Shown: one piece after another, positions 1 to 64,000 of the stretch
Layout of the letters: each line of letters begins with the position of its first letter
Numbering within the stretch: position 1 is the first letter of the stretch
From: Alphaproteobacteria bacterium
GTDB taxonomy: Bacteria > Pseudomonadota > Alphaproteobacteria > JACZXZ01
Length of the DNA: 64,000 nt
Assembly (NCBI GenBank): GCA_052143835.1
Contig: JBKQRV010000093.1
Location: forward strand, 69,387 to 133,386
Direction: 5' to 3'
The notes under the pieces: model-generated
The model's database searches: none
The model's input: the letters and a program-made list of their open reading frames with translations, nothing else
Told to the model about the DNA's origin: nothing
Position numbers and translations under genes: made by a program

Positions 1-1959
1 CTGCGCCTTGCCCCCGAGCAGGTCGTCTGGTTCGGTCCCGGCGATTCGCGCGACTACCTGCTCTATGCGCTCGCCCGGCTCGCCCACAGCGACGTGTCCT
101 TCCTCGGGCCCATGCAGGAGGACCTGGTCCTCGAGATGCAGAAATGGTTCAGCGAGCACGGTCGCAGCATCGGTGTCGCCGCCTCTGATGTAACGGACGG
201 GTGGGAGACCGCGCGCGCGATCGAGGCCCTCGTGGACGAGCGCACCAATGCCTATTTCACCACCGGCAACGGCCTCGTGCAGCGGGCATTGCCTTTTCAG
301 GACGTTCCGGTCGCCTCCGCCTATGAGCAAAGCCTAGGCTATCTCTATTATCTGCTGTGGACCCGCTACGTCAGCGCGGGGCACGCGGCGGCCCAGTCGA
401 TCAACATCACCGGCCTGGAGGCGCTTTATCCGGAGCGGCTGGCGCTCCTCGGCGTGCGCTATGTCGTGGCCCGCGACAGCAAGTTCTACGAGCGGCCTCC
501 GCTCGAGCGGGTCATGGGCTGGCACGGCTACTCGGTCTATGCCTTGCGTGACCCGAATATCTCGGGGTACCGCGTAAGCGGGATCGAGTTCGGCGACACG
601 CTCGCCGACGAGCTGAGGCTGATGCGGCGCCACGGCTTCGATCCGCGGCGGACGGCCGTCCTTCCCGCGAGCGAGCGAGGCTCTTTTGAGGGCTCGGCGG
701 GCCGAGGGGCGGGAACTTTGCAAAGCTCGTCGGTCCGACTGGCGCCGAGCGAGCTGATCTTCTCGGCGAAGAGTTCGGAAGGGCAAAGTCTTGTCGTGCT
801 GCCGTTCAACTGGTCGAGATGCTGGCGGCCGGAGTGGCGTCGCGGAGCGGGTCATCTTACCCGTGCGGACGTCGGGCTCATAGGCGTCGCTTTCGCGGGC
901 GACGTCGAGCTGCATTTGAGCTGGACGGCCGGTTACGGCCGAGGGCGGGCGTGTCTGAAGGAGGATGCGGGGTTGGTCAGCGCGGCAAAGCAAGCCGCGA
1001 GCGAGGTCGGCTTCGCCGAGGCATACGAGCCGTTCGACGAGCATTCCCCGCCCTTTGCCGTGGAGCGGCTGACCTTCGCACGTGACAACGACATGGTGGC
1101 GGAGCGCGAGGCTGCGAGGCGCGGCGACATCGAGGCCGCCGTTCCCGCTTACGTCGCCGCGTCGCTTTCGCAAGATGAGCGCGACGGCCGCAGCTGGTCT
1201 CAAGCGGTCGATTGGCGGTTCACGAGGAGCGGGGAGGGCTATGAGTTCTCGGGCCGAAACGGTGGCGGCGCGAGCCTCGTGGTCCTGCCGCTCGCCTATT
1301 CCTATTGCTGGCGGGCCGCCTGGCAGGGACCGGCCGGCGAGCTCGTGCCGGTCGACCGGGATTGGCTTGGCGTGCTCTTCCGAGAGGCGGCCGCGTTGAG
1401 GCTCGATTTTGCATCAGAGGCTCCCGAGGCGGGCTGCTCGCGCCAGGACCGCATAAGGCAGACGGTCTCCGATCTGCTCGACCAAATCGGCGGGAGGACG
1501 GCCGGCGGGCGCTATGCGCTCGGCGAAACGGTCCGCTTTGGCATCGGCGGCGACGCGGAGGCTTATATGACCTCAGGATGGTCGGGACCTGAGGCCTGGG
1601 GGCGATGGTCGGTGGGCAGGACCGCACAACTTGTCCTAAGGGTCGATCCGCCGTCCTCGGGCGACCTGCAATTGGACGCGGTCGTGGGCGCCCTCATCGG
1701 CGGCGCTCGGCAGTCCGTATCGGCGACGATCGCCGTCAACGGCGTCACGGTCGGCGAGTGGCATTTTGCCGGCGGTAGCGGACCCGCCCCCAGGCAAGTC
1801 ATCGTGCCGCGCCATCTGGTGAGCGGAACGGGCGACATGGTCGTCGAGTTCACGGTCGACGATCCCGTGTCTCCCGCGGCGCTCGGCATGTCGAGCGATG
1901 AGCGCGAGCTCGGACTGAGCTTCGCGAGCCTTGCGGTGAAGGCCGCGGACAAGCATTAG
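1..1959 (+). CDS. 5'-truncated paralog (type A) of the giant membrane-protein family; only the C-terminal soluble region is present. It has two YfhO-C-like beta repeats and one GW-PE-WG module.
   Basis: The reading frame is open from nt 1 with no stop, so the gene continues upstream of the window. It aligns at about 65-70% aa identity with the C-terminal 640 aa of ORFs 13798..17472 and 20488..24156. Shared stretches include LVLEM, VPVASxYEQSLGYLYYLLWTRYVSAG, VVLPFNWSxCW and GWSGPEAWGRWSVG. Confidence 0.8.
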   Translation: MRLAPEQVVWFGPGDSRDYLLYALARLAHSDVSFLGPMQEDLVLEMQKWFSEHGRSIGVAASDVTDGWETARAIEALVDERTNAYFTTGNGLVQRALPFQDVPVASAYEQSLGYLYYLLWTRYVSAGHAAAQSINITGLEALYPERLALLGVRYVVARDSKFYERPPLERVMGWHGYSVYALRDPNISGYRVSGIEFGDTLADELRLMRRHGFDPRRTAVLPASERGSFEGSAGRGAGTLQSSSVRLAPSELIFSAKSSEGQSLVVLPFNWSRCWRPEWRRGAGHLTRADVGLIGVAFAGDVELHLSWTAGYGRGRACLKEDAGLVSAAKQAASEVGFAEAYEPFDEHSPPFAVERLTFARDNDMVAEREAARRGDIEAAVPAYVAASLSQDERDGRSWSQAVDWRFTRSGEGYEFSGRNGGGASLVVLPLAYSYCWRAAWQGPAGELVPVDRDWLGVLFREAAALRLDFASEAPEAGCSRQDRIRQTVSDLLDQIGGRTAGGRYALGETVRFGIGGDAEAYMTSGWSGPEAWGRWSVGRTAQLVLRVDPPSSGDLQLDAVVGALIGGARQSVSATIAVNGVTVGEWHFAGGSGPAPRQVIVPRHLVSGTGDMVVEFTVDDPVSPAALGMSSDERELGLSFASLAVKAADKH

Positions 1960-2370
1960 GCCGCGAAAGACCCTCTCCTTGCGCGCATATTGACGGTCCG
2001 CTTGCGCTCTGCCAAGCTGCCCCGTTGGTCTGATGCGGGCGGCTCCTCGAAGGAAGACGGTCGGGCGGAAAGTCGACTTGAGGATGGACCGCGAGGCAAA
2101 TGCACGACGAGGCGCCGGCTTGGCAGCCGCAGCGCCCTCCAAGAACCATCGCTCCCCTCGCAATCTCCTCTGTTTCGGGCTCATGTGCATCTCGCCGGCA
2201 CTACGGTCCGTTTTACATGCTGCGAATCACGATCGCATCGTCTACCACGATAGTTGCCTGGCTAACTTACCGATGATGTTCGCGGTCGCGAAGAACATTA
2301 GGTGCGCCGGCATGCCCGACTTGCTCGGGGGATCGATGAACGGCCGACCAACCCCTTTGCGGAACTGACC

Positions 2371-5300
2371 ATGGACGGGACCGCTCGCCGATCTGACCGT
2401 TCCTGGCAGCTCGCACTGGCGATTCTCTACCTCGGATTCTACGCTTGGATGCTCGTCGCCGGCCACGGCATGCCATATGTCATGGATGCCAACGAGTCCT
2501 TCTCGATCTTCTGGCACGCTTATAATCTTTTTCATTTCAATATCGGAGACTCGCTGGGCATTACGGACGAGTCCTTCAGCCCGCACGCCGCGGCACATCC
2601 CTATCTTTACACCCACCAAGGCAATTTTCCGCGTCTTTTCGGCTTTCTGATCTATGTGCTCGGCGCGCGCACCATCCAATCCCAGGTGGTGGCAACCACG
2701 GCAATCGTCGGGACGGCGGCGCTCGTTCTCGCCTACCGCTATTTCGCACGGATCGCCGAGCCCCGCTTTGCCGTGATCTATTGCGCACTTCTGGCGACCG
2801 ACTACGTTCTCTATGGGCAGTGGCACGTTGTGACGGACCGCGTCTGGTCCGGGCTTTTCGTTTTCGCGCTCTTGAGCTGTCTGCACGATGCGGGGGGCGA
2901 GCGGCGGCGTCGAGCGCTCGCGTTCCTCTTCTTGATCGGAGCCGGTCTGTTCTACAACGAGCTGGCGTTCGCCGGAATGCTGTCGATTGCCGGCGCGCTT
3001 TACGCCGTCATGATGTTCTGGCGGCGCCCGGCGTTGGCGCTAAGCGCGATCGCGAGCTTTGTCGCAGGCGGGCTCTCGGCCTTGACAATCTTGTTCGCTC
3101 AGTTGAGCGCGCGCTTCGGCACCAGTGCCGTCTTGACGGATCTCTTCTATACCTTCGCCGCCCGCAACTTCGCCGACGACCCGGCCGGTCGCGAGGCTGT
3201 CCGCTCGTTCTTCGAGACGCACAAGATCGCCTTTTGGCCGCAATACGTCAACGGCGACCTCTATCGCAATCTCAAGGAATTCATTTTCTCCCTCAGCCAC
3301 TACGACCTGCAAGTCTACACGCCGATTTTCTGCCTGGTCACGGGGCTGTTGCTCGCGGGATGGGGTCTCGGGGCCGCCCGCACCAAATCTGCAATGCTCG
3401 AGCCGTCGGCGGAGCGCGTGCGGAACGACCCACCGCAGGCCCGATCGCCCGGACAGCGCGCGACCGACCTTGTTCTCCTCATTCATCTCGCGGGCGCGCT
3501 TTTTCTCGTCCTGCGGCCGATCGCGATTGGCGAGGGCGTGTTCGCGCTCTATCCGGCATCCGTTGCGCGTGGCGGTGCGCCGACGGGCCTTCACGTCTCG
3601 CCGGGAACGATCGTCGCCGCGCTGGCCGCGATCGCCGGCGCATTGTCGATCGTCAAGGCGAGCACTGGAAGCTGGTGGGCGACGACCCGGCTGTCGCCCT
3701 GGGCGGCGTTGAGGCTGTTGGCGCTCCTCATCGTGACGGGGGCCGCCCTGGGTTGGCAAAGACTGCTCTATCAGGGCGGCGGAGGGGGGGAACTCGCTGA
3801 CATCTGGATGGTTCCGCTAGCGGCACCCTGGGCGCGAACCGCAGCGCGTTTGGCCGTGGCAACCGCCCTCGTCGTGGCGATCTTCATGGCAATGGGCGGC
3901 GAACGCGCACTCATCGCACGCTCATGTAAAGACATCTTCGCGCGGATCGCACGCTTCGTCATCGCCGGGCTCGCCGGCTACGCCGTGGTCTATTGGCTAT
4001 CGCCGGGCATCGTCTTGAGCGGCTTTCAGTGGCGTTATGCACCCTTCGTCGTCTTTTTCCTTTGTGCGGTGCCGGCCTCGGCGTTCTATCTGCTTGTTCT
4101 CGCAACGGGGCGGCTGCGCGCCGTCTGGCATGAGGGGCATGCCGGCGAAACCGCGATGAGCCTTGCCGCGGCGGGCTTGCTGTTGGCAGGGCTCAGCTAT
4201 TGGGTCGGTCTGCAGCTGAGCTATGTGCGGCTCTTGCCGCCTGACCATGGCAGCTTCTTCCGGCGGCTCGCCGCCCCGCCTTTCCGCGGCCACAGCTTCG
4301 TCGCCAACAGCTACACCGCGCCGCTGACGGCTTTCACCGACGAGTGGGGGTACGCGGATACCGTGATCGGCAAGGGCGGCGTCGTGCTGACCTCGGAGGG
4401 CTATGTGCTTCATCGTGATATGCGCTCCTACCTCTGGTTCGCGGACCGGGGCCGCAATCCCGCCTATGCCTTCCCGGACTTTTATGCATGCTTCGTGCAG
4501 CAGAACCTCGCCAGCGCTGCGGCGCGACGCGTGGCGAAACAGCACGGCTGGCAACCCGCCGGGGGCTGTTCGACGTTGCCGCTCATTGCCGAGGCCGGCC
4601 GGCCGGGCGCGGTGCTGCGCAATGAGGTGGTCGCCCGCGATGCGCCGGATCGCGACTATTGGGCGGTGATCCGCCTCGATCCGGACTACCCGCCTTTCGT
4701 GCGCACGCTTGAAGCGGCGGTGCAAGCGGATGGAGCCGGCGGGCATCGGGTCGTCTACAGCGCCGCCGCCGGGCAGCAGCAGGGCAAGCCCTTAGTGTCC
4801 CCACTCGCCGAACTCGTGGCCATGCCAGGGGACAGCTCGTGCAAGCTCGATCCTAGGCACCTCGTGACGCTGGCCAAGAGCGAGGACGGCGCGCCGTTTC
4901 CCCTGCCGCCCGATTTCACAGGCACGCTCGCATTGCGCTACACGCCGCGCACGGCCACGCGAGCCGGCCAATCGGTGCTTTCGCGACCGTGGCGAGTGAC
5001 GCCGGCCGGAGCCGAGCCTTGCCCCTGGCCGACCGTCGATTACAGCTTCGCCGAGTCTGGCTCGTCGTCGACGTGGCTGTTGGACGGCTGGGGCGATCCC
5101 GAGCCCTGGGGTACTTGGACGGTCGGGCCGGCGGCGCGGCTCGTGCCGGATATTCACACGCTTCCCGACCACGGATTGGTGCTGACGATCATGGCTACAC
5201 CTTTCGTGACGCCGGTGCATCCCTCCGTCGAGGCTTCGCTCCAGGTCAACGGTGTGGCTGTCGGGCACCTGGTTTTTGCTCTCGGTCTTCCCGATCGGCC

Positions 5301-5925
5301 CCGCTCAGTTTTCGTTCCGAGGGCGGCATTGGAGCGCAATATGCCGCCCGAAGTACGTCTTGTCATAACGGATCCGGCATCGCCGCTGGCGCTCGGCATG
5401 TCTTCCGACGAAAGGCTGCTTGGGTTGGGACTGCGCCGGATGCAGTTGGCCGAGGGAGTGGAGCAGCCGGCAATGCTCGTCGAGCCGGGCGAGGATCTCG
5501 ATTTCTCGGCCGGCGGCCATGCCGTCGCGGCCCTGGGAGAGGGATGGATCGCGGCCGAGCCCAGGGGGAGCTGGAGCATTGGCCACACCGCGGACATCCG
5601 GTTCAGGCTCGCCCACCCGATCGGCGGCGATGCAGTGCTGCGGATCGTGGGCGCACCCCTCTTGGCCGCGCGCCGCACCACGGCCTCGGTCGACCTCGCT
5701 GTCAACGGCAGCGCCGTTGGCTCGATCCAGTATCGCCTCGGCGAACAGGAGAGCGAACGGGTTATCAAGATCCCCGGCGCGGCTTTGGCACAGTCGGCGC
5801 AATCGGTGGTCTCGCTTACCCTGCACATGTCCGACGCGAGATCGCCGAAGGAGCTCGGCCTTTCCGACGATCCGCGCCCTTTGGGGTTCTTCCTGCGCCG
5901 GCTGCGGCTCGATCCTGTGCAGTGA
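2371..5925 (+). CDS. Giant polytopic membrane protein (type B). It has an N-terminal domain of about 600 aa with 12 or more TM segments, a periplasmic-type soluble region, and two tandem GW-x2-PE-x-WG-x-W-x-G modules at the C-terminus.
   Basis: ORF 2302..5925. ATG at 2371 (MDGTARR) is preferred over the upstream alternative start. Hydrophobic helices run through about aa 640. The two module copies are GWGDPEPWGTWTVG...SPLALGMSSDERLLGLGL and GEGWIAAEPRGSWSIG...SPKELGLSDDPRPLGFFL. Confidence 0.75.
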   Translation: MDGTARRSDRSWQLALAILYLGFYAWMLVAGHGMPYVMDANESFSIFWHAYNLFHFNIGDSLGITDESFSPHAAAHPYLYTHQGNFPRLFGFLIYVLGARTIQSQVVATTAIVGTAALVLAYRYFARIAEPRFAVIYCALLATDYVLYGQWHVVTDRVWSGLFVFALLSCLHDAGGERRRRALAFLFLIGAGLFYNELAFAGMLSIAGALYAVMMFWRRPALALSAIASFVAGGLSALTILFAQLSARFGTSAVLTDLFYTFAARNFADDPAGREAVRSFFETHKIAFWPQYVNGDLYRNLKEFIFSLSHYDLQVYTPIFCLVTGLLLAGWGLGAARTKSAMLEPSAERVRNDPPQARSPGQRATDLVLLIHLAGALFLVLRPIAIGEGVFALYPASVARGGAPTGLHVSPGTIVAALAAIAGALSIVKASTGSWWATTRLSPWAALRLLALLIVTGAALGWQRLLYQGGGGGELADIWMVPLAAPWARTAARLAVATALVVAIFMAMGGERALIARSCKDIFARIARFVIAGLAGYAVVYWLSPGIVLSGFQWRYAPFVVFFLCAVPASAFYLLVLATGRLRAVWHEGHAGETAMSLAAAGLLLAGLSYWVGLQLSYVRLLPPDHGSFFRRLAAPPFRGHSFVANSYTAPLTAFTDEWGYADTVIGKGGVVLTSEGYVLHRDMRSYLWFADRGRNPAYAFPDFYACFVQQNLASAAARRVAKQHGWQPAGGCSTLPLIAEAGRPGAVLRNEVVARDAPDRDYWAVIRLDPDYPPFVRTLEAAVQADGAGGHRVVYSAAAGQQQGKPLVSPLAELVAMPGDSSCKLDPRHLVTLAKSEDGAPFPLPPDFTGTLALRYTPRTATRAGQSVLSRPWRVTPAGAEPCPWPTVDYSFAESGSSSTWLLDGWGDPEPWGTWTVGPAARLVPDIHTLPDHGLVLTIMATPFVTPVHPSVEASLQVNGVAVGHLVFALGLPDRPRSVFVPRAALERNMPPEVRLVITDPASPLALGMSSDERLLGLGLRRMQLAEGVEQPAMLVEPGEDLDFSAGGHAVAALGEGWIAAEPRGSWSIGHTADIRFRLAHPIGGDAVLRIVGAPLLAARRTTASVDLAVNGSAVGSIQYRLGEQESERVIKIPGAALAQSAQSVVSLTLHMSDARSPKELGLSDDPRPLGFFLRRLRLDPVQ

Positions 5926-6111
5926 GGGGCGGCAGTCGCATGTGAGCGGAAATCAATTACGTTGGGCTGGCGAGACGTTTCATGGTTCCCGCTCCAGTCC
6001 ATTGACGGGTCAGCTACCCTCTGCCAAGTTGGCTCGATCCGGTACAGGCGATTTTTATTTGGAGCGAGTTGCGATCGCGGGCGGGAGTATAGACGAGCGA
6101 CACTTGAGTTA

Positions 6112-8481
6112 ATGATGGCCCTGGAGTCACGCGCGCGACACATGTCCAGTGCGGCATTCGTGCCTTTTTCGGAAGTCCGTGCCGCTCGAGGCGATCCGTG
6201 GTGCTTCGGCCTCATGATCGGCGTCCTGGCGCTGTGGCTGATCGTCCACGGCCTATTTTGGGGGCGCCTCATTTACCATGACGCCTGGATGTACAACTTT
6301 CCAAAGATGCTCGGCATTTCGAAGGGCATGGCCTGCGCCGGCCTGCCGGAATGGCTCGGAAAAATCGACTCCGGAACGCCGGTCAGCATCTATACCACTA
6401 GCGACACCATTACCAATCCGCTCCGGCTTGCTCTGCTTTTCTTCATGAGCTGCTTGAAGCCGAGCGTTGAGGCCGCGGTCTATCTCCAAAAGGCGCATAT
6501 CTTCATTTTCTATCTGTGGCTGGCCTCAAGCATGTATGTGATGGGTCGCGTCCTGTTCCGGCACCAGTTGTCGGCCGTTTATCTCTTCGCGGCCACCCTC
6601 TTCGCCGGATTATGCATGCAGACCGCGCACTCCGACCAAGCGGCGGCCATTCTGTTCTGGTTGCCCTGGATCGTGATCTGCCTCGTGAAATTTCACCGCC
6701 AGAAAGCGGAGAGGCAAGCGCACTGGTACTTGAATGCCGCCGCCCTCTTCGTGGCGCTTCAATCGCTTGACCAATCCCCCCATTTTATCGTCTTTGCCGC
6801 CGGGCTCGCATTGATCCTCTACGCCGTGATGTGCCCGCAAGCGCTCCTAGCTGGACTGCGCCTGCACTGGTTGCGTCTCTGGCCCGCGGCATTCTTGCTG
6901 CTGCTGACCGCCGCCCATTTGCATTTCTTGCTGGGCGAAATCGCTGGCTATATTCCCTCTGTGCGACGCGGTTTGAACCTCGTCCCTTCCGAGATCGGCC
7001 AAAACGCGTTGGTCCAGCCGACGGCATTGATCGGTGCCGTCTTTCCGCTCAGCTTTACGGTCGCATACGATTCGCTGGAGTTCGGCCTCCGCACCTGGCT
7101 GGCGGGGATCGGCGTGTCGGGGGGGAGCCGATTCATCTATCGACTCGATGTGCTGATGTTCTTCGTAGGGATCGTCCCAGGCCTGTTGGCCACGGTCTTT
7201 CTCCTGCGCCCGGGCTGCGGGCGGTTGCGCGCCGGGTGGGGGCTGTTCGCGCTGCTCTGCCTGCTTGTGCCGATGCAGGACACCCGACTTTATCTGCTAC
7301 TGTTCCATCTTCCCTTCTTCAATTTGTTTCGCAGCTATCTGTTGCTTTTCCTCTTCGGCCTCTTCGCGGTGCTCGTGATGAGCGGTTTCGGCATGGATGC
7401 GCTGCTCACGCTCGCTTTCGCGGAGCGCCGCCGCTTGATCTGTCAAGCGCTTCTCCTTGGGGCCGTGCTAGCAGCGGACGCGGCGGTCGCATTCGGATGG
7501 CTGCTCTCGCTCCCGGACACTTACACCGCGCTGCCCCGCACGGCCGTGCTTGACATCCTGATTCTCTTGGCCGGCTTCGGCGCGCTGGCCTGGGGCGTCC
7601 TTCGCGCCGGCGATATCCATCGCGGGATGTTCGCGGTCGTTGTCGTGCTCGTGGCGTCGCAGGCCCTGTATCAAGTGGAAGTTTACCGCATCGTGGGCAT
7701 CCCCGTGGCGCAGGTCATCGACCTCTTTGGCCTCGACGCGGCGGATCGGACCCCGCTTCCGGCCGCCACCGTGCGCGACCCCAACGTGCTTACGCGCAAG
7801 CTTTGTGCGCGCTTCGCCGAATGTTATCTCTCGACTCATGACACGGCATCGCTCAACCGCGACCTGCAAGGCACGTTTCTGCGCAGCCGAGAGGAGGCCG
7901 TGTTCCAGCCCGGCCTCGCGCGCCCGGTGATCGAGGCGCTGAGCGCGGTCGGCCATCCCGTCTTCTGGACAAGCCGTGGTGCCGCTAGCTATGTCGATGC
8001 TGCCGAGCTTACCCGGCGGCTCAACGCCCAATCCTCGCGAATCGCCGAGCATCTGAGCGAGGTGGTCTACGTTCGTCCCGACGACCTCGAGCGGCTCGGG
8101 CCATTGCCGAGCAGGGCGAACGACGCCGTGCTGTCCGATCTCTCGCGCGGCATCGATTGGGTGCGCTTGTCCTATGGCGCTGCATCGCCTTTCTACCTGA
8201 ACGCCGCCATCGCTTACGATCCCCATTGGCGGGCGACGGTGGGAGGCAGGGCGGCGACCGTGGTGCGCGGCAACTTCGGCGGCCTCGTGCTCGCCGTGCC
8301 CGCCGGTTCCGGGGCCATCGAATTTCGCTACGTCAATCGCGCGAGCCAGCTTTTCTTCGCCTCGAGGATGATCATGGGCCTGGCAGGCCTCGCCGCTGCG
8401 GCCTGGCTTGTCTTCGCACGGTACGAGCGTCGCCTGGCCGAGGGAGGGCGGGTCGAAAACCGAGGCGGCGGCGGCGCATGA
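6112..8481 (+). CDS. YfhO-like polytopic membrane protein (type C, about 790 aa), a putative GT-C-type glycosyltransferase.
   Basis: ORF 5962..8481, with ATG at 6112 (MMALESR). It has more than 12 predicted TM helices. The C-terminal YDPHWRATVGGRAATVVRGNFGGLVLAVPAGSGAIEFRY is followed by a terminal TM helix (MIMGLAGLAAAAWLVF). This matches the YfhO-family C-terminal signature as I remember it. Confidence 0.6.
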   Translation: MMALESRARHMSSAAFVPFSEVRAARGDPWCFGLMIGVLALWLIVHGLFWGRLIYHDAWMYNFPKMLGISKGMACAGLPEWLGKIDSGTPVSIYTTSDTITNPLRLALLFFMSCLKPSVEAAVYLQKAHIFIFYLWLASSMYVMGRVLFRHQLSAVYLFAATLFAGLCMQTAHSDQAAAILFWLPWIVICLVKFHRQKAERQAHWYLNAAALFVALQSLDQSPHFIVFAAGLALILYAVMCPQALLAGLRLHWLRLWPAAFLLLLTAAHLHFLLGEIAGYIPSVRRGLNLVPSEIGQNALVQPTALIGAVFPLSFTVAYDSLEFGLRTWLAGIGVSGGSRFIYRLDVLMFFVGIVPGLLATVFLLRPGCGRLRAGWGLFALLCLLVPMQDTRLYLLLFHLPFFNLFRSYLLLFLFGLFAVLVMSGFGMDALLTLAFAERRRLICQALLLGAVLAADAAVAFGWLLSLPDTYTALPRTAVLDILILLAGFGALAWGVLRAGDIHRGMFAVVVVLVASQALYQVEVYRIVGIPVAQVIDLFGLDAADRTPLPAATVRDPNVLTRKLCARFAECYLSTHDTASLNRDLQGTFLRSREEAVFQPGLARPVIEALSAVGHPVFWTSRGAASYVDAAELTRRLNAQSSRIAEHLSEVVYVRPDDLERLGPLPSRANDAVLSDLSRGIDWVRLSYGAASPFYLNAAIAYDPHWRATVGGRAATVVRGNFGGLVLAVPAGSGAIEFRYVNRASQLFFASRMIMGLAGLAAAAWLVFARYERRLAEGGRVENRGGGGA

Positions 8482-8489
8482 CGGCGCTT

Positions 8490-8640
8490 GGCCATCCTCC
8501 GGAGCCGGGCCGGCAGGTGGGGCCGACGCTTCTTTTGTCGGCCAATACCCCTGGCTCCTCGTTGCCGGCCAGGACATGCCCCGCGTCATGGGCGGCGATG
8601 AATTCTCCTCGATCCTTTGGCATGCTCACCGCGCGGCGCG
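8490..8640 (+). pseudogene. Degenerate remnant of the N-terminus of a type-B paralog.
   Basis: Translating ORF 8408..8791 gives YPWLLVAGQDMPRVMGGDEFSSILWHAH. This parallels the type-B N-terminus YAWMLVAGHGMPYVMDANESFSIFWHAY at 2440-2530. The fragment is frame-broken and has no following gene body. Confidence 0.5.
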
Positions 8641-8996
8641 GACGCGTGCGAATGCCTCGGATTTGATCGAGATGCCGCAGTTCGAGTATGGACGAGCGAT
8701 TTCGGCAAGCGTAAAAGAGCGCCGGCAATCTCCTTACCCGATTTGCAGCGGCTGGACGAGAGGGTACGACATGGACGACCAAGAGGCATGAGGATAGTGG
8801 GCGCATCGAGCCTGAGCGGCGATCCTCCAATGACGAGCCAATTCAGCGCTGGGCGTCTTTGTTGTCCATGATTTTGCCAGGCCCAATCTCGGCCCTTCAA
8901 CGCATCATGAGAGGACTGCGTGCGCCTTGGCCGGCGATCGGCGGTCGGTTGCCGAGCGTGGCATCGGCATCGCCTCGGTCGTTGGCGTGGGACCGC

Positions 8997-11900
8997 ATGG
9001 ACGTGGCCGCGCTCTTTGCCCTCGGCGCCCTTGTCGCATGGTGGTTCTGGCCGCATCTCAGTGGGCGCGCGGTCTTCATCGGCGATTCGGACCGCATGAA
9101 TCACTTCCTGACGTGGCTCCGGAATTTCACGAACGGGCTGCGGCACGGCTATATCCCGACCTGGAACGAGTCCCTGTTCGGCGGCTACAGCGTCGTCGCA
9201 TTGCCCTATACCTATCCCAATCTCTTTGCCGCCCTCGCGGCCCTCTGGCCCGAGCGCCTGCTGATCGTCGTGGCGGGATGGATTTCCGCCCTCTTGATGG
9301 TGCTGGCGGGGTGGGCCGGCTACGCCTTCGTGCGCGACGTGACGCGGGAGCGCCTGACGGCCTTCACCGCGGCCGTGCTCTATCAGTCCTCCGCACTCGC
9401 GACCCTCAAGGTCAGCCAGAACGACATGAGCTTCGCGGTGCTGATCATCATTCCGTTGGTCATGTTGATCCTGCGCCGCGTGCGGCCCGGCAACATGGCG
9501 CCGTGCTTCGTCGGCCTGGCCTTGCTGCTGACCCATCTCTTGACGGTGGATTTCTTACAGAAAGCCGCTTACGCCTGCATGCTGTTCGGCCTTTATTCCA
9601 TCTACCGGCTGGTGAGCACCGGCAGTTGGCGTACGCCGTTCGTCCTCGTCAGCGCCGCAGTGGTCGCCGCCGTCGCCTCTTTCCCTCGCATCATGACGGA
9701 CGGCATCGAGCTCTCCCATTCGATCCGGCGCTACATCGGCGGTCAATCGGACAACCTGGACAGCGTCTATACCTCCATCGGACGCCATTTCAATTTCGAG
9801 ATTCTGCGCGCATTCGACGAGCGCATTCTTGGACGCACTTTCGCCGAATCCTACAGCTTCGGAAATATCTTCAATTTGCACGAGGGACTCCTCGTCTATT
9901 CGTCGACCTTCGCCACGCTTCTGATCCTGTGCGGAACGGTGCGGTATCTGCCCGCGCTGCTGCGTGGACGCCGCCTCATCGACGAAGATGCGCCGTTCCA
10001 CCTCGCCTTCGTCGCGTTCTGCGTGTTCGTGGTGCTGAGCAAGCTCGGCTTCACGATCATGTATGTGCTCATGGATCGCATCGACTTCATCCATGCCCGC
10101 ATCCTCGTCGCGGCCATGCTGCCTCTTGCCACGCTCGCAGCAGCGTATCTCTATCACTTGGGGGGCGGGAGCCACCTCGAGAAGCCGATCCTGCCGCGCT
10201 GGCCCCAGCTCCTCGCGGCGGCGCTCGCAGCTGGGCTCCTGGTGGCAGGCAGCGAGCATGTCGCCGATGCCACCGCCGGCCGGCCGATCCCGCTCGGCAT
10301 CTCGGAGGGCTTCACCGCGAACCTCACGGTATCGGCCGGCTCCGTGCTTCGGGTCGGCTTTTCGCTCTTCCTCTTCGCCGCGGTGCTCGCGGCGTCTCTG
10401 GGTCTCGACCGGCGCTCGCCTTGGCGCGGACCGTTGATGGCATTCCTCGCCTTCCTCATGATCTTCCAGGCCGCCGCCTTCGGAGCCTTTCAGCTTCGCG
10501 GTGACCAATTGCGCAGCGATTGGCGGCCGCTGCGGGAGCCGGCGGGCGAGACCAAAAAGCCGGAAAGCGAGCCAATGCCTTTCAAGGAGGCCGGACGCCT
10601 TCTCGCCCGAGCCGATGAGTTCAAAGGACCGACAGAGGCGGCGCTCTCGGCCATCGATCGCCGTCTCGAGCGCGACGATTACCGCACGGCCATTGTCTGC
10701 GATCCCAGCCGGATCAAGATCTTCTGCTCGCCGCACATCGCGAACTTTTGGCGCTTGCGCATGATCGAGGGCTATATCAGCTCGATCCCGGAGCGGCTCG
10801 AAATCCTGCCATGGCCCGCCAATTCGCTGAGCCAACGCTCGATCAGCTTCCCGAGCTTCGCCTCTCTGCCTTGGCCCCTGCTGAGCCTGTTGAATGTCAA
10901 ATATGCGATTGCCGTTCAGCCGGCCTTGTTTACCAACGCCGTAAGGCTGCCCGACGGCACGAGCCGCGAGCTCCGGCCCGAGGATCTCGAGATCCGGCAG
11001 AGCCCGCTTCCGGTGACGCCGAGGGTCTTCTTCGCGTCAACCGTTCAATCGCTTGCCGGGCCCGAGGCCGTGCTCGAGGCGCTTTTCCCGAAGGGCCAGC
11101 TGCGTCCCGAGGGTTACGACGCAGGGCGGCTAAGCTATGTGGAAGACGCCATTGGCGGGAGCTATAGCACGGCGGGTCAGGAGGACCTCAAGGCCTCGTT
11201 CCGCGACCAATACGCGACGATCGAATTTCCGCCTGCCGTGGCCCCGCGCTTTCTCGTCGTCAACGAGCGCTTCGACCCCTATTGGCGCGCCTATATCGGC
11301 GGCAAGGCAGCGAGGATCTATCCGACCAACCTCGTGATGCGCGGCGTCGTCGTCCCGCCCGGCGCGCGCGAGGTGACTATGATCTATCGGCCCTACGATA
11401 CTTCGGGCCGCGCCTTGGCCTTCTATCTCGCGGGCTTCGTTCTGTTCGGATTCGGATGTTGGGCCGTCGGCCGGACAGATCGACGGTTCCCCTCATTGAG
11501 CGCGGCGGAGATGGCGCGGCCTATGCGGCGCGCCGCGAGTTGGCTCCGGACGCGGTTAAGTGCATGGATTGCAGGCGATGCACCGGCGCTATTCCGGAGC
11601 TTGATCGCGATATCGATAATCTGGGCGATGGTCGTGGCCCTCAAATACCACCACGAGCCCAAGCTTCTGCTCATCGCCGTCGCTTGTCCGCTCGCCGGTC
11701 TCCTGCTTGTGCGGCTCGATTTGCGATTGGGGTGGCGGGCGGCCGCTTCGGCCGACCGGCTGGGCACCATCGCCGCCTTCGTCTTCATGCTGGCAATCTG
11801 GTCGGCCAGCCTCGTGCTGTGGAGGCGGGCCGGCGGCTTCTTCGGCGTTCGCGACACGGGCGAATCCGCGGCGATTTTCCTCTCGAGTCACCACGTCAGG

Positions 11901-13745
11901 GACATCGTGTCCTTCTTCTTGCAGGACCACGCGGCAAGTTCGGATCCGGCGGCGCTGGGCTACTTTTATATTCATCACCCCAATTTCATTTCGCGGCTTC
12001 TTTCCATGATCGGCATCGCATTGGGAATGTCGCAGGAGACGCTCATCCTCGCCTGCCTCATGCTTTCGGCGCTTTCGCTTCTGCTGGGCTTTCTCGCACT
12101 CCGCAGACTTTTCGCACCGCTTGTCGCGCTTGCGACTGTCGGATTCTTTGCAACCTCATATGGGGTCTATTTCGCCCAAGCCGGCGACCTGCTGCGCGGA
12201 CTGCATGTCGTGATGCTATGGCTGCTTGTCTACCTGATGGCGCTCGAATGGGATGGGCCGCCCGAGCGCCGGCACGGCCGCGATATCGCGCTCGCGGTAC
12301 TGTTCGTATTCATCGCCTCCTCGGATTGGGCATTCTTTGTCTTCTGTCTCGTTTTCTATTCAATGTGGAACGTTTACGCGCGCCGCCGCGTCGACGTGCG
12401 GCACCTCTTCGCTTGGGTCCTCGTGCCCTCTGCGCTGACGTTCCTCGCGTATTTTTGCATTATCGTCGCGCACACCGGCCTCGAGTTCTTCGTGACCGAC
12501 CTGCTGGTCACGTATTTCGGACGGATGGGCAACGTTTTCTTGGGAGCAATTTTGGGGGAGGCCCCGGACGTCAAGAAATTCCTCGAGTTGTATCAGGCGA
12601 AGCACATCGTCATGTGGGACGTGAGCCCGACGCCCGTTCGCTTGCGCGATGTCGTCACCGCTTACTGGCAGGTCATGCTCGCGGGCAGCCCATGGGTTGC
12701 GCGCGTCTTGTTCGCCACATTCATCGCCTGCTGTGGCGCGACGCTGCTGCGCGTCACGAAGGTCCGCGTGGCACGGGTCGTCGCGCTCGGTATGATCGCG
12801 GCGCTCGCGTTTGGCTTGGCGTTCTCTACGCTGGTCCCGATCCTGATTCTCTATCTGCTGATCGGTTTGCCGGGACTGAGGGCTGAGGAGCCGGCTTCTT
12901 CCGGCGCTGAGCAGAGCCGTCCGGGTCGGCTCGTGTCCGACTTGGCCGCATGGGTCACGATCCTGCTGAGCGCGTCGAGCGTGGTTGGCTTCCTGTTCCC
13001 CAACTACGTCTCCTGGCTTTGGAGCCAAGGAGCATCTCCCGTCGGCTTGCCGGACGCCGCGGCGTTTGGCCTCATTTGCCACCTCCTGGTCTATGCGCGC
13101 AGCTACGCCCGGGACGCGCGCTGGCTGCAGTCGCGCGCGGCCGAGGCAAAGGCGGCGCTGACACGCCTTGCCGCCGTTCTGTCGCTCTCGGCGCAAGCGA
13201 GCACAGGGCGCCGCAGCGTCGACCAAGGCGGGAAGCCACTCGCCACAAGTGATCATTCATGGCGTTTCCGCCCTTGGGGTGGCCCCGCGGCGGTTGCCGT
13301 CATCGCGGCTCTCCATATTTTCAGCAACTTCCAGCTTTACCGGCAATTCCCCCCTCTAGGGCCGCCCTTTGCATCGGCGCTGCGTCGGCCGGAATTTCAC
13401 GGCAAGCTCTTTGTCGCCAACGTGTATGATGGGCTGGTATGGTACTTCACGCGGGGCACCAGCCTCATCACCACCGTCGTGCCGCCTGAGCGCGGGAGCA
13501 CAGAGCGCTTCAGACATTTGCGGGATGGGGATGACCAGGCCAAATACGCGCATCCGGATTACTTCCTTTGCGACAACGATCCCTACTTCGCTTTCGTCCG
13601 CGTCGCGAGAATCGGCGGCAAGACCTGCCAGATGCCGGCCGAGTGCAGCTGCGGGGACGTATTGCATGAGATGGCCAAGCAGGGACACACGGCCGTTGTC
13701 GTCGCACCCAACTACGTGATCATGAAGTACAATTACGTTCATTGA
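8997..13745 (+). CDS. Fusion protein (type D, about 1580 aa). The N-terminal half is a YfhO-like domain that includes the YfhO C-terminal signature and its terminal helix. The C-terminal half is a type-B-like membrane domain plus soluble region without GW modules.
   Basis: ORF 8859..13745. ATG at 8997 (MDVAALF) is preferred. The mid-protein RFDPYWRAYIGGKAARIYPTNLVMRGVVVPPGAREVTMIYRPY plus the helix AFYLAGFVLFGFGCWAV matches the type-C C-terminus. The distal region (PEFHGKLFVANVYDG...YAHPDYFLCDNDPYFAF) aligns with type B (PPFRGHSFVANSYTA...PAYAFPDFYACFVQQN). Confidence 0.7.
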   Translation: MDVAALFALGALVAWWFWPHLSGRAVFIGDSDRMNHFLTWLRNFTNGLRHGYIPTWNESLFGGYSVVALPYTYPNLFAALAALWPERLLIVVAGWISALLMVLAGWAGYAFVRDVTRERLTAFTAAVLYQSSALATLKVSQNDMSFAVLIIIPLVMLILRRVRPGNMAPCFVGLALLLTHLLTVDFLQKAAYACMLFGLYSIYRLVSTGSWRTPFVLVSAAVVAAVASFPRIMTDGIELSHSIRRYIGGQSDNLDSVYTSIGRHFNFEILRAFDERILGRTFAESYSFGNIFNLHEGLLVYSSTFATLLILCGTVRYLPALLRGRRLIDEDAPFHLAFVAFCVFVVLSKLGFTIMYVLMDRIDFIHARILVAAMLPLATLAAAYLYHLGGGSHLEKPILPRWPQLLAAALAAGLLVAGSEHVADATAGRPIPLGISEGFTANLTVSAGSVLRVGFSLFLFAAVLAASLGLDRRSPWRGPLMAFLAFLMIFQAAAFGAFQLRGDQLRSDWRPLREPAGETKKPESEPMPFKEAGRLLARADEFKGPTEAALSAIDRRLERDDYRTAIVCDPSRIKIFCSPHIANFWRLRMIEGYISSIPERLEILPWPANSLSQRSISFPSFASLPWPLLSLLNVKYAIAVQPALFTNAVRLPDGTSRELRPEDLEIRQSPLPVTPRVFFASTVQSLAGPEAVLEALFPKGQLRPEGYDAGRLSYVEDAIGGSYSTAGQEDLKASFRDQYATIEFPPAVAPRFLVVNERFDPYWRAYIGGKAARIYPTNLVMRGVVVPPGAREVTMIYRPYDTSGRALAFYLAGFVLFGFGCWAVGRTDRRFPSLSAAEMARPMRRAASWLRTRLSAWIAGDAPALFRSLIAISIIWAMVVALKYHHEPKLLLIAVACPLAGLLLVRLDLRLGWRAAASADRLGTIAAFVFMLAIWSASLVLWRRAGGFFGVRDTGESAAIFLSSHHVRDIVSFFLQDHAASSDPAALGYFYIHHPNFISRLLSMIGIALGMSQETLILACLMLSALSLLLGFLALRRLFAPLVALATVGFFATSYGVYFAQAGDLLRGLHVVMLWLLVYLMALEWDGPPERRHGRDIALAVLFVFIASSDWAFFVFCLVFYSMWNVYARRRVDVRHLFAWVLVPSALTFLAYFCIIVAHTGLEFFVTDLLVTYFGRMGNVFLGAILGEAPDVKKFLELYQAKHIVMWDVSPTPVRLRDVVTAYWQVMLAGSPWVARVLFATFIACCGATLLRVTKVRVARVVALGMIAALAFGLAFSTLVPILILYLLIGLPGLRAEEPASSGAEQSRPGRLVSDLAAWVTILLSASSVVGFLFPNYVSWLWSQGASPVGLPDAAAFGLICHLLVYARSYARDARWLQSRAAEAKAALTRLAAVLSLSAQASTGRRSVDQGGKPLATSDHSWRFRPWGGPAAVAVIAALHIFSNFQLYRQFPPLGPPFASALRRPEFHGKLFVANVYDGLVWYFTRGTSLITTVVPPERGSTERFRHLRDGDDQAKYAHPDYFLCDNDPYFAFVRVARIGGKTCQMPAECSCGDVLHEMAKQGHTAVVVAPNYVIMKYNYVH

Positions 13746-13803
13746 GAGGCACCGCGCGGCGTCGGGCGCGCAGCACGGCCTCGCTCGGACCCAAACCTTG
13801 GCA

Positions 13804-16800
13804 ATGCAACGGCTCGGCATGGGAAAGCGGATTGCGGGTTTCGCGGGTGCGCTTGCATCGCGCGGATGGGCCTTTGCGCCGGCACTTCTGCTGGTGCTTG
13901 CCTTCAACCTCTATTGGTACGGCGCTTTTCTATCGTTCCCCGTGTTCGGGGAAGATGCGGCGTCGCTGTTGTACGTTCTGCTCGACACGATCAAGGGCGG
14001 CCACCTGGCAACCATAGGCTATCCGATGAATTGGTCGGAAGGCCTGGGACAGCCGAATCTCTTCATAACCTTCACCTTCGACCCTTTCGCTTGGGTGATG
14101 CTCCTGCCGCTCGACCCGGCCGATTGCTATCGCATTTCGATGGCGCTTCGTGCCACGGCAGCCTGGGCAGCGGGTTATTGGTTCTGCATCGTGTTGTTTC
14201 GCGGCCGGCCCATGGTCGCGATGTTCTCTGCGACGCTGTACATCCTGATCGGCTTCATTCTTACGAGCGCATGGGGCACCTATATCTGGGCCGGCATGTT
14301 CAATGCGACGCACGCGGCAATTTTTCCGCTTCTGGGAGCCTTTGCTCTCTTGATCATGCGGAGCCCGCGCCGCATAGGCATCGCGGACCTCTGTTTTCTT
14401 GTCTCGGTATTCTTCTTCATCCTCGATTATCCGGTCGGATCTCTGATCGGCATAGCCGTGTTCCTGACTTTCGCCGGCGCCGCAGCGCTTCTGGCACGCC
14501 CAGCCGAGCGCCGGACCGCAATTTGGGGATTCGCCAAAATCGCAGCAATGGTCGCTATCCTCCTTTTTGCTCCGCCGCTTCACATTTTCTCGTCGTGGAC
14601 GGCGCTCATACAGGGATCGGCGCGAGTGGTGTTTTCCGGCGAGCTGTTTGCATACGGCAACAGTCATGTGCCGCCGCTCATGTGGACGCGATCGCCCTGG
14701 GCTCTCAGAGTGTGCATCCTGGTCGGTTTGTCGGTGTTATTGCTCAACCGGCGTTGGCCGCGCCCGCTCCGAGTGCTTGCTGCCACCCTCTTCCTGGTGG
14801 TTGGCGGAGTGCAGCTCTTGGCACTTGTGAAGTATCTCGGGCTTGACGCTGGGCTCGTGGACCGTCTTCCGCGACTTCACTATTTCGAATTCTACTCGCC
14901 GCTTTTTTATGCTGCATGCGGGGGCTTCGCGTTGAGTCACTGGCGGGATGTCGCCTTTCCGGGCCTCGCTGATCGGCGGCATCTGCACGCGTGGACGTTA
15001 CGGACGATCATGTTCCTGGCAATCGCGCTCTACATCCTGCCGACGATCGTCGTTGTCGTTTCCGGCATTCTTCTGATCGTCGCGCACGCCTGGCTGCGCC
15101 GGGAGAGAAAAGGTGTTCGCAGCGTGGTGTCGCCGGTGGGGGGTCGTCTTGTTGCCCGTGCCGTTTTTGTGGCGCTCATCGCCGCCGCGATCGGAACTTG
15201 GCTGCCTCCCAGTGAGAAGATCTATCCTATCTTCTACGCCGAGAGCCGCTGCCGAGACGGCGTGCTTTGGTGCCGCGACCCGCCGGGCGCCACGATGGCT
15301 GTCGGCGACAATCCGATTACGCAGTACTTGCGGCGGGCCTTGAGCGCGGATGAGCATTTCTCCGGGCGCGCCGAGACTTGGGTCAGGCCGCCCGTCCGGA
15401 TCGGCCTTTATGCGCAAGTGGACATGCGGTGGACGGACGAGCTGTTCGCGCGCCTTCATGCATGGTACGCGCGGGCTTACGAAGCTCAAGTCATAAAGGG
15501 CTCGTCGGAGGACGATCTCTTCCGGCTTCCGCCGCAGCGAGTCGATTGGGACCGCCGCCAGTATCTGCTGGACACCCTTGCGAAATTCGCCCGCGGCGAC
15601 CTTCCGTATAACGGCCCGGCCCAGGAGAACCTGGTGCTCGAGATGCGCGACTGGATCGTCAGGCGCGGCCAGATGTTCGGCTTATTCGTAAAGGACTTCA
15701 CCGATCCGTGGCAGGGCATTAACTCCGTCCAGGCCGTCACCGAGGAACGTACGGCTGCGTTTTTCGCCACGGGAAATGGCCTCTTGCTACGAGCAATGCC
15801 GTTTCAGGGCGTTCCTGTCGCGTCGTCCTACGAGCAGGCGCTCGACTATCTTTATTATCTCTTCTGGACTCGGTATGTCAGCGCCGGTCAAGCAGCGTTC
15901 AAATCCATCAACATGACCACTTTGGAGGCACTTCATCCGGACCGCCTTGCGCTTGCGGGAATACGCTTTGTCGTGGCCCGCGACAGCAGCGCTTACGAAG
16001 CTCCTCCCCTCGAGCGGATCATGAGCTGGCAAGGGTATTCGATCTATGCGGTGCGGCATGCGAACGTCGCAGGCTACGCGGTAAAGAATCTCGAGTTCGG
16101 CAATACGCTGACCGAGGAATTGCGCCTGATGCGCCACCATGGTTTCGATCCCCGGCGTACCGCCGTACTTCCGGCGCGCGCGCGCCGTTCGTTTGCGGAC
16201 TCTACATTCCACGCGCCGGGGATGCTGGCGAGTTCATCCATCAGGTTGGCGCCAAACGAATTGACCTACTTGGCGAGGGGTTCCGGCGGTCCCGTTTTTG
16301 TCGTGCTGCCGTTTAACTGGTCGCATTGCTGGCAAGTGGAGTGGCGCAGGGGAACCGGAAATCTCACCCGCGCCGACATCGATCTGGTGGGAGTCGCCTT
16401 CGAGGGCGACGTCGAGCTGCATCTGCGTTGGACCGCCGGCTATGGCGCGCGTAGCCAGTGTCTCGGCGAGGATCAGACGCAGATCCCCGAGGCAAAGCGC
16501 GCGGCGGCCGCGGTCGGATTCGGCCAGGCCTATGAGCCGCTCGATCGGGATTTTCAACCCTTCGCCGCCGCGCGGCCTCGCTTTGCCGCCGACGCAGTCG
16601 ATGAGCGCGAGTTAGAAAGGAGATCCGATTACAGTAGCGGCAACGAAATGGTGGTGCCGAGCAGCGTGGTGGCGCTGCTGTCGAACGACGAGCTCTATGG
16701 GGGGGCGTGGACGACGTCGGTTTCCTCGGAATTCCGCCGGGACAACGGGGAGTACGAGCTCGTTGCCACGAACGACGGGGGTGCAAGCCTCGCGGTCTTG

Positions 16801-17472
16801 CCATTGCGGCATTCTTACTGTTGGCAGGCGGAATGGCGGGGCAAGGCCGGCGCCCTCCTCCCGGTCGACGCGGACCGGCTTAGCGTGCTGTTTCGCGGAT
16901 CCACATCGGTGCGGCTTCTCCTTCCGCCCGCGGACGAGCGCTCGAGCTGTGCGCTGCGCGACCGCGCGCGCGCGGCGGTTTTTGATTTTCTCGCGAACGA
17001 CCCTGTCAAGTCCGACGCGGCTCGCTACCGTCTCGGCGAGGCCATCGCCTTCGGCAGCGGGGGAAACAGCGAGTCCTTCACGGTGGAGGGATGGGGGCAG
17101 CCGGAAGCCTGGGGCCGATGGTCGCTTGGCTCGACCGCCAAGCTCGTGTTGAGAACGAATCCGCCGCCGACCGGTGATCTGATACTCGACGCATCGGTCG
17201 GTGCTCTACTCGCCGGAAGCCGGCGATTCGCGCGTGCGACGATCGTCGTCAACGGCGTCGAGGTCGGCAAGTGGGAGTTTCGTCCCGAGGATACGCCCGG
17301 GCGCCGTCAGGCAACCGTGCCGCGGGATTTGGTGGCGGATATCGGAGTGATGGTAATCGATTTCAAGGTCGACGAGCCCGTCTCGCCCGCCGAGCTCGCA
17401 GTGTCGCTCGATACTCGGCGCCTTGGCCTCAGTCTGCAAAGACTCACTGTGAGAGCCGCCGACAGCTATTAG
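13804..17472 (+). CDS. Giant membrane protein (type A, about 1220 aa). It has an N-terminal polytopic domain of about 450 aa, a large soluble region with two YfhO-C-like repeats, and one C-terminal GW-PE-WG module.
   Basis: ORF 13798..17472 has TTG at 13798 and ATG at 13804. It is paralogous to 20488..24156 over its full length and to 1..1959. The module is GWGQPEAWGRWSLG...SPAELAVSLDTRRLGLSL. Confidence 0.75.
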   Translation: MQRLGMGKRIAGFAGALASRGWAFAPALLLVLAFNLYWYGAFLSFPVFGEDAASLLYVLLDTIKGGHLATIGYPMNWSEGLGQPNLFITFTFDPFAWVMLLPLDPADCYRISMALRATAAWAAGYWFCIVLFRGRPMVAMFSATLYILIGFILTSAWGTYIWAGMFNATHAAIFPLLGAFALLIMRSPRRIGIADLCFLVSVFFFILDYPVGSLIGIAVFLTFAGAAALLARPAERRTAIWGFAKIAAMVAILLFAPPLHIFSSWTALIQGSARVVFSGELFAYGNSHVPPLMWTRSPWALRVCILVGLSVLLLNRRWPRPLRVLAATLFLVVGGVQLLALVKYLGLDAGLVDRLPRLHYFEFYSPLFYAACGGFALSHWRDVAFPGLADRRHLHAWTLRTIMFLAIALYILPTIVVVVSGILLIVAHAWLRRERKGVRSVVSPVGGRLVARAVFVALIAAAIGTWLPPSEKIYPIFYAESRCRDGVLWCRDPPGATMAVGDNPITQYLRRALSADEHFSGRAETWVRPPVRIGLYAQVDMRWTDELFARLHAWYARAYEAQVIKGSSEDDLFRLPPQRVDWDRRQYLLDTLAKFARGDLPYNGPAQENLVLEMRDWIVRRGQMFGLFVKDFTDPWQGINSVQAVTEERTAAFFATGNGLLLRAMPFQGVPVASSYEQALDYLYYLFWTRYVSAGQAAFKSINMTTLEALHPDRLALAGIRFVVARDSSAYEAPPLERIMSWQGYSIYAVRHANVAGYAVKNLEFGNTLTEELRLMRHHGFDPRRTAVLPARARRSFADSTFHAPGMLASSSIRLAPNELTYLARGSGGPVFVVLPFNWSHCWQVEWRRGTGNLTRADIDLVGVAFEGDVELHLRWTAGYGARSQCLGEDQTQIPEAKRAAAAVGFGQAYEPLDRDFQPFAAARPRFAADAVDERELERRSDYSSGNEMVVPSSVVALLSNDELYGGAWTTSVSSEFRRDNGEYELVATNDGGASLAVLPLRHSYCWQAEWRGKAGALLPVDADRLSVLFRGSTSVRLLLPPADERSSCALRDRARAAVFDFLANDPVKSDAARYRLGEAIAFGSGGNSESFTVEGWGQPEAWGRWSLGSTAKLVLRTNPPPTGDLILDASVGALLAGSRRFARATIVVNGVEVGKWEFRPEDTPGRRQATVPRDLVADIGVMVIDFKVDEPVSPAELAVSLDTRRLGLSLQRLTVRAADSY

Positions 17473-17561
17473 AGTATTTTCATAATTGCTGGCGATAACC
17501 GGCGTTGGCGGGATGCTCGGCGCATTCGGCGGAAGACAATCGCATTTCTAACGCGGCTTGT

Positions 17562-18356
17562 TCACCAGCTGCGCGATAATCGCCGAGCGAGAATTCGGAA
17601 AAGGCTGTGGCCGACCGATACGAAATTGCGTAGGCGCAAAGCCTTCGACCCTGGCGACGCGGTCGCTGGCAGGACGAGCTCTTTGTAGCTAGCTCCTTCT
17701 CCCACCAGACGTGTAATGAGCTCGGCCTGGAATCCGAATCCGGTCGACTCGACGGCAAAGCGCATCACCTGCCACCGTCGGTAGGCGGGAAATCCGTTGT
17801 AGTACTCGATCCTGATCCCCGAGATCTTATTGACAAGCCAGGTGTATAGGCGGGACAGGCCCTTACGGAGCACGCCGCGCCCGCGCACGTCGCGATAGAC
17901 GGGGATGATGATGTCTGCCTCGCCAAGACTGCGCATGATTGCGTCATGCGCCTCGGGCAACTCGTAGTTATCCCCGGCGACCGCACGGTAGTACGTGCCC
18001 TTCCCAAGGAACGCGCAGTCGGTGAAGTTGCGGCCGAGACCGCGATTTCGGGGCAGCGTAATTAGTCGTATGTTCAGCTCGGGATGCCTCCCTTGGTAGG
18101 TGCGGACGACCTCGCTAGTCCGGTCTGTTGAACAATCGTCGAAGACGATCACCTCGATTGTCGTGCCGGTGCGCCGCGATGCGGAAAAGACGTTCTCAAG
18201 GGCATTGACCACATGCCCCTCCTCATTGAGGCACGGCATGAAGACGGTCAGCTCGATGGGCCACTCGCCCCCCAAGGCCTCTTCGAGAATCCGATCCACC
18301 TCGAGTCCTCTCTCCCAGCCACCTGCAAGAGACGCCTCACGCGGCCTATGTCGCAC
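17562..18356 (-). CDS. Family 2 glycosyltransferase of the DPM1/ArnC/CsbB-like polyprenyl-phosphate sugar synthase type.
   Basis: IELTVFMPCLNEEGHVVNALENV...VIVFDDCSTDRTSEVV is a GT2 A-type fold with a DxD-like FDD motif. The likely start is GTG at 18356. Confidence 0.7.
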   Translation of the reverse strand: MRHRPREASLAGGWERGLEVDRILEEALGGEWPIELTVFMPCLNEEGHVVNALENVFSASRRTGTTIEVIVFDDCSTDRTSEVVRTYQGRHPELNIRLITLPRNRGLGRNFTDCAFLGKGTYYRAVAGDNYELPEAHDAIMRSLGEADIIIPVYRDVRGRGVLRKGLSRLYTWLVNKISGIRIEYYNGFPAYRRWQVMRFAVESTGFGFQAELITRLVGEGASYKELVLPATASPGSKALRLRNFVSVGHSLFRILARRLSRSW

Positions 18357-18480
18357 GGGTAAGACGCGGTCGTGGCCGTCGTCGTCCCGGACAGATGAAG
18401 TTCGCGTGAGGACGCTGATATCGGATCAGTCACATGCGCCGCTGCAGGCTCCGATGCGACCTTGCCTTCGCTGTATTCGG

Positions 18481-19470
18481 CTATGCGTGCAAGGTGAACG
18501 CCGTATCGTCCTCGCGAATAAGGTCGAGGTATTTGCGTCCCCAGGCAATCATGTCCTTGATTCCAACCTGAAGACTGATTTGGGGTTGCCAGCCAAGCTC
18601 CGCGAAGATGCGCGAGCTGTCGAGCCAATACTGCGGGTCCTCGCCTGGCCGCCCCTCTGTCGTCTCGGTCAATTCGTCCATTGCGATACCGAATTGCTCG
18701 GCGAGAATGGCGACGAGATCGTGCACGCTGATGGGTTCCTTCGGGCCCGCATTGTAAATTCTTCCCAACGGCGCTCGCTCGCAGATGAGGTAAATTGCAT
18801 GGGCAAGATCCCGCGCGTGAATAAACGAACGCCGCGTACGGCCGGCGCCCTCGAGCGGCAGCTTTTGCCCGGTTAGGGCGCAGAGCACCGCACGAGGTAG
18901 TACACGATGCAGTTGCTGGCCGGGGCCATAGGCATTCGACGGTCGGATGATGTTCATCGGGAACTTGAAAAACTTCCAAAGTGAAATCAAGTGCAAGTCC
19001 GCGGCCAGCTTCGAGACGGCGTATGGGCTGGCCGGCAAGAGCGGAAAGTCCTCCGTCGCCGGCGACTCGGTGTGGCCATAGAGCTCAGACGTTCCAATTT
19101 GCAGGAAGCGCTCCAAATAGTCCCGCTTCAAGAGCTCTTCGCAAGTCTGGGCGAGGCAGGTGACATTGGTCTCGTAATATCGCCATGACTTGTGCCAGGA
19201 ACTCGAATGCGCGAGCGCTGCGAAATTAACGATCACTTCCGGCTTCTCGCGATCGAGCAGCTCGAAGAGACGATCCTGCTCGAAGACCATATGGATCTGC
19301 TCGTATCGGTAGCGCGAATCGTCCTTGCCCACATCGAGCGTATAGGCCGCGGAGCGCGGGATGTTTCTTCCCACGCAGATAACCCTTCGAGGGTTGGCGT
19401 GCTCAAGAAGATACTTTGCAGTATGTACGGCAAAGACGCCACCGCCGCCAAGCAAGACAAAGGTCCTCAA
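18481..19470 (-). CDS. NAD(P)-dependent epimerase/dehydratase (extended SDR; nucleotide-sugar 4,6-dehydratase or epimerase-like).
   Basis: It has an N-terminal Rossmann motif (LLGGGGVFAV), a YxxxK motif (PYAVSK), and length and overall features of the RmlB/GalE/UXS family. The start appears to be TTG at 19470. Confidence 0.75.
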   Translation of the reverse strand: MRTFVLLGGGGVFAVHTAKYLLEHANPRRVICVGRNIPRSAAYTLDVGKDDSRYRYEQIHMVFEQDRLFELLDREKPEVIVNFAALAHSSSWHKSWRYYETNVTCLAQTCEELLKRDYLERFLQIGTSELYGHTESPATEDFPLLPASPYAVSKLAADLHLISLWKFFKFPMNIIRPSNAYGPGQQLHRVLPRAVLCALTGQKLPLEGAGRTRRSFIHARDLAHAIYLICERAPLGRIYNAGPKEPISVHDLVAILAEQFGIAMDELTETTEGRPGEDPQYWLDSSRIFAELGWQPQISLQVGIKDMIAWGRKYLDLIREDDTAFTLHA

Positions 19471-20487
19471 TGAGTTCTTCCTTTCAGAAATGTGTAGGGA
19501 ACGTTCGACCCGCTGTAGGGCGGCTAAGCTAAGAGAATCCCCCTTCCTTGTAAATAGGACCGGACCGCGGATAAAGGCGTCGGCTTCCCCCGCCCAGCGA
19601 TGGGGCGGCGAAAAGCCGTGCTCCTAGCTTCGCACGCGTCTCAAATCGTCGATCTGGCTGGTTGTGCCCGCCAGATCACATGCTCGCGAAGAGGCTGCTA
19701 CGCGGGGCGCCACCTCGCAAACCGCACAGCAGCTCAACTGCATATGGCGGCGCGCAGAAGACGGAGCTGATATGCCGAAATCTGCGCCCCCGCGACACGA
19801 CTCCGATCCGAGGCTTTTCGGCGCTTGCGGGCCTTTCGCGGGTCGCCTTTCTAGCGAAACGGGGCATGGTTGGTAAGTTGCTTGATTTACCGAGAAGATC
19901 GGGTATTCAGGTGCGCAATGCCTCAGAACTTCAAAAGCCGCCCCGACCGTTCGGGCAGGCGGGTGCGGGCAGGCAAGTGCCAATGCCCGTATATCTCGTT
20001 GACCGGTTCAGGCGATGGAACTATAGATTGAGGTCACTTCACAGAAAAGTAAGTCGCGGCGGGATATCGTGGTACAGAATGATCCGGCCCAAGGCGCGGA
20101 GCACGTAACTCCGCGACGCCTCGCCCGCAACCTCGACCCTCTGGCATCACTTGCGGCCGCCGGAGGGGCACTCTTACAATCTTCCGGCCATGCGGCGCAT
20201 CCTGGGACAGAAGGGCGTTGTAACGCCGCTCGCGGTCGGTCATCTGGGCCACAAATTCCATCGGTGCCGTCCGGAGCCGCAGTTCGCGCGCGGCGCGTCG
20301 GCGGCGTGAGGCGGGTCGCGCTGGCCCGGCAACCTATCCCACCCCAGGGGGGCTCGCTCGGCCGTCTGGGCCGCCGCGGCCGATCCGAGAGCCGTCGCCC
20401 CCGGTATCTGCGCGCACTTCCGCGCGACTTGGCCTTGTTCCTGCGAGTCTGCGCATGAGCGAGCCGTTAGCGTAGCTGAACCAGGCC

Positions 20488-23400
20488 GTGCGGCGAACCA
20501 CACTGACCCCCTATCTCGACAACCTTGTCCGCCTCGTCGCCTCGGACCGGCGCGCTTTTCCGCTCGCTCTCCTGCTGGTGCTGGCGTTCAACCTCTTCTG
20601 GTACGGTGCCTTCCTGTCGTTTCCGCTCTTCGGCGAGGATGCGGGAGCGCTATTCTCCAACCTCCTCGAGACGATCAAGGACGGCCAGCTCGCGACCACC
20701 CATTTCCCCATCAAATGGCTCGAGGGCCTGGGGCAGCCCAATCTCTTCGTCACCTTCACCTTCGATCCGTTCTCGTGGGCGATGCTGCTGCCGCTCGAGC
20801 AGGCGGATTCGTTCCGCCTCTCGATGGCGCTGCGCGCGAGCGCGGGTTGGCTCAGCAGCTACTGGTTCGTGCTCGTGCTTTTTCGCGGCCGGCGCGGCGT
20901 GGCGCTGACCGCGGCGACGCTCTATCTCCTTGTCGATTTCACGCTCATGAACGCGTGGGGAATTCATACTTTCGCCGGCATGTACAACGCGACCCATGCC
21001 GCGCTGTTTCCGCTCCTGCTGGCGCTCGCCCTTCTCGTCATGCGCAGCCGGCGCTGGCTCGGGCCTGCCGATCTCGCCCTTCTCGTCGCGCTGTTTTTCT
21101 TTCTGCTCGATTACCCGATCGGCTCCCTGATCGGCACCTGCGTGCTCCTCGCCTACACGGTCGTGGCTCTCGGACTGACGCGCCCAGCCGAGCGCGCGGC
21201 CGCCGTGCGGGGCCTTGCGAAAATCGTGGCGATGGTGGCGATTCTGCTGCTGGCGCCGCCGCTTCATGTTCTCGCGTCATGGTCGGCGCTGCTGCAGGAT
21301 TCAGCCCGAACAGTCTTTCCCGGCGAGCTGTTCGCTTACGGATATGACTATGTGCCACCGGTGATGTGGGCGCGGACGTCACCCGCTTTGCGCGCCTGCA
21401 TTCTCCTTTGCCTGTCGGTGCTGCTGTTCAATCGGCGCTGGCCGCGCCCCTTGCGCATGGCGGTCGGAACCCTGCTCATAGTAGTCGGTGGCGTGCAGCT
21501 CGCCGCACTCGCCAAGTATCTGGAGTGGGCCCCGACGCTCATCGACCGCCTGCCGCGCTTCCAGTTTTTCGAGTTCTACGCCACGCCCGCTTATGCGGCG
21601 TGCGGTGGCTTCGCGCTCTATTACTGGCGGGACCTGCTGTTTCCGCGCCTGGCGGGGAGGCGGCGCGTCGTGTCGTGGCTGCGGGGTGCCATCCTTTTCT
21701 TCCCTCTCGCCGTCGTCGTCTTGCCGCTTGGGGCGGTTGCGGTCGGCACCTATGCGCTCCTCGCCATCGTCGCGCGCGCGCGCGGCGAGGCTCAGCGCGC
21801 CGACTGGACGGCGTCGCCCGCATCGCAGCGTCTGGTTGCGCGGGCGGCCCTGATCGCGCTCGTGTTGGCCGCGGTCGGGGCCTGGCTGCCTCCGACCGCG
21901 TATATTTATCCCATTTTCTATCTCTACGGCCGTTGCCAGACCGGCCTCTTTTGGTGCCGCGACCCGGCCGGCGTGACGATGGGCATGGGCGACAATCCCA
22001 TCACCCGATATCTGCGCCGGGCGCTCGGCGGGGAAGGGCCGTTCGCGGGGCGCGCGGAGACCCTCGTCAGGCCCCCCGTTCGGTTCGAGCGCGCGCCTGC
22101 GGGGGAAATCAAATGGACGCCCGAGCTCTATGACCGCCTCCACCGGTGGTACGCGCGCGCGTACGACGCATTGGCCGACAAAGGCTCACCCACCGGCGAT
22201 CCCTTTTGGCTGGCGCCGCAGGATTTCACCTGGGAGGCGCGCTGGCCGCTCCTGGTGGCGCTGGACAAATTCGGCCACGGCGACGTGGAGTTCGACGGTC
22301 CCTCCCAGGAGGATCTGATCTTGGAGATGCACAAGTGGTACGACGAGGAGGGCCGCAAGTTCGGCCTGCTTGCGCGCGACTTCATGGACCCATGGGAGGG
22401 CATGCTCTCGGTTACTGCCGCCGTCGATGAGCGGAACGCGGCGTTCTTCGGTACCGGCAATGGCCTCATGATGCGGGCATTGCCGTTCCAGAATGTTCCG
22501 GTCGCCTCCTCGTACGAGCAGAGCCTCGGCTATCTCTATTATCTGCTGTGGACGCGCTACGTCAGCGCCGGCCAGCGCGGGTTCAAGTCCATCAATATGA
22601 CCAGCCTGGAGGCGCTCCACCCGGAACGGCTGGCGCTCTTGGGCGTGCGTTACCTGCTCGCGCGCGACAGCAAGGTCTACGAGCGGCCGCCGCTTCCGCA
22701 CGTCATGAGCTGGAACGGCTATTCGATCTATGAGGTGCCCGGTGCGAACGTCGCCGGTTACGGCGTGAGCGGGGTCGAGTTCGGGAGCACCTTGACGGAC
22801 GAGCTGAGGCTCATGCGGCGACATGGCTTCCACCCGAGAGACACGGCCGTACTGCCCGCGAGCGAGCGCACTTCATTCGAGGGTAGGCCGGCCCGAGCTT
22901 GGGGCACCTTGCAGAGCTCAGCGATCACCCTCACGCCCGGCGAGTTGACGTTTACGGCCGTCGCTTCCGGCGGAGAGAGTTTCGTCGTGCTGCCGTTCAA
23001 CTGGTCGCATTGCTGGCAGGCCGAGTGGCGTAAGGGATCCGGACGCTGGAGCCGCGCGGATGTCGATTTGATCGGCGTCGCCTTTACGGGCGAGATCGAG
23101 CTGCATCTACGGTGGACGGCAGGCTACGGTTCCGCGAGCGCCTGCTTGCGCGACGACCGGAAACAGATCGCCGAGGCAAAGCGCGCGGCGGCCGAGATCG
23201 GCTTCTCACAGCCCTACGAGCCTTTCGACGGCCGCTCGCCGCCCTTCGCCGCGGTCCGGCCGCGCTTCGCCGCGGATGCGGTCGAGGCGACGGTGCTGGA
23301 GCTGAAGTCGATGTACCAGAGCGGCGACGAGGTAGTGGTGCCCATTTCCGTCAAGCAGTTGCTGTCGCCCGCCGAGCTCGATGGCAGCGCCTGGTCGACG

Positions 23401-24156
23401 GGGGTCAACTCGGATTTTCGGCCGAGCACGGACGGGTACGAGCTCGTGGCGCGCAATGAGGGTGGCGTGAGCTTATTGGTCTTGCCGGTGCCCTACTCGA
23501 CCTGCTGGCAGGCGGAGTGGCAGGGAAGCCCCGGCGCCCTCGTCCCCGTCGACGAGAGCTGGCTCGGCGTGCTGTTCCGCGGCGCGGCTGCACTCCGGCT
23601 TCGTCTCCCGGCCGAGGCTGCGCAGGCAAGCTGTGCCCAAGCGGACCGCGCGCGGGAGCGGATCGTCGATCTCCTCAAAGGCGACGCCGGCAAAATCGTC
23701 GGTGGACGCTATACAATCGGCGACACCATCAAGTTCGGAGCCGGCAGCGGCTCTGAATGGTACACGACGCGGGGATGGTGGGGCGCTGAGTCGTGGGGAA
23801 GATGGTCGGTCGGCGACGACGCGCGGCTGGTCCTGCGGCTGGGGGCACCGCCGCCGGGCGACCTGGAGCTCGATGCGGATTTGACGGCTTTGATTCTGCC
23901 CAATCGACCGGAAGTGCGGGCGACGGTGCGCGTCAACGGGATGAAGCTCGCCGTGTGGGACTTCCGTGCCGATAACACGCCCGGCCGACGCCAGGCCATC
24001 GTGCCGCGCGACTTGGTGGCGGATGCGAGGGTGATGATCGTCGATTTCCGGATCGACCATGTGGCCTCGCCGCTCGAGCTCGGCGCTTCGAGCGACAAGC
24101 GGCCCCTGGCACTCGGCTTCCGCAGCCTGACCGTGCGCGTCGCGGGGGCCCATTAG
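20488..24156 (+). CDS. Giant membrane protein (type A paralog, about 1220 aa).
   Basis: The start is GTG at 20488. It is collinear with 13804..17472: AFNL(Y/F)WYGAFLSFP(V/L)FGED, NRRWPRPLR, VPVASSYEQ(A/S)L(D/G)YLYYL(F/L)WTRYVSAG. The C-terminal module is GWWGAESWGRWSVG...SPLELGASSDKRPLALGF. Confidence 0.8.
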   Translation: MRRTTLTPYLDNLVRLVASDRRAFPLALLLVLAFNLFWYGAFLSFPLFGEDAGALFSNLLETIKDGQLATTHFPIKWLEGLGQPNLFVTFTFDPFSWAMLLPLEQADSFRLSMALRASAGWLSSYWFVLVLFRGRRGVALTAATLYLLVDFTLMNAWGIHTFAGMYNATHAALFPLLLALALLVMRSRRWLGPADLALLVALFFFLLDYPIGSLIGTCVLLAYTVVALGLTRPAERAAAVRGLAKIVAMVAILLLAPPLHVLASWSALLQDSARTVFPGELFAYGYDYVPPVMWARTSPALRACILLCLSVLLFNRRWPRPLRMAVGTLLIVVGGVQLAALAKYLEWAPTLIDRLPRFQFFEFYATPAYAACGGFALYYWRDLLFPRLAGRRRVVSWLRGAILFFPLAVVVLPLGAVAVGTYALLAIVARARGEAQRADWTASPASQRLVARAALIALVLAAVGAWLPPTAYIYPIFYLYGRCQTGLFWCRDPAGVTMGMGDNPITRYLRRALGGEGPFAGRAETLVRPPVRFERAPAGEIKWTPELYDRLHRWYARAYDALADKGSPTGDPFWLAPQDFTWEARWPLLVALDKFGHGDVEFDGPSQEDLILEMHKWYDEEGRKFGLLARDFMDPWEGMLSVTAAVDERNAAFFGTGNGLMMRALPFQNVPVASSYEQSLGYLYYLLWTRYVSAGQRGFKSINMTSLEALHPERLALLGVRYLLARDSKVYERPPLPHVMSWNGYSIYEVPGANVAGYGVSGVEFGSTLTDELRLMRRHGFHPRDTAVLPASERTSFEGRPARAWGTLQSSAITLTPGELTFTAVASGGESFVVLPFNWSHCWQAEWRKGSGRWSRADVDLIGVAFTGEIELHLRWTAGYGSASACLRDDRKQIAEAKRAAAEIGFSQPYEPFDGRSPPFAAVRPRFAADAVEATVLELKSMYQSGDEVVVPISVKQLLSPAELDGSAWSTGVNSDFRPSTDGYELVARNEGGVSLLVLPVPYSTCWQAEWQGSPGALVPVDESWLGVLFRGAAALRLRLPAEAAQASCAQADRARERIVDLLKGDAGKIVGGRYTIGDTIKFGAGSGSEWYTTRGWWGAESWGRWSVGDDARLVLRLGAPPPGDLELDADLTALILPNRPEVRATVRVNGMKLAVWDFRADNTPGRRQAIVPRDLVADARVMIVDFRIDHVASPLELGASSDKRPLALGFRSLTVRVAGAH

Positions 24157-24400
24157 GAAGGCGCGATGGACGCCTGCCCTCGGTCCGCGACCACGCCGCC
24201 CGACCGCGCAAGGCACATCTGCGCTCCGAACCCGCTCGCATCGCCTGGCCGCAGCGCCTGCCGATAGGCCGATTTCTTGCGTTCGCCGAGCGGAGCGCCC
24301 GACGTAACGGGCCGTATCGATTGCCAAGAGCGGGGGAGTGGACGTCGTCGGTTCTCCCGATCCTGCGGCGATTGATCGCGCTTAGGCCGGAACGCTCGCA

Positions 24401-26143
24401 TTATTGCGAAGCTTCCGTGACGACGCAGGAGTGCACGGCAATCCCGCCGAAAATGATTTGCCAGGTTCGACAGCGGTCGGTGCCGAGCAGCGCGAGATAG
24501 CCCTCCCGCTCGAGATATTCATGTTCGGCTTGTGCGGTTGCCAAATCGCCGGCCCAACTGTGCGGATCAACCGGCGCCATCCACATGAACACATAGCGCT
24601 TGGGCATGGGCATCTTGCGCCCCATTCCGATGTCGATCCCGTCGCGTCGGGTCGCGCGGTAGTCAACAAACCAATATTGCGGGAAAAATCGCTCTCGCGT
24701 CGGATTCTCGTTGGCATCAAAGGGGGGAGGCGCAGGGAGGGGGGTGAGCCCCCGGGCCATCATGTCCTCAATCGTTCCGACGCCGAAAAAATTATTGGGG
24801 ATCAAGGTGACGATGGGCAGGCCGTGCGAGCGGTTCCAGTCATAGACACGCTGGTTCCATAATCCGCCTGCCCGCTTGTCGGCCTCGGCCATTATCGAGA
24901 TCATGCCGGCGTTGTCACGGACCAGGGGAAAGCTCTTTATTGTCCACAATGCCGCAAGGGCCAAGACGCCGATTCCAAAGACCGCGAGCATGCCATTCGC
25001 ATCACGACTGGGCCGCAGACGCGAGACGAGGATAAGGGCGACGGTGGGGACCGCAAGATAGAAGTCGATCGCGGAAGTCGCGGCGCCGCGCCTCAATACG
25101 AAATAGAGGTTGGCTGCGATTGCGGTCAAGCCCGCCCAAACGATGGGGTTGCGGGCGCCATGGGGATGCCGAAGGAGGGCGCCCGCAATGGCGACGAGGC
25201 AAAAGCCCGACATCATCCATATGGGAACATAGGAGCCACTGCCGAACCACGGATGCGCCAGATTAAGCAGCTCGGCCGCAAATGATGAAGATCCTGTTAA
25301 GCCCGACATCCAGCCGTAAAGGAGCACCACGAACCGAACGGCGTACCTGACATTGCCATGATAATAGACGAGGAGACATAGCGCGTAGGTGGCGCCACAC
25401 GCCGCTGCGAGCATCGCGACGTCCCGCGCACGATGCCGGCTCGTGGCGAAAATCGAGGCGCCAAGCATCAGTGCAGGCGTCACGATATAAATGATCTTCA
25501 ATCCAGCCAACAGGCCCATGATGGCTCCCGAGAGTGCCACCAGCTTCACCATGCGTCGCTCTGTCAGGGCCGGTCCAGCAAGAGCCAAGCTGACAAATGC
25601 CATGAGAATGAGTAACGGTTCCTGAAGGACGTAATAATCGGGGAGCAGTGTGAACCAAAGGCCATAGTACGACCCATATTCATAGACCAGCGGGAGAGCG
25701 AAAAGCGCAAGTTTGGAGGGAAAGTCGATCGCCCGGCTACGCGCGATCGCAATTAGGACGAGTGCGAGCAGCACGGTCGCACTCAGGCTGGTCGCAAGCG
25801 CGAACAAGTTTGTCTTCTCCACCAGGGCGTTCTGCGGCGCCGGGTCGACGAGCCTAAGCGCCAAATAGATCGCCTGTTGGATGATGCCAGTCAGCGTCCC
25901 TTGGATTGGATGCGTGAAGTCGGCCGGATTCTCGATTGCGCGCAATATATTGAAGTAGCGGTAGCCGATGTTTTCGTTGAAGGCCGGGGCAACGCTCGTG
26001 CCAGCGACGATGAGGTGCAGTAGCGGAGCTGCGTAGACAATAACCACCGCCAACGCAAGCAAGAGCACGCCTGGAGTGGCGGCAACGAACCGGTGCGCGA
26101 TCCCTGGCCTTTTCGATGCAACGCCGCTAATCCTATCCAACAT
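24401..26143 (-). CDS. Polytopic membrane protein (about 580 aa, more than 10 TM helices plus a C-terminal soluble domain). It is GT-C-like and unrelated to the YfhO-like array.
   Basis: The ORF is 24401..26179, and ATG at 26143 (MLDRISG) is preferred. A hydrophobic profile runs through about aa 430, followed by a soluble C-terminal region. Confidence 0.5.
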   Translation of the reverse strand: MLDRISGVASKRPGIAHRFVAATPGVLLLALAVVIVYAAPLLHLIVAGTSVAPAFNENIGYRYFNILRAIENPADFTHPIQGTLTGIIQQAIYLALRLVDPAPQNALVEKTNLFALATSLSATVLLALVLIAIARSRAIDFPSKLALFALPLVYEYGSYYGLWFTLLPDYYVLQEPLLILMAFVSLALAGPALTERRMVKLVALSGAIMGLLAGLKIIYIVTPALMLGASIFATSRHRARDVAMLAAACGATYALCLLVYYHGNVRYAVRFVVLLYGWMSGLTGSSSFAAELLNLAHPWFGSGSYVPIWMMSGFCLVAIAGALLRHPHGARNPIVWAGLTAIAANLYFVLRRGAATSAIDFYLAVPTVALILVSRLRPSRDANGMLAVFGIGVLALAALWTIKSFPLVRDNAGMISIMAEADKRAGGLWNQRVYDWNRSHGLPIVTLIPNNFFGVGTIEDMMARGLTPLPAPPPFDANENPTRERFFPQYWFVDYRATRRDGIDIGMGRKMPMPKRYVFMWMAPVDPHSWAGDLATAQAEHEYLEREGYLALLGTDRCRTWQIIFGGIAVHSCVVTEASQ

Positions 26144-26373
26144 CTCCCCAACGGCTCTCCTTGGTAACGCTCTCGGCAATGGAATGTCCGATGCGGTTCA
26201 GTATAGGTGGTCGTTCTCCGCTTGGAAAAAGCTTGTTCCTTGACACGGTAGCAAAAGCTCGTCCTTGCGAGGTGGGAATTCCACTTGGCTCAATTCTTCC
26301 TCTCATCTGGTGCCCGAGCATGAGGCAGAACGGGCGCTCGACAAGAAGCATCCCGCGTGCGCAGCCGCCCGCG

Positions 26374-27141
26374 CTACTGCGGCCGGTCGCAATAGAAGAC
26401 CAAGCGCTCGTTGTAATTGATCTCCGTGAGACGTTCCGCGAGCTCCCGCCGCCACGCCTCGTCGCCGGCGCGGTAGGCTTGCCATTCGCGCAAGGTGAAG
26501 GGGACGAGCTTCTCGGGATGCAGCATCGGCAGGATGGTCAAGCCCGAAAGCCCCGCGGCCCGCGCGATTCCCTCGATCTCCTCGAGCACGACGTCGCGCT
26601 CGATCCAACTCGGGTCATGGGCCTTCTGCTGCTTGAGGAAGGCGATCGTCTCGGGCGAGCTGCTGTGCCGCGCGCCGGGCTCGACGAAGATCGCTCGGCC
26701 GCCGGGCTCGAGCACGCGCGCGAACTCGGCGAAGACGCGCGCATAATCATGCATGTGGTGCAGCGTGTCGTAGCAAAGCACGTGGCTGAAGAAGCCGTCG
26801 GCGAAGGGCATCGCGTGCCCGTCGCCATGCTGAAAGGAAATCAGCTCGGGCCGTATACGAAGGTCCGCGTCGACGCGATGCTGCAGGCATGCTTCGAGAT
26901 CGCCATGGATGTCAAAGGCGACGACGCGCCGTCCCATGCGGGCGAGCAGCTCGGTGATCCATCCCGAGCCCGCGCCGAAGTCGAGCACGGGCGCCTCGGA
27001 AAAGGGGGGATTCATGCAGGCCGCCATCATCGAAAAATCGAAGAGCAGACGGGCTGCCGAGCGGGGAACGCCGAACGGCTCGGTAATGGTGGGATTGCCC
27101 AGATAGTCGAATCCGGTCGGTCTTTCGGAACGCTTGAGCAT
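26374..27141 (-). CDS. Class I SAM-dependent methyltransferase.
   Basis: Motif I is VLDFGAGSGWITELLARMG, followed by an acidic-loop D and the FVEPG motif. It sits in a polysaccharide locus, so it may be a glycan-modifying or chain-terminating methyltransferase. Confidence 0.75.
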   Translation of the reverse strand: MLKRSERPTGFDYLGNPTITEPFGVPRSAARLLFDFSMMAACMNPPFSEAPVLDFGAGSGWITELLARMGRRVVAFDIHGDLEACLQHRVDADLRIRPELISFQHGDGHAMPFADGFFSHVLCYDTLHHMHDYARVFAEFARVLEPGGRAIFVEPGARHSSSPETIAFLKQQKAHDPSWIERDVVLEEIEGIARAAGLSGLTILPMLHPEKLVPFTLREWQAYRAGDEAWRRELAERLTEINYNERLVFYCDRPQ

Positions 27142-27342
27142 GAACGTCGTCGCCTGAGGTGAATTTGACGGGAGGCGAGTGTTCTAACATCCCGGCGTGC
27201 TTCGGCAAAGCCGTTTGGGGGGACCCGAAGAGGGGTGCTCAAGACGCGCGGGCAATTGCCGCTGGACAACGCGCTGTTCCGGCTTTACCAAATCGCCCGT
27301 AGAGCCGCCAACGCCCTAGCGAACGAGTACTATGACACCGGG

Positions 27343-28749
27343 ATGAGCCACACGCCATTGGAGCATGCGACCGTGATGGTCGATCTGACGCCGCTTTTGC
27401 CGGGCGGCGGGAACGGCGGCGCCAAGTGGTTCGTGTTGGCACTTCTCTCCGAGATGGGAGAGAGGCGCGCCGGCTGGCGCTGGCTCCTCCTCACGACCGC
27501 CTCGAACGACGCCCTCTTGGGCGAGGCATTGCCGTCGATGGCGCGGCTCCGCGTGCTCGATGAGCACGGCCGGGCACTCCTTCGCCCCGATCCGACCGCT
27601 CTTCCCGGAGGCGGCCGCGCCGACCTGCTCTATTGCCCGTTCACGGCGCCCTTCTACGCGCGTCCCGCCATGCCGACGGTTGCCACCGTCTACGATCTGC
27701 AGTTCATCGAGTATCCGCAGTTCTTCAGCCGTGCCGAGGTCGAGGAACGGGCCGCCAATTTCTTTCGGGCCGCGAACGTGGCCGACCGCTTGGTGTGCAT
27801 TTCCGACTACGTGCGCGATCAAGTTTGCCGCGCGACCGGCCTCGACGGGAGCTGGGTGCGGCGCGTCCATATCAGCCTGCCGGACCGGCTCGGGCCCGTC
27901 GATCGCGCGGCCCTGCCTGCACTCCTTGCCCGCCATGGCCTCGCGCGTCAGCGCTATCTGATCTATCCGGCCAACACCTGGCCGCACAAGAATCACGACA
28001 TGCTGCTGACGGCCGCCGGCATGTATTTCGCGCGGCATGCTACGAGCGATCTCAAGATCGTCTGCTCCGGCGTGAGCGACGATGCGCGCGGCCGGGCGCT
28101 CAAGGCGGCCGCGAGGCGGATGGGGCTCGGCGAGCGCGTGATATTCCCGGGCTTCCTCGCCGACGGCGACCTCGCAGGCCTGCTCGCCGCCGCCCGCGCC
28201 CTCATCTTTCCGTCCTTGTTCGAGGGCTTCGGCATGCCGCTTCTCGAAGCGATGGCCCAGGGCGTCCCGGTGCTGAGCGCCAACACCACGAGCTTGCCCG
28301 AGATCGCGGGCGACGCGGCACTCCTCTTCGATCCGCGCCGGCCCGGCGATATCCTCTCTGCGATCGAGACGATCGAGGAGGAGCCGCAAGTCGCCCTGCG
28401 GTTGGCCGAAGCGGGACGCGCGCGCGCGGTGGCGTTGGGGAACGCCGCCACCATGGCCGAGGCCTATCTCGGGCTCTTCGACGACATTATCGCGGAACAG
28501 CGCCGGCTGCTTGGGCCGCTCCGCCGCCGGCTGGGCTTGGCTCGCCGCGAAGTATCGCGTGCGCTCGCAAACGACCCGCGGGGCCTCGCCCGTCAAATGC
28601 GCCTGGGGCTTTACGCACGCATCCGGCGGGAGGCCGCTTGGCTTTGGGGCCGCGTGCAGCTGGCGCGCGCCGTCCTCGGAGGCCGGCTGCCGCAGTTGCG
28701 AGCGCTTGCCCGCCGGCTGCGCCGCGCCCTTCCGGGGGCCAAGTCGTGA
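27343..28749 (+). CDS. Family 1 glycosyltransferase (GT4-like, retaining).
   Basis: The C-terminal FPSLFEGFGMPLLEAMAQGVPVLSANTTSLPEIAGD is an EX7E-type motif. ATG is at 27343 (MSHTPLE). Confidence 0.75.
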   Translation: MSHTPLEHATVMVDLTPLLPGGGNGGAKWFVLALLSEMGERRAGWRWLLLTTASNDALLGEALPSMARLRVLDEHGRALLRPDPTALPGGGRADLLYCPFTAPFYARPAMPTVATVYDLQFIEYPQFFSRAEVEERAANFFRAANVADRLVCISDYVRDQVCRATGLDGSWVRRVHISLPDRLGPVDRAALPALLARHGLARQRYLIYPANTWPHKNHDMLLTAAGMYFARHATSDLKIVCSGVSDDARGRALKAAARRMGLGERVIFPGFLADGDLAGLLAAARALIFPSLFEGFGMPLLEAMAQGVPVLSANTTSLPEIAGDAALLFDPRRPGDILSAIETIEEEPQVALRLAEAGRARAVALGNAATMAEAYLGLFDDIIAEQRRLLGPLRRRLGLARREVSRALANDPRGLARQMRLGLYARIRREAAWLWGRVQLARAVLGGRLPQLRALARRLRRALPGAKS

Positions 28750-28813
28750 GCGCTCCGCGCGGCAATCGGCGTCCGGCGGGACGTCGCCGCAGCGGGGCGA
28801 GAGTGGGCGGCGA

Positions 28814-29719
28814 ATGAGCGCCGCGATTTCCGTCATTACGCCGTCCTTCGCGCAGGCTCGCTTCATCGAGCGGACCATCCGAAGTGTCATCGATCAAGGC
28901 GTTCCCGACATCGAATATGTGGTGGTGGACGGCGGCAGCAGTGACGGCACGGTCGATATCCTGCGCCGCTACGAGGATCGGCTGCGCTTCGTCTCGGAGC
29001 GCGACGCAGGGCAGGGCGATGCCGTCAACAAGGGCCTGATGATGACGACGGGCCCGGTCATCGGCTGGCTCAATTCGGACGATATTTACTATCCCGGCGC
29101 GCTCGGCGCGGTGCTCGATTATTTCGCGCAGCACCCGGAAGTCGACGTGGTTTACGGCGACGCCCGCCATATCGACGAGAACGACGCCGTGATCGAGGAC
29201 TATCCGACCGAGCCGTGGAATCTCGCGCGCCTGGCCGAGGTATGCTATCTCTGCCAGCCCGCCGTGTTCTTTCGCCGGCGCGTCGTCGAGCGCTTCGGTC
29301 TTCTCGACCAATCGCTTTACTTCTGCATGGATTATGAATACTGGCTGCGCCTCGGCCACGGCGGCGCCCGCTTCACACATTTGCCGCGTCTCCTCGCCGG
29401 CTCGCGCTTCTATCCCGAGAACAAGACGCTCCGAGGGCGTGCCGCATTCCATGCCGAGATCAACGGCATGCTGAGGCGCCGGCTCGGCCGCGTGCCGGAC
29501 CGGTGGCTTGCCAATTATGCCCATGTCGTGGTCGAGGAGCGCGGCATCGCGCGCGACAGCGGGCCGCGCTTCGCCTTCGCGGTCAGCTGGGCGACGCTCA
29601 AGGCGGGATGGCATTGGAACCGCATGCTCAACCCCTCGCTTTTGGCGCTCACCTTGGGCTGGCTGCGCGGCGCCGTCGCCCAGACGCTGGCCTTGCGCCG
29701 GCCCGGAGCCATCCCTTGA
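28814..29719 (+). CDS. Family 2 glycosyltransferase.
   Basis: ISVITPSFAQARFIERTIRSVIDQ...VVVDGGSSDGT...NSDD is the classic GT2 N-terminal pattern. ATG is at 28814. Confidence 0.8.
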   Translation: MSAAISVITPSFAQARFIERTIRSVIDQGVPDIEYVVVDGGSSDGTVDILRRYEDRLRFVSERDAGQGDAVNKGLMMTTGPVIGWLNSDDIYYPGALGAVLDYFAQHPEVDVVYGDARHIDENDAVIEDYPTEPWNLARLAEVCYLCQPAVFFRRRVVERFGLLDQSLYFCMDYEYWLRLGHGGARFTHLPRLLAGSRFYPENKTLRGRAAFHAEINGMLRRRLGRVPDRWLANYAHVVVEERGIARDSGPRFAFAVSWATLKAGWHWNRMLNPSLLALTLGWLRGAVAQTLALRRPGAIP

Positions 29720-30894
29720 GAATCGGCTTCGACGTCAGTCAGACGGGTGCGGACAAGGCGGGCTGCGGCTTTCTCGCCGCAAATCTCGTCCGCCAGCTGC
29801 CGGCGCTCATGCCCGCGGACGAGTTCCTGCTATACCCGACCTTCGGTGACCTCTACTGGGACGAGCGCTGGCCTTCCGACACGGCCTTTCCCGAGGGCCA
29901 CAACGTGCGGCGCGGCTTCCACCATGCGGACTTCGAGGCGGCGCGCGACTTCTGGCGCTTGCCGCCCGACGATCTCGATCGGCTGCTCGGCGATCCCGAC
30001 ATCGTCCACTCCAACAACTTCTTCTGCCCCTCCGGCCTCCGCCGCGCCCGCCTCGTCTACACGCTCTACGATCTCAATTTCCTCGAGAACCCCGAGTGGA
30101 CCACCGAGGCCAACCGGATCGGCTGCTTCCAGGGCGTGTTCAATGCCAGCGTGAACGCCGACTTCATCATTGCCATCTCCGACTTCTCCCGTCGGCACTT
30201 CCTCAGCTGCTTTCCGCATTATCCGGTCGAGCGCACCGCCGTGGTCCACCTTGCGAGCCGCTTCGACGATGATTCCGCAGACGCGGCCGCGGCGGAGGCG
30301 CCCGAGCGGCTCGCCCGCCTCGGGCCCGCGGGCTTCTGGCTTACGGTCGGCACCATCGAGCCGCGCAAGAACTACGACGGCCTGCTGGAGGCCTACGCCC
30401 GCTTGAAGGCGCTGGAGAGCGTGGTGCCGCCCCTCGTGATCGCCGGCAAGAGCGGCTGGATGATGCAGCATTTCGAGGAGCGACTCGCCGAGCTCGGCCT
30501 CGCGGACGATGTGCTGAGGCTCGGCTACGTGAGCGAGACGGAGCTGCGCTGGCTCTACCGGAACTGCTTCGCCTTCGTCTACCCGAGCTTCTGGGAGGGC
30601 TTCGGCTTGCCGGTCGTGGAGGCCATGAGCCAGGGGGCGCCTGTGATCTCCTCGAACGTCAGCTCGATCCCGGAAATCCTCGATGACGCCGGCCTCCTCA
30701 TCGATCCCCGTGACGGCGAAGCCTTGCTGCGCGCGATGCGCCATCTTGCGGGCTCGTCCGCATTGCGCCGCGAGCTCGGCGCGCGCGCGCGTGCGCATGC
30801 GGCCCGCTTCTCCTGGCAGGCGGCGGCGCGCCGCGCGGCCGAGATCTATCGCGAGACGCTCGCCCGCCCGCGCTACGCGGAGAGCCCCGACTGA
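29716..30894 (+). CDS. Family 1 glycosyltransferase (GT4-like).
   Basis: YPSFWEGFGLPVVEAMSQGAPVISSNVSSIPEI is an EX7E motif. The TTG start at 29716 overlaps the upstream stop (TTGA), which suggests translational coupling. Confidence 0.7.
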   Translation: MRIGFDVSQTGADKAGCGFLAANLVRQLPALMPADEFLLYPTFGDLYWDERWPSDTAFPEGHNVRRGFHHADFEAARDFWRLPPDDLDRLLGDPDIVHSNNFFCPSGLRRARLVYTLYDLNFLENPEWTTEANRIGCFQGVFNASVNADFIIAISDFSRRHFLSCFPHYPVERTAVVHLASRFDDDSADAAAAEAPERLARLGPAGFWLTVGTIEPRKNYDGLLEAYARLKALESVVPPLVIAGKSGWMMQHFEERLAELGLADDVLRLGYVSETELRWLYRNCFAFVYPSFWEGFGLPVVEAMSQGAPVISSNVSSIPEILDDAGLLIDPRDGEALLRAMRHLAGSSALRRELGARARAHAARFSWQAAARRAAEIYRETLARPRYAESPD

Positions 30895-30945
30895 CCTCCT
30901 AGCCGCGCAATCGCCATGCATCGGGGCTATGCTTGCGCTGGAAAT

Positions 30946-32265
30946 TCAATGTGCGTGCGGCACGAGGTCGACCGTGACCTCGCAGGGAATGCGCACGGCT
31001 CCGGTGAAGGGCAGCGGCGCCTCGCCCTCGGTCACCTCGATCGGCCCCAGCCCGTCGTGGCGATCGCGCACGAAGGCCATGTTCGGGTCGGGCGTTCCCG
31101 CGAGTTCGCCGCTGTTGATCGAGAGCGTATAGAGCCCCGGCCGCACGGCGAATTGCAGGGTGAAGCGCACGATCGCCGAGCTGCCCGCCTCGAGCGGCGG
31201 CAACGGCCGGCCGAGATGAATGAAGCTCGTGGAGAAGACGAGGCCGCCCGCGCTGTCATAGAGCTCGAAGCCGACGTTGGGTTTCGCCACCCTCTCGCGG
31301 ACCGCGACGAGCGCCTCGATCACGAGGCGGTCGAGCGCTGGAACGCGCCGGCAGTCCTCGCCGGAGGTATTGGCGAGGCGTACCGCCGCGATCTCGAACG
31401 ACGACGCGCCGAGGCGCTTCCCTCGGGGGATGAGCGAGTGCGCAGAGAGCCGCTCCGCCGCGTCGGCGTCGGCGACCATGACGCGCGCCGGGGCGGGAGC
31501 GCGGGCCGTGGCGGCGGGCTCGAGCGCGCGCCCGGTCTCGACGATGTAGCGCCCGATCGCCTCGTCGGTCGAGCCGTCGAAGTCGATCGCCCCGCCGCGC
31601 AGCAGGATGGCGCGGCTGCACATGGCGCGCACGGCCGCCATGTCGTGCGAGACGAAGAGGAGCGTGGTGCCGCGGCCCACGGTCTCGCGCATGGCGCCGT
31701 AGCATTTCTGCTGGAAGAAGATGTCGCCGACCGCGAGCGCCTCGTCCACGATGAGCACGTCGGGGGCAAAGAAGAGGTAGGTCGCGAAGGCGAGACGGAT
31801 CATCATGCCCGAGGAGTAGATCTTGAAGGGGTCGTCGATGAAGGGGCCGATCTCGGCGAAGGCCAGGATGTCCGCCATGCGCGCCTCGGCGTAGCCTGCG
31901 GGAAAATCCAAGAGACGGGCGAGATTGCGCACGTTCTCGCGCCCGCTCAGCTCCGGGTGGAAGCCGGCGCCGAGCTCGAGCAGCGCGAGCGTCGAGCCGC
32001 CGATCTCGGCGCGCCCCCCGCTCGGCGTGAGCACGCCCGCGAGCAGCTTGAGGAGCGTCGTCTTGCCCGCGCCATTGAGGCCGATGATGCCGACGCTCTC
32101 GCCGCGGCGGACGCGGAAGCTCACCTTGCGAAGCGGCCAGATCTCCTGGCGGTAGCGCGAGCGCCCGCGCGTAAGCCAATCCGCCAAGCGGTGCCAGGGC
32201 TGCTCGTAGAGCGCGTAGCACTTCGACAGCCCCTCGACGACGACGGCACCCGGCCCGGCGGTCAT
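30946..32265 (-). CDS. wzt: Polysaccharide-export ABC transporter ATP-binding protein with a C-terminal glycan-binding domain (Wzt/TagH-like).
   Basis: The N-terminus carries Walker A (GLNGAGKTTLLK), the ABC signature YSSGMMIRLAF, Walker B (LIVDEAL) and an H-loop (VSHD). It has a C-terminal extension of about 170 aa, as in O-antigen Wzt proteins. Confidence 0.8.
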   Translation of the reverse strand: MTAGPGAVVVEGLSKCYALYEQPWHRLADWLTRGRSRYRQEIWPLRKVSFRVRRGESVGIIGLNGAGKTTLLKLLAGVLTPSGGRAEIGGSTLALLELGAGFHPELSGRENVRNLARLLDFPAGYAEARMADILAFAEIGPFIDDPFKIYSSGMMIRLAFATYLFFAPDVLIVDEALAVGDIFFQQKCYGAMRETVGRGTTLLFVSHDMAAVRAMCSRAILLRGGAIDFDGSTDEAIGRYIVETGRALEPAATARAPAPARVMVADADAAERLSAHSLIPRGKRLGASSFEIAAVRLANTSGEDCRRVPALDRLVIEALVAVRERVAKPNVGFELYDSAGGLVFSTSFIHLGRPLPPLEAGSSAIVRFTLQFAVRPGLYTLSINSGELAGTPDPNMAFVRDRHDGLGPIEVTEGEAPLPFTGAVRIPCEVTVDLVPHAH

Positions 32266-33167
32266 CTCGGAGGCCTCGCTTCATGGCCGAGGGCAAGGCG
32301 GCGGCGACGCGACAGACCGTGATAGAACCCGCGCCCGCGCCCGGGGTAGAGGAGGAGCGAGCGGCCGAGGCACCAGGCGGCCTCGAGCGCGCGGCCGTGA
32401 TGGTAGTAGGCGACCCCGCGCTCGTACCAGATCGTCGAGCGCAGCAGCCGTTGCGCCCGGTGCGAGTGTCGGCCCGCGGCCTGCCGGTGTATTTCCCAAA
32501 TCCGGGCCACGGAGGCGTTGACGGCTGCCACGCTCGGCCATGTCCGGCCGGCATGGATGACGGCGAGCGGCTCGCTCAGGGAAGCGATCGGCCGCTTTGC
32601 CGTGTAGCGCAGCAGCCAGTCCCAATCCTCAAGCCGCGGAATGGCCTCGTCGAACGCGCCGAACTCCTCGAAGGCGCTACGCCGCATGAGCGCGCAGGAG
32701 CCGAAGCTCACATTGCAGGCGAGAAGCAGGCGCAGATACCAGTCCTCAGGCTCGAGCAGCGGCCGCGCCTCTGCTTCCGTCCCCTGGTCGCGGCTGAGCG
32801 CATAGCCGCAAAGTGCGAGCGAGCGGCTCTCGCCGGAAGCCGCGAGGAGCGCCCGCTGCCGCTCGAGCTTGGCCGGCAGCCACTCGTCGTCGGAATCGAG
32901 AAAGGCGATCGTTTCGCCGCGGCTCTCCCGAATGCCCGTATTGCGCGCGGCGGCGGTCCCGTGATTGCGCTCGTGGCGCAAGACGCGTAGACGCGCGTCC
33001 GCGAATGGCTGAAGCGCACCCTTAAGGTCGTCGGTGGAGGCGTCGTCGACGATGACCAGCTCGAAATCACCGAAGCTCTGGTCCAGCACCGAGCGCACGG
33101 CCCTGGCGATCGACCACGCGCGATTGAATACCGGGATGACGACGCTGATCTCAGGCGGGTTATTCAT
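32262..33167 (-). CDS. Family 2 glycosyltransferase.
   Basis: ISVVIPVFNRAWSIARAVRSVLDQ...LVIVDDASTDD...LDSDD. Its stop overlaps the wzt start (ATGA). Confidence 0.8.
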   Translation of the reverse strand: MNNPPEISVVIPVFNRAWSIARAVRSVLDQSFGDFELVIVDDASTDDLKGALQPFADARLRVLRHERNHGTAAARNTGIRESRGETIAFLDSDDEWLPAKLERQRALLAASGESRSLALCGYALSRDQGTEAEARPLLEPEDWYLRLLLACNVSFGSCALMRRSAFEEFGAFDEAIPRLEDWDWLLRYTAKRPIASLSEPLAVIHAGRTWPSVAAVNASVARIWEIHRQAAGRHSHRAQRLLRSTIWYERGVAYYHHGRALEAAWCLGRSLLLYPGRGRGFYHGLSRRRRLALGHEARPPR

Positions 33168-33380
33168 GACCGGCGGCGGCGCTCCGACCTTCGCTCGGCG
33201 CATTCCGAGACAGGCTGATTTCTACCATGGTGGGGGCGAGCGCGTCCCGCGGCCCGCCGCCCCGCTCCGCACGTGCCGCGGACGGCGGCGGCCGCAGCGG
33301 CTTGCCTTCCGAGATCGTTGTAATAGCAATTATTCGCCGGTACCATCGCCTGCCGATGCTGCCTGAGGGGAGAGGATGAC

Positions 33381-34478
33381 ATGGACTTCGGCTATTTTAC
33401 GTTGAGCGACAACCACTACCCCGACAATCCGCGCAGCGCCGAGCGCTTCATCCTCGATATCCGCGAGCAGGCGCTCCTTGCCGACGAGCTCGGCATGCAC
33501 TCGGTTTGGATCGGCGAGCATCATTTCGATTCCCTCGGCGTCAATTCCTGTCCGGGCACGCTGCTTGCCAGCATCGTGCCGCTGACGAAGCGCGTCCGCT
33601 TGGCACCCGCGGTCGCCGTGCTGCCGCTTCACCATCCCCTTCGCGTCGCCGAGGAATGGGCCACGCTCGATCTCTTGAGCGGCGGGCGCGTCGACTTCGC
33701 CGCCGGGCGCGGCTATGACCGGCGCGAATACGAGCCCTTCGGGGCCAATTTCATGGCATCGATCGAGCTCTTCGCGGAAGGGGTCGACATCCTGCTCAAG
33801 GCATGGAACGAGCCTGGACCATGGTCCTACGAGGGCAAGCATTACACCATCAGGGACATGGCGATCACGCCGAAACCCGTGCAGAAGCCGATCCCCTTCT
33901 TCATCGCCTGCTTCTCGCGCTCGAGCATGGAGATCGCCGCGAGGAGGGGCCTCAACATCATTTTCGCCCCCTTCGCCGCCGCCATGACCTTCGGCGACCT
34001 TGCCAAGGCGGTCCAGGCCTACCGCGAGGAGTGCGCCAAGGAGGGTACGCGGCCCGGCAAGGCGATGTGCAGCTACTTCATCCATATCGCCGACACGGCC
34101 GCCGAGGAGGACTACGGGCGCGAGACGTTGATGAGCTACTTCCGGCATTGCGTGCTGCCCGCCTTCCCCAAGGATCCGGCCAAGGCGCCGCCGACCATGC
34201 AGTACTTCATGCGCATCGTCGAAATCCTCAAGGGCATGCGCAAGGAGGATCTGAGCGACAAATCGATCCTGCTCGGCTCGCCGCAGAAGATCATCGAGAC
34301 GCTCAAGCGGGTCGAGGCGGCCGGCATCGAAGAGGTGATCCTCTATTTCAATGTCGGCAACAAGCCGCACGCCCTGGTCAAGGAGCAGATGGCCAAATTC
34401 ATGGCGAGCGTGGCTCCCGCTTTCGCAGGGTCTCACCAACATGTTCGATCTCGCATCGTATCTGCCCTACCTGGTTAA
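33381..34478 (+). CDS. LLM-class (luciferase-like) flavin-dependent oxidoreductase.
   Basis: The N-terminus FGYFTLSDNHYP...SVWIGEHHF and the overall length are typical of F420/FMN-dependent LLM proteins. Confidence 0.7.
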   Translation: MDFGYFTLSDNHYPDNPRSAERFILDIREQALLADELGMHSVWIGEHHFDSLGVNSCPGTLLASIVPLTKRVRLAPAVAVLPLHHPLRVAEEWATLDLLSGGRVDFAAGRGYDRREYEPFGANFMASIELFAEGVDILLKAWNEPGPWSYEGKHYTIRDMAITPKPVQKPIPFFIACFSRSSMEIAARRGLNIIFAPFAAAMTFGDLAKAVQAYREECAKEGTRPGKAMCSYFIHIADTAAEEDYGRETLMSYFRHCVLPAFPKDPAKAPPTMQYFMRIVEILKGMRKEDLSDKSILLGSPQKIIETLKRVEAAGIEEVILYFNVGNKPHALVKEQMAKFMASVAPAFAGSHQHVRSRIVSALPG

Positions 34479-34905
34479 CCGCATCGGCGTCCGCCTCGCC
34501 GGCGCCTTCGGCAAGGAGCTCGCGGCCCGCGGCATAACATTGCCCATGTGGCGCGTGCTGGCCGCGTTGCGCCACAGCGGCGGCCAACGCGTGGGCCGGC
34601 TCGCCGCGGCGACCTCGATCGAGGTCTCCACCCTCTCGCGCCTCCTCGCCCGGATGGAGCGCCGCGGCCTCGTTCGCCGCGAGCGGGGGAGCGAGGACGC
34701 GCGGAGCGTCCTCGTCGAGCTCACCCAGGCGGGCGCCCGCCTCACCCAAAGGATCATCCCGCGCGCGCTTCACTACGAGGAGGTGGCACTCAGGGATTTC
34801 AACCGGGCGGATGCCGAAGCGCTCAAGGAGATGCTGGTGCGGGTCTACGACAATATCGGCGCGCTCGAGGAGGAGGGCCGGGAGAAGGCCCGGCGGAGCG
34901 CCTGA
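34441..34905 (+). CDS. MarR-family transcriptional regulator.
   Basis: The wHTH region is LPMWRVLAALRHSGGQRVGRLAAATSIEVSTLSRLLARMERRGLVRR. Its start overlaps the LLM 3' end by about 38 nt. Confidence 0.7.
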   Translation: MFDLASYLPYLVNRIGVRLAGAFGKELAARGITLPMWRVLAALRHSGGQRVGRLAAATSIEVSTLSRLLARMERRGLVRRERGSEDARSVLVELTQAGARLTQRIIPRALHYEEVALRDFNRADAEALKEMLVRVYDNIGALEEEGREKARRSA

Positions 34906-34999
34906 GCCGGCGCGGACGGCGCAGCAAAGCGGTTTCCGTGCCCGGCAAGGTCGAGTAGACTTGGCTTTCGCCGCTGCCAAGACATCAGGGAGGATAACG

Positions 35000-36166
35000 A
35001 TGAACAAGCAACTGATCGCGGCTGCCACGGCGCTCTGCCTCATCGCGGCACCCGCACTCGCGGCCGACAAGGTGAAGATCGGCTTCGTCAGCACGCTTTC
35101 GGGCCCGCAGGGCGTGATCGGCAAGCACCAGAAGGACGCGGCCGACTTGGCGCTCGAGATGCTGGGCGGCAAGATAGGAGGGCTCCCGGCCGAGATCATC
35201 TACGGCGACGACCAGTTCAAGCCGGACGTGGGCCGCCAGGTCGCCGAGGAGATGCTCAAGAAGGATAACGTCGATTTCATGACCGGCTTCATCTGGTCGA
35301 ACGTGCTGCTGGCGGCCTACCAGCCGATCATCAAATCGGGAACCATCCTGATCGGCGCCAACGCCGGGCCGCACGAGATCGCGGGCGCGATGTGCGCGCC
35401 CAATTTCTTCTCGACCTCCTGGCAGAACGACGAGACGCCCGAGGCCATGGGCAAGTACATGAGCGACCAGAAGATGACCGATGTCTATATCATGGCGCCC
35501 GACTATGCCGCCGGCAAGGACATGCTCGCGGGGTTCAAGCGTTACTTCAAGGGCAAGTTGGTCGACGAGGTCTACACCAAGCCCGGCCAGGCGGATTACC
35601 AGGCCGAGATCAGCCAGATCCGCGCGGCCAATCCGAAGGCCGTGATGGTCTTCTATCCGGGCGGCATGGGCATCCAGTTCATCAAGCAATACGCGCAATC
35701 CGGACTGCGCGAGAAGATTCCGCTCTATTCGGTGTTCTCGGTCGACGAGACCGTGTTGCCCGCCATCGGCGACGCGGCGGACGGCAATTACGAGACGGGC
35801 TTCTGGTCGCCCGACCTCAAGAACGCGCGCAACCAGGAGTTCGTCGCCGCCTTCCGCAAGAAGTACAACTACTATCCCTCCTTCTATGCGGCCGAGAGCT
35901 TCGATGCGATTGCGCTGATCGACAGCGCGGTCAAGGCGGTCAAAGGCGACCTCACCGACAAGAAGGGGCTGCTCGCGGCATTCGACAAGGCCGACTTCGC
36001 TTCCGTGCGCGGACCCTACAAGTACAACACCAACCACTTCCCGATCGAGAACTTCTACCTCTTCAAGATCGTCAAGGACGCGGAGGGGAACCACGTCCGC
36101 AAGCTCGAGAGCACCGTCTTCACCGACCACAAGGACGCTTACTACGAGGAGTGCAAGATGCAGTGA
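35000..36166 (+). CDS. ABC transporter periplasmic substrate-binding protein (LivK/LivJ-like, HAAT family).
   Basis: It has a signal peptide (MNKQLIAAATALCLIAAPALAADK). It is the first gene of a KHMGF-ordered operon, with an RBS (gggagg) upstream. Confidence 0.8.
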   Translation: MNKQLIAAATALCLIAAPALAADKVKIGFVSTLSGPQGVIGKHQKDAADLALEMLGGKIGGLPAEIIYGDDQFKPDVGRQVAEEMLKKDNVDFMTGFIWSNVLLAAYQPIIKSGTILIGANAGPHEIAGAMCAPNFFSTSWQNDETPEAMGKYMSDQKMTDVYIMAPDYAAGKDMLAGFKRYFKGKLVDEVYTKPGQADYQAEISQIRAANPKAVMVFYPGGMGIQFIKQYAQSGLREKIPLYSVFSVDETVLPAIGDAADGNYETGFWSPDLKNARNQEFVAAFRKKYNYYPSFYAAESFDAIALIDSAVKAVKGDLTDKKGLLAAFDKADFASVRGPYKYNTNHFPIENFYLFKIVKDAEGNHVRKLESTVFTDHKDAYYEECKMQ

Positions 36167-36189
36167 AGCGTGCCTCAGTGCCCACTCTC

Positions 36190-36345
36190 GAACATTCGAG
36201 CGTCACCCCCTCCCCATCGGCCGCTCCTCAACGGGCGGCCGATCCCCCCATCGAGGGGGAGGGGGAAGTTGTTGATGGCGCTCCTCTTTCCCCTCCCCCC
36301 TTGAGGGGGAGGGTAGGGAAGGGGGTGTATCACGTCTCGATGATT
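36190..36345. repeat. REP-like palindromic element (G/C-run hairpins). It belongs to the same family as 63590..63715 and carries an inner-hairpin insertion.
   Basis: Shared blocks are gagcgtcaccccctcccca ... gggggagggggaagttgttga ... cccctccccccttgagggggagggtagggaaggggg. It is intergenic between the SBP and permease genes. Confidence 0.8.
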
Positions 36346-36465
36346 CCGAGTACCAGCACGACCCTATCGCGCTTGCGCGAGAGGGTGGCCGCAAAGCGGC
36401 CGGGTGAGGGAGCGTCCCGGCTTCGCCCATTCATGCTCTAGCATGCTCTAGACAAGGTGCTGTCG

Positions 36466-37389
36466 ATGCAGCCGCTTCTCGTCCTCGAGCAGGGATTGAA
36501 CGGCGTGCAGTTCGGCGTCATGCTGTTTCTGATGGCGGCCGGGTTGACGCTCGTGTTCGGAATCATGAATCTGATCAACCTCGCGCACGGCTCGCTCTAC
36601 ATGATCGGCGCCTACGTCTGCGCCTACGTCTTCCAGGCGAGCGGCTCCTTCCTTCTGGGCATCGGCGCGGCCCTCGCCGCGGCCATCGTCGTCGGCATCG
36701 TCATCGAGGTCGTGGTGTTCCGCGCGCTCTATACGCGCGAGCATCTCGATCAGGTGCTCGCCACCTTCGGGCTCATCCTCTTCTTCGACGAGATGGTGCG
36801 CATCATCTGGGGCCCCACGGCGCTCTACGCGAGCATTCCCGAATTTCTTTCCGGTCAGGTCGAGATCCTGCCGGGCGCGCCCTTCCCCTCCTACCGCCTT
36901 GCCATCATCGTCGTGGGCCTCTTGGTGGCGCTCCTTCTCTATCTTCTGGTCGCCAAGACGCGCTTGGGCATGCTGATCCGCGCGGGTGCGAGCAACCGCG
37001 TCATCGTGGGCGCGCTCGGCGTCAACGTGACGCTGCTCTATACCTTCGTCTTCGCCTTGGGCGCGGCACTTGCGGCTTTCTCCGGCCTCATGGCCGGGCC
37101 GATCTTCACGGTCGAGTCCGGCATGGGCGAGAATGTGCTCATCCTCGCCTTCGTGGTGATCGTGATCGGCGGCATCGGCTCGATCCGGGGCGCCTTCGTC
37201 GCGAGCCTGCTCGTGGGCATCGTCGACACCATGGGCCGAGCCTTCCTTCGCCCGCTGCTCGCGACCGTCATGGCGCCGGCGGCGGCCGACAACGCGGGGC
37301 CGGCGCTCGCCTCCATGTTGATCTACATCCTGATGGCGACCGTGCTGTTCTTCCGGCCTCAGGGCCTGTTCCCGCCGCGTGTGAGATAG
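36466..37389 (+). CDS. Branched-chain amino acid ABC transporter permease (LivH-like).
   Basis: It shows polytopic LivH-family conservation (NLINLAHGSLYMIGAY). GTG at 36457 is an alternative start. Confidence 0.8.
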   Translation: MQPLLVLEQGLNGVQFGVMLFLMAAGLTLVFGIMNLINLAHGSLYMIGAYVCAYVFQASGSFLLGIGAALAAAIVVGIVIEVVVFRALYTREHLDQVLATFGLILFFDEMVRIIWGPTALYASIPEFLSGQVEILPGAPFPSYRLAIIVVGLLVALLLYLLVAKTRLGMLIRAGASNRVIVGALGVNVTLLYTFVFALGAALAAFSGLMAGPIFTVESGMGENVLILAFVVIVIGGIGSIRGAFVASLLVGIVDTMGRAFLRPLLATVMAPAAADNAGPALASMLIYILMATVLFFRPQGLFPPRVR

Positions 37390-37392
37390 GCC

Positions 37393-38343
37393 ATGCGGCT
37401 CGGCAGAGGGGCGCTCACCGTGGCCCTCGGGACGCTCGCGCTCGCCGCGGTGCCGCCGCTTGCCGCCGTGTTCGGCCAGCCTTTCTATCTCGACCTCTTC
37501 ACGCGCATCCTCATCTTCGCGATCGCAGCCTTGAGCCTCGATCTCATCCTCGGCTACGGCGGCATGGTGAGCTTCGGCCACGCCGCCTATCTCGGTATCG
37601 GCGCCTATTCGGTCGGCATCCTCAGCCATTACGGCATCACCGACGGCCCCTTGCATTTCGCCGTCGCGGTCGCGGCCTCGGCGCTTGCGGCGCTTGCCAT
37701 CGGCGCCGTCTCGCTGAGGACGAGCGGGGTCTACTTCATCATGATCACGCTCGCCTTCAGCCAGATGATCTACTTCCTCGGCGTCAGCCTCAACGTCTAC
37801 GGCGGCGACGATGGCATGAACATCGCCGCGCACAGCGAGTTCGGCAGCGCGCTCGACTTGGACAACGCGAGCGTCCTCTATTACCTGGTGCTCGCGATCC
37901 TGCTGCTCTTCTTCTTTGTCGGCCGGCGGCTGGTCGCCTCGCGCTTCGGCATGGTGATCCGCGGCGTCAAGTCTAACGAGCGCCGCATGCACGCCATCGG
38001 TTTTCCCACCTTCCGCTACAGGCTTACCGCCTTCGTGATCTCGGGCGCCATGTGCGGGGTGGCCGGAGCTCTTCTCGCGAACCTGACGCTTTTCGTCTCG
38101 CCCTCGATCATGCATTGGACCCGCTCCGGCGAAGTCTTGATGATGGTGATCCTCGGCGGAATGGGCTCGCTCTTCGGACCGGTGCTGGGTGCCGTCGCCT
38201 ATCTCGTGCTCGAGCAACTGCTCTCCGGCTTCACCTCGCATTGGCAGGCGATCCTCGGCCCGATCCTCGTCCTGGTCGTGCTCTTCGCCAAGCGGGGCAT
38301 CTTCGGGATCTTCGCGGGCGCGGAGGAGGCCGGTCGTGGCTGA
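37393..38343 (+). CDS. Branched-chain amino acid ABC transporter permease (LivM-like).
   Basis: LDLILGYGGMVSFGHAAYLGIGAY is a LivM-type core. Confidence 0.8.
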   Translation: MRLGRGALTVALGTLALAAVPPLAAVFGQPFYLDLFTRILIFAIAALSLDLILGYGGMVSFGHAAYLGIGAYSVGILSHYGITDGPLHFAVAVAASALAALAIGAVSLRTSGVYFIMITLAFSQMIYFLGVSLNVYGGDDGMNIAAHSEFGSALDLDNASVLYYLVLAILLLFFFVGRRLVASRFGMVIRGVKSNERRMHAIGFPTFRYRLTAFVISGAMCGVAGALLANLTLFVSPSIMHWTRSGEVLMMVILGGMGSLFGPVLGAVAYLVLEQLLSGFTSHWQAILGPILVLVVLFAKRGIFGIFAGAEEAGRG

Positions 38344-39091
38344 GGCGTTGCTCGCGATCGAGGGGCTCGTCAAGCGCTTCGGCGGCCTCACCGCGACCGA
38401 CCAGGTTTCGCTCGAGGTTCCCGCGGGCGAGCTCCACGCCGTCATCGGACCGAATGGCGCCGGCAAGACCACGCTCATAGCCCAGCTCGCCGGCGAGCTC
38501 ATGCCCGATGGGGGCAGCATCCGCTTTGCCGGCGAGGACGTGACGCGGCTTCCCACGTACAGGCGCGTGCGCCGGGGGCTCGCCCGCTCGTTTCAGATCA
38601 CGAGCGTCTTCAGGGAATTCACCACGCTCGACAACGTGGCCCTCGCCGTCCAGGCCCAGGCCGGGCACAGTTTCCGCTTTTGGCGTCCGGCGCGCGCGGA
38701 AGCGGCCTTGCGCGAGCCGGCGCGCGCCATCCTCGAGCAGGTCGGCCTGGGCGCGCGCGCGGACGTGCCGGCTGCGATATTGGCGCATGGCGAGAAGCGC
38801 GCGCTCGAGATCGCACTCGCGCTCGCCGGCCGGCCGCGGCTCCTCATGCTCGACGAGCCCATGGCGGGCATGGGGCCCGAGGATTCGGCACGCATGGTGC
38901 GCTTTCTCTCGACCCTCAGGGGCAAGCTCACCATCCTACTCATCGAGCACGACATGGACGCCGTGTTCGCGCTCGCCGACCGCATCACCGTGCTCGTCTA
39001 CGGCCGCGCGATCGCCAGCGGGACGCCCCAGGCGATCCGGAGCAACGCCGAGGTGCGAGAGGCCTATCTCGGCGAGGAGACCACGCCATGA
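38336..39091 (+). CDS. ABC transporter ATP-binding protein (LivG-like).
   Basis: It has Walker A (GPNGAGKTT), a signature and Walker B (LLMLDEPMAG). The GTG start overlaps the livM stop. Confidence 0.8.
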   Translation: MAEALLAIEGLVKRFGGLTATDQVSLEVPAGELHAVIGPNGAGKTTLIAQLAGELMPDGGSIRFAGEDVTRLPTYRRVRRGLARSFQITSVFREFTTLDNVALAVQAQAGHSFRFWRPARAEAALREPARAILEQVGLGARADVPAAILAHGEKRALEIALALAGRPRLLMLDEPMAGMGPEDSARMVRFLSTLRGKLTILLIEHDMDAVFALADRITVLVYGRAIASGTPQAIRSNAEVREAYLGEETTP

Positions 39092-39792
39092 TGCTCGAGG
39101 TCTCCGGGCTCGCGGCCGGCTACGGGGAGAGCCAAGTGCTCTTCGGCATCTCCTTCGAGGTGCGCCGCGGAGAAGTGGTGACGCTTCTGGGCCGCAACGG
39201 TATGGGCAAGACCACCACCATCTCCGCGATCATGGGCATCGTGCCGCCCCGCGCGGGGGAGATCCTGTTCGAGGGCAAGGCGATCCAGGGGCTGCCCTCT
39301 TACCGCGTCGCCAAGCGCGGCCTCGGCCTGGTGCCCGAGGGACGCCAGGTCTTTCCCAACCTGACCGTGCGTGAGAACCTTGTCGCGACCGCCGCCAATC
39401 GTGCCGGCGCGCTGCGGCCCTGGACGCTCGAGCTCGTGCTCGAGCTTTTCCCGGTGCTCGCGGAACGGCTCAACAGCATGGGCGGGCTGCTCTCGGGCGG
39501 GGAGCAGCAGATGCTGTCGATCGGCCGCGCGCTCATGACCAATCCGCGGCTGCTCATTTTCGACGAGGCGACGGAGGGGCTGGCGCCGCGGGTGCGCGCC
39601 GAGATCTGGCGTTGCCTCCGCACGCTCAAGGCGGCGGGCCAATCGATCCTCGTCATCGACAAGAACATCGATGCGCTGACCCGCATCGCGGAGCGCCACT
39701 ATATTCTGGAGAAGGGCCAGATCGTCTGGCAGGGGACGTCGGCGGCGCTGCGTGAGAACGTCGAGCTGCAGCACCGCTATCTCGGGGTGTGA
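39088..39792 (+). CDS. ABC transporter ATP-binding protein (LivF-like).
   Basis: It has Walker A (GRNGMGKTT), LSGGEQQML and Walker B (LLIFDEATEGL). There is an ATGA overlap with livG. Confidence 0.8.
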   Translation: MMLEVSGLAAGYGESQVLFGISFEVRRGEVVTLLGRNGMGKTTTISAIMGIVPPRAGEILFEGKAIQGLPSYRVAKRGLGLVPEGRQVFPNLTVRENLVATAANRAGALRPWTLELVLELFPVLAERLNSMGGLLSGGEQQMLSIGRALMTNPRLLIFDEATEGLAPRVRAEIWRCLRTLKAAGQSILVIDKNIDALTRIAERHYILEKGQIVWQGTSAALRENVELQHRYLGV

Positions 39793-39794
39793 GA

Positions 39795-40045
39795 GGCTAT
39801 CGGATTCACACATCACGGCGACGGCGCTAAGCCCCTCGCCCGCGCCAGCGGGAGAGGGGCTTAGCGCGATCGGCGCCTCCGCGAACATCTGCGAAGATGT
39901 GTGAATGCGATAGCCCTCGGAGGGGGAGAGGGATGCGGAGGCTTAGCGAGACAAAGTCGACCCCGGACTTGATCCGGGGTGGGTGAGGGGGTGATTCCGC
40001 GCCATCGGAACATGGCTTAGCCCGCGGCCGCCCGCGTCCGGCCTG
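39795..40045. terminator. Highly structured convergent intergenic region with nested inverted repeats. It is a likely bidirectional terminator or REP-like element.
   Basis: An outer inverted repeat (ctatcggattcacacatc / gatgtgtgaatgcgatag) encloses a 17-bp-stem palindrome (gcgctaagcccctc ... gaggggcttagcgc). A further hairpin is ccccggacttgatccgggg. The region lies between the convergent livF and GST genes. Confidence 0.5.
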
Positions 40046-40050
40046 CGGCA

Positions 40051-40722
40051 TCAAGCATCGAGGGGCGGGGAGAGCTCGCGGTCCGCGGCGGCGATCTCGG
40101 CCGCGACGCGCGCGATCGCCGGACGCGCTCTCACGCGCTCGTACCACGCGGCGAGTGCCGGGAAACCGTCAAGGCGCGGCCCCTTGAGGCGGAGCGCGTA
40201 GAGCACGGTCATGAACACGGCAATGTCGGCGAAGGTGAAGTTGCCGCAGAGATAATCCTTGTGCGCCAGCCGCTCGTTGAGATGGCGGTAGTGGAGGAGG
40301 ATCGCCGCCTCGGCACCCCTCGCTGCTTCCTTGCGGGCGCGCTGGCGCGCGGGCTCGGGGTCGGGCGGCTCGGTGCGGTACATCAGAGAGCGCACGTCTG
40401 CCAGCAGGATCTCGTCGGCGTAGAGCTCGAGGAGGCGGCAGCGGGCGCGCTCCACGGCTGTCGCCGGATGGAGGGGCGGCGACGGGTAGGCGTCCTCCAA
40501 ATATTCGAAGATCAGCGTCGAATCGAAGAGCGTCAAATCGCCGTCGACCAGCACCGGGACCTGGCCCTTGGGATTGGCGGCCAGCACCGCGGGATGCTTC
40601 GGCGCGTAGCCTTGCGCCTGGCTGAAGGGCACCATCACCCGCTCGAAGGGCAGGCCTTTCTCGTAGAGCGCCATCTCGACCTTGCGGGAGAAAAGACTGA
40701 GAGGGCCGGAATAGAGACGCAT
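40051..40722 (-). CDS. Glutathione S-transferase. It is a candidate glutathione-dependent maleylpyruvate isomerase because of nearby gentisate-pathway genes.
   Basis: The N-terminal thioredoxin-like GST fold is MRLYSGPLSLFSRKVEMALYEKGLPFE...QVPVLVD. The isomerase role is an inference from context only. Confidence 0.6.
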   Translation of the reverse strand: MRLYSGPLSLFSRKVEMALYEKGLPFERVMVPFSQAQGYAPKHPAVLAANPKGQVPVLVDGDLTLFDSTLIFEYLEDAYPSPPLHPATAVERARCRLLELYADEILLADVRSLMYRTEPPDPEPARQRARKEAARGAEAAILLHYRHLNERLAHKDYLCGNFTFADIAVFMTVLYALRLKGPRLDGFPALAAWYERVRARPAIARVAAEIAAADRELSPPLDA

Positions 40723-40792
40723 GGGCGTTGCCTCGAAGGAGCCGGGTCAACGGAACGCTACAAGAACATGCTCGGCGCGGCAAGACGCCAGC

Positions 40793-42271
40793 TTAAGGGT
40801 GCTCAGACTCGCTCGCCTCGCGCCGCCGCCATGGCACGCCGTCGAGGCAATAGCCGAGCGAGACCAGTGCCGCCGGGATCACCGGCAGCACATAGCGCAT
40901 CTCGAGATGGAGCAAGGCAAAGGCGCCGATGACGCCCATGAAGGTGAGCCAGAGGAAGGCCGCCGCTCTATGGCGGCCGCGGGGCTCGGAGCGCCGTCGC
41001 CCGAGCGCCATGAGCGGGGTGCCGATCGCAAGGATCGCGAGCCCGGCGAGAGCCACGATCTCGAGCGCGAGGAGGGGTGGGCCGAAGGTCGCGGCATTCC
41101 AGAAGAGGCCCACGCGCGGCATCTCGCGCAGCTCGCGCACGCCGGGGATCACGCGCGCGGACGCCCTCGGACCGAGCTGGAGGAAGTCGTTGAGGTTCGC
41201 GAGTGGATTGAGGAGGAGGTTGGCGAGGCGCTCGAGCTGGAGATTGTGCACGACGGTCGCGAGATAGGCGAAGGGATGGCGGCCCAGCATCGCGAGGAAA
41301 TGGCTGAAGGTCGCGTGTCTGATCTCGAGCGGATCGAGGCTGTACTCGCGCCACAGGATGTCCACGAGCTGGTACATGCCGGCGAGGCCCGGCGCTACGT
41401 CGTGGCTCACGGCGATGCGCGAGACGAGGTCGGTGCCGTCGAAGGGATTGCCGAGGCCCAAGGCTTCGATATTGATGGAGGGCCAGAGCCAGTTGACGCT
41501 GTCGGTAACGCTCAAAAAGGCATGGCCGGTGCGGTGCGCGTTCCACAGCATGTGGATCGCCACGAGTGCAACGACGGGCAGGAGAAAGGCGGCGAGCGAG
41601 CCGAGCAGCGCCAAGATGCCCTTGGCGCGCAGCCTGTCGCACAGGACGAGCCCGATAAGCGGGAAGAGCGTGAAGTAGAGCCCCACGTCCCGCATCCAGA
41701 TCGAGCCGCCCCAGGCGATCCCCAGCCCCAGGAGCGCGCCCGTTCCGAGCCGCAGTTGCCCGGTCATCTCCATGACGATGAGAAAGACGACCGCGATGAA
41801 GAGGCTCGCATAGAGGCTGTCGCTCAGGACCACGACGTCGTAGAGGCTCGAGCCCGAGATGGCGACGAGCACGAGGATCGCGTATCGGAGTGCGGTGCTG
41901 CGCACGAGAGCGGCAAGAGCGGCCGCGACGAGGGCGAGTGCTGCGACCGAGGCGACGCATTGCACGGTGGCTACTAGCAGCGCGAAGTGGCTGGGGGAGA
42001 CGAGCTTGGCAAGGGCGATGAGGAGCGGATAGCCGTAGGGCCTGACGATGGCGAGAGGCTGCGGCCCGCTGAGGAAGGCGCCGTCGTCGAGCCAGCGACG
42101 GCTCGCCAGAATGTCGTCGCCGAGTGTCAAATAGCCGTAACTGTCCGGGAACAGCGAGGCGCCGAGCCAGAAGAGCAGCAAAAGCTTGAGCGCAAGGATG
42201 GCGCCAAGCAGCAACCCCGCCTTGAGCGCGTAGTCTCTCCCGGCCGCGTCCGCCGCCGTGCCGCGTGTCAT
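40793..42271 (-). CDS. Polytopic membrane protein (about 490 aa). It is a possible GT-C-like glycosyltransferase that partners with the upstream GT2.
   Basis: ORF 40793..42463, with ATG at 42271 (MTRGTAAD) overlapping the GT2 stop. About 12 hydrophobic helices are predicted. Confidence 0.45.
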   Translation of the reverse strand: MTRGTAADAAGRDYALKAGLLLGAILALKLLLLFWLGASLFPDSYGYLTLGDDILASRRWLDDGAFLSGPQPLAIVRPYGYPLLIALAKLVSPSHFALLVATVQCVASVAALALVAAALAALVRSTALRYAILVLVAISGSSLYDVVVLSDSLYASLFIAVVFLIVMEMTGQLRLGTGALLGLGIAWGGSIWMRDVGLYFTLFPLIGLVLCDRLRAKGILALLGSLAAFLLPVVALVAIHMLWNAHRTGHAFLSVTDSVNWLWPSINIEALGLGNPFDGTDLVSRIAVSHDVAPGLAGMYQLVDILWREYSLDPLEIRHATFSHFLAMLGRHPFAYLATVVHNLQLERLANLLLNPLANLNDFLQLGPRASARVIPGVRELREMPRVGLFWNAATFGPPLLALEIVALAGLAILAIGTPLMALGRRRSEPRGRHRAAAFLWLTFMGVIGAFALLHLEMRYVLPVIPAALVSLGYCLDGVPWRRREASESEHP

Positions 42272-43236
42272 CGGCTGCGCCCGAGCGGGGGGCGGCGGCA
42301 CTCGCCTGGCATGAGCCGGATCGGCGCCAATTCGCGAAAGATGCGGCAGCTCGCGCGAATGCGCGCCCCGTCGTCTGCGCCCCAGCCGAGGCGTGCCGCC
42401 AGGAACTCTCGGAACTCGCGGGAGAGCCAGCCGCGCCTGCCCTGGCGCCGGGCGTAGTGCCAAGCGCGGCCGGCGGCGCGCTTGAGCGCGTAGCGCTTGA
42501 GCTCGGGCGCAAGCCCAGGTGTGGTGGCCACGAAATTGGCGAGGGCCAAGTTCACGTCATGGAGCTCCTGGGCGCCGTGCTCGGACTGGCGGCCGGGCGC
42601 CTCCTCGGGGGCGAGGAACACGGTTGCTCGCGTGCGCGCGAAGCGCGCGAGCCGCGCCATACGCAGTTCGATCGAATAATCCTGCACGAGGACGCCGGGG
42701 TCGCAGCCCCCGCTCGCACGGACGAGCTCGGCGCGCGCAAGCCAGGCCGAAGGTGTGGTCTGGGCGCGGCGCAGGCATTCCCGAAGCGTGTCCGCGAGCG
42801 GCTCGGCAGCGGCCGTTTGCCCGATCTCCGCCGCCGCGGCGCGGGCCCGCTCAAGCCCGTCCCCGCTGCGGTAGGTGCCGCCCGTGCCGAAGGCGAGCCC
42901 GCAACCCGTAGCTGCGACGGCGTCGAGGAGGAGCGAAGTGGCACCTTGCGTCAGCATGTCGTCGCCGTCGAGGGCCTTGACGAAGTCGCCGCGCACGGCG
43001 GCGAGGCCGGCGTTCATGGCGAGCGAGGGCCCCGCGTTCGGCTGGGAGATGATGCGGCAGTCGGCCCAGCCCGCGGTGAGCGCGCGGAGCGCCGCGAGGC
43101 TGCCGTCGCTCGAGCCGTCGTCGACGAAGATGAACTCGCGCGCGAAACCGCCGCGTTGCCGGGCGAGCCCGTCGAGGACGAAGGGAAGGTAAAGTGCTTT
43201 GTTGTAGACGGTGATTACGTAGCTGACGCGGATCAT
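42268..43236 (-). CDS. Family 2 glycosyltransferase.
   Basis: MIRVSYVITVYNKALYLPFVLDGLARQ...FIFVDDGSSDGS. ATG is at 43236, overlapping the cupin gene stop by 1 nt. Confidence 0.8.
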   Translation of the reverse strand: MIRVSYVITVYNKALYLPFVLDGLARQRGGFAREFIFVDDGSSDGSLAALRALTAGWADCRIISQPNAGPSLAMNAGLAAVRGDFVKALDGDDMLTQGATSLLLDAVAATGCGLAFGTGGTYRSGDGLERARAAAAEIGQTAAAEPLADTLRECLRRAQTTPSAWLARAELVRASGGCDPGVLVQDYSIELRMARLARFARTRATVFLAPEEAPGRQSEHGAQELHDVNLALANFVATTPGLAPELKRYALKRAAGRAWHYARRQGRRGWLSREFREFLAARLGWGADDGARIRASCRIFRELAPIRLMPGECRRPPLGRSR

Positions 43237-43700
43237 TACCTGCCATGGGCGGCGGCCGCCGGCTTGGCGCGCGCCGCTCTCGGGGCAGCACTTTTCGTGC
43301 GCGCGGGCCGAGGGGCCCCGACCTCGACCGTCTTGAACTTGGCGGGGAGGGTGATCTCGATCAGCTCGAGGTCGTCGGAGTGGTCGAGCTCGGCGTGGCG
43401 TATGCCGGGCGGCTGGTGCACGCAGGAGCCCGCCCGGGCCACGACCTCGCCCACACCCTCGTAGTTGAACTTCACCCAGCCCTTGAGCACGTAATACATC
43501 TGGAAGTCGAGCTTGTGCTTGTGCCAGCCGAAGCCGCCGTGGTCGCCCTTCTTGGCGCGGATGACATGGGCCATGGCGCGGCCGCCGGTCGCCTCGTTGA
43601 TGCCGAGGTCGCGGTACTCGAAGCAGGCTCTCAAGCCGTCGCTCTTGAAGACGGCGTCCTTGGCGTGGGATGCCGAGAACTCGAGCTTCTTGGCGGCCAT
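43236..43700 (-). CDS. Cupin-domain protein (154 aa).
   Basis: GWHKH...YYVLKGWVKF...GSCVHQPPGIRHAE is the cupin two-motif pattern. It is co-oriented and overlapping with the GT2 downstream. Confidence 0.6.
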   Translation of the reverse strand: MAAKKLEFSASHAKDAVFKSDGLRACFEYRDLGINEATGGRAMAHVIRAKKGDHGGFGWHKHKLDFQMYYVLKGWVKFNYEGVGEVVARAGSCVHQPPGIRHAELDHSDDLELIEITLPAKFKTVEVGAPRPARTKSAAPRAARAKPAAAAHGR

Positions 43701-43816
43701 GGCAGATACCTCCCAGGATCGTCCGCCGCGAGGTTGCGGCGCTCGCGGGCACCGACTATACAACGCGGCCGCGCCGCCCGCCAATGCGCTCGCCGGGCTC
43801 TCGCTCGCTTGCGCGC

Positions 43817-45370
43817 TCAGATCCGCCGCGCGCGGCCGGCCCAGTAGAGATCGCGGATCTTGTGCTTCTGGATCTTGCCGACGGCACTCTTCGGCAGTCC
43901 CTCGACGAAGGCGACGCGGCGCGGGCGCTTGTGGCGGGGCAGCGCCTCGAGGCAGAACTCGATGATCTCGCTTTCGCTCGCGGCACATCCCGCCCGCAGC
44001 ACCACGTGCGCGGCGGGGACCTCGCCCAGGCGCTCGTCGGGAATGCCGATGACCGCGCACTCGAGCACGGCCGGGTGCCGGTAGAGCACCTGCTCGATCT
44101 CGAGCGGGAAGATGTTCTCCCCGCCCTGCACGAGCACGTCCTTGGAGCGGTCGACGAGCACGATGAAGCCGTCCTCGTCGGCGTAGCCGAGATCGCCCGT
44201 CCAGAACCAGCCGTCGTTGTTCTTGTAGGCGGCGGCGGTCGCCTTGGCGTCCTTGTAATAGCCGAGCATGAGATGCTCGCCGCGCGTCGTCACCTCGCCG
44301 ACCTGGCCGGGCGGGAGCGCCTTGCCGTCCGGCCCGCGGATCTCGATCTCGACGTTGAAGGCCGGCCGGCCCACGCTCCCCGCCTTCGCCGGCAGGTGCC
44401 GGGGCTGCCGCGCACAGAGCGGCCCCGCCTCGGAGGTGCCGTAATGATCGGTGAGCCCGAGCCAGGGCATCGTCTCTTGCACGCATTCGATGAGGGCCAC
44501 CGGCATCGGCATGCCGGCGTGGTTGACCTTGACGAGCGTGCGCAGCCTCTCGGGCGCAAACGACGGGTGCTTGACCAGGTCGTTGATCTGCGTCGGCACG
44601 AGCAACGCGGCGCTGACGCGGTGGCGCTCGACCATGGCGATGAAGCGCTCTACGTCCCAGTGCGGAAGGAACACGCTCGTCGCTCCGCACATCACCGCGG
44701 GATGGAACCAGATGTAGAGTGCCGCCACGTGGAAAAGCGGGGTCGCCACGGCCGCGATATCCTCCTCGCGGAGGTTGAACTCGACGAGCGTGGTGAGTGC
44801 GGCGAGCCCGCGCGCGCGATGGGAGGCGAGCACGCCCTTGGGCAGGCCCGTGGTGCCGCCGGTGAAGGTGAGCCCGAGCGGATCGTCCTCGCCGAGCGCG
44901 ACCCGAGGCTCGCTCGCGTCGCTCTCTGCGAGCAACTCGTCCAAGCTTGTGCTGCGGCCAACGGGGCGGGGGCCGGCGCCGAAGGCGACGATCTCGGCCC
45001 TGCCGCCTGCCTCCTGGCGGGCCGCCTCGGCAAGGGCCACGAGGCTCGCCTCGACCACGATGAGCTTCGCCTCGGTCGAGGCGAGGATGCGCGCGGCCTC
45101 GGCGGCGCTGGCGCGGGCGTTGATGTTGGCGAGCACCGCGCCCGCGCGCGCGGCGCCGTAGTGGACGATGCCGTAGGCCGGGTAATTGCCGCTCATGATG
45201 GCGATCGTCTCGCCCTTGGCGATGCCGCGCGCGGCAAGGGCGTTGGCGAAGCGGTTCGCCGCGGTGTTAAGGGCGGCGAAGTCGAGGCTTTCCTCTCCGC
45301 AAAGAATGGCGGCCTTTCGCGGCAGCCGGCGCGCGGTGCGCCGCAGTATGTCGCCCGCCAAGAGAAACAT
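43817..45370 (-). CDS. AMP-dependent synthetase/ligase (acyl-CoA synthetase family).
   Basis: The AMP-binding motif is LTFTGGTTGLPKGV, with YGTSEAG and GWFWTGDLG motifs and a C-terminal LPKSAVGKIQK. Confidence 0.85.
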   Translation of the reverse strand: MFLLAGDILRRTARRLPRKAAILCGEESLDFAALNTAANRFANALAARGIAKGETIAIMSGNYPAYGIVHYGAARAGAVLANINARASAAEAARILASTEAKLIVVEASLVALAEAARQEAGGRAEIVAFGAGPRPVGRSTSLDELLAESDASEPRVALGEDDPLGLTFTGGTTGLPKGVLASHRARGLAALTTLVEFNLREEDIAAVATPLFHVAALYIWFHPAVMCGATSVFLPHWDVERFIAMVERHRVSAALLVPTQINDLVKHPSFAPERLRTLVKVNHAGMPMPVALIECVQETMPWLGLTDHYGTSEAGPLCARQPRHLPAKAGSVGRPAFNVEIEIRGPDGKALPPGQVGEVTTRGEHLMLGYYKDAKATAAAYKNNDGWFWTGDLGYADEDGFIVLVDRSKDVLVQGGENIFPLEIEQVLYRHPAVLECAVIGIPDERLGEVPAAHVVLRAGCAASESEIIEFCLEALPRHKRPRRVAFVEGLPKSAVGKIQKHKIRDLYWAGRARRI

Positions 45371-45529
45371 GACCCCCCAACCTCTCCTTGTCCGTCCGCT
45401 CGCGCCCATTGTGGCGGGAAGCCGTGCCGGCTGGCAAGGCGGGCGGGCAATGCGCACCCGCCGGGCATACACCCGACAGACTGCAGTGGGAAAGAGATTT
45501 GCGGCCGCTCTTTGGGCTCGGCTTCGCGT

Positions 45530-45979
45530 TTACGTTGGCTTCGCCGGCGGCTTGGAAGGGGAGGTCCGAGCGGGCCGCCGTTTCTTCTTCACTGTCACGG
45601 CGGTCTTTGGCACAGGCGTCAAGCGATGCTGCCGGATGAGCTCCGCACACTCGCGCTGGAACCGCTGGTGCGTATTTGTCTCGAGCAGAACGACCTTATC
45701 GGCAAATTGGATGAGAAACAGGAGAGTGGACGATCCCGCCCCGCCGAGATGCAAGTGCATCACGCCGTAATCGGCCAGCAGCCGATCGGCATGACCCGCG
45801 GTGGCGCTGTAGAATCGATTTGGCACTTCCCGTCCGCTGCTGATCAAATCGATCAGCAGCAGATAATCCTCCTCCTCCTTCGGATTGAGCGCGACGTGCT
45901 TGTGAAATTGGCCGCCCTCGATGACGTCCTTGCCGGTGCCTGTATAGACGATCCTCGCGGATCGCAGCGGCCCGGCCAC
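45530..45979 (-). CDS. Hypothetical protein (149 aa) with a basic Lys/Pro-rich C-terminal tail.
   Basis: The ORF has a K/R/P-rich tail (KKKRRPARTSPSKPPAKPT). I recognise no family for it. Confidence 0.35.
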   Translation of the reverse strand: MAGPLRSARIVYTGTGKDVIEGGQFHKHVALNPKEEEDYLLLIDLISSGREVPNRFYSATAGHADRLLADYGVMHLHLGGAGSSTLLFLIQFADKVVLLETNTHQRFQRECAELIRQHRLTPVPKTAVTVKKKRRPARTSPSKPPAKPT

Positions 45980-45980
45980 G

Positions 45981-46250
45981 TCAATCTTCGTCGATGACGG
46001 GGGCGGCGCGAAGCCGCGAAAGCCGCTGTTGCCGCGTAAGACGCGAGAGGTTGGTACCTCCCTCCTTACCGCTTGTCACTGCCCCGGTCCTGGCAATGAG
46101 ACGGTCGAGCAAGGGCGTCGCGACCCGCACTTGTTCCTGTGGTTTCGGCGCCGCGGCGGCTTTCTTCGCGCCGCCATGGGATGCCTTGCTCCTTGGCGCT
46201 TTCGCAGCGGGAGGCGTGTGATTGAGCGCGAGCTTGGACGATTTAGTCAT
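45981..46250 (-). CDS. Hypothetical small Lys/Ala/Pro-rich protein (89 aa).
   Basis: The ORF lies 1 nt upstream of 45530..45979 on the same strand. It is low-complexity and basic (AKAPRSKASHGGAKKAAAAPKPQ). Confidence 0.3.
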   Translation of the reverse strand: MTKSSKLALNHTPPAAKAPRSKASHGGAKKAAAAPKPQEQVRVATPLLDRLIARTGAVTSGKEGGTNLSRLTRQQRLSRLRAAPVIDED

Positions 46251-46354
46251 GTCCTTACAATAATCCCTTTGCCGACGTCTTCAAAGGCTATCGCCAGAGG
46301 TGCCTCTGATGGCCATGATAGGCGCTCGGCCGCGAACGGCGGGGGAGGCGAGAA

Positions 46355-47290
46355 GTGGCAGGCGAGCTCGAAGGGCGGGTGGCGCTCGTCACCGGTGGAG
46401 GGCGGGGCATCGGCCGCGCGATCGCGGAGGTGCTTCACGGCCGCGGGGCCGCCGTGGTGATCGCCGACAACGGCACGTCGATCGACGGTCTCGGCGCCGA
46501 CCCTCGCGTCGCAGCGGCGGCCGCCCGGGCGCTCGGTGAGCGCGCCTTAGCCTTCAGCGAAAGCATCGCGAGCCCGTCGGCCGCGCGCGCCGCGGTCGAG
46601 CTTGCGCACCGGCGCTTCGGCGGCCTCGACATCCTCGTCAACAATGCGGCGATCGTGCGCGACGCTTTCATCTTCGAGGGCGATGCCGGCGACTGGGACG
46701 CCGTCATCCGCAACAATCTCTCGGCCGCCTATTATCTCATGACGGCGGCGACGCCGCTCATGTGCGAGGCGAGCAAGGCCGGCCGCGGCGGCGGGAGTTG
46801 GGGCCGCATCGTCAACATCGTCTCGACCGCCGGCTTCTACGGCAATTACGGCCAGGCGAGCTACGCCAGCGCTAAGGGCGGGCTCGTGGCCCTTTCGCGC
46901 ATCGCCGCCCTCGACTTGGCACGGCACGGCATTACGAGCAATGCCGTCGCCCCTTTCGCCGCGACACGCGTGAGCGAGGCCATCAAGCCGGCGAACGAGG
47001 CGCAGGCGCACTATAAGGCGCGGGCGCTCAAGCTCTCCGCCAAGCACGTCGCGAGCTTCGTCGCCTATCTCGCGGGCCCCGCCGCGGCGAAGATTTCCGG
47101 CCAGCTCTTCGGCGTGCGCGGTCGTGAGATTTTCCTCTTCTCGCAACCGCGGCCACAGGCGCGCCTCGTGAACAACGACGCGGATTGGACTCCCGAGAGC
47201 TTGGCGGAAGCCGTCGCTACCGAATTCACCCCATACATGACGGAACTTTCGACCGACCTCGAAGCCTTCAACAGCGAGCCGGTGGTGTAA
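46355..47290 (+). CDS. Short-chain dehydrogenase/reductase (SDR).
   Basis: TGGGRGIGRAIA is the cofactor motif, with NNAA and a catalytic YxxxK (YASAKGG). The GTG start is preceded by gggggagg. Confidence 0.8.
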   Translation: MAGELEGRVALVTGGGRGIGRAIAEVLHGRGAAVVIADNGTSIDGLGADPRVAAAAARALGERALAFSESIASPSAARAAVELAHRRFGGLDILVNNAAIVRDAFIFEGDAGDWDAVIRNNLSAAYYLMTAATPLMCEASKAGRGGGSWGRIVNIVSTAGFYGNYGQASYASAKGGLVALSRIAALDLARHGITSNAVAPFAATRVSEAIKPANEAQAHYKARALKLSAKHVASFVAYLAGPAAAKISGQLFGVRGREIFLFSQPRPQARLVNNDADWTPESLAEAVATEFTPYMTELSTDLEAFNSEPVV

Positions 47291-47379
47291 TTGGCAGTAG
47301 GCTGGCACGGCAGGGATATGTCAGAATCGCGCGACGGAGCGGCCTTGGGGGCGGGCCGGCCGAGGACGGAGGAGTAGCG

Positions 47380-48435
47380 ATGGAAGCGCAACCGCAGCGA
47401 ACGCCCGAGCGCGAGGCCTATTACGCGCGCATTGCCGCGGGAAACATGGCGCCTCTGTGGGAGGTTCTGCGCGGCCTCGTCACCAAGGAGCCGGTCGTGC
47501 GCGAGGTGCCGGCCGTGTGGCATTACCAGGCGATCCGTCCGGCGATCCTCGAGTCCGGCCAGCTGATCACGGCGAAGGAGGCCGAGCGCCGCGTGCTCGT
47601 GCTCGAGAATCCGGCCCTTCGCGGGCTCTCGCGCATCACCATGAGCCTCTTTGCCGGGCTCCAGCTCATCCTCCCGGGCGAGGTCGCGCCGAGCCATCGC
47701 CATGCCGCCTCGGCGCTGCGCTTCATCATCGAGGGCAAGGGCGCCTACACCGCGGTCGACGGCGAGAAGACCGTCATGAGCGAGGGCGATTTCGTCATCA
47801 CCCCGCCCTGGACCTGGCATGACCATGGCAACGAGAGCGAGTTGCCGATGGTGTGGATGGACGGGCTCGACCTGCCGCTCGTCAATTTCCTCAATACGAG
47901 CTTCATGGAGCCCTATCCGGAAGACCGTCAGCCGCTGTCGCGTCCGCTCGGCGATTCCCTCGCGCGCTACGGCCAAGGCATCCTGCCCGACGGTTACGCG
48001 GCCAAGGGCAAATGCTCGCCCGTCTTCAATTACCCCTACGCCCGCACGCGCGCGGCCCTCGAGGCCATGCGCAAGAGCGAGGAATGGGATGCCTGCCACG
48101 GCCTCAAGGTGCGCTACGTCAATCCGGTCGACGGCGACTATGCCATGCCGACGATCGGCGCCTTCATGCAGCTCATCCCCGCAGGCTTCGCAGCACTACC
48201 CTATCGCTCGACCGACGGCACGATTTTCGCCTGCGTCGAAGGCGGGGGCCGTACCCAGGTAGGCGACGCGAGCCTCGAATGGGGTCCGCGCGATGTCTTC
48301 GTGGTGCCGAGCTGGTCCTGGTACCGCCACGAGCCTATGGAGGACACGGTGCTGTTCAGCTTCTCCGACCGGCCGGTGCAGGAGAAGCTCGGCCTCTGGC
48401 GCGAGCAGCGCGGCAACACGGCGCCGCGCGCCTGA
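47380..48435 (+). CDS. Gentisate 1,2-dioxygenase (bicupin).
   Basis: The bicupin pattern includes the His ligands (SHRHAASALRFIIEGKG; WTWHDHGN), and the length is about 350 aa. Confidence 0.75.
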   Translation: MEAQPQRTPEREAYYARIAAGNMAPLWEVLRGLVTKEPVVREVPAVWHYQAIRPAILESGQLITAKEAERRVLVLENPALRGLSRITMSLFAGLQLILPGEVAPSHRHAASALRFIIEGKGAYTAVDGEKTVMSEGDFVITPPWTWHDHGNESELPMVWMDGLDLPLVNFLNTSFMEPYPEDRQPLSRPLGDSLARYGQGILPDGYAAKGKCSPVFNYPYARTRAALEAMRKSEEWDACHGLKVRYVNPVDGDYAMPTIGAFMQLIPAGFAALPYRSTDGTIFACVEGGGRTQVGDASLEWGPRDVFVVPSWSWYRHEPMEDTVLFSFSDRPVQEKLGLWREQRGNTAPRA

Positions 48436-48489
48436 GTACCAGGGTGAGAAGCCTGCGGCCCGCTTGGAAACAAATGAATTCTTTCTGTT

Positions 48490-48615
48490 ATAGTCATGCC
48501 CGCGAAAGCCGGCATCCAGGGCTGCCAAAACGGTGCGTGTCTGAACCCCGCGTACGCAGGCGTGGACACCCGCTCCCCGCCTTCGCGGGGACAAGCTTCG
48601 CGGGTGTGACGAAGG
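48490..48615. repeat. Degenerate MITE/REP-like element with cccgcgaaagc / gcttcgcggg inverted termini.
   Basis: gtcatgcccgcgaaagccgg ... cttcgcgggtgtgac. Translating it gives PAFAGMT-type peptides (ORF 48201..48635). Confidence 0.5.
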
Positions 48616-48667
48616 TGGGAAAGAGCGTGCAGCACCCATTTCCCAACGAGTCCTTAGCTCGCTCTCG

Positions 48668-49243
48668 ATGACGCCCGAGGAAGTGCTTGCCTTCTGGTTT
48701 GCCGCCGTCCCGGGGACGCCGGGCTATGGCCGCATGCGCGAGGTCTGGTTCGAGAAGGACGCGGCCTTCGACGACGAGGTGCGTCGCATGCTCGCGCGCC
48801 CGCACCAGGCCGCTTGGGCGGGCGCTTTGGACGGCTGGACGTCAACGGGGCGCGGCGCGCTCGCCCTCGTGATCCTTCTCGATCAGGTGCCGCGCAATAT
48901 CTTCCGCGGACTAGCGCGCGCCTACGCGTGCGATGCCAAGGCGCGCAGCGTAGCCGCGGCCGCCGTCGCGCGCGGCCACGACCGTGCCTTGCTGCCGGCC
49001 GAGCGCCTCTTCCTCTATCTCCCTTTCGAGCATAGCGAGCTGCCGGCCGACCAAGCGCGCGCGCTCGAGCTCTTCGCGGCCCTCGAGGCCTTTCCCGAGA
49101 CCACGGGCGTCATGAAAACGGCCAGGCGCCATGCCGAGATCATTCAGCACTTCGGCCGCTTCCCCCACCGCAATGCCGCCCTCGGCCGTACCACCACGCG
49201 GGAGGAGGCGGCGTTCCTCGCGGAGCCGGAGTCGTCGTTTTGA
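48668..49243 (+). CDS. DUF924-family protein.
   Basis: VILLDQVPRNIFRG...LFLYLPFEHSE matches the DUF924 pattern as I remember it. Confidence 0.6.
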   Translation: MTPEEVLAFWFAAVPGTPGYGRMREVWFEKDAAFDDEVRRMLARPHQAAWAGALDGWTSTGRGALALVILLDQVPRNIFRGLARAYACDAKARSVAAAAVARGHDRALLPAERLFLYLPFEHSELPADQARALELFAALEAFPETTGVMKTARRHAEIIQHFGRFPHRNAALGRTTTREEAAFLAEPESSF

Positions 49244-49264
49244 AGGAAGCGCTCGCGGCCGCCG

Positions 49265-50656
49265 CTACTTGAGGGGTCGCACCCAGCAGTCGGGTCCGGC
49301 CGCGTGCAGGCCGGCGCAGAGCTCCTTGGCCTGCGTCTCACTCTCGAAGGGACCCAAGGAGAGACGCGCGACCCGCATGCCGCCGACGGTGGTGACGGTG
49401 TCGATCCGCGGCTTGAGCTCGCCGAGGAGCCGCGGAAGACGCGTGCGGAGCGCATTCCAATCGCGGGTTGCCTCCGCGGGCGAGCGGAACGAGACATATT
49501 GCACGAGGTATTTTCCGGCAGCACTCTCGCGCGGCGGCGCGCTCACGGCTGCCGGGCCGGGCAGTGCCGCCAATTGGGGCGCCGCGGCCGCAGGCGGCTT
49601 CGCTACAGGAGCGGGTGCCGCGGCCTTCGCGGTCGCGGCGGGTGCCGCCGCGGTCTTTTTTGCCGCAGGTGCGGGCTTTGCCGGCGTGGCCGCCTCAGGA
49701 GTGGGTGCGGGCTTTGCCGGCGTGGCCGCCTCAGGAGCGGGCGCGGCCGTTGCCGGCGTGGCCGCCTCGGGAGCAGCGGGAGACGTGGCCGCCGCCGGCG
49801 CCGCTTGGCCGGCCTCGTTGGCCGCGGGCTCGGCCTCGGCTGGCGGTGGTGTCAACGGCGTCTCGGCCACGGCGGTCGTGGGCACTGGAGGGGGTGCAGA
49901 CGGCGCCGTGGCCGCGGGCTCCGCCGCCGCCTGCCCTGCTGCGGCAGCTCCCGTCTCACCCTCTTGCCCCGGCTTTGGCGCTGCCGCGATCTGTGGCGGA
50001 GGCACGCCCGTCTTCTGGTAATCGGTGAGCGTGAAGCGCTCGACCTTGGCGCCCGCGTCGCGCTCGCGCAGCACGACGGCGCCGATTTCGGGCGCGTAGT
50101 AAAGCGTCTCGCTGGCCTCGCCGCGCCGGCAGGCAATCTGCCACGCCGTGAAGGTCCCCGCCTCGACCGTAATCTTGTCGGGCCGGCTCACCTCGCAGAA
50201 CTCGCGCTCTTCACGCGGCGGAGCGTCGCCTTCTTGTGTCACGACCTTGTAGGAGACTTCCTTGCCGGCCACGAGAGGGAAGACGGTGGGATTTGCCGGA
50301 TCGAAGGTGCGCGTGAGTGACGGGCCGCCGCCGGCAGGGGTCTCGGAGCGGGGCGGAACGGTTGGATCGCGGAAAGAAATCCACTTGGCATTCGAGTTGT
50401 CGATCCAGCTGATCTCGTCGCCGTTTACCGCGGTGACGAAGATCGGGCGCTCGTCGCCGTTCTCCTCGAAGGTGAGACTGTCGCCGACGCGATAGACGGG
50501 CGGGGAAGCGCTATCGGGAGCCGCCGCCGTTGACGGCGAGGGCGCCTGCGCGGCCGGTTTCATCTCGCATGCCGCAAGCGCAAACGCGAGCGCCAGCCCG
50601 AGGGGCAAGCTTCCGAACGCGCTCACCAGGCGATTTGATCGAGGCTCAACCGGCAT
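49265..50656 (-). CDS. SPOR-domain lipoprotein with a long Ala/Pro-rich low-complexity linker.
   Basis: It has a lipobox (LALAFALAAC) and repeats of the form PEAATPAKPAPT. The C-terminus (YLVQYVSFRSPAEATRDWNALRTRLPRLL...RVARLSLGPFESETQAKELCAGL) is a SPOR fold. Confidence 0.65.
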   Translation of the reverse strand: MPVEPRSNRLVSAFGSLPLGLALAFALAACEMKPAAQAPSPSTAAAPDSASPPVYRVGDSLTFEENGDERPIFVTAVNGDEISWIDNSNAKWISFRDPTVPPRSETPAGGGPSLTRTFDPANPTVFPLVAGKEVSYKVVTQEGDAPPREEREFCEVSRPDKITVEAGTFTAWQIACRRGEASETLYYAPEIGAVVLRERDAGAKVERFTLTDYQKTGVPPPQIAAAPKPGQEGETGAAAAGQAAAEPAATAPSAPPPVPTTAVAETPLTPPPAEAEPAANEAGQAAPAAATSPAAPEAATPATAAPAPEAATPAKPAPTPEAATPAKPAPAAKKTAAAPAATAKAAAPAPVAKPPAAAAPQLAALPGPAAVSAPPRESAAGKYLVQYVSFRSPAEATRDWNALRTRLPRLLGELKPRIDTVTTVGGMRVARLSLGPFESETQAKELCAGLHAAGPDCWVRPLK

Positions 50657-50776
50657 CCGGCCCCACTCCAGGCGCTCTTGCTGCACCCCGCGATCGAATG
50701 TGCCAAAGCGGGCGCGGGCGGGCAACAGGACCGTGGTCGCGGGCAGGCCCGCCGCAGGCTCCGGCACGGCCCTCGC

Positions 50777-51625
50777 TCAGCCCTCGGTGACCTTGTTGCG
50801 CAGGACGCCGATCCCTTCGATCTCCATCTCGACCACGTCGCCCTTCTTCATAAAGACGGGCGGCTTGCGAGCGAAGCCCACGCCGTGCGGCGTGCCGGTC
50901 GGGATGAGATCGCCCGGCTCGAGCGTGGTGAAGCCCGAGCAGTAGGCGACGAGCTCCTCGACCGGGAAGATGAGCTGGGCCGTGGTGCTGTCCTGCAAGG
51001 TCCGCCCGTTGATCTTGGTGGTGAGCCTGAGCCTCGAGGGGTCCTTGAGCTCGTCGCTCGTCACCAGCCACGGACCCACGGCGCCGGACTTGGGAAAGTT
51101 CTTGCCCGGCGTGAATTGGGAGCCGTGGAACTGCCAATCGCGCACCGAGCCGTCGTGATAGATGGTGTAGCCGGCGACATGCTTGAGCGCGTCCTTGGCC
51201 GAGACCCGGCGCGCCCGCTTGCCGATCACGATGCAGAGCTCGACCTCGTAATCATATTGCTCCGAGTCCTTGGGCTTCACGATCGCCTGCTCGTGACCCA
51301 CGTGACTGTCGGGGAAGCGCACAAAGACCACCGGCTTGCTCGGGGCCTTGACGCCGGCCTCGGCCGCGTGATCGGCATAGTTGAGGCCGATCGCGAGGAT
51401 CTTGTCGGGGGCCGTGATCACGGGGAGGAAGCTCACCTGGCTCAGGCGCAGATCGGGCTTCGCCCCTTTGACGAGACGGCGCGCTGCGGCAAGCCCGTTG
51501 CCGGCGAGGAGTGCCTTCAAAGTGGGAAACTTCTTGCCGAGACGGCGCCCGAGATCCACCACCCCTCCGTCCACGACCGCACCGTAGCTGGCGCGGCCCT
51601 TGTGCTTGAAGCTCATCAGTTTCAT
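50777..51625 (-). CDS. Fumarylacetoacetate hydrolase (FAH)-family hydrolase, a candidate fumarylpyruvate hydrolase.
   Basis: KILAIGLNYADHAAE...DYEVELCIVIGK...PGDLIPTGTPHGVG are the FAH-family catalytic motifs. Confidence 0.75.
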   Translation of the reverse strand: MKLMSFKHKGRASYGAVVDGGVVDLGRRLGKKFPTLKALLAGNGLAAARRLVKGAKPDLRLSQVSFLPVITAPDKILAIGLNYADHAAEAGVKAPSKPVVFVRFPDSHVGHEQAIVKPKDSEQYDYEVELCIVIGKRARRVSAKDALKHVAGYTIYHDGSVRDWQFHGSQFTPGKNFPKSGAVGPWLVTSDELKDPSRLRLTTKINGRTLQDSTTAQLIFPVEELVAYCSGFTTLEPGDLIPTGTPHGVGFARKPPVFMKKGDVVEMEIEGIGVLRNKVTEG

Positions 51626-51729
51626 GGCGAATTCCTCTTCCGAGACAGACCCCCTCCGCGCCATCGCGCACCTGAGGAGAATCACAGGGCGGTCGCCGGG
51701 TGTCAATCGCCTCGCCGCTCCCCAGGCCC

Positions 51730-52680
51730 TCAGTCGTAGGGCACCGCAACGGCCTCCGGGTCGCTCTCGTGCAGCGCCCAGTAGACCTCCCTCAAACGCA
51801 TGGTGAGGGGACCGGGCGCGTCGTTGCCAAGAATGCGGCCGTCGAGCCGAGTCACGGGGATGACGCCGCCGGCCGTCGAGGAGAGAAAAATTTCATCGGC
51901 TTCGGCGAGCTCGGCTGAGGCAAGCGGACGCGTCGCGGCCGGCACGCCGAGGGCGGCGCAGAGCTCGAGCACGGAGCGGCGCGTGATCCCTTCAAGGATG
52001 CCCGCCTCCGGCGTCGCTACCTTGCCCTCCGAGACCGCGAAGACGTTGAAGCCCGGACCCTCCGCGACATTGCCCTTGAGGTCGAGGAGGATGGCTACGT
52101 CGGCGCCGCGGTCATAGGCCTGCCATTGGCTCTGCACCAGGTCGAGCCAGTGGTAGTTCTTGACCCGCGGATCGACCGAGCGCGCGGGGATGCGGGCGTA
52201 GGAGCTGACGATCGCGTGGATGCCGCGCTCCTGACGCTCGGGGGTGGCGAGCCAGACGAAGGGGAGGGCATAGGCGATGAACTGGTTCCGGCAAAGACGC
52301 ATGTCGCGGCTGCCGGCCGGCGGCTGGCCGCGCGTGCACACCATGGCGACATAGGCGTTGCGGAGGCCCGTGCGGCGCACGCACTCGATGAGGATGGCGC
52401 GCATCTCGGCACGGCTCTCCGGCGGCGCCAAGCGCAAGGACCGCATCGAGGCGCAGAAGCGCTCGAGGTGTGCCTCGAGCCGGAAGAAGCGCCCCTGCCA
52501 GACGTGGACGACGTCATAGGTCGCATCCGAGCGCGTGAAGCCGAAATCGAGCACCGAGATCTTGGCCTCGGCGATCGGCACGAAAGCCCCCCCGATATAG
52601 GCCAGCCCGCTAGCCGAAGCGTCCGTCGCCCCCGCGACGGTGCGCGGAGCGGCGTCGTTCTGGAGGCGGATGCCCTTCAC
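51730..52680 (-). CDS. Class IV aminotransferase (branched-chain or D-amino-acid aminotransferase family).
   Basis: It has the fold-type IV PLP pattern (EGPGFNVFAV; LEGITR; IFLSSTAGGVIPV). The start is GTG. Confidence 0.7.
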   Translation of the reverse strand: MKGIRLQNDAAPRTVAGATDASASGLAYIGGAFVPIAEAKISVLDFGFTRSDATYDVVHVWQGRFFRLEAHLERFCASMRSLRLAPPESRAEMRAILIECVRRTGLRNAYVAMVCTRGQPPAGSRDMRLCRNQFIAYALPFVWLATPERQERGIHAIVSSYARIPARSVDPRVKNYHWLDLVQSQWQAYDRGADVAILLDLKGNVAEGPGFNVFAVSEGKVATPEAGILEGITRRSVLELCAALGVPAATRPLASAELAEADEIFLSSTAGGVIPVTRLDGRILGNDAPGPLTMRLREVYWALHESDPEAVAVPYD

Positions 52681-52865
52681 CGCGAATTCGTCCTTGATCG
52701 AGATCGTCGAGCCCAGCTGAGCGATAGCATAGGGCGCCAGGTTAGCTGCGATCTGCGGCGAGCCGCAAGAGGCAAGGGCGCGGCGGGACTTGGCGGGGGA
52801 GCGCCCGGCCTGCTATGGTTTCTCCTCAACGCATAAGGCCGGAAGGCTCGAACTGGGAGGATGCA

Positions 52866-54068
52866 ATGCGATTTTGCAAGCTATTGGCAAGCCTTGCGCT
52901 TGCGCTCGCCGTGGCGACCACCGCCAGGGCCGAGACCATCAAGGTCGGCGTGGTGCTGACCTATTCGGGCGTCAATGCCGAGCTCGGCGATCTGATCACG
53001 AAAGCCATGGAGCTTTACGTCAAGCTTCACCAGAAGGAGCTCGGCGACAACAAGATCGAGATGATCAAGCGCGATTCGGGCCCGCCCACGGGGGCGGGGG
53101 CCAAGACTCAGGTCACCGAGCTGATCACGCAAGACCACGTCAATCTGCTGATCGGCTTCATCTTCTCGCCCGACGCGATCGCCAGCGCCCCGGTGGTGAC
53201 GCAGGCGAAGGTGCCGATGATCATCGTGAACGCGGGCACGGCCTGGATCACCAACCTGTCGCCCTATATCGCGCGCACGTCCTTCTCCATGTGGCAGTCC
53301 GGCTATCCGATGGGGACCTACGCCGCGAAAACCCTCAAGTGCGCCACGGCCGCCGTGGGCTATACCGACTACCCGCCCGGAAAGGACGAGCTCGAGGCCT
53401 TCTCGAAGGGCTTCGAATCGGCGGGCGGCAAGGTCATCGACGCGATCCCGATGGGCAATCCCTCGCAGGTGCCCGACTTCACGCCCTTCCTCCAGCGCGT
53501 CAAGGACGAGAAGCCGCAGTGCTTCTACGTCTTCGTGCCGTCGGGCGTGCATGCCGCGGCCCTCGTCAAGACCGCCGGCGAGGTCAACCTCAAGGCGGCC
53601 GGCATCAAGATCATCGGCCCGGGCGACGTCATCGAGGATACCAAGCTCCAGGCCATGGGGGACCCGGCGGTCGGCTTCATCGCCATGGGCAATTATGCCG
53701 CGGATTACGACAATCCCGCGAATAAGGCCTTCGTGAAGGACTGGCACGACGCCTACGGCGCCGACTCGACGCCCGAATTCATGGCGGTCGCGGGCTGGGA
53801 CGGCATGGCGGCGGTCTTCCACGTGATCAAGACGCTCAACGGCAAGCTCGATCCGGACAAGGTGATGGCGGCGTTGCGCGGCTGGAGCTTCGACAGCCCG
53901 CGCGGACGCATCACCATCGACCCCGCCACGCGCGACATCATCCAGGACGAGCACGTCGAGGAGGTCGTCAGGCTGCCCAGCGGCAAGCTCGGCGTGAAGG
54001 TGCTCGAGACCATCCCGGCGGTGAAGGACCCGTGCAAGGAGCTCAAGATCGGGAAGTGCGGGAGCTGA
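52866..54068 (+). CDS. ABC transporter substrate-binding protein (Liv-like, HAAT family).
   Basis: It has a signal peptide (MRFCKLLASLALALAVATTARAE) and is the first gene of the second KHMGF operon. Confidence 0.8.
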   Translation: MRFCKLLASLALALAVATTARAETIKVGVVLTYSGVNAELGDLITKAMELYVKLHQKELGDNKIEMIKRDSGPPTGAGAKTQVTELITQDHVNLLIGFIFSPDAIASAPVVTQAKVPMIIVNAGTAWITNLSPYIARTSFSMWQSGYPMGTYAAKTLKCATAAVGYTDYPPGKDELEAFSKGFESAGGKVIDAIPMGNPSQVPDFTPFLQRVKDEKPQCFYVFVPSGVHAAALVKTAGEVNLKAAGIKIIGPGDVIEDTKLQAMGDPAVGFIAMGNYAADYDNPANKAFVKDWHDAYGADSTPEFMAVAGWDGMAAVFHVIKTLNGKLDPDKVMAALRGWSFDSPRGRITIDPATRDIIQDEHVEEVVRLPSGKLGVKVLETIPAVKDPCKELKIGKCGS

Positions 54069-54151
54069 GCGCTCTCGAGACATCGCTCTCCGCCCATGGC
54101 ACCGCTGCCGCGCGCGAGCGCGGCGGCGGTCGCCGCGCATAAGAGGCGCGG

Positions 54152-55024
54152 GTGCAGCACGTCGCGGACGTCGCCGTCAGCATTCTCTTCGATGGCCTAG
54201 CCTACGCCATGATCCTCTTCGTCATCTCCGTGGGCCTCTCGGTCACCATGGGGTTGATGGGATTCGTCAATCTGGCCCACGGCGCCTTCGCCATGGCGGG
54301 CGGCTATCTCACCGTGACCCTGACCGTGCGGCACGGCGTGCCCTTCCTTTTGGCGCTCGCAGTGGCGTTCTTGGTGGTGGGCGGAGCGAGCGTCGTCATC
54401 GAGCGCCTGCTCTATCGCCGGCTCTATGGCGCGGGCGAGCTCGACCACGTGCTGCTCACCATCGGCCTCGCCTTCATGGCGGTCGCCGGCTACACCTTCT
54501 TCTATGGCCCGGTGCCGCAGCCGGTCAAAGTGCCCTCGTATCTCGAGGGACAGATCGACCTCGGCATCGGCGTCTTTCCGGGCTATCGGGTGTTCATGAT
54601 CGCGGTGGGTGCTGCGCTCATCGCGGGGCTGTGGTACGGCTTCGAGCGCACCAGCTTGGGCGCCCGCATCCGCGCCGCCGTCGACAACCGACGCATGGCC
54701 CAGTCGATCGGCATCGACGTCGACCGGCTCTTCACGCTCACCTTCGCGCTCGGCAGCGGGCTCGCGGCCCTCGGAGGCGGCCTCGCGGTCAACCTCCTCG
54801 GCCTCACGCCCAGCTTCGCCATCCAGTACCTCGTGCTCTTCCTCATCGTCGTCGCGGTGGGCGGGCTCGGCAGCATCAAGGGCACGGTGCTCGCGGCCCT
54901 CGTGCTCGGCATCTTCGACAACGCCGGCAAATATCTCTATCCGGACGGCGGCGGCTTTTTCATCTACGCGATCACCGTGCTGCTTCTGCTCCTCAAGCCG
55001 GCAGGGCTCTATGGTCGCGAGTGA
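54152..55024 (+). CDS. ABC permease (LivH-like).
   Basis: It has the LivH-like topology and conserved NLAHGAFAMAGGY. The start is GTG. Confidence 0.8.
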   Translation: MQHVADVAVSILFDGLAYAMILFVISVGLSVTMGLMGFVNLAHGAFAMAGGYLTVTLTVRHGVPFLLALAVAFLVVGGASVVIERLLYRRLYGAGELDHVLLTIGLAFMAVAGYTFFYGPVPQPVKVPSYLEGQIDLGIGVFPGYRVFMIAVGAALIAGLWYGFERTSLGARIRAAVDNRRMAQSIGIDVDRLFTLTFALGSGLAALGGGLAVNLLGLTPSFAIQYLVLFLIVVAVGGLGSIKGTVLAALVLGIFDNAGKYLYPDGGGFFIYAITVLLLLLKPAGLYGRE

Positions 55025-56024
55025 GCCGCTCGAGGGCGCGCGCGCGCGCGCGGCGGAGTTCCTGCTGCGGCGGCACCGTTTGCGCGCGGCCGAGGCGCTG
55101 CCCTGGCTTGCCGCCGTCCTCGCCTACTTCGCCTTCCCCGGTCACCTGGCGTTCGGCACGCAGCTCCTCATCATGGTGCTCTTCACGCTCTCGCTCGACC
55201 TCATCCTCGGATATGCGGGTATCGTGAGCCTGGGGCATGCGGCCTTCTTCGGCACCGGGGCCTATACGGCGGGCATGCTCGCCGCGCGCTATGGTTGGGG
55301 CGAGCCGATCACCGGCCTCCTTGCGGCGGGCGCCGCGGCCGCCCTCGTCGGCTGCATCTCGGGCTGGTTCCTCCTGCGCTATCGGGGCTTGACGCTCCTC
55401 ATGCTGACGCTTGCGACCGCCATCATGCTGCAGGAGCTCGGCAACGCGCGTGCCGACATCACGGGCGGCTTCGAGGGGCTCACCGGGATCACGATAGCGC
55501 CGCTCCTCGGCCGCTTCGATTACGACCTCTACGGCCGTACCACCTACGTCTATGCGCTCGCCGTGCTCTTCCTCATCTTCCTCCTCGTGCGACGCATCGT
55601 CTACTCGCCCTTCGGCCAGGCGCTCACCGGCATCCGCGAGAACGTGCGCCGCATGCACGCGCTCGGCTCGCCGGTGCACCGCCGGCTGGTCGTCGCCTAC
55701 ACGATCGGTGCCGCCATTGCGGGGATCGCTGGCGGGCTCTTCGCGCAGTCGAACGCCTTCGTCACCCTCGGCGTGTTCGGCTTCGACCGTTCGGCTGCGG
55801 TCCTCGTCATGCTCATCCTGGGTGGTGCTGGGCGCCTCTACGGTGCCTTCGTGGGGGCTGCCGTCTACATGCTGCTCGAGGACAGTCTTGCCAAGCTCAG
55901 CCCGGAATTCTGGCAGTTCGGCATCGGGCTTCTCCTCGTGCTGACCGTGCTTTTCGCGCGCAGGGGGCTCCTGGGGCTGATCGAGGACCTCGGCCGGCTC
56001 CTCAGCCGGAGTGCCCAGCCGTGA
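55011..56024 (+). CDS. ABC permease (LivM-like).
   Basis: LDLILGYAGIVSLGHAAFFGTGAY. Its ATG at 55011 overlaps the livH stop. Confidence 0.8.
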   Translation: MVASEPLEGARARAAEFLLRRHRLRAAEALPWLAAVLAYFAFPGHLAFGTQLLIMVLFTLSLDLILGYAGIVSLGHAAFFGTGAYTAGMLAARYGWGEPITGLLAAGAAAALVGCISGWFLLRYRGLTLLMLTLATAIMLQELGNARADITGGFEGLTGITIAPLLGRFDYDLYGRTTYVYALAVLFLIFLLVRRIVYSPFGQALTGIRENVRRMHALGSPVHRRLVVAYTIGAAIAGIAGGLFAQSNAFVTLGVFGFDRSAAVLVMLILGGAGRLYGAFVGAAVYMLLEDSLAKLSPEFWQFGIGLLLVLTVLFARRGLLGLIEDLGRLLSRSAQP

Positions 56025-56791
56025 GCGCGCCGGCACTCGAGACGCGCGGGGTCAGCATGAGCTTCGGCGCGCTTGCCGTCGCGCGCGACATCACCCTCAC
56101 GCTTCCGCGCGGGGCGCGCCGCGGGCTGATCGGACCCAACGGTGCCGGCAAGACGAGCCTCGTCGATCTGATCACGGGCGTGCTCAAGCCGTCGGCGGGC
56201 CGCGTGCTGTTGAACGGCGAGGACATCACGCACCTCTCCCAGGAGGCGCGCGCGCGGCGGGGCCTCGCGCGTACGTTCCAGATCAATCAGCTCTTCCGCG
56301 GCTTGAGCGTGCTCGACAACCTCTGCCTGGCGATCGGGGAGCGCACCGGCGCCTGCAACAACCTCTTTCGGCCCGCGGGCTCCAAGCCGGCGGTGATCGA
56401 GGAGGCGCTCGAGCATCTCGCGGCGCACCGGCTGGTCGAGGATGCGCTCAAGCCGGTCCGCGAGCTGGCCTACGGCCGCCAGCGCCTGGTCGAGATTGCG
56501 CTCGCGCTGGCGCAGCGCCCGCGCGTGCTTCTGCTCGACGAGCCCGCGGCCGGCGTGTCGTCGAGCGAGAGCCATCTCATCCTGGACGTGCTCGAGCGGC
56601 TCGACGAGGAGATCGCCATCCTCATCATCGAGCACGACATGGATGTGGTGTTCCGCTTCGCGCGCGAGATCACCGTGCTGGTGGGAGGTGCCGTGCTCAT
56701 GGAGGGCTCGCCCGAGGAGGTCGCCGCGGACGCGCGCGTGCGCGCCGTCTATCTCGGCGAGGAAGTGCGGGAACACGCGCGCCATGGCTGA
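56021..56791 (+). CDS. ABC ATP-binding protein (LivG-like).
   Basis: It has Walker A (GPNGAGKTS) and Walker B (LLLDEPAAG). There is a GTGA overlap. Confidence 0.8.
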   Translation: MSAPALETRGVSMSFGALAVARDITLTLPRGARRGLIGPNGAGKTSLVDLITGVLKPSAGRVLLNGEDITHLSQEARARRGLARTFQINQLFRGLSVLDNLCLAIGERTGACNNLFRPAGSKPAVIEEALEHLAAHRLVEDALKPVRELAYGRQRLVEIALALAQRPRVLLLDEPAAGVSSSESHLILDVLERLDEEIAILIIEHDMDVVFRFAREITVLVGGAVLMEGSPEEVAADARVRAVYLGEEVREHARHG

Positions 56792-57500
56792 GGCCGGGTC
56801 GGCACTCGAGCTCGAAGGGGTCTCGGCCGGCTACGGCGAGACGGTCGTGCTCGATGACGTGAGCCTCAGCGTCCGCGAGGGGGAGAGCATTTCCATCATC
56901 GGCCGCAACGGCGTCGGCAAGACGACGCTGCTCGCGACCGTGATGGGCCATACCAGCCTCCACCGCGGCGCCGTGCGTTTCAAGGGCCGCGACATCTCGC
57001 GTATCGCCGTGCACCGCCGCTCGCTTGCGGGGCTCGGCTACGTGCCGCAGGAGCGCGAGATCTTTCCCTCGCTCAGCTTGCGCGAGAACCTCGAGGTCGC
57101 CGCCCGCCCGGGACCGTGGACGACGGAGGCGGTGTTCGAGCTCTTCCCGCCCTTGCGCGAGCGCCAGGCGAACGGCGGCCATCAGCTCTCGGGCGGCGAG
57201 CAGCAGATGCTCGCCATCGGCCGCGCGCTCATGGGCAACCCCTCCGTCATGCTGATGGACGAGCCCTCGGAGGGCCTCGCCCCGGTCATCGTCGAGGAGC
57301 TCGCCCGCGCGGTACGGCGCCTCAGGGAGAAGGACGCGTTCACGCTCGTGCTCGTCGAGCAGAACATGCGCTTGGCGCTCGAGCTCTCGCCGCGCGCCGT
57401 CGTCATGGAGCGCGGCCGCATCGTCTATGACGGCGCCAGTGCCGCGCTCAAGGGCGACCCGGCGGCACTCGACCGGCTCATCGGCGTGGCGCGGGGATGA
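56784..57500 (+). CDS. ABC ATP-binding protein (LivF-like).
   Basis: GRNGVGKTT, LSGGEQQML, LMDEPSEGL. Confidence 0.8.
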   Translation: MAEAGSALELEGVSAGYGETVVLDDVSLSVREGESISIIGRNGVGKTTLLATVMGHTSLHRGAVRFKGRDISRIAVHRRSLAGLGYVPQEREIFPSLSLRENLEVAARPGPWTTEAVFELFPPLRERQANGGHQLSGGEQQMLAIGRALMGNPSVMLMDEPSEGLAPVIVEELARAVRRLREKDAFTLVLVEQNMRLALELSPRAVVMERGRIVYDGASAALKGDPAALDRLIGVARG

Positions 57501-57777
57501 GCTGACGCCTTGCGCACCATCGACTCGGTCGACGTCATGCCGGCTCCGCCCGCGCCGAGGCGGCGACGCGCGAGATCAGCGGGACATCGGCATTGACAGT
57601 TGCGGCGCGCCATGCACAAGCTTGCGCCGACCGCCGAAATTTGCGCGCTTCGGAACGGCCTCGGGCCGAGAACCAGAAAAGCGGGAAAATTCGGCGGCAG
57701 GGACGAGCTTTCGCGTGTCTGGCACGGGGTGCCGCCGGGGAGAGGGCGGCGGCCCCGGCGACCACTGGGAGGGAACC

Positions 57778-58980
57778 ATGAAAAGGCTTTGCATCATCGC
57801 GGCCGGCGCCTTGCTGATCGCGGCCCCGGCATTCGCCGCCGACGACACCATCACCATCGGCATGACCGTGTCGCAGACGGGCTCGCTCAACGTCGATTCG
57901 GTGGCCCAGCTCAAGGGCTCCGAGCTATGGCGCGACGAGGTCAACGAGGCGGGAGGCATCAAGGTCGGCGACAAGCGCTACAAGATCCGCTTCGTCGAGT
58001 ACGACGATCAGTCGCAGGGCGGCCGCGTCCAGCAGCTCTATACCCGGCTCATCGTCCAGGACCATGCCGAGTATCTCTTCAGCCCCTACTCCTCGGGCCT
58101 CACCGCGACGGCCGCGGTGATCAGCGAGCAATACGGCAAGATCATGGTGATCGCCGGCGGGGCGGAGGGCAAGATCTTCCAGCTCGGCAACAAGTATCTC
58201 TTCCAGGCCATCACCTCCGCCGACCACTATCTCTCGGGCGCCATCCAGGAGCTCAAGGAGAAGACCTCCCACGCCGATATCGCGTTCGTCTATTCGGACG
58301 ATCCCTTCTCCAAGGCGGTAGTAGCCGCGGCGCGCACCCAGGCCGCGGCGGCCGGGTTCAAGGAAGCGCTCGTCGAATCCTATCCCGCCTCGACCACCGA
58401 TTTCAGCCCGCTCATCAACAAGATCATCTCTTCCAAGGCCGACACGTTCATGGGCGGGGGGCACTATCCCGACGGGGCCACGCTCGCGCGCCAGCTCTAC
58501 GACCAGAAGGCCGGACTCAAGTGGGTGACGATTCTCGTCGCCCCCGACAGCCCGAAATTCGCGAGCCTCGGACCCGCGGCGGCGGGCATAACCGTACCCT
58601 CGCAATGGGAGCCGGGGGTCACATACAAGCCGGACTTCGGCCCGACGCCGGCAGCGTTCGCGAAGGAATTCGAGACCAAGGAGAAAGTCGGGGTCGACTA
58701 CCACGCGGCCTCGGGCTACATCGTGGGCCTCCTATTGCAGCACGCGATGGAGGAGGCCGGCTCGATCGAGCCCGACAAGGTGGCGGCGGTGCTCAATAAG
58801 CTCGACGTCACGACCTTCTTCGGCCGCTACAAGATCGCGACGGACGCCCAGAATCACGGCCTGCAGATCGCCCACCAGATGGTGCTGGCGCAATGGCAGA
58901 CGAAGGACGGCAAGCTCGATTTGCAGATGGTCTGGCCGGACGCGGCCAAGACCGCCAACCCGCTCTACCCGATCAATTAG
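57778..58980 (+). CDS. ABC transporter substrate-binding protein (Liv-like, HAAT family).
   Basis: It has a signal peptide (MKRLCIIAAGALLIAAPAFAADD) with an RBS (gggaggg). It is the first gene of the third KHMGF operon. Confidence 0.8.
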   Translation: MKRLCIIAAGALLIAAPAFAADDTITIGMTVSQTGSLNVDSVAQLKGSELWRDEVNEAGGIKVGDKRYKIRFVEYDDQSQGGRVQQLYTRLIVQDHAEYLFSPYSSGLTATAAVISEQYGKIMVIAGGAEGKIFQLGNKYLFQAITSADHYLSGAIQELKEKTSHADIAFVYSDDPFSKAVVAAARTQAAAAGFKEALVESYPASTTDFSPLINKIISSKADTFMGGGHYPDGATLARQLYDQKAGLKWVTILVAPDSPKFASLGPAAAGITVPSQWEPGVTYKPDFGPTPAAFAKEFETKEKVGVDYHAASGYIVGLLLQHAMEEAGSIEPDKVAAVLNKLDVTTFFGRYKIATDAQNHGLQIAHQMVLAQWQTKDGKLDLQMVWPDAAKTANPLYPIN

Positions 58981-59039
58981 GACCAGGACATGCCGGGGGG
59001 CCGGGGCCGCAACCGGCCCCCTTCGCATGAGCCGGGCGC

Positions 59040-59912
59040 ATGATCGGCCTCCTCGCCTCGATCGTGGACGGCTTGCTCGTCGGCTCGGTCTACGGGCTCG
59101 CCGCGATGGGGATCTCGCTCATCTGGGGCGTGATGGACGTGATCAATCTCACCCACGGGGCCATGATCGTGGCCGGCATGTTCGGGCTCTATCTCCTCGT
59201 CAACGACGCCGGCTTCCCGGTCTACGCGACGCTCCCGCCCGTTCTCGTCGCCGGGCTTCTCGTCGGCATCGCGCTCTATTGGATCGCCGTCCACCGCATG
59301 GTCGGCCGGCCGCCACTCATGAGCCTGCTCTCCACCTTCTCGGTCAACCTGGTGTTGATCGGTCTCGGCACCGCCAAATGGGGCACGGTGCTCTTCAACG
59401 TGCAGGTCTCGCTTCCCGGCCTCAGTCTCGGGCGCTACACCTTCCCCGGCACGCACATCATGGCGGCCGTGCTGACCGCGGTCATCGCCGGAGTCCTCTA
59501 TCTCTTTCTCTTCCATACCCGCCCGGGCAAGGCCGTGCGCGCGGTGTCGGGCAATCGCGAGGCGGCGGAGCTCGTCGGTATCCCGACGACGCGGGTGCTG
59601 GCGCTTGCCTTCGGCCTCGGCGTGGCGCTCGCCGGCGTGTCGGGCATGCTGATCGGGACGCTCTTTCCCTTCACCGTGCTCTCCGGCGACGCCTACCAGC
59701 TCAAGAGCTTCGTGGTGACGGTGCTCGGCGGTCTCGGCAATCCGACCGGCGCCTTGATCGGCGGCTTGGCGCTCGGCCTCTTCGAGGGGCTCTCGACCCC
59801 GTTCATGCCGGTGAGCTGGACCCTCGTCTTCGAGTTCGTGCTCTTCGTCGTGGTGCTGATCGCCTTCCCCGGCGGGCTCCTCAATCTGCGCTGGCGTCGG
59901 CGCGCGGGATGA
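59040..59912 (+). CDS. ABC permease (LivH-like).
   Basis: NLTHGAMIVAGMFGLY. Confidence 0.8.
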   Translation: MIGLLASIVDGLLVGSVYGLAAMGISLIWGVMDVINLTHGAMIVAGMFGLYLLVNDAGFPVYATLPPVLVAGLLVGIALYWIAVHRMVGRPPLMSLLSTFSVNLVLIGLGTAKWGTVLFNVQVSLPGLSLGRYTFPGTHIMAAVLTAVIAGVLYLFLFHTRPGKAVRAVSGNREAAELVGIPTTRVLALAFGLGVALAGVSGMLIGTLFPFTVLSGDAYQLKSFVVTVLGGLGNPTGALIGGLALGLFEGLSTPFMPVSWTLVFEFVLFVVVLIAFPGGLLNLRWRRRAG

Positions 59913-60886
59913 GCGCGCTCATGATTCTGCGCCGCCCCTTCTTCTGGATCGTGGCACTCGTCATAGCGCTCTTTGCGGCAGCACCCACGATCGGCAACAA
60001 CGTCGAGCTGCGCGAGAGCCTGCTGCTCGCCGCCGTCTACATCACGCTCGCGAGCAATCTCAACCTGATGCTCGGCTACGCGGGCTACGTCAATTTCGGC
60101 AGCATCGTCTTCTTCGGGCTCGGCGGCTATTTCTGCGTTTACTTCATCAGCGCGCTCGGCTGGGGCCTGGCGCCGGCAGCGCTCGCCGGAGGTGCCGCGG
60201 TGAGCGCCTTGGCGCTCGTCTTCGGCCTCGGCATTCTGCGCCTGCGCGGCGCCTACTTCGCGCTCGCGACCATCGGGGTCAACGAGGCGGTGATGGCCTT
60301 CGTCACCAACTTCGAGCCCTGGGGCGGGGGGACAGGCATCTATCTCTCGACCGAGCTCTTCAAGCCCTTGGGCGGCCCCGCGCGGGCGCTTTGGACCATC
60401 TACTACATCCTCGTCGCCGTGATGGGCCTCTCGCTTTATTTGAGCTACTTCATCAAGGTCTCGAAGTTCGGCCTGGGGCTGCTCGCCATCGGCCAGAACG
60501 AGGACGCGGCCGCGATCCTGGGCGTGCCCACGCCGCGCTACAAGGCGTTCGCCTACTGCGTCTCCGCCTTCCTGCCCGCGATCGCGGGCGGGCTCTATTT
60601 CTTCAAGGGCGCCTTCATCCAGCCGACCGACGCCTTCGACCTCCAGTTTTCGACCGAGGCGATCGTGGTCGCGATGCTCGGCGGCCAGGGCACGGTCATG
60701 GGTCCGGCGCTCGGCGCCTATCTCTACGAGCAGCTGCGCGGCTGGCTCCTGACCTCCGACACCTTCGCCAATTTCCAGCTCGTGATCGCGGGCGTGCTCC
60801 TGCTCATCATCGTGCTCTTCGCACCCGGCGGGCTCATGGGCTGGCTCTACGGCCGCTGGCCGCGCCTCAAGAAGGTGCTCGAATGA
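59909..60886 (+). CDS. ABC permease (LivM-like).
   Basis: NLMLGYAGYVNFGSIVFFGLGGY. There is an ATGA overlap with livH. Confidence 0.8.
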   Translation: MSALMILRRPFFWIVALVIALFAAAPTIGNNVELRESLLLAAVYITLASNLNLMLGYAGYVNFGSIVFFGLGGYFCVYFISALGWGLAPAALAGGAAVSALALVFGLGILRLRGAYFALATIGVNEAVMAFVTNFEPWGGGTGIYLSTELFKPLGGPARALWTIYYILVAVMGLSLYLSYFIKVSKFGLGLLAIGQNEDAAAILGVPTPRYKAFAYCVSAFLPAIAGGLYFFKGAFIQPTDAFDLQFSTEAIVVAMLGGQGTVMGPALGAYLYEQLRGWLLTSDTFANFQLVIAGVLLLIIVLFAPGGLMGWLYGRWPRLKKVLE

Positions 60887-61635
60887 CGGCCCTCCTCGTC
60901 ATAGAGAATCTGAGCAAGAGGTTCGGCGGCCTGGCCGCCGTGCAGGAGCTGAGCTTCACCGTCGAGGAGCACGAGATCCTCGGCCTCATCGGGCCGAACG
61001 GCGCCGGCAAATCGACGCTTTTCAACCTCATCAACGGCGTCCTTCAGCCGAACGGGGGGCGGATCACGTTCCGCGGCATCGACATCACCGGCATGGCGCC
61101 CTATCGCGTGGCGCGCGCCGGGCTCGCGCGCACGCACCAGATCGTGCAGCCGCTCCTCGGCATGACGGTGCTCGAGAACTGCACCGTCGGCGCCTGCTTC
61201 GGGCGCGAGAACCTGTCGTTCGCGCGGGCGCGGAAGGTCGCCGAGGAGGTCGCCGCCCTCGTCGGTCTCGAGGACCGCCTGGGCACGCCCGCAGCACAGC
61301 TCACGATCGCGGGCAAGAAGCGCCTCGAGCTCGCCCGCGCGCTCTCCGCGAGCCCCACGCTCCTCCTTCTCGACGAGGTGCTCGCCGGGCTCAATCGGGT
61401 GGAAGTCGAGCGCATGATCGAGGTCATACGCCGCGTGCGCGAGCGCGGCGTCAGCATCCTCATGATCGAGCACCTGATGCAGGCGATCATGACCCTCTCG
61501 GACCGCATCGTCGTGTTGAACACGGGCGAGAAGCTGGCGGAGGGCTCGCCCGCGGAGGTGGCGAACGATCCCGCCGTGATCGAGGCCTATTTGGGCGATC
61601 CCAAGATGGCCGAGGAGCTGCACGGAAGCGCATGA
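60883..61635 (+). CDS. ABC ATP-binding protein (LivG-like).
   Basis: GPNGAGKST, LLLLDEVLAGL. There is an ATGA overlap. Confidence 0.8.
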   Translation: MTALLVIENLSKRFGGLAAVQELSFTVEEHEILGLIGPNGAGKSTLFNLINGVLQPNGGRITFRGIDITGMAPYRVARAGLARTHQIVQPLLGMTVLENCTVGACFGRENLSFARARKVAEEVAALVGLEDRLGTPAAQLTIAGKKRLELARALSASPTLLLLDEVLAGLNRVEVERMIEVIRRVRERGVSILMIEHLMQAIMTLSDRIVVLNTGEKLAEGSPAEVANDPAVIEAYLGDPKMAEELHGSA

Positions 61636-61636
61636 A

Positions 61637-62353
61637 ATGAGCGAGCCGGTATTGCAGGTCGAAGCACTCGAGGCGGGCTACGGCGAGGTCCAGGTCCTAT
61701 GGGGCATCTCGCTCTCCGCGGCGCGCGGCCAGCTCACCACCATCGTAGGCGCCAACGGCGCCGGCAAGACCACCACGCTCCGCGCGGTCGTCGGCAGCAT
61801 CCCGCCGTGGCGCGGGCGCGTCCTCTTCGAGGGAGAGGATGTGACGCGGCTCGCACCCCATGCCAAGGCGGCGCGCGGCCTCGTGCTGGTTCCCGAGGGG
61901 CGCCAGCTCTTCGCCGCCATGACGATCGGGGAGAACCTCGAGATGGGGGCCTACTCCCCGCGCGCCGCGCGCAAGTTCGCCGCTCGCCTCGAGCAGGTCT
62001 TCGCCCTTTTCCCGCGCCTCAAGGAGCGCCGCCATCAGAAGGCCGGCACACTCTCCGGCGGCGAGCAGCAGATGTTGGCGATCGCGCGCGGCCTCATGTC
62101 CGGTCCGGATATCCTGATCATCGACGAGCTCTCGCTCGGCCTGGCGCCCCTCGTGGTGTACCAGCTCTTCGGCACGCTCAAGGAGCTCAAGGCTTCCGGG
62201 CTCACCATCCTGCTCGTCGAGCAGAACGTCCATCTCGCCTTCGCCACGAGCGACCATGCCTACGTCATCGCCGACGGGCGTCTCTTCACCGAAGGCCCGC
62301 CCGCCGACCTCGCGGCACGGCCGGAGATCAGGCAGGCGTATCTCGGGCTGTGA
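61637..62353 (+). CDS. ABC ATP-binding protein (LivF-like).
   Basis: GANGAGKTT, LSGGEQQML, LIIDELSLGL. Confidence 0.8.
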   Translation: MSEPVLQVEALEAGYGEVQVLWGISLSAARGQLTTIVGANGAGKTTTLRAVVGSIPPWRGRVLFEGEDVTRLAPHAKAARGLVLVPEGRQLFAAMTIGENLEMGAYSPRAARKFAARLEQVFALFPRLKERRHQKAGTLSGGEQQMLAIARGLMSGPDILIIDELSLGLAPLVVYQLFGTLKELKASGLTILLVEQNVHLAFATSDHAYVIADGRLFTEGPPADLAARPEIRQAYLGL

Positions 62354-62439
62354 GCGAGGGAGCTCGTCCTCCTCGCGTCACCCGCTTTGAAGCTCGCCGG
62401 TGAGGGCAGGGCAACTGCATTTGAATATTTATGAATGCG

Positions 62440-62560
62440 ATAATCCGTCGTCCCGGCGAAAGCCGGGACCCATTCGTGAGCAGGTGCGGCGTATTTCCAT
62501 TCTCCAACAATGGCGATCCTGATCAATGGATACCGGCTTTCGCCGGTAATGACGCGGTCG
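62440..62560. repeat. MITE/REP-like element with roughly 20-bp terminal inverted repeats (cgtcgtcccggcgaaagccggg / ccggctttcgccggtaatgacg).
   Basis: The termini are directly visible. Translating it gives VPAFAGTT-type peptides (ORF 62260..62580). A related degenerate copy lies at 48490..48615. Confidence 0.6.
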
Positions 62561-62620
62561 GTAGCGTGCGGAATCACCAAATGCGGTTACCCTGCCTCTC
62601 GAGGCGGCGGGGAGATGCCG

Positions 62621-63568
62621 CTACGCCTTGCCCTCCAGCCCGTCGCTCACAGCGACGTTCTCGGGCTCGAGTGCCAGGCCCGCGGCCTTGGCCTCGAGTG
62701 CCAGGAGGGCCGCGAAATCACAATCCACATAGCCGTTGCCGATGAGGCTCTGCACGATCTCGCGCACCGCGGCCGCAAGCGGCATGGGAACCGCGAGCTC
62801 GCGCGCGGCGGCGAGGCCGAGATCGAGATCCTTCCTCAACAGCACGGGCGTGAAGGTGGGGGTGAAGTCGAGGTTGACGAAGGCCGGCGTCTTGTAGCGG
62901 CTGAAGGCCGAGCCGAGCACGCTCTTGTTGACGAAGTCGAGGAAGGCGTGACGCTTGACGCCCGCCTTCTCGGCCAAGACCATGATCTCGGCGAGCGACT
63001 GTGCTAACACGCCGAGCAGCACGTTGTGGCAAATCTTGACGATGCGCGCGCGCTCGCCCTCGCCGACGTAGCTCACCCCTTGGCCGAGGGCCGCGAGATA
63101 GGGCGCTACCTCCTCGTAGGCGGTCTTGGGACCCGAGACGACGAGGCTGAGCCGGCCGGCCTTGACCGCCTTGGCGTTGCCGCTCACGGGGGCCGCGAGG
63201 AAGGCCGCACCCGCCGCCGCGGCGCGCGCGCGCGCCTCGGCCGAGGCCTCTTGGGAGACGGTCGAGCAGTCGATGATGATCTTGGGCGCCTTGCGTTCAC
63301 GCGAGAGCAGGCCCGCGGGGCCGGAGAGCACCTCGAGCAGATCGGCCGAGGCCGACACCATGGTGAAGACGATTTGGCACTCGGCGAGCTCTGCGGGTGT
63401 TGCCACGATCTTTGCGCCCAAGGGGGCGAGCGGCTCGGCCTTGCTGCGCGTGCGGTTGTAGGCGGCAAGCTCGCAGCCCCTCTTCAAGAGGCGCGAGGCC
63501 ATCGAGAATCCCATGCGGCCGAGGCCGATCCAACCGAGCGTGTGCTTGTCGAGGGTCGCGTTCGTCAT
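62621..63568 (-). CDS. NAD(P)-dependent 3-hydroxyisobutyrate-dehydrogenase-family oxidoreductase (6-phosphogluconate-dehydrogenase-like NAD-binding domain).
   Basis: It has an N-terminal Rossmann motif (LGWIGLGRMGFSMASRL), an SSPG-equivalent (CSTVS) and the catalytic GxxxxxK region (PVSGNAKAVKAG). The start coordinate is uncertain by about 1-3 nt. Confidence 0.65.
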   Translation of the reverse strand: MTNATLDKHTLGWIGLGRMGFSMASRLLKRGCELAAYNRTRSKAEPLAPLGAKIVATPAELAECQIVFTMVSASADLLEVLSGPAGLLSRERKAPKIIIDCSTVSQEASAEARARAAAAGAAFLAAPVSGNAKAVKAGRLSLVVSGPKTAYEEVAPYLAALGQGVSYVGEGERARIVKICHNVLLGVLAQSLAEIMVLAEKAGVKRHAFLDFVNKSVLGSAFSRYKTPAFVNLDFTPTFTPVLLRKDLDLGLAAARELAVPMPLAAAVREIVQSLIGNGYVDCDFAALLALEAKAAGLALEPENVAVSDGLEGKA

Positions 63569-63589
63569 CGCTCGAGAACTCCTCTTGGT

Positions 63590-63715
63590 TGCTACTCTCG
63601 CAAATTCAAGCGTCACCCCCTCCCCACCCTCCCCCTTCAAGGGGGAGGGGGAAGTTGTTGAAGTCGTCTACATAACCCCTCCCCCCTTGAGGGGGAGGGT
63701 AGGGAGGGGGGTATG
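63590..63715. repeat. REP-like palindromic element of the same family as 36190..36345.
   Basis: gcgtcaccccctccccaccctcccccttcaagggggagggggaagttgttgaagtcg...cccctccccccttgagggggagggtagggagggggg. Confidence 0.8.
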
Positions 63716-63722
63716 ACAAGCC

Positions 63723-63980
63723 CTAATACGGATTGGCGATCGGCAGCTCCTCGGCGGGGTAGAGCGTGATCACCTTGCAGCCACGGTCGGTGACGACGAT
63801 CTCCTCCTCGATGCGCGCGGCGGAGATGCCGTCCGTGGCCGGGCAATAGGTCTCGAGCGCGAAGACCATGCCCGACTTGATCTCCGTGGGGTCGTCGAAG
63901 GAGTTGAGGCGGCTGATGATGGGCCGCTCGTGGAGCCCCAGGCCGAGGCCGTGGCCGAATTCGAGGCCGAAGGCCTCCAT
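63723..63980 (-). CDS. C-terminal fragment of an M24-family metallopeptidase (Xaa-Pro aminopeptidase/creatinase-like). The 5' part of the gene lies beyond the window end.
   Basis: HGLGLGLHERP...GMVFALETY...EEEIVVTD is the M24 metal-ligand region. The ORF runs to the window edge. Confidence 0.6.
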   Translation of the reverse strand: MEAFGLEFGHGLGLGLHERPIISRLNSFDDPTEIKSGMVFALETYCPATDGISAARIEEEIVVTDRGCKVITLYPAEELPIANPY

Positions 63981-64000
63981 CTCGTCGCTGAAGCCGATCT

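Follow-up and report, generated by a model that had tools for sequence, protein, structure and literature searches.

The question raised by this locus was whether its series of giant membrane-protein genes forms one expanded YfhO family, and in what process the gene products might act. The window, by which we mean the whole stretch of DNA analysed, comprises 64,000 nucleotides from an uncultured soil alphaproteobacterium (GCA_052143835.1 JBKQRV010000093.1:69387-133386). It appears to contain a dense set of GT-C genes beside a polysaccharide-export locus; the enzyme class is known, and its density here appears unusual.

Gene content and authenticity of the array

The features are listed below by window coordinates and strand. 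The six from the methyltransferase onward were assigned from Pfam/NCBIfam matches and gene calls in assembly L012.

1..1959, plus: g1, type-A protein, only its C-terminal 652 aa (partial; N-terminus truncated by the window)
2371..5925, plus: g2, 1184 aa, g2 family
6112..8481, plus: g3, 789 aa, divergent YfhO-like protein
8997..13745, plus: g4, 1582 aa, two-module fusion
8997..11501, plus: g4 N-half, ~aa 1-835, YfhO-like module
11575..13745, plus: g4 C-half, ~aa 860-1582, second membrane module, g2 family, fused in frame
13804..17472, plus: g5, 1222 aa, type A (ACLQME_11540)
17562..18356, minus: small GT2, 264 aa, soluble (Pfam Glycos_transf_2, 1.3e-15)
18481..19470, minus: SDR, NAD-dependent NDP-sugar dehydratase/epimerase (Pfam GDP_Man_Dehyd and Epimerase, ~1e-38)
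20488..24156, plus: g6, 1222 aa, type-A paralogue (ACLQME_11555)
24401..26143, minus: g7, 580-aa multi-TM orphan adjoining g6
26374-27141, minus: SAM methyltransferase
27235-28749, plus: GT4
28511-29719, plus: GT2
29503-30894, plus: GT4
30946-32265, minus: Wzt ABC ATPase with Wzt_C domain
32262-33203, minus: GT2

An earlier note on this DNA had described six plus-strand genes for polytopic membrane proteins, and all six open reading frames (g1 to g6) were found intact at the coordinates it gave. Their GC3 values of 0.73-0.83 support the reading frames. A crude hydropathy count gave 9-12 transmembrane (TM) segments in each protein and 23 in g4, so all six are polytopic as described; the AlphaFold models contain ~13 membrane helices for g5 and ~15 for g2. 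Contrary to the earlier claim, the array is not contiguous, because the minus-strand GT2 and SDR genes and a 1-kb spacer separate g5 from g6, and its coding sequence totals ~20 kb rather than ~22 kb. Rfam, promoter and terminator scans of the spacer regions revealed nothing notable. The genes from 26374 to 33203 are cytoplasmic polysaccharide-assembly genes; no Wzm permease was found among the window genes scanned.

An array of this kind could be an artefact of assembly or annotation, produced by collapsed or duplicated contigs or by spurious high-GC ORFs. The source is a MAG, as are all of the sequences compared; many long spurious ORFs arise in high-GC DNA; and a 1-nt indel at ~17746, in the small GT2 gene, distinguishes one assembly. 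Against this reading, the stretch from g1 to g4 is identical in L001 (GCA_052916185.1) and that from g5 through g6 to GT4 is identical in L012 (ENA); independent assemblies and samples show the same arrangement. The DNA of g1, g5, and g6 is only 69-77% identical, the frames are backed by GC3, and relatives that share these architectures are present in other phyla. Because of the identical stretches and the divergence of the paralogues, we rejected the artefact reading, which has practically no chance of being correct, and concluded that the array is real.

Sequence families

None of the six proteins had a match at threshold in Pfam or NCBIfam. The earlier note had called all six genes paralogous, but their sequences confine this relationship to g1, g5, and g6, which share 54-59% amino acid identity (g1 with g5 and g6, 54-57%; g5 with g6, 59% over 1206 aa). 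By sequence comparison, the proteins fall into three unrelated-looking families instead of the single six-member family proposed: type A (g1, g5, and g6), the g2 family (g2 and the g4 C-half), and YfhO-like proteins (g3 and the g4 N-half). Profiles of the TM domains of the three families matched one another with <3% probability in hhalign. Whole-alignment hhalign comparisons among the families were insignificant, and usable signals came only from sliced domains and the g4 N-half profile.

Type A is a rare family without a Pfam model. The full-length product of g1 (P0009, 1219 aa, ACLQME_11520) is carried by L001, and the A2 profile matches g6 with 2078 bits. Residues 521-647 of g1 gave a weak match to DUF7024, below the cut-off; a literature search on DUF7024 found nothing. 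The g2 family also lacks a Pfam model and is large, with ~3000 clusters at 50% identity. Its profile (A3) matches g4 at 972-1402 (iE 1e-11) and 1420-1559 (5e-7), and BLAST aligns g2 residues 600-746 with g4 residues 1431-1563. With its C-half in the g2 family, g4 is a fusion of two modules. The C-half module is encoded by a separate gene in L004, L007, and L008. A literature search for tandem or fused GT-C modules returned nothing relevant.

The similarity to YfhO was evaluated with Pfam model PF09586, for which the gathering threshold is 28.5 bits. None of the window proteins reaches this threshold. For g3 the score is 15 bits (E 0.008), from a match limited to profile positions 778-825, and g1, g2, g4, g5, and g6 have no match at E<=1. 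Relatives of g3 and of the g4 N-half do match. In the g3 family, 15 of 28 members match PF09586 (best 1.7e-8), including P0054 at 33.8 bits and P0060 at 28.5 bits. Among relatives of the g4 N-half, P0065 (78% identical to it), P0069, P0071, and P0062 score 45.2, 48.8, 44.0, and 34.9 bits, with both ends of the profile matched. Stand-alone relatives (P0068-P0078) are 33-48% identical to the g4 N-half over residues 1-830. Moreover, the g4 N-half and g3 families match each other over their full length (hhalign 95.1%, E 3e-8, 676 columns), although BLAST aligns only 51 aa of g3 and g4. Because their relatives pass the PF09586 cut-off and because of this full-length profile match, g3 and the g4 N-half were placed with YfhO as divergent YfhO-like proteins. 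Both also contain the C-terminal signature that had been noted, and in both a final TM helix comes after it. In g3 the signature reads YDPHWRATVGG (residue 702) and the helix spans 749-767; in g4 the signature reads FDPYWRAYIGG (residue 759) and the helix spans 806-824. Besides this C-terminal YfhO motif and the final helix, g3 comprises ~10 TM segments and a periplasmic domain; its start is placed at 6142 in other assemblies. Database matches also revealed further g3-like paralogues, ACLQME_11395 and ACLQME_11505.

The view that all six proteins are paralogues within one expanded YfhO family draws on the YfhO motif and PF09586 matches just described and on several remote similarities. The g4 N-half profile has remote N-terminal matches to the core of the g2 family (84%, E 7.5e-6) and to type A (42%), and hhalign gives a weak alignment (71%, E 3.6e-5) between the first type-A beta-sandwich and the C-terminal domain of the g3 family. 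This last alignment lends modest support to the "YfhO-C-like beta repeats" reported earlier for type A; no such repeats were found in g2. However, g1, g2, g5, and g6 do not match PF09586, nor do the relatives of type A or g2; the TM-domain profiles separate the families; and BLAST similarity is confined to C-terminal modules (g2 and type A share only a ~130-aa C-terminal domain, present in two copies in g2). A single YfhO family is thus improbable, and three families remain our preferred description.

Predicted folds and conserved residues

PDB sequence searches with single proteins and with the type-A and g2-family profiles gave no GT-C match. In the predicted structures of g5 and g2, the polytopic membrane core superposes on solved GT-C enzymes. 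Because profiles find no solved GT-C enzyme by sequence, the GT-C assignment of four of the six genes rests on these predicted structures. The best structural matches were AftD, STT3, and ArnT; they also speak against a single YfhO family, with the qualification that only solved structures were compared and YfhO has none.

The models show g5 and g2 with a predicted GT-C fold and CBM-like domains. In g5, residues ~23-480 form the membrane domain, after which come a helical domain in the periplasm, a pair of homologous beta-sandwiches with motifs at 835 and 999, and, at the C-terminus, a CBM-like domain. In g2, the membrane domain spans ~1-620 and precedes an alpha/beta domain in the periplasm, a beta-sandwich, and a pair of CBM-like jelly rolls (~892-1026 and ~1039-1181). 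The g3 and g4 proteins probably share the GT-C fold, judging from their homology to YfhO. Of the earlier interpretation, we retain the GT-C idea and, for g3 and the g4 N-half, the likeness to YfhO, and we abandon the single six-member family.

Acidic residues just after TM1, in the predicted first extracytoplasmic loop, are kept in all three families: E50, D51, and D93 in type A (in 21-23 of 22-23 sequences), D57 (28/28) and D86 in the g3 family, and D39, E42, D66, and E67 in the g2 family (48/48). We infer that these residues sit at the active site and are catalytic.

Two other functions were considered for proteins of this fold. Some of them, type A especially, might be STT3/PglB/AglB- or PMT-like enzymes that glycosylate periplasmic or surface proteins and not a polysaccharide. 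We regard this as unlikely. Less likely still, the proteins might have the GT-C fold without transferase activity or carry out other chemistry, as Und-PP-oligosaccharide polymerases or ligases or as scaffold or export components. Against this, the acidic residues after TM1 are kept in every family, the top structural matches are all active lipid-phosphate-sugar transferases, and WaaL, Wzy, and SEDS-type proteins are absent from the top matches.

Proposed glycosylation pathway and known systems

Synteny of these genes is conserved across phyla. Type-A genes adjoin g3-, g4 N-half-, g4 C-half-, or g2-like genes in MAGs of Alphaproteobacteria, Stellaceae, Sulfurifustaceae, and Betaproteobacteria, and tandem type-A genes occur in Methylomirabilota and ANGP1. 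In L010, a homologue of the small GT2 (35% identical) and a flippase-like gene (LPG_synthase_TM) adjoin YfhO-like and type-A genes.

The small GT2 is a candidate synthase of a lipid-phosphate sugar donor. It has a generic Pfam match, weak similarity to ArnC (E ~3e-4 to 3e-6), and no TM anchor in its translation. The best NCBIfam match of the neighboring SDR is dTDP-glucose 4,6-dehydratase, at 173 bits, far under the 365-bit cut-off. None of the window genes scanned matched a GtrA-, SMR-, or MATE-type flippase in Pfam (on its 142-kb contig, the cluster extends past the upstream edge of the window), and the intergenic gaps of positions 1-34000 contain no small hydrophobic ORF.

Considering these proteins together with their neighbors (GT2, SDR, methyltransferase, GT4, GT2, GT4, Wzt, and GT2), we propose that seven GT-C-fold inner-membrane modules of three families probably carry out multi-enzyme periplasmic glycosylation from lipid-linked donors. 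Each module would pair a polytopic core, including the acidic residues after TM1, with beta-sandwich or CBM-like domains that are large and lie in the periplasm. At the cytoplasmic face, the small GT2, fed by the adjacent SDR, would load a sugar onto undecaprenyl phosphate. A flippase, of which none was recognized in the window, would then carry the lipid-linked sugar to the periplasmic face, where the GT-C modules would use their carbohydrate-binding domains to grip the polymer and would add sugars to the polysaccharide. The acceptor would most likely be the polymer that the neighboring GT4 and GT2 enzymes make and the Wzt-type ABC transporter exports. Both donor and acceptor are presumed from the gene context. 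Different modules would produce several different linkages or side chains.

A bolder version, which we offer tentatively and consider rather doubtful, is a periplasmic assembly line of the seven modules, drawn from two GT-C families not annotated before and from divergent YfhO-like proteins, with two modules naturally fused in one protein. Together they would make a sizeable branched glycan domain outside the cytoplasm of a diderm host. If true, it would surpass the addition of single side-chain sugars and be a proteobacterial counterpart of mycobacterial arabinan and lipomannan synthesis.

Extracytoplasmic GT-C glycosylation takes the form of one-enzyme decoration in Gram-negative bacteria and of multi-enzyme synthesis in mycobacteria. 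The present locus and its syntenic relatives, which come from uncultured bacteria of soil and groundwater in several phyla, suggest that Proteobacteria have multi-GT-C systems too. The mycobacterial arabinofuranosyltransferases AftD, AftA, AftB, and EmbA/B/C differ from the proteins described here, with 11-14% identity over structurally aligned residues, and the host here is proteobacterial. No decaprenyl-phosphoribose/arabinose pathway (UbiA-type synthase, DprE1/E2) was found among the ~40 window genes scanned.

YfhO is the GT-C enzyme of CsbB/GtcA/YfhO teichoic-acid glycosylation in Bacillus, Listeria, and Staphylococcus (PMC8035078, PMC5836110). The g3 protein and the g4 N-half resemble it in their N-terminal polytopic core, large extracytoplasmic domain, and C-terminal Y/F-D-P-x-W-R-A...G-G motif preceding the last TM helix; in addition, a GT2 gene lies nearby and relatives exceed the Pfam cut-off. 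Unlike in those systems, the host is a diderm alphaproteobacterium without teichoic acids, and the window has no GtcA/GtrA gene. None of the window proteins reaches the cut-off itself, and by sequence four of the six genes lie outside the YfhO family.

The proposed pathway has a precedent in three-component systems (GT-A, flippase, and GT-C) and in GT-C enzymes that bear CBMs and act on O-antigens (PMC8035078, PMC11127046). ArnT (GT83), Gtr, Gml, and GT136 enzymes depend on Und-P-sugars, and the latter three belong to three-component O-antigen modification (PMC11127046). Systems of the Gtr, Gml, and GT136 type have one GT-C enzyme per modification, a recognizable flippase, and a membrane-anchored GtrB- or UbiA-type donor synthase, whereas the present locus has seven modules, an unanchored GT2, and no recognizable flippase in the window. 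Clustering of the AlphaFold DB yielded component 27, a dark family of YfhO-like transmembrane glycosyltransferases (PMC10584680). Compared by its description, component 27 is similarly an uncharacterised bacterial GT-C family with only structural or remote links to YfhO and STT3/PglB; its median length of 665 aa is shorter than that of the present proteins.

Two of the three families, type A and the g2 family, have neither a Pfam model nor an annotation, and only their predicted fold identifies them as GT-C. Each is a candidate for a new CAZy-type family, and the CBM-like domains appended to them could serve as glycan-binding reagents.

The g7 protein, with at least eight hydrophobic segments, gave no Pfam/NCBIfam match, and hhalign against the other families gave <2%. 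Only four close relatives were found in a metagenome scan. The gene is called in four assemblies and adjoins a g6-type gene in L016 too; its product may act as another membrane enzyme or as a flippase.

Reading frames and integrity of the array

The earlier note on this DNA had placed six open reading frames on the plus strand, and all six (g1 to g6) were recovered. With the genes that interrupt and follow them they are:

1-1959, +, g1, type A, partial, 652 aa
2371-5925, +, g2, 1184 aa
6112-8481, +, g3, 789 aa
8997-13745, +, g4, 1582 aa
13804-17472, +, g5, type A, 1222 aa
17562-18356, -, small GT2 between g5 and g6, 264 aa; lacks a TM anchor; similarity generic, ArnC weakly matched
18481-19470, -, SDR between g5 and g6; best match dTDP-glucose 4,6-dehydratase, with a score well short of the equivalog threshold
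20488-24156, +, g6, type A, 1222 aa
24401-26143, -, g7, unclassified multi-TM protein downstream of g6, 580 aa

The g1 to g6 translations were uninterrupted. These frames were favored over the many antisense ORFs, which are typical of high-GC DNA, because their third-position GC was 0.73-0.83. A crude hydropathy count gave 9-12 hydrophobic segments per protein and 23 in g4; AlphaFold models contained approximately 13 membrane helices in g5 and 15 in g2. In all six proteins a long hydrophobic N-terminal region is followed by a large hydrophilic region.

The array had been described as contiguous; instead, g5 and g6 are split by two minus-strand genes and a non-coding spacer of approximately 1 kb. 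The source MAG is annotated "Alphaproteobacteria bacterium"; the locus tags of the array run from ACLQME_11520 to ACLQME_11555 on a contig of 142 kb. An assembly artefact was rejected, because the DNA of g1, g5, and g6 is only 69-77% identical and matching stretches occur elsewhere: g1-g2-g3-g4 was identical in a different assembly (L001), and an ENA assembly (L012) carries an identical run of genes that starts at g5, continues with GT2, SDR, g6, g7, and the methyltransferase, and ends with the GT genes. Artefact counts among the unlikely or secondary explanations.

Over window positions 17400-18500, L012 was identical to the window except for a 1-nt indel (17746-17747) in the small GT2 gene (L012 13106-13717), which shifts the frame to give a 203-aa product. 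It is the 264-aa frame of the window that is conserved, since a 35% identical homologue in a betaproteobacterial locus (L010) aligns to its end. That alignment includes the motif S-x-G-F-G-F-Q-A-E, which resembles the DPM1-type motif G-Y-x-F-Q-x-E.

Third-position GC was 0.70-0.83 in g1 to g6, the small GT2, SDR, and g7 (1-27000) vs. mostly about 0.82-0.92 in the other genes (27000-64000), and was lowest (0.70-0.73) in g5, the small GT2, SDR, and g7; this lowering may reflect horizontal acquisition. The spacer (19471-20487) has no convincing ORF over approximately 1 kb. Flanked by the divergently transcribed SDR-GT2 pair on one side and g6 on the other, it falls where the GC content of the window is lowest (0.59 over 18001-20000 vs. 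0.60-0.70 elsewhere). The spacer matched nothing in Rfam, and a scan for promoter-like sites found none within it.

Family relationships and YfhO similarity

The six proteins had been regarded as paralogues. All-against-all BLASTP showed that only g1, g5, and g6 (type A) are paralogous, with 54-59% identity over their full length. Only a C-terminal domain of approximately 130 aa, present twice in g2, is common to g2 and type A; g3 and g4 share only the 51-aa segment containing the motif noticed earlier; and g2 residues 600-746 weakly matched g4 1431-1563. The g2-family profile matched g4 at 972-1402 (1e-11) and 1420-1559 (5e-7), and stand-alone relatives covered g4 residues 1-830; therefore two membrane modules, g4N and g4C, are fused in frame in g4. 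These are encoded by separate genes in other genomes (L004, L007, L008). In two g2-family relatives, P0169 (2113 aa) and P0199 (2166 aa), the g2-like module begins near residue 970-1030; given these lengths, the module is repeatedly joined to other large N-terminal parts outside the locus.

None of the six proteins reached the Pfam YfhO (PF09586) cut-off of 28.5 bits, which was passed only by relatives of g3 and g4N. The g3 protein scored 15 bits, confined to the last 48 profile positions; the other five gave no score, and an NCBIfam scan of all six found nothing. PF09586 was matched by 15 of 28 g3-family members (best 1.7e-8). Relatives of g4N exceeded the cut-off, e.g., P0065 (78% identical to g4N; 45 bits), P0069 (49 bits), and P0071 (44 bits), and their matches covered the N-terminal core of the profile as well as its C-terminal end. 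Because these relatives match and the g4N and g3 families align (hhalign 95%, E 3e-8, 676 columns), g3 and g4N are, on sequence grounds, divergent YfhO-like proteins.

Type A with its 25 relatives had no Pfam domain whatever, nor was one found in the g2-family membrane domain. The YfhO-C-like beta repeats proposed for both found modest support in type A, whose first beta-sandwich resembled the g3-family C-terminal domain (hhalign 71% probability, E 3.6e-5), and none in g2, which showed no similarity. Type A contains two homologous beta-sandwiches (internal duplication, 99.5%). In comparisons among the type A, g3, and g2 families, the TM-domain profiles did not match one another (hhalign <3%) and whole-profile alignments were insignificant; a remote bridge linked the g4N and g2 families through the N-terminal core (hhalign 84%, E 7.5e-6). 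Expansion of a single YfhO family, the earlier reading, is unlikely or secondary for the locus.

Predicted fold and conserved residues

AlphaFold with family alignments gave usable models of g5 residues 23-1222 (pLDDT 79, pTM 0.71) and g2 (pLDDT 86, pTM 0.80). In an independent Foldseek ranking for g5, AftD came first (E 6.8e-7). Because type A and g2-family sequence profiles found no solved GT-C structure, the two families are assigned to GT-C by predicted fold only. Acidic residues immediately after TM1 are conserved in all three families (type A, E50, D51, and D93; g3 family, D57 and D86; g2 family, D39, E42, D66, and E67). In GT-C enzymes the catalytic carboxylates are placed directly after TM1 (PMC11127046), and the conserved residues are presumably catalytic; GT-C-like roles lacking catalysis are unlikely or secondary.

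The stretch most strongly conserved across type A, TGNGL..RALPFQGVPVASSYEQ.LGYLYYLLWTRYVSAG, has many invariant residues and belongs to the periplasmic portion (g5 residues ~649-713; window ~15748-15942). Confidence in the AlphaFold model is lowest here (pLDDT about 48-55), and the stretch may be a flexible substrate-binding loop.

Genomic context and proposed function

The genes after g7 are, in order, a SAM methyltransferase, GT4, GT2, GT4, a Wzt ABC ATPase, and another GT2, with housekeeping genes past 33.2 kb (Liv-type ABC transporters, acyl-CoA synthetase, GST, and others):

26374-27141, SAM methyltransferase
30946-32265, -, Wzt ABC ATPase with C-terminal Wzt_C glycan-binding domain
34811-39091, Liv-type set (binding protein, permeases, ATPases)
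40793-42463, -, 556-aa ORF
52815-57500, Liv-type set (same components)
57427-62353, Liv-type set (same components)

An ATPase with this domain implies a polymer that is capped at its terminus and exported by an ABC transporter; the cap could be the work of the methyltransferase. Among the window genes scanned, neither a Wzm permease nor a flippase of the GtrA, SMR, or MATE type was found. Pfam and NCBIfam had no match to g7, and its profile resembled none of the three GT-C families; candidate roles are an additional membrane enzyme and the missing flippase. The g7 protein had only four close relatives in a metagenome scan and also adjoins a g6-type gene in another locus (L016).

The GT-C cluster extends past the left edge of the window. 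Two further g3-like (YfhO-like) paralogues, P0033 (ACLQME_11395; 58% identical to g3) and P0047 (ACLQME_11505; 43%), lie upstream on the same contig, and therefore the GT-C gene set of the MAG exceeds six genes. A methyltransferase gene precedes P0047 in a Logan contig (L002).

Type A is rare, with 26 clusters in a search of 5.8 billion proteins and eight loci among 185,579 species genomes. All carriers are MAGs (Alphaproteobacteria, Stellaceae, Sulfurifustaceae, Betaproteobacteria UBA5216, Methylomirabilota, and ANGP1). The much larger g2 family comprises 2991 representatives at 50% identity with E<=1e-3 and 322 at E<=1e-30; the members looked up were all "hypothetical protein" from MAGs, e.g., Gemmatales and Chloroflexota. 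Type-A genes of the related loci either form tandems, with three copies in the Methylomirabilota locus, or adjoin g3-like, g4N-like, g4C-like, or g2-like genes. In L010, a type-A gene and a YfhO-like gene accompany two DegT aminotransferases, a PIG-L deacetylase, a methyltransferase, and an LPG_synthase_TM flippase-like protein.

The best-supported account of the locus is a multi-enzyme extracytoplasmic glycosylation system, with which the earlier GT-C proposal agrees. Seven GT-C modules with acceptor-binding beta domains would act on a periplasmic polysaccharide, with polyprenyl-phosphate sugars as donors, made by the GT2 and SDR encoded beside them; the acceptor would likely be a polymer built by the neighboring Leloir GTs and exported via the Wzt-type transporter. 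Donor, acceptor, and flippase are putative assignments. STT3- and PMT-like matches rank high, as protein glycosylation would predict; this alternative is unlikely or secondary.

The enzyme class and general mechanism are already known: the proposed system follows the same logic as three-component systems (PMC8035078) and CBM-bearing GT-C enzymes modifying ABC-transporter-dependent O-antigens (PMC11127046), and dark YfhO-like GT-C families were noted earlier (PMC10584680). Four features appear undescribed in the literature searched: the dense packing of GT-C modules in one proteobacterial locus, two predicted GT-C families with neither model nor annotation, a GT-C-GT-C fusion, and an association among these families that is conserved across phyla. 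In number and diversity of GT-C enzymes, mycobacterial arabinan assembly is nearer to the locus.

Past 33.2 kb, the 556-aa ORF has high third-position GC (0.85) and no Pfam match, and the Liv-type transporters (branched-chain amino acid family) form three separate sets within 28 kb.

Follow-up and report, generated by a model that had tools for sequence, protein, structure and literature searches.

The short stretch of near-identical DNA in three paralogous genes (A1, A2, A3) of our window, the whole 64,000-nucleotide stretch of DNA analysed here, corresponds to the most constrained peptide motif of the encoded protein family and not to a recent copy-paste event. The three genes are ancient paralogs without recent homogenisation, and no sign of recent gene conversion was seen in this genome. 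On an evolutionary time scale, recombination does occur in the family, though without a tract in this window. Judging from structural modeling, the A proteins probably represent an unnamed family of inner-membrane glycosyltransferases of about 1220 aa. For this explanation as a whole, we estimate a probability of about 0.8.

The conserved stretch in the A genes

An earlier note on this DNA had described three direct-repeat paralogs, and these genes were indeed recovered, all on the same strand. The genes and their motif segments are as follows:

1..1959, plus strand, A1: GT-C-type membrane protein of 1219 aa, truncated by the start of the window to its 3' 653 codons
13798..17472, plus strand, A2: 1224 aa, with a further ATG at 13804
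20488..24156, plus strand, A3: 1222 aa
304..378, plus strand, A1 motif segment: VPVASAYEQSLGYLYYLLWTRYVSA
15811..15885, plus strand, A2 motif segment: VPVASSYEQALDYLYYLFWTRYVSA
22495..22569, plus strand, A3 motif segment: aa 670-694

The full A1 gene is contained in L002 (136-3795), where its DNA is identical to the window copy. When we compared the three copies pairwise, we obtained 55-59% amino acid identity, which is lower than the 65-70% given in the earlier note, 63-66% nucleotide identity and 50-56% identity at third codon positions. Gene-wide dS values (NG86) ranged from 0.99 (A1-A3) to 1.19. The longest exact matches were 26 nt (A1/A3), 24 nt (A2/A3) and 20 nt (A1/A2), and the top 300-nt direct repeats among the copies reached only 69-77% identity. 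Each copy has nearest orthologues elsewhere that are closer to it than the other two copies of the same genome (P0012 for A1, 74%; P0009 for A2, 70%; L003 g5 for A3, 94% nt over the full length). An A1 orthologue with 94.4% nucleotide identity, uniform at 92-96% per 300-nt bin, is carried by a Stellaceae MAG (L012). A2 is the compositionally atypical copy (GC3 of 0.72-0.75 vs. 0.80-0.83 for A1 and A3).

The three motif segments are homologous and in register. They encode the peptide VPVASSYEQxLxYLYYLLWTRYV, which is the most conserved motif of the family and which in A3 forms its densest cluster of invariant residues (Y676, L680, Y684, L686, W688, T689, R690, Y691). The motif columns are invariant or nearly so in 31 homologues reaching down to 38% identity. 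Over the 75-nt core, A1 and A3 share 68/75 nucleotides, A2 and A3 60/75 and A1 and A2 56/75; over the 89 nt originally pointed out, compared in register, the A1-A3 pair shares 79/89 and the other two pairs share 69/89 and 68/89. Near-identity thus holds for A1 and A3 (68/75), but A2 differs at 15-19 of the 75 positions. The claim that all three copies read one consensus fails for A2: a 38-nt consensus (TATCTCTATTATCTGCTGTGGACNCGCTACGTCAGCGC) has exact matches at 340 and 22531 (chance expectation 0), and A2 did not match the quoted consensus even when up to 3 mismatches were allowed. Counted by eye, A2 departs from the consensus at 3 positions of the first 15-mer and at 6 of the 38-mer.

Comparison with other genomes puts these numbers into perspective. 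The A3 motif shares 73/75 nucleotides with its L001 and L003 orthologues vs. 68/75 with A1, and the A1 motif shares 72/75 with its L012 orthologue. More distant alphaproteobacterial orthologues (L006/L010) still share 67/75 with A3, vs. 68/75 for the A1-A3 pair, and homologues from Sulfurifustaceae, Methylomirabilota and a 'Bacillati' MAG share 55-59/75. Among copies and homologues, motif substitutions cluster at synonymous positions and the peptide is retained. Strong purifying selection on the protein, together with a common GC-rich codon preference, would keep the DNA alike; this codon preference is common to A1 and A3 (GC3 about 0.8) and weaker in A2.

Alternatively, the stretch might be a functional nucleic-acid element, such as a regulatory motif acting in RNA or DNA, or a signal for recombination, embedded in the genes. 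The local nucleotide conservation and the two allele breakpoints 125-160 nt downstream, which are all that speaks for such an element, are countered by the mainly synonymous substitutions within a preserved peptide. In A2, 22-23 of the 25 residues are retained in spite of the 15-19 nucleotide differences, and we saw no DNA-level conservation beyond what the peptide needs. We consider this element extremely improbable.

Silent sites and the question of gene conversion

Silent codons were analysed with longest-run and max-segment permutation tests and, in addition, with the max-chi-square method. As positive controls, L003 and L004/L005 both gave p<2e-4. For all three pairs of A1, A2 and A3, silent-site matches were not significantly clustered (permutation p=0.06-0.58), and for the segment singled out in the earlier note (27/34 codons) the silent-site permutation gave p=0.46. 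Max-chi2 values among the window copies were only 5-16, vs. 99-586 for real mosaics. No mosaic tract was found among these copies, and by the first refuting condition of the earlier note its claim fails for this genome. In the window pairs, dS varied between 0.42 and 3.8 over the 25-codon motif and between 0.62 and 1.78 over the 90-codon block. A tract with dS of about 0 was absent among these copies, whereas true tracts in relatives have dS values of 0.00-0.04. In sliding-window comparisons the nearest neighbours were still the orthologues and not a paralog of the same genome. For short near-identical stretches in diverged paralogs of a GC-rich genome, a peptide motif plus codon bias is a better explanation than gene conversion, and the silent-site test cleanly separates the two.

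The strongest candidate for a conversion remnant was the best-scoring A1/A3 similarity tract:

22453..22732, plus strand, partner 262-541: 228/280 identical nucleotides (81%)

This block could be what is left of an old A1-A3 conversion that has since been eroded by mutation, and protein constraint would then be only part of the explanation. Its 81% identity over 280 nt exceeds the 66% background, third-position identity is 0.63-0.70 vs. about 0.55 elsewhere, and dS is reduced to 0.62 over 90 codons (0.42 over 25 codons) vs. 0.99 gene-wide. However, silent sites were not significant (p=0.46), and the A1 block is nearest to its own orthologues (85% to P0012 and 84% to P0014, vs. 80% to A3). Moreover, the A1 orthologue of L012 is as close to the A3 motif (69/75) as A1 itself, which argues against a lineage-specific A1/A3 event, and unrelated genomes also share 67/75 with A3. 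We regard such an old conversion as quite unlikely and retain constraint on the peptide as the preferred explanation.

In E. coli, the minimal efficient processing segment (MEPS) for recombination is 23-90 bp (PMC3758752). The longest identities among the window copies lie at (26 and 24 nt) or below (20 nt) the lower bound of this E. coli range, and the overall divergence is about 35%. Judged by the E. coli value, these sequences suggest that the window copies are very poor recombination substrates; with uninterrupted identity this short, they are unlikely to recombine at an appreciable rate.

Mosaic alleles and conversion tracts in relatives

Two segments of the window showed abrupt changes in identity when aligned with close relatives:

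13620..16043, plus strand, divergent A2-region segment: about 67% identity to the close relative L003, flanks about 94%
22694..24156, plus strand, A3 3' part: 73% identity to L001, 5' part and downstream DNA 92-97%

Between the window and L003, the genes B, C, D and A3 are 92-97% identical, but identity drops to 61-73% across 13650-16000. The 5' 2.4 kb of A2 are about 67% identical to L003, and the closest known relative of this 5' allele is found in L019 (83% nt). On the sequence evidence, 13620..16043 is a replaced or mosaic allele. For A3 vs. L001, the breakpoint was mapped to 22694 (about aa 735, chi2 335). No donor for the 3' half of the L001 A3 counterpart or for the window's A2 5' allele was found among the window's paralogs (best about 67-68%). 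It appears that alleles pass between lineages and that accessory genes are gained and lost.

Within single genomes, adjacent A2/A3-type copies carry conversion tracts in L003, L004 and L018, and a weaker tract occurs in L001. The common 5' tracts span 0.45-1.65 kb with dS of about 0-0.04. For L003 g4/g5, 54 identical codons occur in one run (best segment 155/170, p<2e-4) and dS is 0.028 over codon columns 50-150. In L004 the two copies lie on a single contig and are 99.2% identical across 482 nt, then 93.5% across 773 nt. The L018 copies are 91-97% identical across nt 150-600. When P0004 of L004 was compared with P0002 of L005, the mismatch rate rose from 1.6% to 34% at position 7471. In these relatives, the 5' 0.45-1.65 kb of directly adjacent A2- and A3-type copies has been homogenised repeatedly by conversion.

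The recombination potential proposed in the earlier note therefore has to be divided. It probably does not extend to the window copies (at most 26 nt of identity) but is borne out for the family by the tracts and mosaic alleles of relatives, which is different evidence from that originally put forward. Deletion or shuffling of the intervening genes had also been suggested. Gene content does vary among relatives, but none of those examined showed a loss of intervening genes by crossover between two paralogs. L005 was considered as a deletion variant and rejected: unrelated upstream DNA, which matches neither the window nor other loci, is joined 275 nt before the end of its A2-type gene, and there is no hybrid A gene. 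L005 represents either another kind of rearrangement or a chimera.

Every sequence used for comparison is a metagenome contig or a MAG, and strain-level assembly chimerism could mimic some mosaics. The relatives' mosaics, and likewise the divergent A2 allele of the window, might then be assembly or binning artefacts (strain chimeras, mis-joins at repeats). The metagenomic origin of all loci, the broken gene calls of L001, which suggest long-read errors, and the L005 junction are compatible with this explanation. However, both copies lie inside single contigs and differ by 1-8%, and so cannot be collapsed repeats. Contigs from at least three samples and two sources (JGI 3300010379; ENA ERZ25039587 and ERZ25039537) show tracts at the same 5' location, and an A2-like 5' allele occurs independently in L019 (83%). 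Even strain chimeras would need both haplotypes in the population. We judge a purely artefactual origin to be very unlikely and favour genuine recombination in the family.

The general mechanisms of gene conversion between loci and of concerted evolution among bacterial paralogs have been reviewed (PMC3758752, PMC3924818), and a bacterial case is described in PMC12046097. The adjacent paralogs of the relatives, with dS of about 0 in tracts on a background of about 1, resemble such conversion as well as mosaic O-antigen or capsule loci; the sharp-breakpoint alleles and variably present accessory glycan genes of the relatives also resemble the latter. In contrast to known interlocus conversion, the tracts of the relatives occur only in side-by-side copies and only at their 5' end, and the window copies, at about 35% nt divergence, are far more diverged than typical converting paralogs and lack a tract. 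The data match what is known of surface-polysaccharide loci, which vary through recombination; the present case comes from uncultured soil Alphaproteobacteria. A variable glycan locus of this kind is ordinary biology, and current understanding stands.

The two allele breakpoints are independent and lie just 3' of the conserved stretch, where the predicted catalytic part gives way to the variable C-terminal modules. From these two events, a breakpoint preference may exist and the conserved blocks may act as crossover sites. A more far-reaching reading, which we consider rather unlikely, is that the tandem A genes serve to diversify a surface glycan, with crossovers always falling in conserved blocks such as the motif region. 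New combinations of catalytic N-terminal parts and variable, acceptor-binding C-terminal beta-sandwich modules would arise by exchange between paralogs and between strains, and adjacent copies would have their 5' ends homogenised again and again. If true, this would produce combinatorial glycosyltransferase specificities, for instance under phage pressure in soil Stellaceae.

The A protein family and its locus

The A family is rare, with 34 members among 5.8 billion database proteins. When the A proteins were searched against Pfam, NCBIfam and PDB sequences, no family was returned beyond a sub-threshold DUF7024 match, and the conserved motif itself had no match in these three resources. With the DUF7024 model (PF22895), A2 scored 20.6 bits (cut-off 24.4; model positions 12-144 of 145) and A3 gave no hit. 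The YfhO model (PF09586) did not hit A2 or A3 and gave 14.9 bits for the neighbouring gene C (cut-off 28.5). The AF2 model (pLDDT 82.7, pTM 0.84) displays a multi-helix transmembrane GT-C fold. Directly after helix 23-42 follows a conserved acidic motif, in which D51 never varies and both G49 and E50 reach at least 90% conservation. The sidedness of the model places this G-E-D loop putatively on the extracytoplasmic side. The predicted architecture begins with the N-terminal GT-C fold, where G-E-D immediately follows transmembrane helix 1, and continues with a periplasmic domain and three beta-sandwich modules, whose modeled appearance suggests carbohydrate binding. Foldseek TM-scores for the C-terminal model were low (0.15-0.19) because this model spans several domains, and for this reason we treat 'CBM-like' as suggestive only.

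Mycobacterial AftD/Emb-type arabinofuranosyltransferases likewise are GT-C enzymes of large size, with carbohydrate-binding modules in the periplasm. However, the A proteins share no sequence similarity with them that was detectable in Pfam, NCBIfam and PDB searches, and their host is alphaproteobacterial (Stellaceae-like) whereas AftD and Emb are actinobacterial. The YfhO/GtrC/ArnT transmembrane glycosylation systems combine a GT-C enzyme with a GT2 for polyprenyl-phosphate sugar synthesis, and are known mainly from Gram-positive bacteria, enterobacteria and phages (PMC8035078). In contrast, the A proteins miss the YfhO Pfam model, the GT2 of the locus is weakly ArnC-like (E 3e-6, far below cut-off) and a flippase-like small membrane protein was not found at the locus. 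Flagged here is a rare GT-C family whose giant paralogs occur several times in one glycan locus, and this locus is clearly a mosaic when close relatives are compared.

The A genes would be part of a surface-glycan locus of a Stellaceae-like alphaproteobacterium. Neighbouring features are:

2302..5925, plus strand, B: 1207 aa, likeness to the A proteins confined to the C-terminal DUF7024-like beta-sandwich
17473..20528, A2-A3 spacer: 3 kb, GC 58-60%, missing from L001, L003, L004 and L006
17562..18356, minus strand, GT2 glycosyltransferase in the spacer
18481..19470, minus strand, dTDP-glucose-4,6-dehydratase-like gene in the spacer

B holds the DUF7024-like domain twice, and hhalign indicated that this domain is shared with the A proteins (probability 98.9%). 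C and D showed no relation to the A family when profiles were compared (probability 0.2%). At the spacer, the whole intergenic region has been replaced: homology stops at 17462 and restarts at 20529, and neither repeats nor homology were detected at its flanks. This 3-kb cassette of GT2 and dehydratase exemplifies how gene content at the locus differs among relatives. The A enzymes may use polyprenyl-phosphate sugars as donors on the periplasmic face, and variation of the locus may alter a surface glycan. The gene context comprises a GT2 and an NDP-sugar dehydratase beside A3 and GT4/GT2 genes downstream, and in L021 a dehydratase homologue adjoins an A-type gene.

Three A-type paralogs and their conserved motif

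The earlier note had described three same-strand paralogs (A1, A2, A3) that have a DNA stretch in common, and both are real and lie within the window's first 24 kb. The paralogs encode giant membrane proteins of an unnamed family with a predicted GT-C-type glycosyltransferase fold. Window 1-24156 is a row of six giant membrane-protein genes in the order A1, B, C, D, A2, A3.

Genes of the first 24 kb
A1, 1..1959, plus strand, cut by the window start so that the 3' part lies in the window; the complete gene (1219 aa) is L002:136-3795 on the related contig L002
A2, 13798..17472, plus strand, 1224 aa
A3, 20488..24156, plus strand, 1222 aa
B, 2302..5925, between A1 and A2, giant membrane protein of 1207 aa
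C, 5962..8481, between A1 and A2, giant membrane protein of 839 aa, faint YfhO match
D, 8859..13745, between A1 and A2, giant membrane protein of 1628 aa

Window 1..9255 was 100% identical to L002. The database record of a MAG that is labelled 'Alphaproteobacteria bacterium' contains the exact A-protein sequences (tags ACLQME_11520, 11540, 11555), and a gene of a Stellaceae MAG matched A1 at 94.4% nucleotide identity. Sequence-library searches with the A proteins gave no NCBIfam match and no PDB match, and a DUF7024 match at the C-terminus was below threshold. Modelling of residues 701-1222 yielded three beta-sandwich modules, for which Foldseek returned weak matches to CBM-type domains and BcsB. 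Members of the family are rare (34 proteins in a 5.8-billion-protein collection; 10 loci among GTDB species representatives). B has only the C-terminal domain in common with the A proteins, and this DUF7024-like domain is present twice in B; no family assignment was obtained for C and D. C-like and D-like genes were also seen upstream of A1 in the related loci L012 and L017, which suggests that a C-D-A module may have been duplicated. GT4 and GT2 genes are located downstream, and this context fits a surface-glycan locus.

The segments previously named as near-identical align in register as homologues (304-378 / 15811-15885 / 22495-22569), but near-identity is restricted to A1 and A3: over the 75-nt core, identity was 68/75 for A1-A3, 60/75 for A2-A3 and 56/75 for A1-A2. 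The 38-nt consensus said to be read in all three copies was present only in A1 and A3, even when three mismatches were permitted, and the overall amino-acid identity of 65-70% was overstated (measured 55-59%). Whole-gene nucleotide identity between the copies was 63-66% (third positions 50-56%), the longest exact inter-copy matches were 26, 24 and 20 nt, and the best 300-nt repeats detected by an independent repeat finder were 69-77% identical.

The shared stretch codes for VPVASSYEQxLxYLYYLLWTRYV (A3 aa 670-694). Across 31 aligned homologues with identities down to 38%, this motif formed the densest cluster of invariant or nearly invariant columns (Y676, L680, Y684, L686, W688, T689, R690, Y691, others). 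At the DNA level, the more distant alphaproteobacterial orthologues L006 g3 and L010 matched A3 at 67/75 positions, which is essentially equal to the A1-A3 value, and homologues in Sulfurifustaceae, Methylomirabilota and a 'Bacillati' MAG, which belong to other phyla, matched at 55-59/75. A1 and A3 have a strong GC3 bias in common (0.80-0.83), and since GC3 is lower in A2 (0.72-0.75), A2 looks less alike at the same peptide. Judged from these alignments, the stretch is a conserved motif and not a conversion footprint.

Tests for gene conversion among the window copies

From the near-identical DNA, gene conversion among the three copies had been proposed. We carried out a GENECONV-type test, in which codon identity was scored at same-amino-acid codons, site order was permuted, and longest-run and maximal-segment statistics were evaluated. 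Here, no significant clustering of silent-codon identity was found for any of the three pairs of A1, A2 and A3 (p=0.06-0.58); the proposed segment was the top A1-A3 segment (27/34 codons), yet its p-value was 0.46. NG86 dS was 0.99-1.19 gene-wide and 0.62-1.78 in a conserved 90-codon block, max-chi-square on the pairwise alignments was 5-16, and in every sliding window, motif block included, each copy was closer to orthologues elsewhere than to the other two copies. From these four tests we concluded that the duplications are old and that no mosaic tract is detectable among the window copies, which speaks against conversion between them. Nor do they seem to be good substrates for conversion, although they had been regarded as recombination substrates: uninterrupted identity of at most 26 nt at about 35% divergence is at or under the lower limit given for the minimal efficient processing segment of E. 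coli (23-90 bp; PMC3758752).

Conversion tracts and mosaic alleles in relatives

For comparison, the related loci L001, L003-L006, L012 and L017-L022 were fetched, all of which are metagenomic assemblies. L003 carries B, C, D and A3 at 92-97% nucleotide identity to the window. Its adjacent A2- and A3-position genes have a common tract (10085-10681 / 13926-14522; 552/597 identical), in which codon columns 50-150 were 97-99% identical (dS 0.028) and 54 identical codons formed one run (p<2e-4). On the single contig L004, the A2-position gene was, at its 5' end, 99.2% identical to the next gene over 482 nt and then 93.5% over a further 773 nt. When the L004 sequence was compared with P0002, an L005 gene from the same sample, the mismatch was 1.6% before position 7471 and 34% after it. 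The two adjacent A genes of L018 were 91-97% identical at nt 150-600 and 53-75% elsewhere, and L001 showed a weaker tract (88-93%) at the same place. Adjacent copies in these relatives had exact matches of up to 99 (L003), 374 (L004), 89 (L018), 34 (L001) and 52 nt (L006), compared with 24 nt for A2/A3 of the window. The tests in L003, L004, L018 and L001 thus indicate that conversion of A-type paralogs is real and recurrent in the family.

Homogenised 5' segments
L003:10085-10681
L004:5921-7068
L018:~6470-6920
L001:3063-3810

Conversion affects A-type copies that are directly adjacent, at their 5' ends; it affects neither the segment singled out earlier nor this genome. In the four different relatives, the homogenised segment corresponds to codons ~50-200 (first transmembrane helices and G-E-D loop). 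Its recurrence points either to a hot spot of recombination or to selection that keeps the N-terminal parts identical. In L001:3000-10540, A2' and A3' were each called as more than one ORF (602+195 aa; 821+196+152 aa), probably because of frameshift errors in a long-read assembly; otherwise they are pseudogenes.

Allele exchange was seen as well. Window identity to L003 dropped from ~94% to 61-73% between 13620 and ~16043 and reached only 77-89% afterwards. This A2 5' allele was most similar to L019, an unrelated metagenome contig (83%). The 5' 2.2 kb of A2 are atypical in composition (GC 0.605, GC3 0.72 vs 0.65-0.66 and 0.82-0.83 in A1 and A3), which is consistent with an allele that may have been imported from a different lineage. 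A3 was 94-97% identical to L001 up to 22694, 70-77% to the stop codon and 92-95% downstream (chi2 335). Unlike A2 and A3, A1 matched its L012 orthologue uniformly (92-96%). In homologous register, the A2 breakpoint at 16043 corresponds to 22727 of A3 and falls within ~35 nt of the A3 breakpoint at 22694. Both are located 125-160 nt downstream (3') of the motif, at ~aa 735-747, which is the start of the beta-rich C-terminal modules. Crossover resolution in the last block of good conservation would be in keeping with both positions, though the events number only two.

Taken together, the recombination reading fails for this genome and holds for the family, via the tracts in relatives and allele exchange; it is partly supported, on evidence other than that originally put forward. 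At the level of assembled sequences, conversion between paralogs and exchange of alleles apparently drive the evolution of the family, and the locus varies between strains. Such behaviour is known from polysaccharide loci, here in an uncharacterised GT-C family.

Gene-content variation of the locus

Variation across strains, which had also been anticipated, was confirmed: gene content and alleles differ between the window and its relatives (metagenomic assemblies). The 3-kb A2-A3 spacer (17473-20528; GC 58-60%) is absent from L001, L003, L004 and L006, where the A2-A3 gap is ~0.2 kb, and no repeats were found flanking it.

Genes of the A2-A3 spacer
17562..18356, minus strand, GT2 glycosyltransferase gene
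18481..19470, minus strand, dTDP-glucose-4,6-dehydratase-like gene

Because L021 carries a dehydratase homologue (78% at the nucleotide level) adjoining an A-type gene, the spacer looks like a presence/absence polymorphism. L004 and L018 lack gene C, so that D follows B there, and gene order in L017 differs from that of the window. L020 has no counterpart of window 24157-26371; L020:5963-7028, directly after an A-type gene, is 95% identical to window 26372-27437, and therefore the 592-aa minus-strand ORF at 24401..26179, which has no family match, is absent there. A deletion by crossover between two A copies was found in none of the relatives compared.

In L018, D consists of two ORFs (950 + 706 aa), and an IS91-type transposase and an integrase lie downstream of the A pair. 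In L005:1-8700, homology to L004/L006 begins 275 nt before the end of an A2-type gene, of which no more than a 71-aa ORF is left, and the upstream DNA carries unrelated genes (abhydrolase, methyltransferase, glyoxalase); L005 represents a rearranged variant of the locus or else a chimera of the assembly.

What the first reader, a model, noticed from the sequence alone, without database searches (positions are those of the whole stretch)
4990..5925. Recurrent C-terminal module of about 150 aa with signature GW-x2-PE-x-WG-x-W-x-G ... VNG-x-x-VG ... SP-x-x-LG-x-S-x-D-x-R-x-LG
The module occurs once at the C-terminus of each type-A paralog (about 1500-1959, 16990-17472, 23680-24156) and twice in tandem in type B (about 5040-5440 and 5500-5925). 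It is predicted soluble and periplasm-facing.

Its conserved aromatic-rich GW/PE/WG/W core resembles a carbohydrate-binding module, but I cannot assign it to a named family from sequence alone.

It may target the membrane enzymes to a specific glycan, analogous to Wzt C-terminal domains.
Basis: seen in the sequence. Interest (0 to 1): 0.75.

Follow-up and report, generated by a model that had tools for sequence, protein, structure and literature searches.

The report
DUF7024 jelly-roll modules on glycosyltransferases
The repeated 150-residue tail on four large membrane enzymes is real, but it belongs to an already catalogued, functionally unstudied domain family (Pfam DUF7024, first seen at the end of E. 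coli OpgB) whose predicted shape and enzyme partners suggest, without proving, that it holds sugar polymers.

Summary
Five copies of a ~150-aa module lie at the reported places: one at the C-terminus of each of three type-A paralogues and two in tandem in type B. A profile finds no other copy in the six-frame translation.

The module does have a name. It is a divergent member of Pfam DUF7024 (PF22895), whose archetype is residues 616-759 of E. coli phosphoglycerol transferase OpgB. Two isolated type-A copies pass Pfam's cut-off. The type-B copies are missed by Pfam but match a strict DUF7024 core profile (hhalign 97.7%, E 1.8e-12).

The family is large: 12,286 representative proteins at E<=0.001. 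In the best 148 hits the module is nearly always C-terminal, usually in arrays of 2-7. Its partners are glycan-handling enzymes: sulfatase-type transferases, GT4, GT2, AlgX, GT-C.

Best reading: a non-catalytic tether for the acceptor glycan. Binding is inferred, not shown. Verdict: a new member of a known, uncharacterised family, of moderate interest.

The parts
5017..5466 (+). Type-B module 1 (aa 906-1055 of ORF 2302-5925): divergent DUF7024 beta-jelly-roll domain
   Evidence: Module HMM i-E 1.1e-64. 33% identical to module 2 and 28-34% to the type-A copies. No Pfam hit on its own. hhalign against the strict DUF7024 core set gives probability 91.5%.
5467..5922 (+). Type-B module 2 (aa 1056-1207): second tandem DUF7024-like domain, ending at the stop codon 5923-5925
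   Evidence: Module HMM i-E 3.9e-61. No Pfam hit on its own. hhalign against the DUF7024 core gives 91.7%. It matches the type-A module at 99.7%, E 1.9e-25.
1504..1956 (+). Module of the first type-A paralogue (its ORF is cut by the left window edge)
   Evidence: Module HMM i-E 4.3e-72. Pfam DUF7024 24.6 bits against a cut-off of 24.4 when scanned alone.
17017..17469 (+). Module of the second type-A paralogue; this is the sequence modelled with AF2
23701..24153 (+). Module of the third type-A paralogue
   Evidence: Module HMM i-E 5.4e-70. Pfam DUF7024 only 12.9 bits. hhalign against the DUF7024 core gives 96.3%.
2302..5925 (+). Type-B host protein: about 11 predicted TM helices, a ~270-aa soluble region, then two modules. 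The likely true start is the ATG at 2371.
   Evidence: Translation. Kyte-Doolittle TM scan. No Pfam family for the body. Homologues P0034, P0127, P0070 and P0099 all carry two modules.
13798..17472 (+). Type-A host protein (NCBI ACLQME_11540): GT-C fold glycosyltransferase, AftD-like, followed by two beta-rich units and then the module
20488..24156 (+). Type-A paralogue (ACLQME_11555)
   Evidence: 59% identical to 13798-17472 over 1206 aa. P0008.
1..1959 (+). Type-A paralogue truncated by the window edge (ACLQME_11520)
   Evidence: The frame is open from nt 1. 55-57% identical to the other type-A proteins. P0012.

Best explanation
Each copy is a divergent DUF7024 domain, a ~150-residue beta-jelly-roll. 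It most likely acts as a non-catalytic glycan-binding module.

In this locus it is fused to the extracytoplasmic C-terminus of polytopic glycosyltransferases: type A, which is GT-C and AftD-like, and the unrelated type B. The locus is a ~33-kb polysaccharide assembly cluster of an uncultured alphaproteobacterium.

Proposed mechanism: cytoplasmic GT2/GT4 enzymes and a sugar-nucleotide epimerase/dehydratase would supply lipid-linked sugars. The membrane enzymes would add residues to the growing polymer on the periplasmic face. The C-terminal module (one in type A, two in type B) would hold the acceptor polymer close to the active site, raising local substrate concentration and possibly selecting the epitope to be extended. 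This is what has been proposed for the CBMs of AftD, EmbC and C. youngae ORF12.

Shown here: the domain's presence, its homology to DUF7024/OpgB, its CBM-like predicted fold, the GT-C fold of type A, and the family's restriction to glycan-handling partner enzymes.

Inferred: periplasmic location, glycan binding, and the tethering role.
For: - Homology to DUF7024. Isolated type-A copies score 26.6 and 24.6 bits against a gathering cut-off of 24.4. E. coli OpgB residues 616-759 score 220 bits and carry the same G.S.PE.WGRWS ... R.LG motif. All five copies match a strict DUF7024 core profile at 91.5-97.9% probability, and the type-B module profile at 97.7%, E 1.8e-12.
- A sequence bridge to a bona fide CBM family. 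One family member (P0036, module 1) passes Pfam's cut-off for CBM60 (39.8 bits against 28.2) on the same stretch that hits DUF7024.
- Partners. Across 87 scanned representative proteins the partner domains are Sulfatase, GT4, NTP_transf_5, AlgX, GT2, DUF6311, PMT_2, TMEM260-like and GH57. Nearly all have recognised roles in glycan synthesis or modification.
- Stand-alone forms. Some proteins consist only of a lipoprotein signal peptide plus two modules, which fits a binding function rather than a catalytic one.
- Multivalency. Tandem arrays of 2-7 copies are the rule, as with multivalent CBMs.
- Modularity. Distant type-A homologues lack the module, so it behaves as an accessory domain.
Against: - No member of DUF7024 has a demonstrated ligand. 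No paper in the library mentions the family.
- Similarity to CBMs is at fold level only: 5-17% identity and TM-scores of 0.43-0.55. The same jelly-roll also occurs in non-lectin proteins found in the same searches: reelin repeats, Cry toxin domain III, ephrin receptors and a viral turret protein.
- No window copy hits any Pfam CBM model, even at E<=10.
- I could not inspect model coordinates. Whether the conserved W26/E30/W35/N79/D132/R134 residues form a surface site or a structural core/Ca2+ site is therefore unknown.
- AftD also contains a purely structural beta-sandwich.
Confidence: 0.55

Rival explanations
1. The module is a structural beta-sandwich that binds no ligand. It would serve as a spacer, ruler or stabilising domain that projects or rigidifies the enzyme's soluble part.
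For: Arrays of up to 7-8 copies resemble Ig-like stalks. AftD has one beta-sandwich described as structural. The most conserved residues (W, G, P, and a D/R pair) could all be structural. Removing the CBM of ORF12 did not abolish its activity.
Against: A spacer would not be expected to partner so consistently with glycan-handling enzymes on both sides of the membrane. It would also not be expected to occur as stand-alone lipoproteins made only of modules. The nearly invariant polar residues E30, N79, D132 and R134 lie in loops, which is unusual for a pure spacer.
Confidence: 0.2
2. The module is a protein-protein docking domain. It would bring the paralogous membrane enzymes of the cluster, or their partners, together into one assembly complex.
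For: Four enzymes of one cluster share the module although their bodies are unrelated. Jelly rolls also mediate protein recognition, as in ephrin receptors, lambda gpJ and Cry toxins.
Against: The copies within the cluster are only 28-56% identical. The family occurs in very different systems, and in E. coli OpgB, which is known to act also as a soluble proteolytic fragment. No common protein partner is evident.
Confidence: 0.1
3. The module binds a non-glycan envelope ligand, such as phospholipid head groups or the membrane surface, and so positions enzymes that use lipid-linked donors.
For: The archetype OpgB and the sulfatase-type partners take head groups from phospholipids. The GT-C enzymes use polyprenyl-phosphate sugars.
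Against: Soluble GT4, methyltransferase and nucleotidyltransferase partners also carry the module. In type A the module is the most distal domain, after ~600 soluble residues. The fold neighbours are overwhelmingly glycan binders.
Confidence: 0.07
4. The repeat is a compositional or chance artefact of a GC-rich sequence.
For: None beyond the high GC content.
Against: HMM i-E values are 1e-61 to 1e-72, with only five hits in six frames. There are 12,286 homologous representative proteins. The AF2 model is confident.
Confidence: 0.01

Closest known systems
Pfam DUF7024 (PF22895); archetype: C-terminal domain of E. coli phosphoglycerol transferase I OpgB/MdoB, residues 616-759
   Same: - Homologous: Pfam hits above the cut-off for two copies, and hhalign 91.5-97.9% for all five.
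- Same length (~145-150 aa).
- Same C-terminal position on an envelope glycan-modifying enzyme.
- Same PE.WG.W hairpin and R.LG last-strand motif.
   Different: - Here the host is a GT-C-type or other polytopic glycosyltransferase, not a sulfatase-fold phosphotransferase.
- The window copies have an extra VNG..VG hairpin segment that is shorter in OpgB.
- The type-B copies fall below Pfam's detection.
- The function of DUF7024 is unknown, so membership does not supply a mechanism.
Periplasmic CBMs of mycobacterial GT-C arabinofuranosyltransferases AftD (PDB 6WBX) and EmbC
   Same: - A GT-C membrane enzyme followed by beta-sandwich modules in the extracytoplasmic C-terminal region.
- The AftD and EmbC modules bind the acceptor polymer.
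   Different: - The module profile finds no AftD or EmbC chain in the PDB sequence search.
- AftD's modules are internal and tightly packed, and they are not DUF7024.
- Binding has not been tested here.
C-terminal CBM (residues 503-652) of Citrobacter youngae ORF12, founding GT136 GT-C enzyme (PMC11127046)
   Same: - A single ~150-aa beta-rich C-terminal module on a periplasmic-face GT-C enzyme of a polysaccharide cluster.
- It was shown to bind the unmodified acceptor O-polysaccharide and is dispensable for basal activity.
   Different: - It is described as immunoglobulin-like.
- I could not obtain its sequence, so homology to DUF7024 is untested.
- A plasmid said to carry a related system (NZ_CP032687.1) gave no tblastn hit to the module.
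CAZy CBM6/CBM35/CBM36/CBM60 (also CBM22 and CBM29) beta-jelly-roll carbohydrate-binding modules
   Same: - One DUF7024-family member also passes the Pfam CBM60 threshold.
   Different: - 5-17% identity.
- No window copy matches any CBM Pfam model.
- Those CBMs sit on glycoside hydrolases that degrade plant or algal polymers, not on biosynthetic enzymes.
- The ligand-binding and Ca2+ residues could not be compared.
Wzt C-terminal carbohydrate-binding domain of O-antigen ABC transporters
   Same: - A beta-sandwich appended to a polysaccharide-assembly protein that recognises the nascent glycan.
- The cytoplasmic GT4-linked DUF7024 arrays could play a comparable role.
   Different: - Wzt's domain is cytoplasmic, fused to a nucleotide-binding domain, and reads a chain-terminating cap.
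- Here the host is a membrane glycosyltransferase, with the module inferred to be periplasmic.

Membership tests
Pfam DUF7024 (PF22895) | Score at or above the curated gathering cut-off (24.4 bits) against the family HMM | tested here: inconclusive
   Scanned as isolated domains: 17017-17469 scores 26.6 bits and 1504-1956 scores 24.6 bits (both pass). 23701-24153 scores 12.9 bits, and both type-B copies give no hit (these three fail). In the full-length proteins the scores drop to 19.5-20.6 bits.
Pfam DUF7024 (PF22895) | Homology to the archetype (E. coli OpgB 616-759) over the whole domain | tested here: met
   OpgB scores 220 bits to DUF7024. hhalign of each window copy against the core set (OpgB, P0003, P0146 x3) gives probability 91.5-97.9% over 109-129 columns. 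The type-B module profile gives 97.7%, E 1.8e-12 over 131 columns.
Pfam DUF7024 (PF22895) | C-terminal accessory domain of envelope or glycan enzymes | tested here: met
   All five copies end within 0-1 residue of the stop codon. Family-wide, the last module ends at or near the C-terminus in most of the 148 proteins examined.
CAZy/Pfam CBM6, CBM35, CBM36, CBM60 | Sequence match to the family model | tested here: not met
   No CBM model is hit by any window copy at E<=10, nor by the 32 diverse modules at E<=0.01. Only the remote member P0036 hits CBM60, at 39.8 bits.
CAZy/Pfam CBM6, CBM35, CBM36, CBM60 | Beta-jelly-roll (galactose-binding-domain-like) fold | tested here: met
   [not shown]
CAZy/Pfam CBM6, CBM35, CBM36, CBM60 | Demonstrated carbohydrate binding, with a Ca2+ or aromatic binding site | not testable with these tools
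The conserved residues W26, E30, W35, N79, D132 and R134 are candidates only.
GT-C glycosyltransferases with extracytoplasmic CBMs (AftD/EmbC/ORF12 type) | Host enzyme has the GT-C fold | tested here: met
   [not shown]
GT-C glycosyltransferases with extracytoplasmic CBMs (AftD/EmbC/ORF12 type) | Module is homologous to the AftD or EmbC CBMs | tested here: not met
   A profile of 32 modules against all PDB chain sequences at E<=10 finds only LecB, at E 0.19-0.53 (not significant). No AftD or EmbC chain is found.
GT-C glycosyltransferases with extracytoplasmic CBMs (AftD/EmbC/ORF12 type) | Module lies on the periplasmic side | tested here: inconclusive
   Supporting but indirect evidence: a K/R-rich loop (5 of 9 residues) precedes the last TM helix; cysteines are invariant in the soluble region (C461/C468; C707/C824); and there is the analogy to AftD. 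No topology predictor or experiment was available.
Wzt-type C-terminal CBD | Fused to the nucleotide-binding domain of an O-antigen ABC transporter | tested here: not met
   The hosts are polytopic membrane proteins with no ABC_tran domain. The only ABC ATPase in the window (38680-39792) lies outside the glycan cluster, close to (about 2.5 kb downstream of) a periplasmic-binding-protein gene.

The most novel reading that the evidence does not exclude
DUF7024 is a very large carbohydrate-binding-module family (at least 12,000 clusters at 50% identity) that, as far as I could tell, is absent from the CBM families checked here. It would be dedicated to biosynthetic and modifying enzymes rather than degradative ones, and used on both faces of the membrane. 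In the cytoplasm, arrays on multi-GT4 polymerases would hold the nascent lipid-linked chain. In the periplasm, the modules on GT-C enzymes, AlgX-type acetyltransferases and OpgB/LtaS-type head-group transferases would hold the acceptor polymer. The conserved W-E-W...N...D-R loop cluster would be the glycan or Ca2+ site. If so, the unexplained C-terminal domain of E. coli OpgB would be the OPG-binding element.
Probability: 0.45. Interest if true: 0.55.

Novelty: new member of a known kind. Interest (0 to 1): 0.38.

Why it matters
If the module binds glycans, it gives a handle on substrate recognition for a whole set of 'dark' polysaccharide-assembly enzymes. The window alone holds seven large polytopic proteins with no Pfam hit above the curated cut-off when scanned whole.

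It would also explain a domain of the classical E. coli enzyme OpgB that has no assigned role, and add a biosynthesis-associated family to the CBM repertoire. The hypothesis is cheap to test in E. coli.

If the module does not bind glycans, the finding is simply a correctly spotted but already catalogued domain of unknown function.

Tried and rejected
- **Word-indexed homologue searches with module profiles** returned only 3 and 13 proteins. The exhaustive representative search was needed.
- **PDB sequence searches** with the 5-copy and 32-copy profiles, and with OpgB, found no solved relative of the module. The weak LecB match (E ~0.2) was not pursued because it is not significant.
- **Foldseek against AFDB50** was unavailable, so annotated AlphaFold neighbours could not be listed.
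- **The search for related loci with the diverse module alignment** failed for lack of a conserved 7-10 column stretch.
- **ORF12 sequence.** I tried to obtain a C. youngae ORF12 homologue (BK026208.1, CP099034.1, CP032687.1) to test whether its proven CBM is DUF7024. Two records are not held. The third is a 577-kb plasmid that gave no tblastn hit to the module. The question is left untested.
- **Rejected: chance or compositional repeat**.
- **Rejected: recent duplication only**, since identities are 28-56%.
- **Rejected: type A and type B as paralogues of each other.** Only the module is shared.
- **Topology from simple TM counting** was ambiguous and is not relied on.
Full report

Yes. The window is GC-rich, about 59-70%, and carries four long + strand ORFs:
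- <1-1959, open to the left window edge
- 2302-5925
- 13798-17472
- 20488-24156

A motif search places GW..[PA]E..G.W, VNG and SP..L[GA].S.D.R.L[GA] five times, always in the last ~150 residues. It occurs once in each of the three 'type-A' proteins and twice in tandem in 'type B'.

My boundaries are nt 1504-1956, 5017-5466, 5467-5922, 17017-17469 and 23701-24153. The five copies align with almost no gaps and have 21 invariant columns.

Identity is 50-56% among type-A copies and 28-34% for every comparison that involves a type-B copy. BLASTP E-values between B and A copies are 3e-9 to 2e-21 at a notional database of 1e8 residues. An HMM of the five copies finds exactly these five domains (i-E 1e-61 to 1e-72) and no other significant match in the six-frame translation of all 64 kb.

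So the repeat is real, ancient rather than recent, and limited to these four genes.

**2. What carries it?**

The window matches a contig of an uncultured 'Alphaproteobacteria bacterium' MAG, locus tags ACLQME_11520/11540/11555, all annotated as hypothetical.

Nucleotides 1 to ~33,200 form a glycan-assembly cluster:
- three type-A paralogues and type B
- three further large polytopic ORFs with no Pfam family: 5962-8481, 8859-13745 and 24401-26179(-)
- GT2 genes, GT4 genes and a GDP-mannose-dehydratase-like epimerase

Type A and type B share nothing but the module. BLASTP shows only the module. Profile-profile comparison of the two families gives one hit, the module, at 99.7% probability and E 1.9e-25.

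Type-A relatives are rare. There are 24 proteins in the 5.8-billion-protein index and 8 loci in 185,579 species genomes, all MAGs. The close alphaproteobacterial orthologues keep the module. The ~40%-identical homologues from Methylomirabilota, Sulfurifustaceae and Betaproteobacteria end before it. All four type-B homologues carry two modules. The module therefore behaves as a mobile accessory domain.

**3. What is the module?**

- Scanned as isolated domains, two type-A copies pass Pfam's cut-off for DUF7024/PF22895 (26.6 and 24.6 bits against 24.4). The third is weak at 12.9 bits. The two type-B copies, which are the finding's own coordinates, are not detected.
- I fetched E. coli K-12 opgB (b4359). 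Its residues 616-759 are the archetype of DUF7024 (220 bits), following a Sulfatase domain. They carry the same 'G.S.PE.WGRWS ... R.LG' signature.
- Against a strict DUF7024 core profile (OpgB, P0003 at 103 bits, and three domains of P0146), each window copy scores 91.5-97.9% hhalign probability. The type-B module profile scores 97.7%, E 1.8e-12, over 131 columns.

All five copies are divergent DUF7024 domains, and Pfam's model under-covers the family.

**4. How big is the family, and what does it travel with?**

An exhaustive HMMER search of 1.84 billion representatives found 12,286 proteins at E<=0.001 and 5,562 at E<=1e-10.

In the best 148 hits the module is almost always C-terminal and repeated: 2 copies in 83 proteins, 3-4 in 55, and up to 7 (8 by the search's own count).

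Pfam scans of 87 of these proteins give the following partners:

| Partner | Proteins |
|---|---|
| GT4 | about 22 |
| Sulfatase | 12 |
| NTP_transf_5 | 10 |
| AlgX-type SGNH acetyltransferase | 6 |
| DUF6311 | 3 |
| Phosphodiest | 3 |
| GT2, PMT_2, TMEM260-like, GH57, a methyltransferase | 1 each |

- Nearly all of these partner families have recognised roles in glycan synthesis or modification.
- About a third of the proteins have no predicted TM segment upstream of the modules. These include giant proteins with two or three GT4 domains followed by 4-7 modules.
- One cultivated example is the 1790-aa Azospirillum brasilense 'glycosyltransferase' WP_137143736.1. It has four modules and lies next to heptose-nucleotide genes.
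- Some small proteins are just a lipoprotein signal peptide plus two modules.

The family therefore works on both sides of the membrane. 'Periplasm-facing' is not a family trait.

**5. Fold**

With a 32-sequence alignment, AF2 gives a very confident all-beta model: pLDDT 96.1, pTM 0.90, 11 strands. The same strand pattern recurs in the full-length model.

- Foldseek against the PDB returns CBM6, the CBM35 of cycloisomaltooligosaccharide glucanotransferase, CBM35, CBM36 and the carbohydrate-binding domain of BcsB. It also returns Cry-toxin domain III and lambda gpJ. E-values are 8e-5 to 2e-3 and TM-scores 0.43-0.55.
- No solved structure is a sequence relative.

The fold is the galactose-binding-domain-like jelly-roll typical of type B/C CBMs, but it belongs to no specific CBM family.

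One sequence bridge exists. Module 1 of P0036 passes Pfam's threshold for CBM60 (39.8 bits against 28.2) on the same stretch that hits DUF7024.

Across 266 non-redundant modules the most conserved residues are W35 (96%), D132 (97%), R134 (95%), P124 (89%), G25 (88%), W26 (82%), N79 (81%) and E30 (79%). The polar ones lie in loops.

From my own knowledge, CBM6/35/36 domains keep a structural Ca2+ between an N-terminal Glu and a C-terminal Asp. E30 and D132 could be the equivalent pair. I could not test this because model coordinates are not exposed.

**6. Most likely mechanism**

I favour a non-catalytic glycan-binding tether (confidence 0.55). In this locus the GT-C-type enzymes would add sugars from lipid-phosphate donors on the periplasmic face. 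The C-terminal module(s) would hold the acceptor polymer.

The periplasmic placement is inferred from three things:
- the AftD-like fold
- a K/R-rich loop before the last TM helix
- invariant cysteines in the soluble regions

Precedents exist:
- AftD has three periplasmic CBMs and binds long branched arabinans.
- EmbC's CBM is needed for efficient arabinan synthesis (as described in PMC11127046).
- C. youngae ORF12, a GT-C enzyme, has a 150-aa C-terminal CBM that binds its acceptor O-polysaccharide.

Not shown: any binding by any DUF7024 domain. No paper in the library mentions the family, and a recent survey of OpgB-type enzymes says nothing about its C-terminal domain.

Rivals:
- a purely structural or spacer sandwich (0.2)
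- a protein-docking domain (0.1)
- a lipid or membrane-surface binder (0.07)
- chance (refuted)

**7. Comparison and novelty**

- Membership in the DUF7024 superfamily is met by homology, although three of the five copies fail the Pfam threshold.
- Membership in CBM6/35/36/60 is met at fold level and not at sequence level.
- The AftD/EmbC CBMs are functional analogues, not homologues.
- Wzt's domain differs in host protein and in cellular compartment.

The finding is therefore a new, divergent member of a known but uncharacterised domain family, in a new host context (AftD-like GT-C enzymes and an unclassified polytopic protein).

Its value lies in the testable idea that DUF7024, including the orphan C-terminal domain of E. 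coli OpgB, is a large biosynthesis-associated CBM family. I score interest at 0.38. The most novel reading not excluded has probability ~0.45 and interest ~0.55 if true.

Noticed in passing
window 5962-8481 (+), 8859-13745 (+), 24401-26179 (-): Three more large polytopic membrane ORFs sit in the same cluster: 839 aa with ~11 TM helices, 1628 aa with ~22 TM helices, and 592 aa with ~8 TM helices. None has a Pfam family; there is only a 14.9-bit YfhO C-terminal hit on the first. None carries the module. The 1628-aa ORF looks like two polytopic halves (about aa 1-545 and 850-1380) joined by a ~300-aa K/R-rich loop, so it may be a fusion or a mis-joined pair.
   Followed up: partly
window 13798-17472, about aa 810-880 and 975-1040 (the same in the other type-A paralogues): There is an internal duplication upstream of the module. 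Two beta-rich units each contain a 'VLPFNWSHCWQ.EW' / 'VLPL..SYCWQAEW' motif with a conserved cysteine. The distant homologues P0023-P0027 stop after the first unit (~aa 905). The second unit and the DUF7024 module therefore appear to have been added together in the alphaproteobacterial lineage.
   Followed up: partly
L012 (Azospirillum brasilense MTCC4039 plasmid p5, NZ_CP032350.1 94582-99954): A 1790-aa 'glycosyltransferase' (WP_137143736.1) has no signal peptide or N-terminal TM segment and four DUF7024-like modules at aa 1082-1712. It lies next to rfaD, hldE and a SIS-domain gene (heptose-nucleotide synthesis). This is a cultivable organism in which a presumably cytoplasmic multi-module form could be studied.
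   Followed up: partly
L001 (ENA ERZ25039537 contig_98849, 76-20534): A related locus has the type-A gene split into several called genes of 602, 195, 821, 196 and 152 aa. The last one (P0001) is just the module. This is probably frameshift error in the assembly rather than a free-standing module gene.
   Followed up: no
window 17562-18356 (-): A small GT2 (264 aa) lies directly after a type-A gene. Its size and position would fit a polyprenyl-phosphate glycosyltransferase (GtrB/ArnC-like) that makes the lipid-linked donor for the GT-C enzymes. This was not tested.
   Followed up: no
window 34811-39792: The glycan cluster ends near 33.2 kb. Downstream genes are unrelated: a Peripla_BP_6 solute-binding protein and an ABC ATPase, then a short-chain dehydrogenase and a cupin protein.
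   Followed up: no
P0036 aa 938-999; P0030 aa 466-515 (representative-library proteins): Some DUF7024-family modules also hit other galactose-binding-like Pfam models above their gathering cut-offs: CBM60 at 39.8 bits and BetaGal_ABD2 at 29.7 bits. This hints that DUF7024 belongs in the same superfamily (clan) as these domains.
   Followed up: partly
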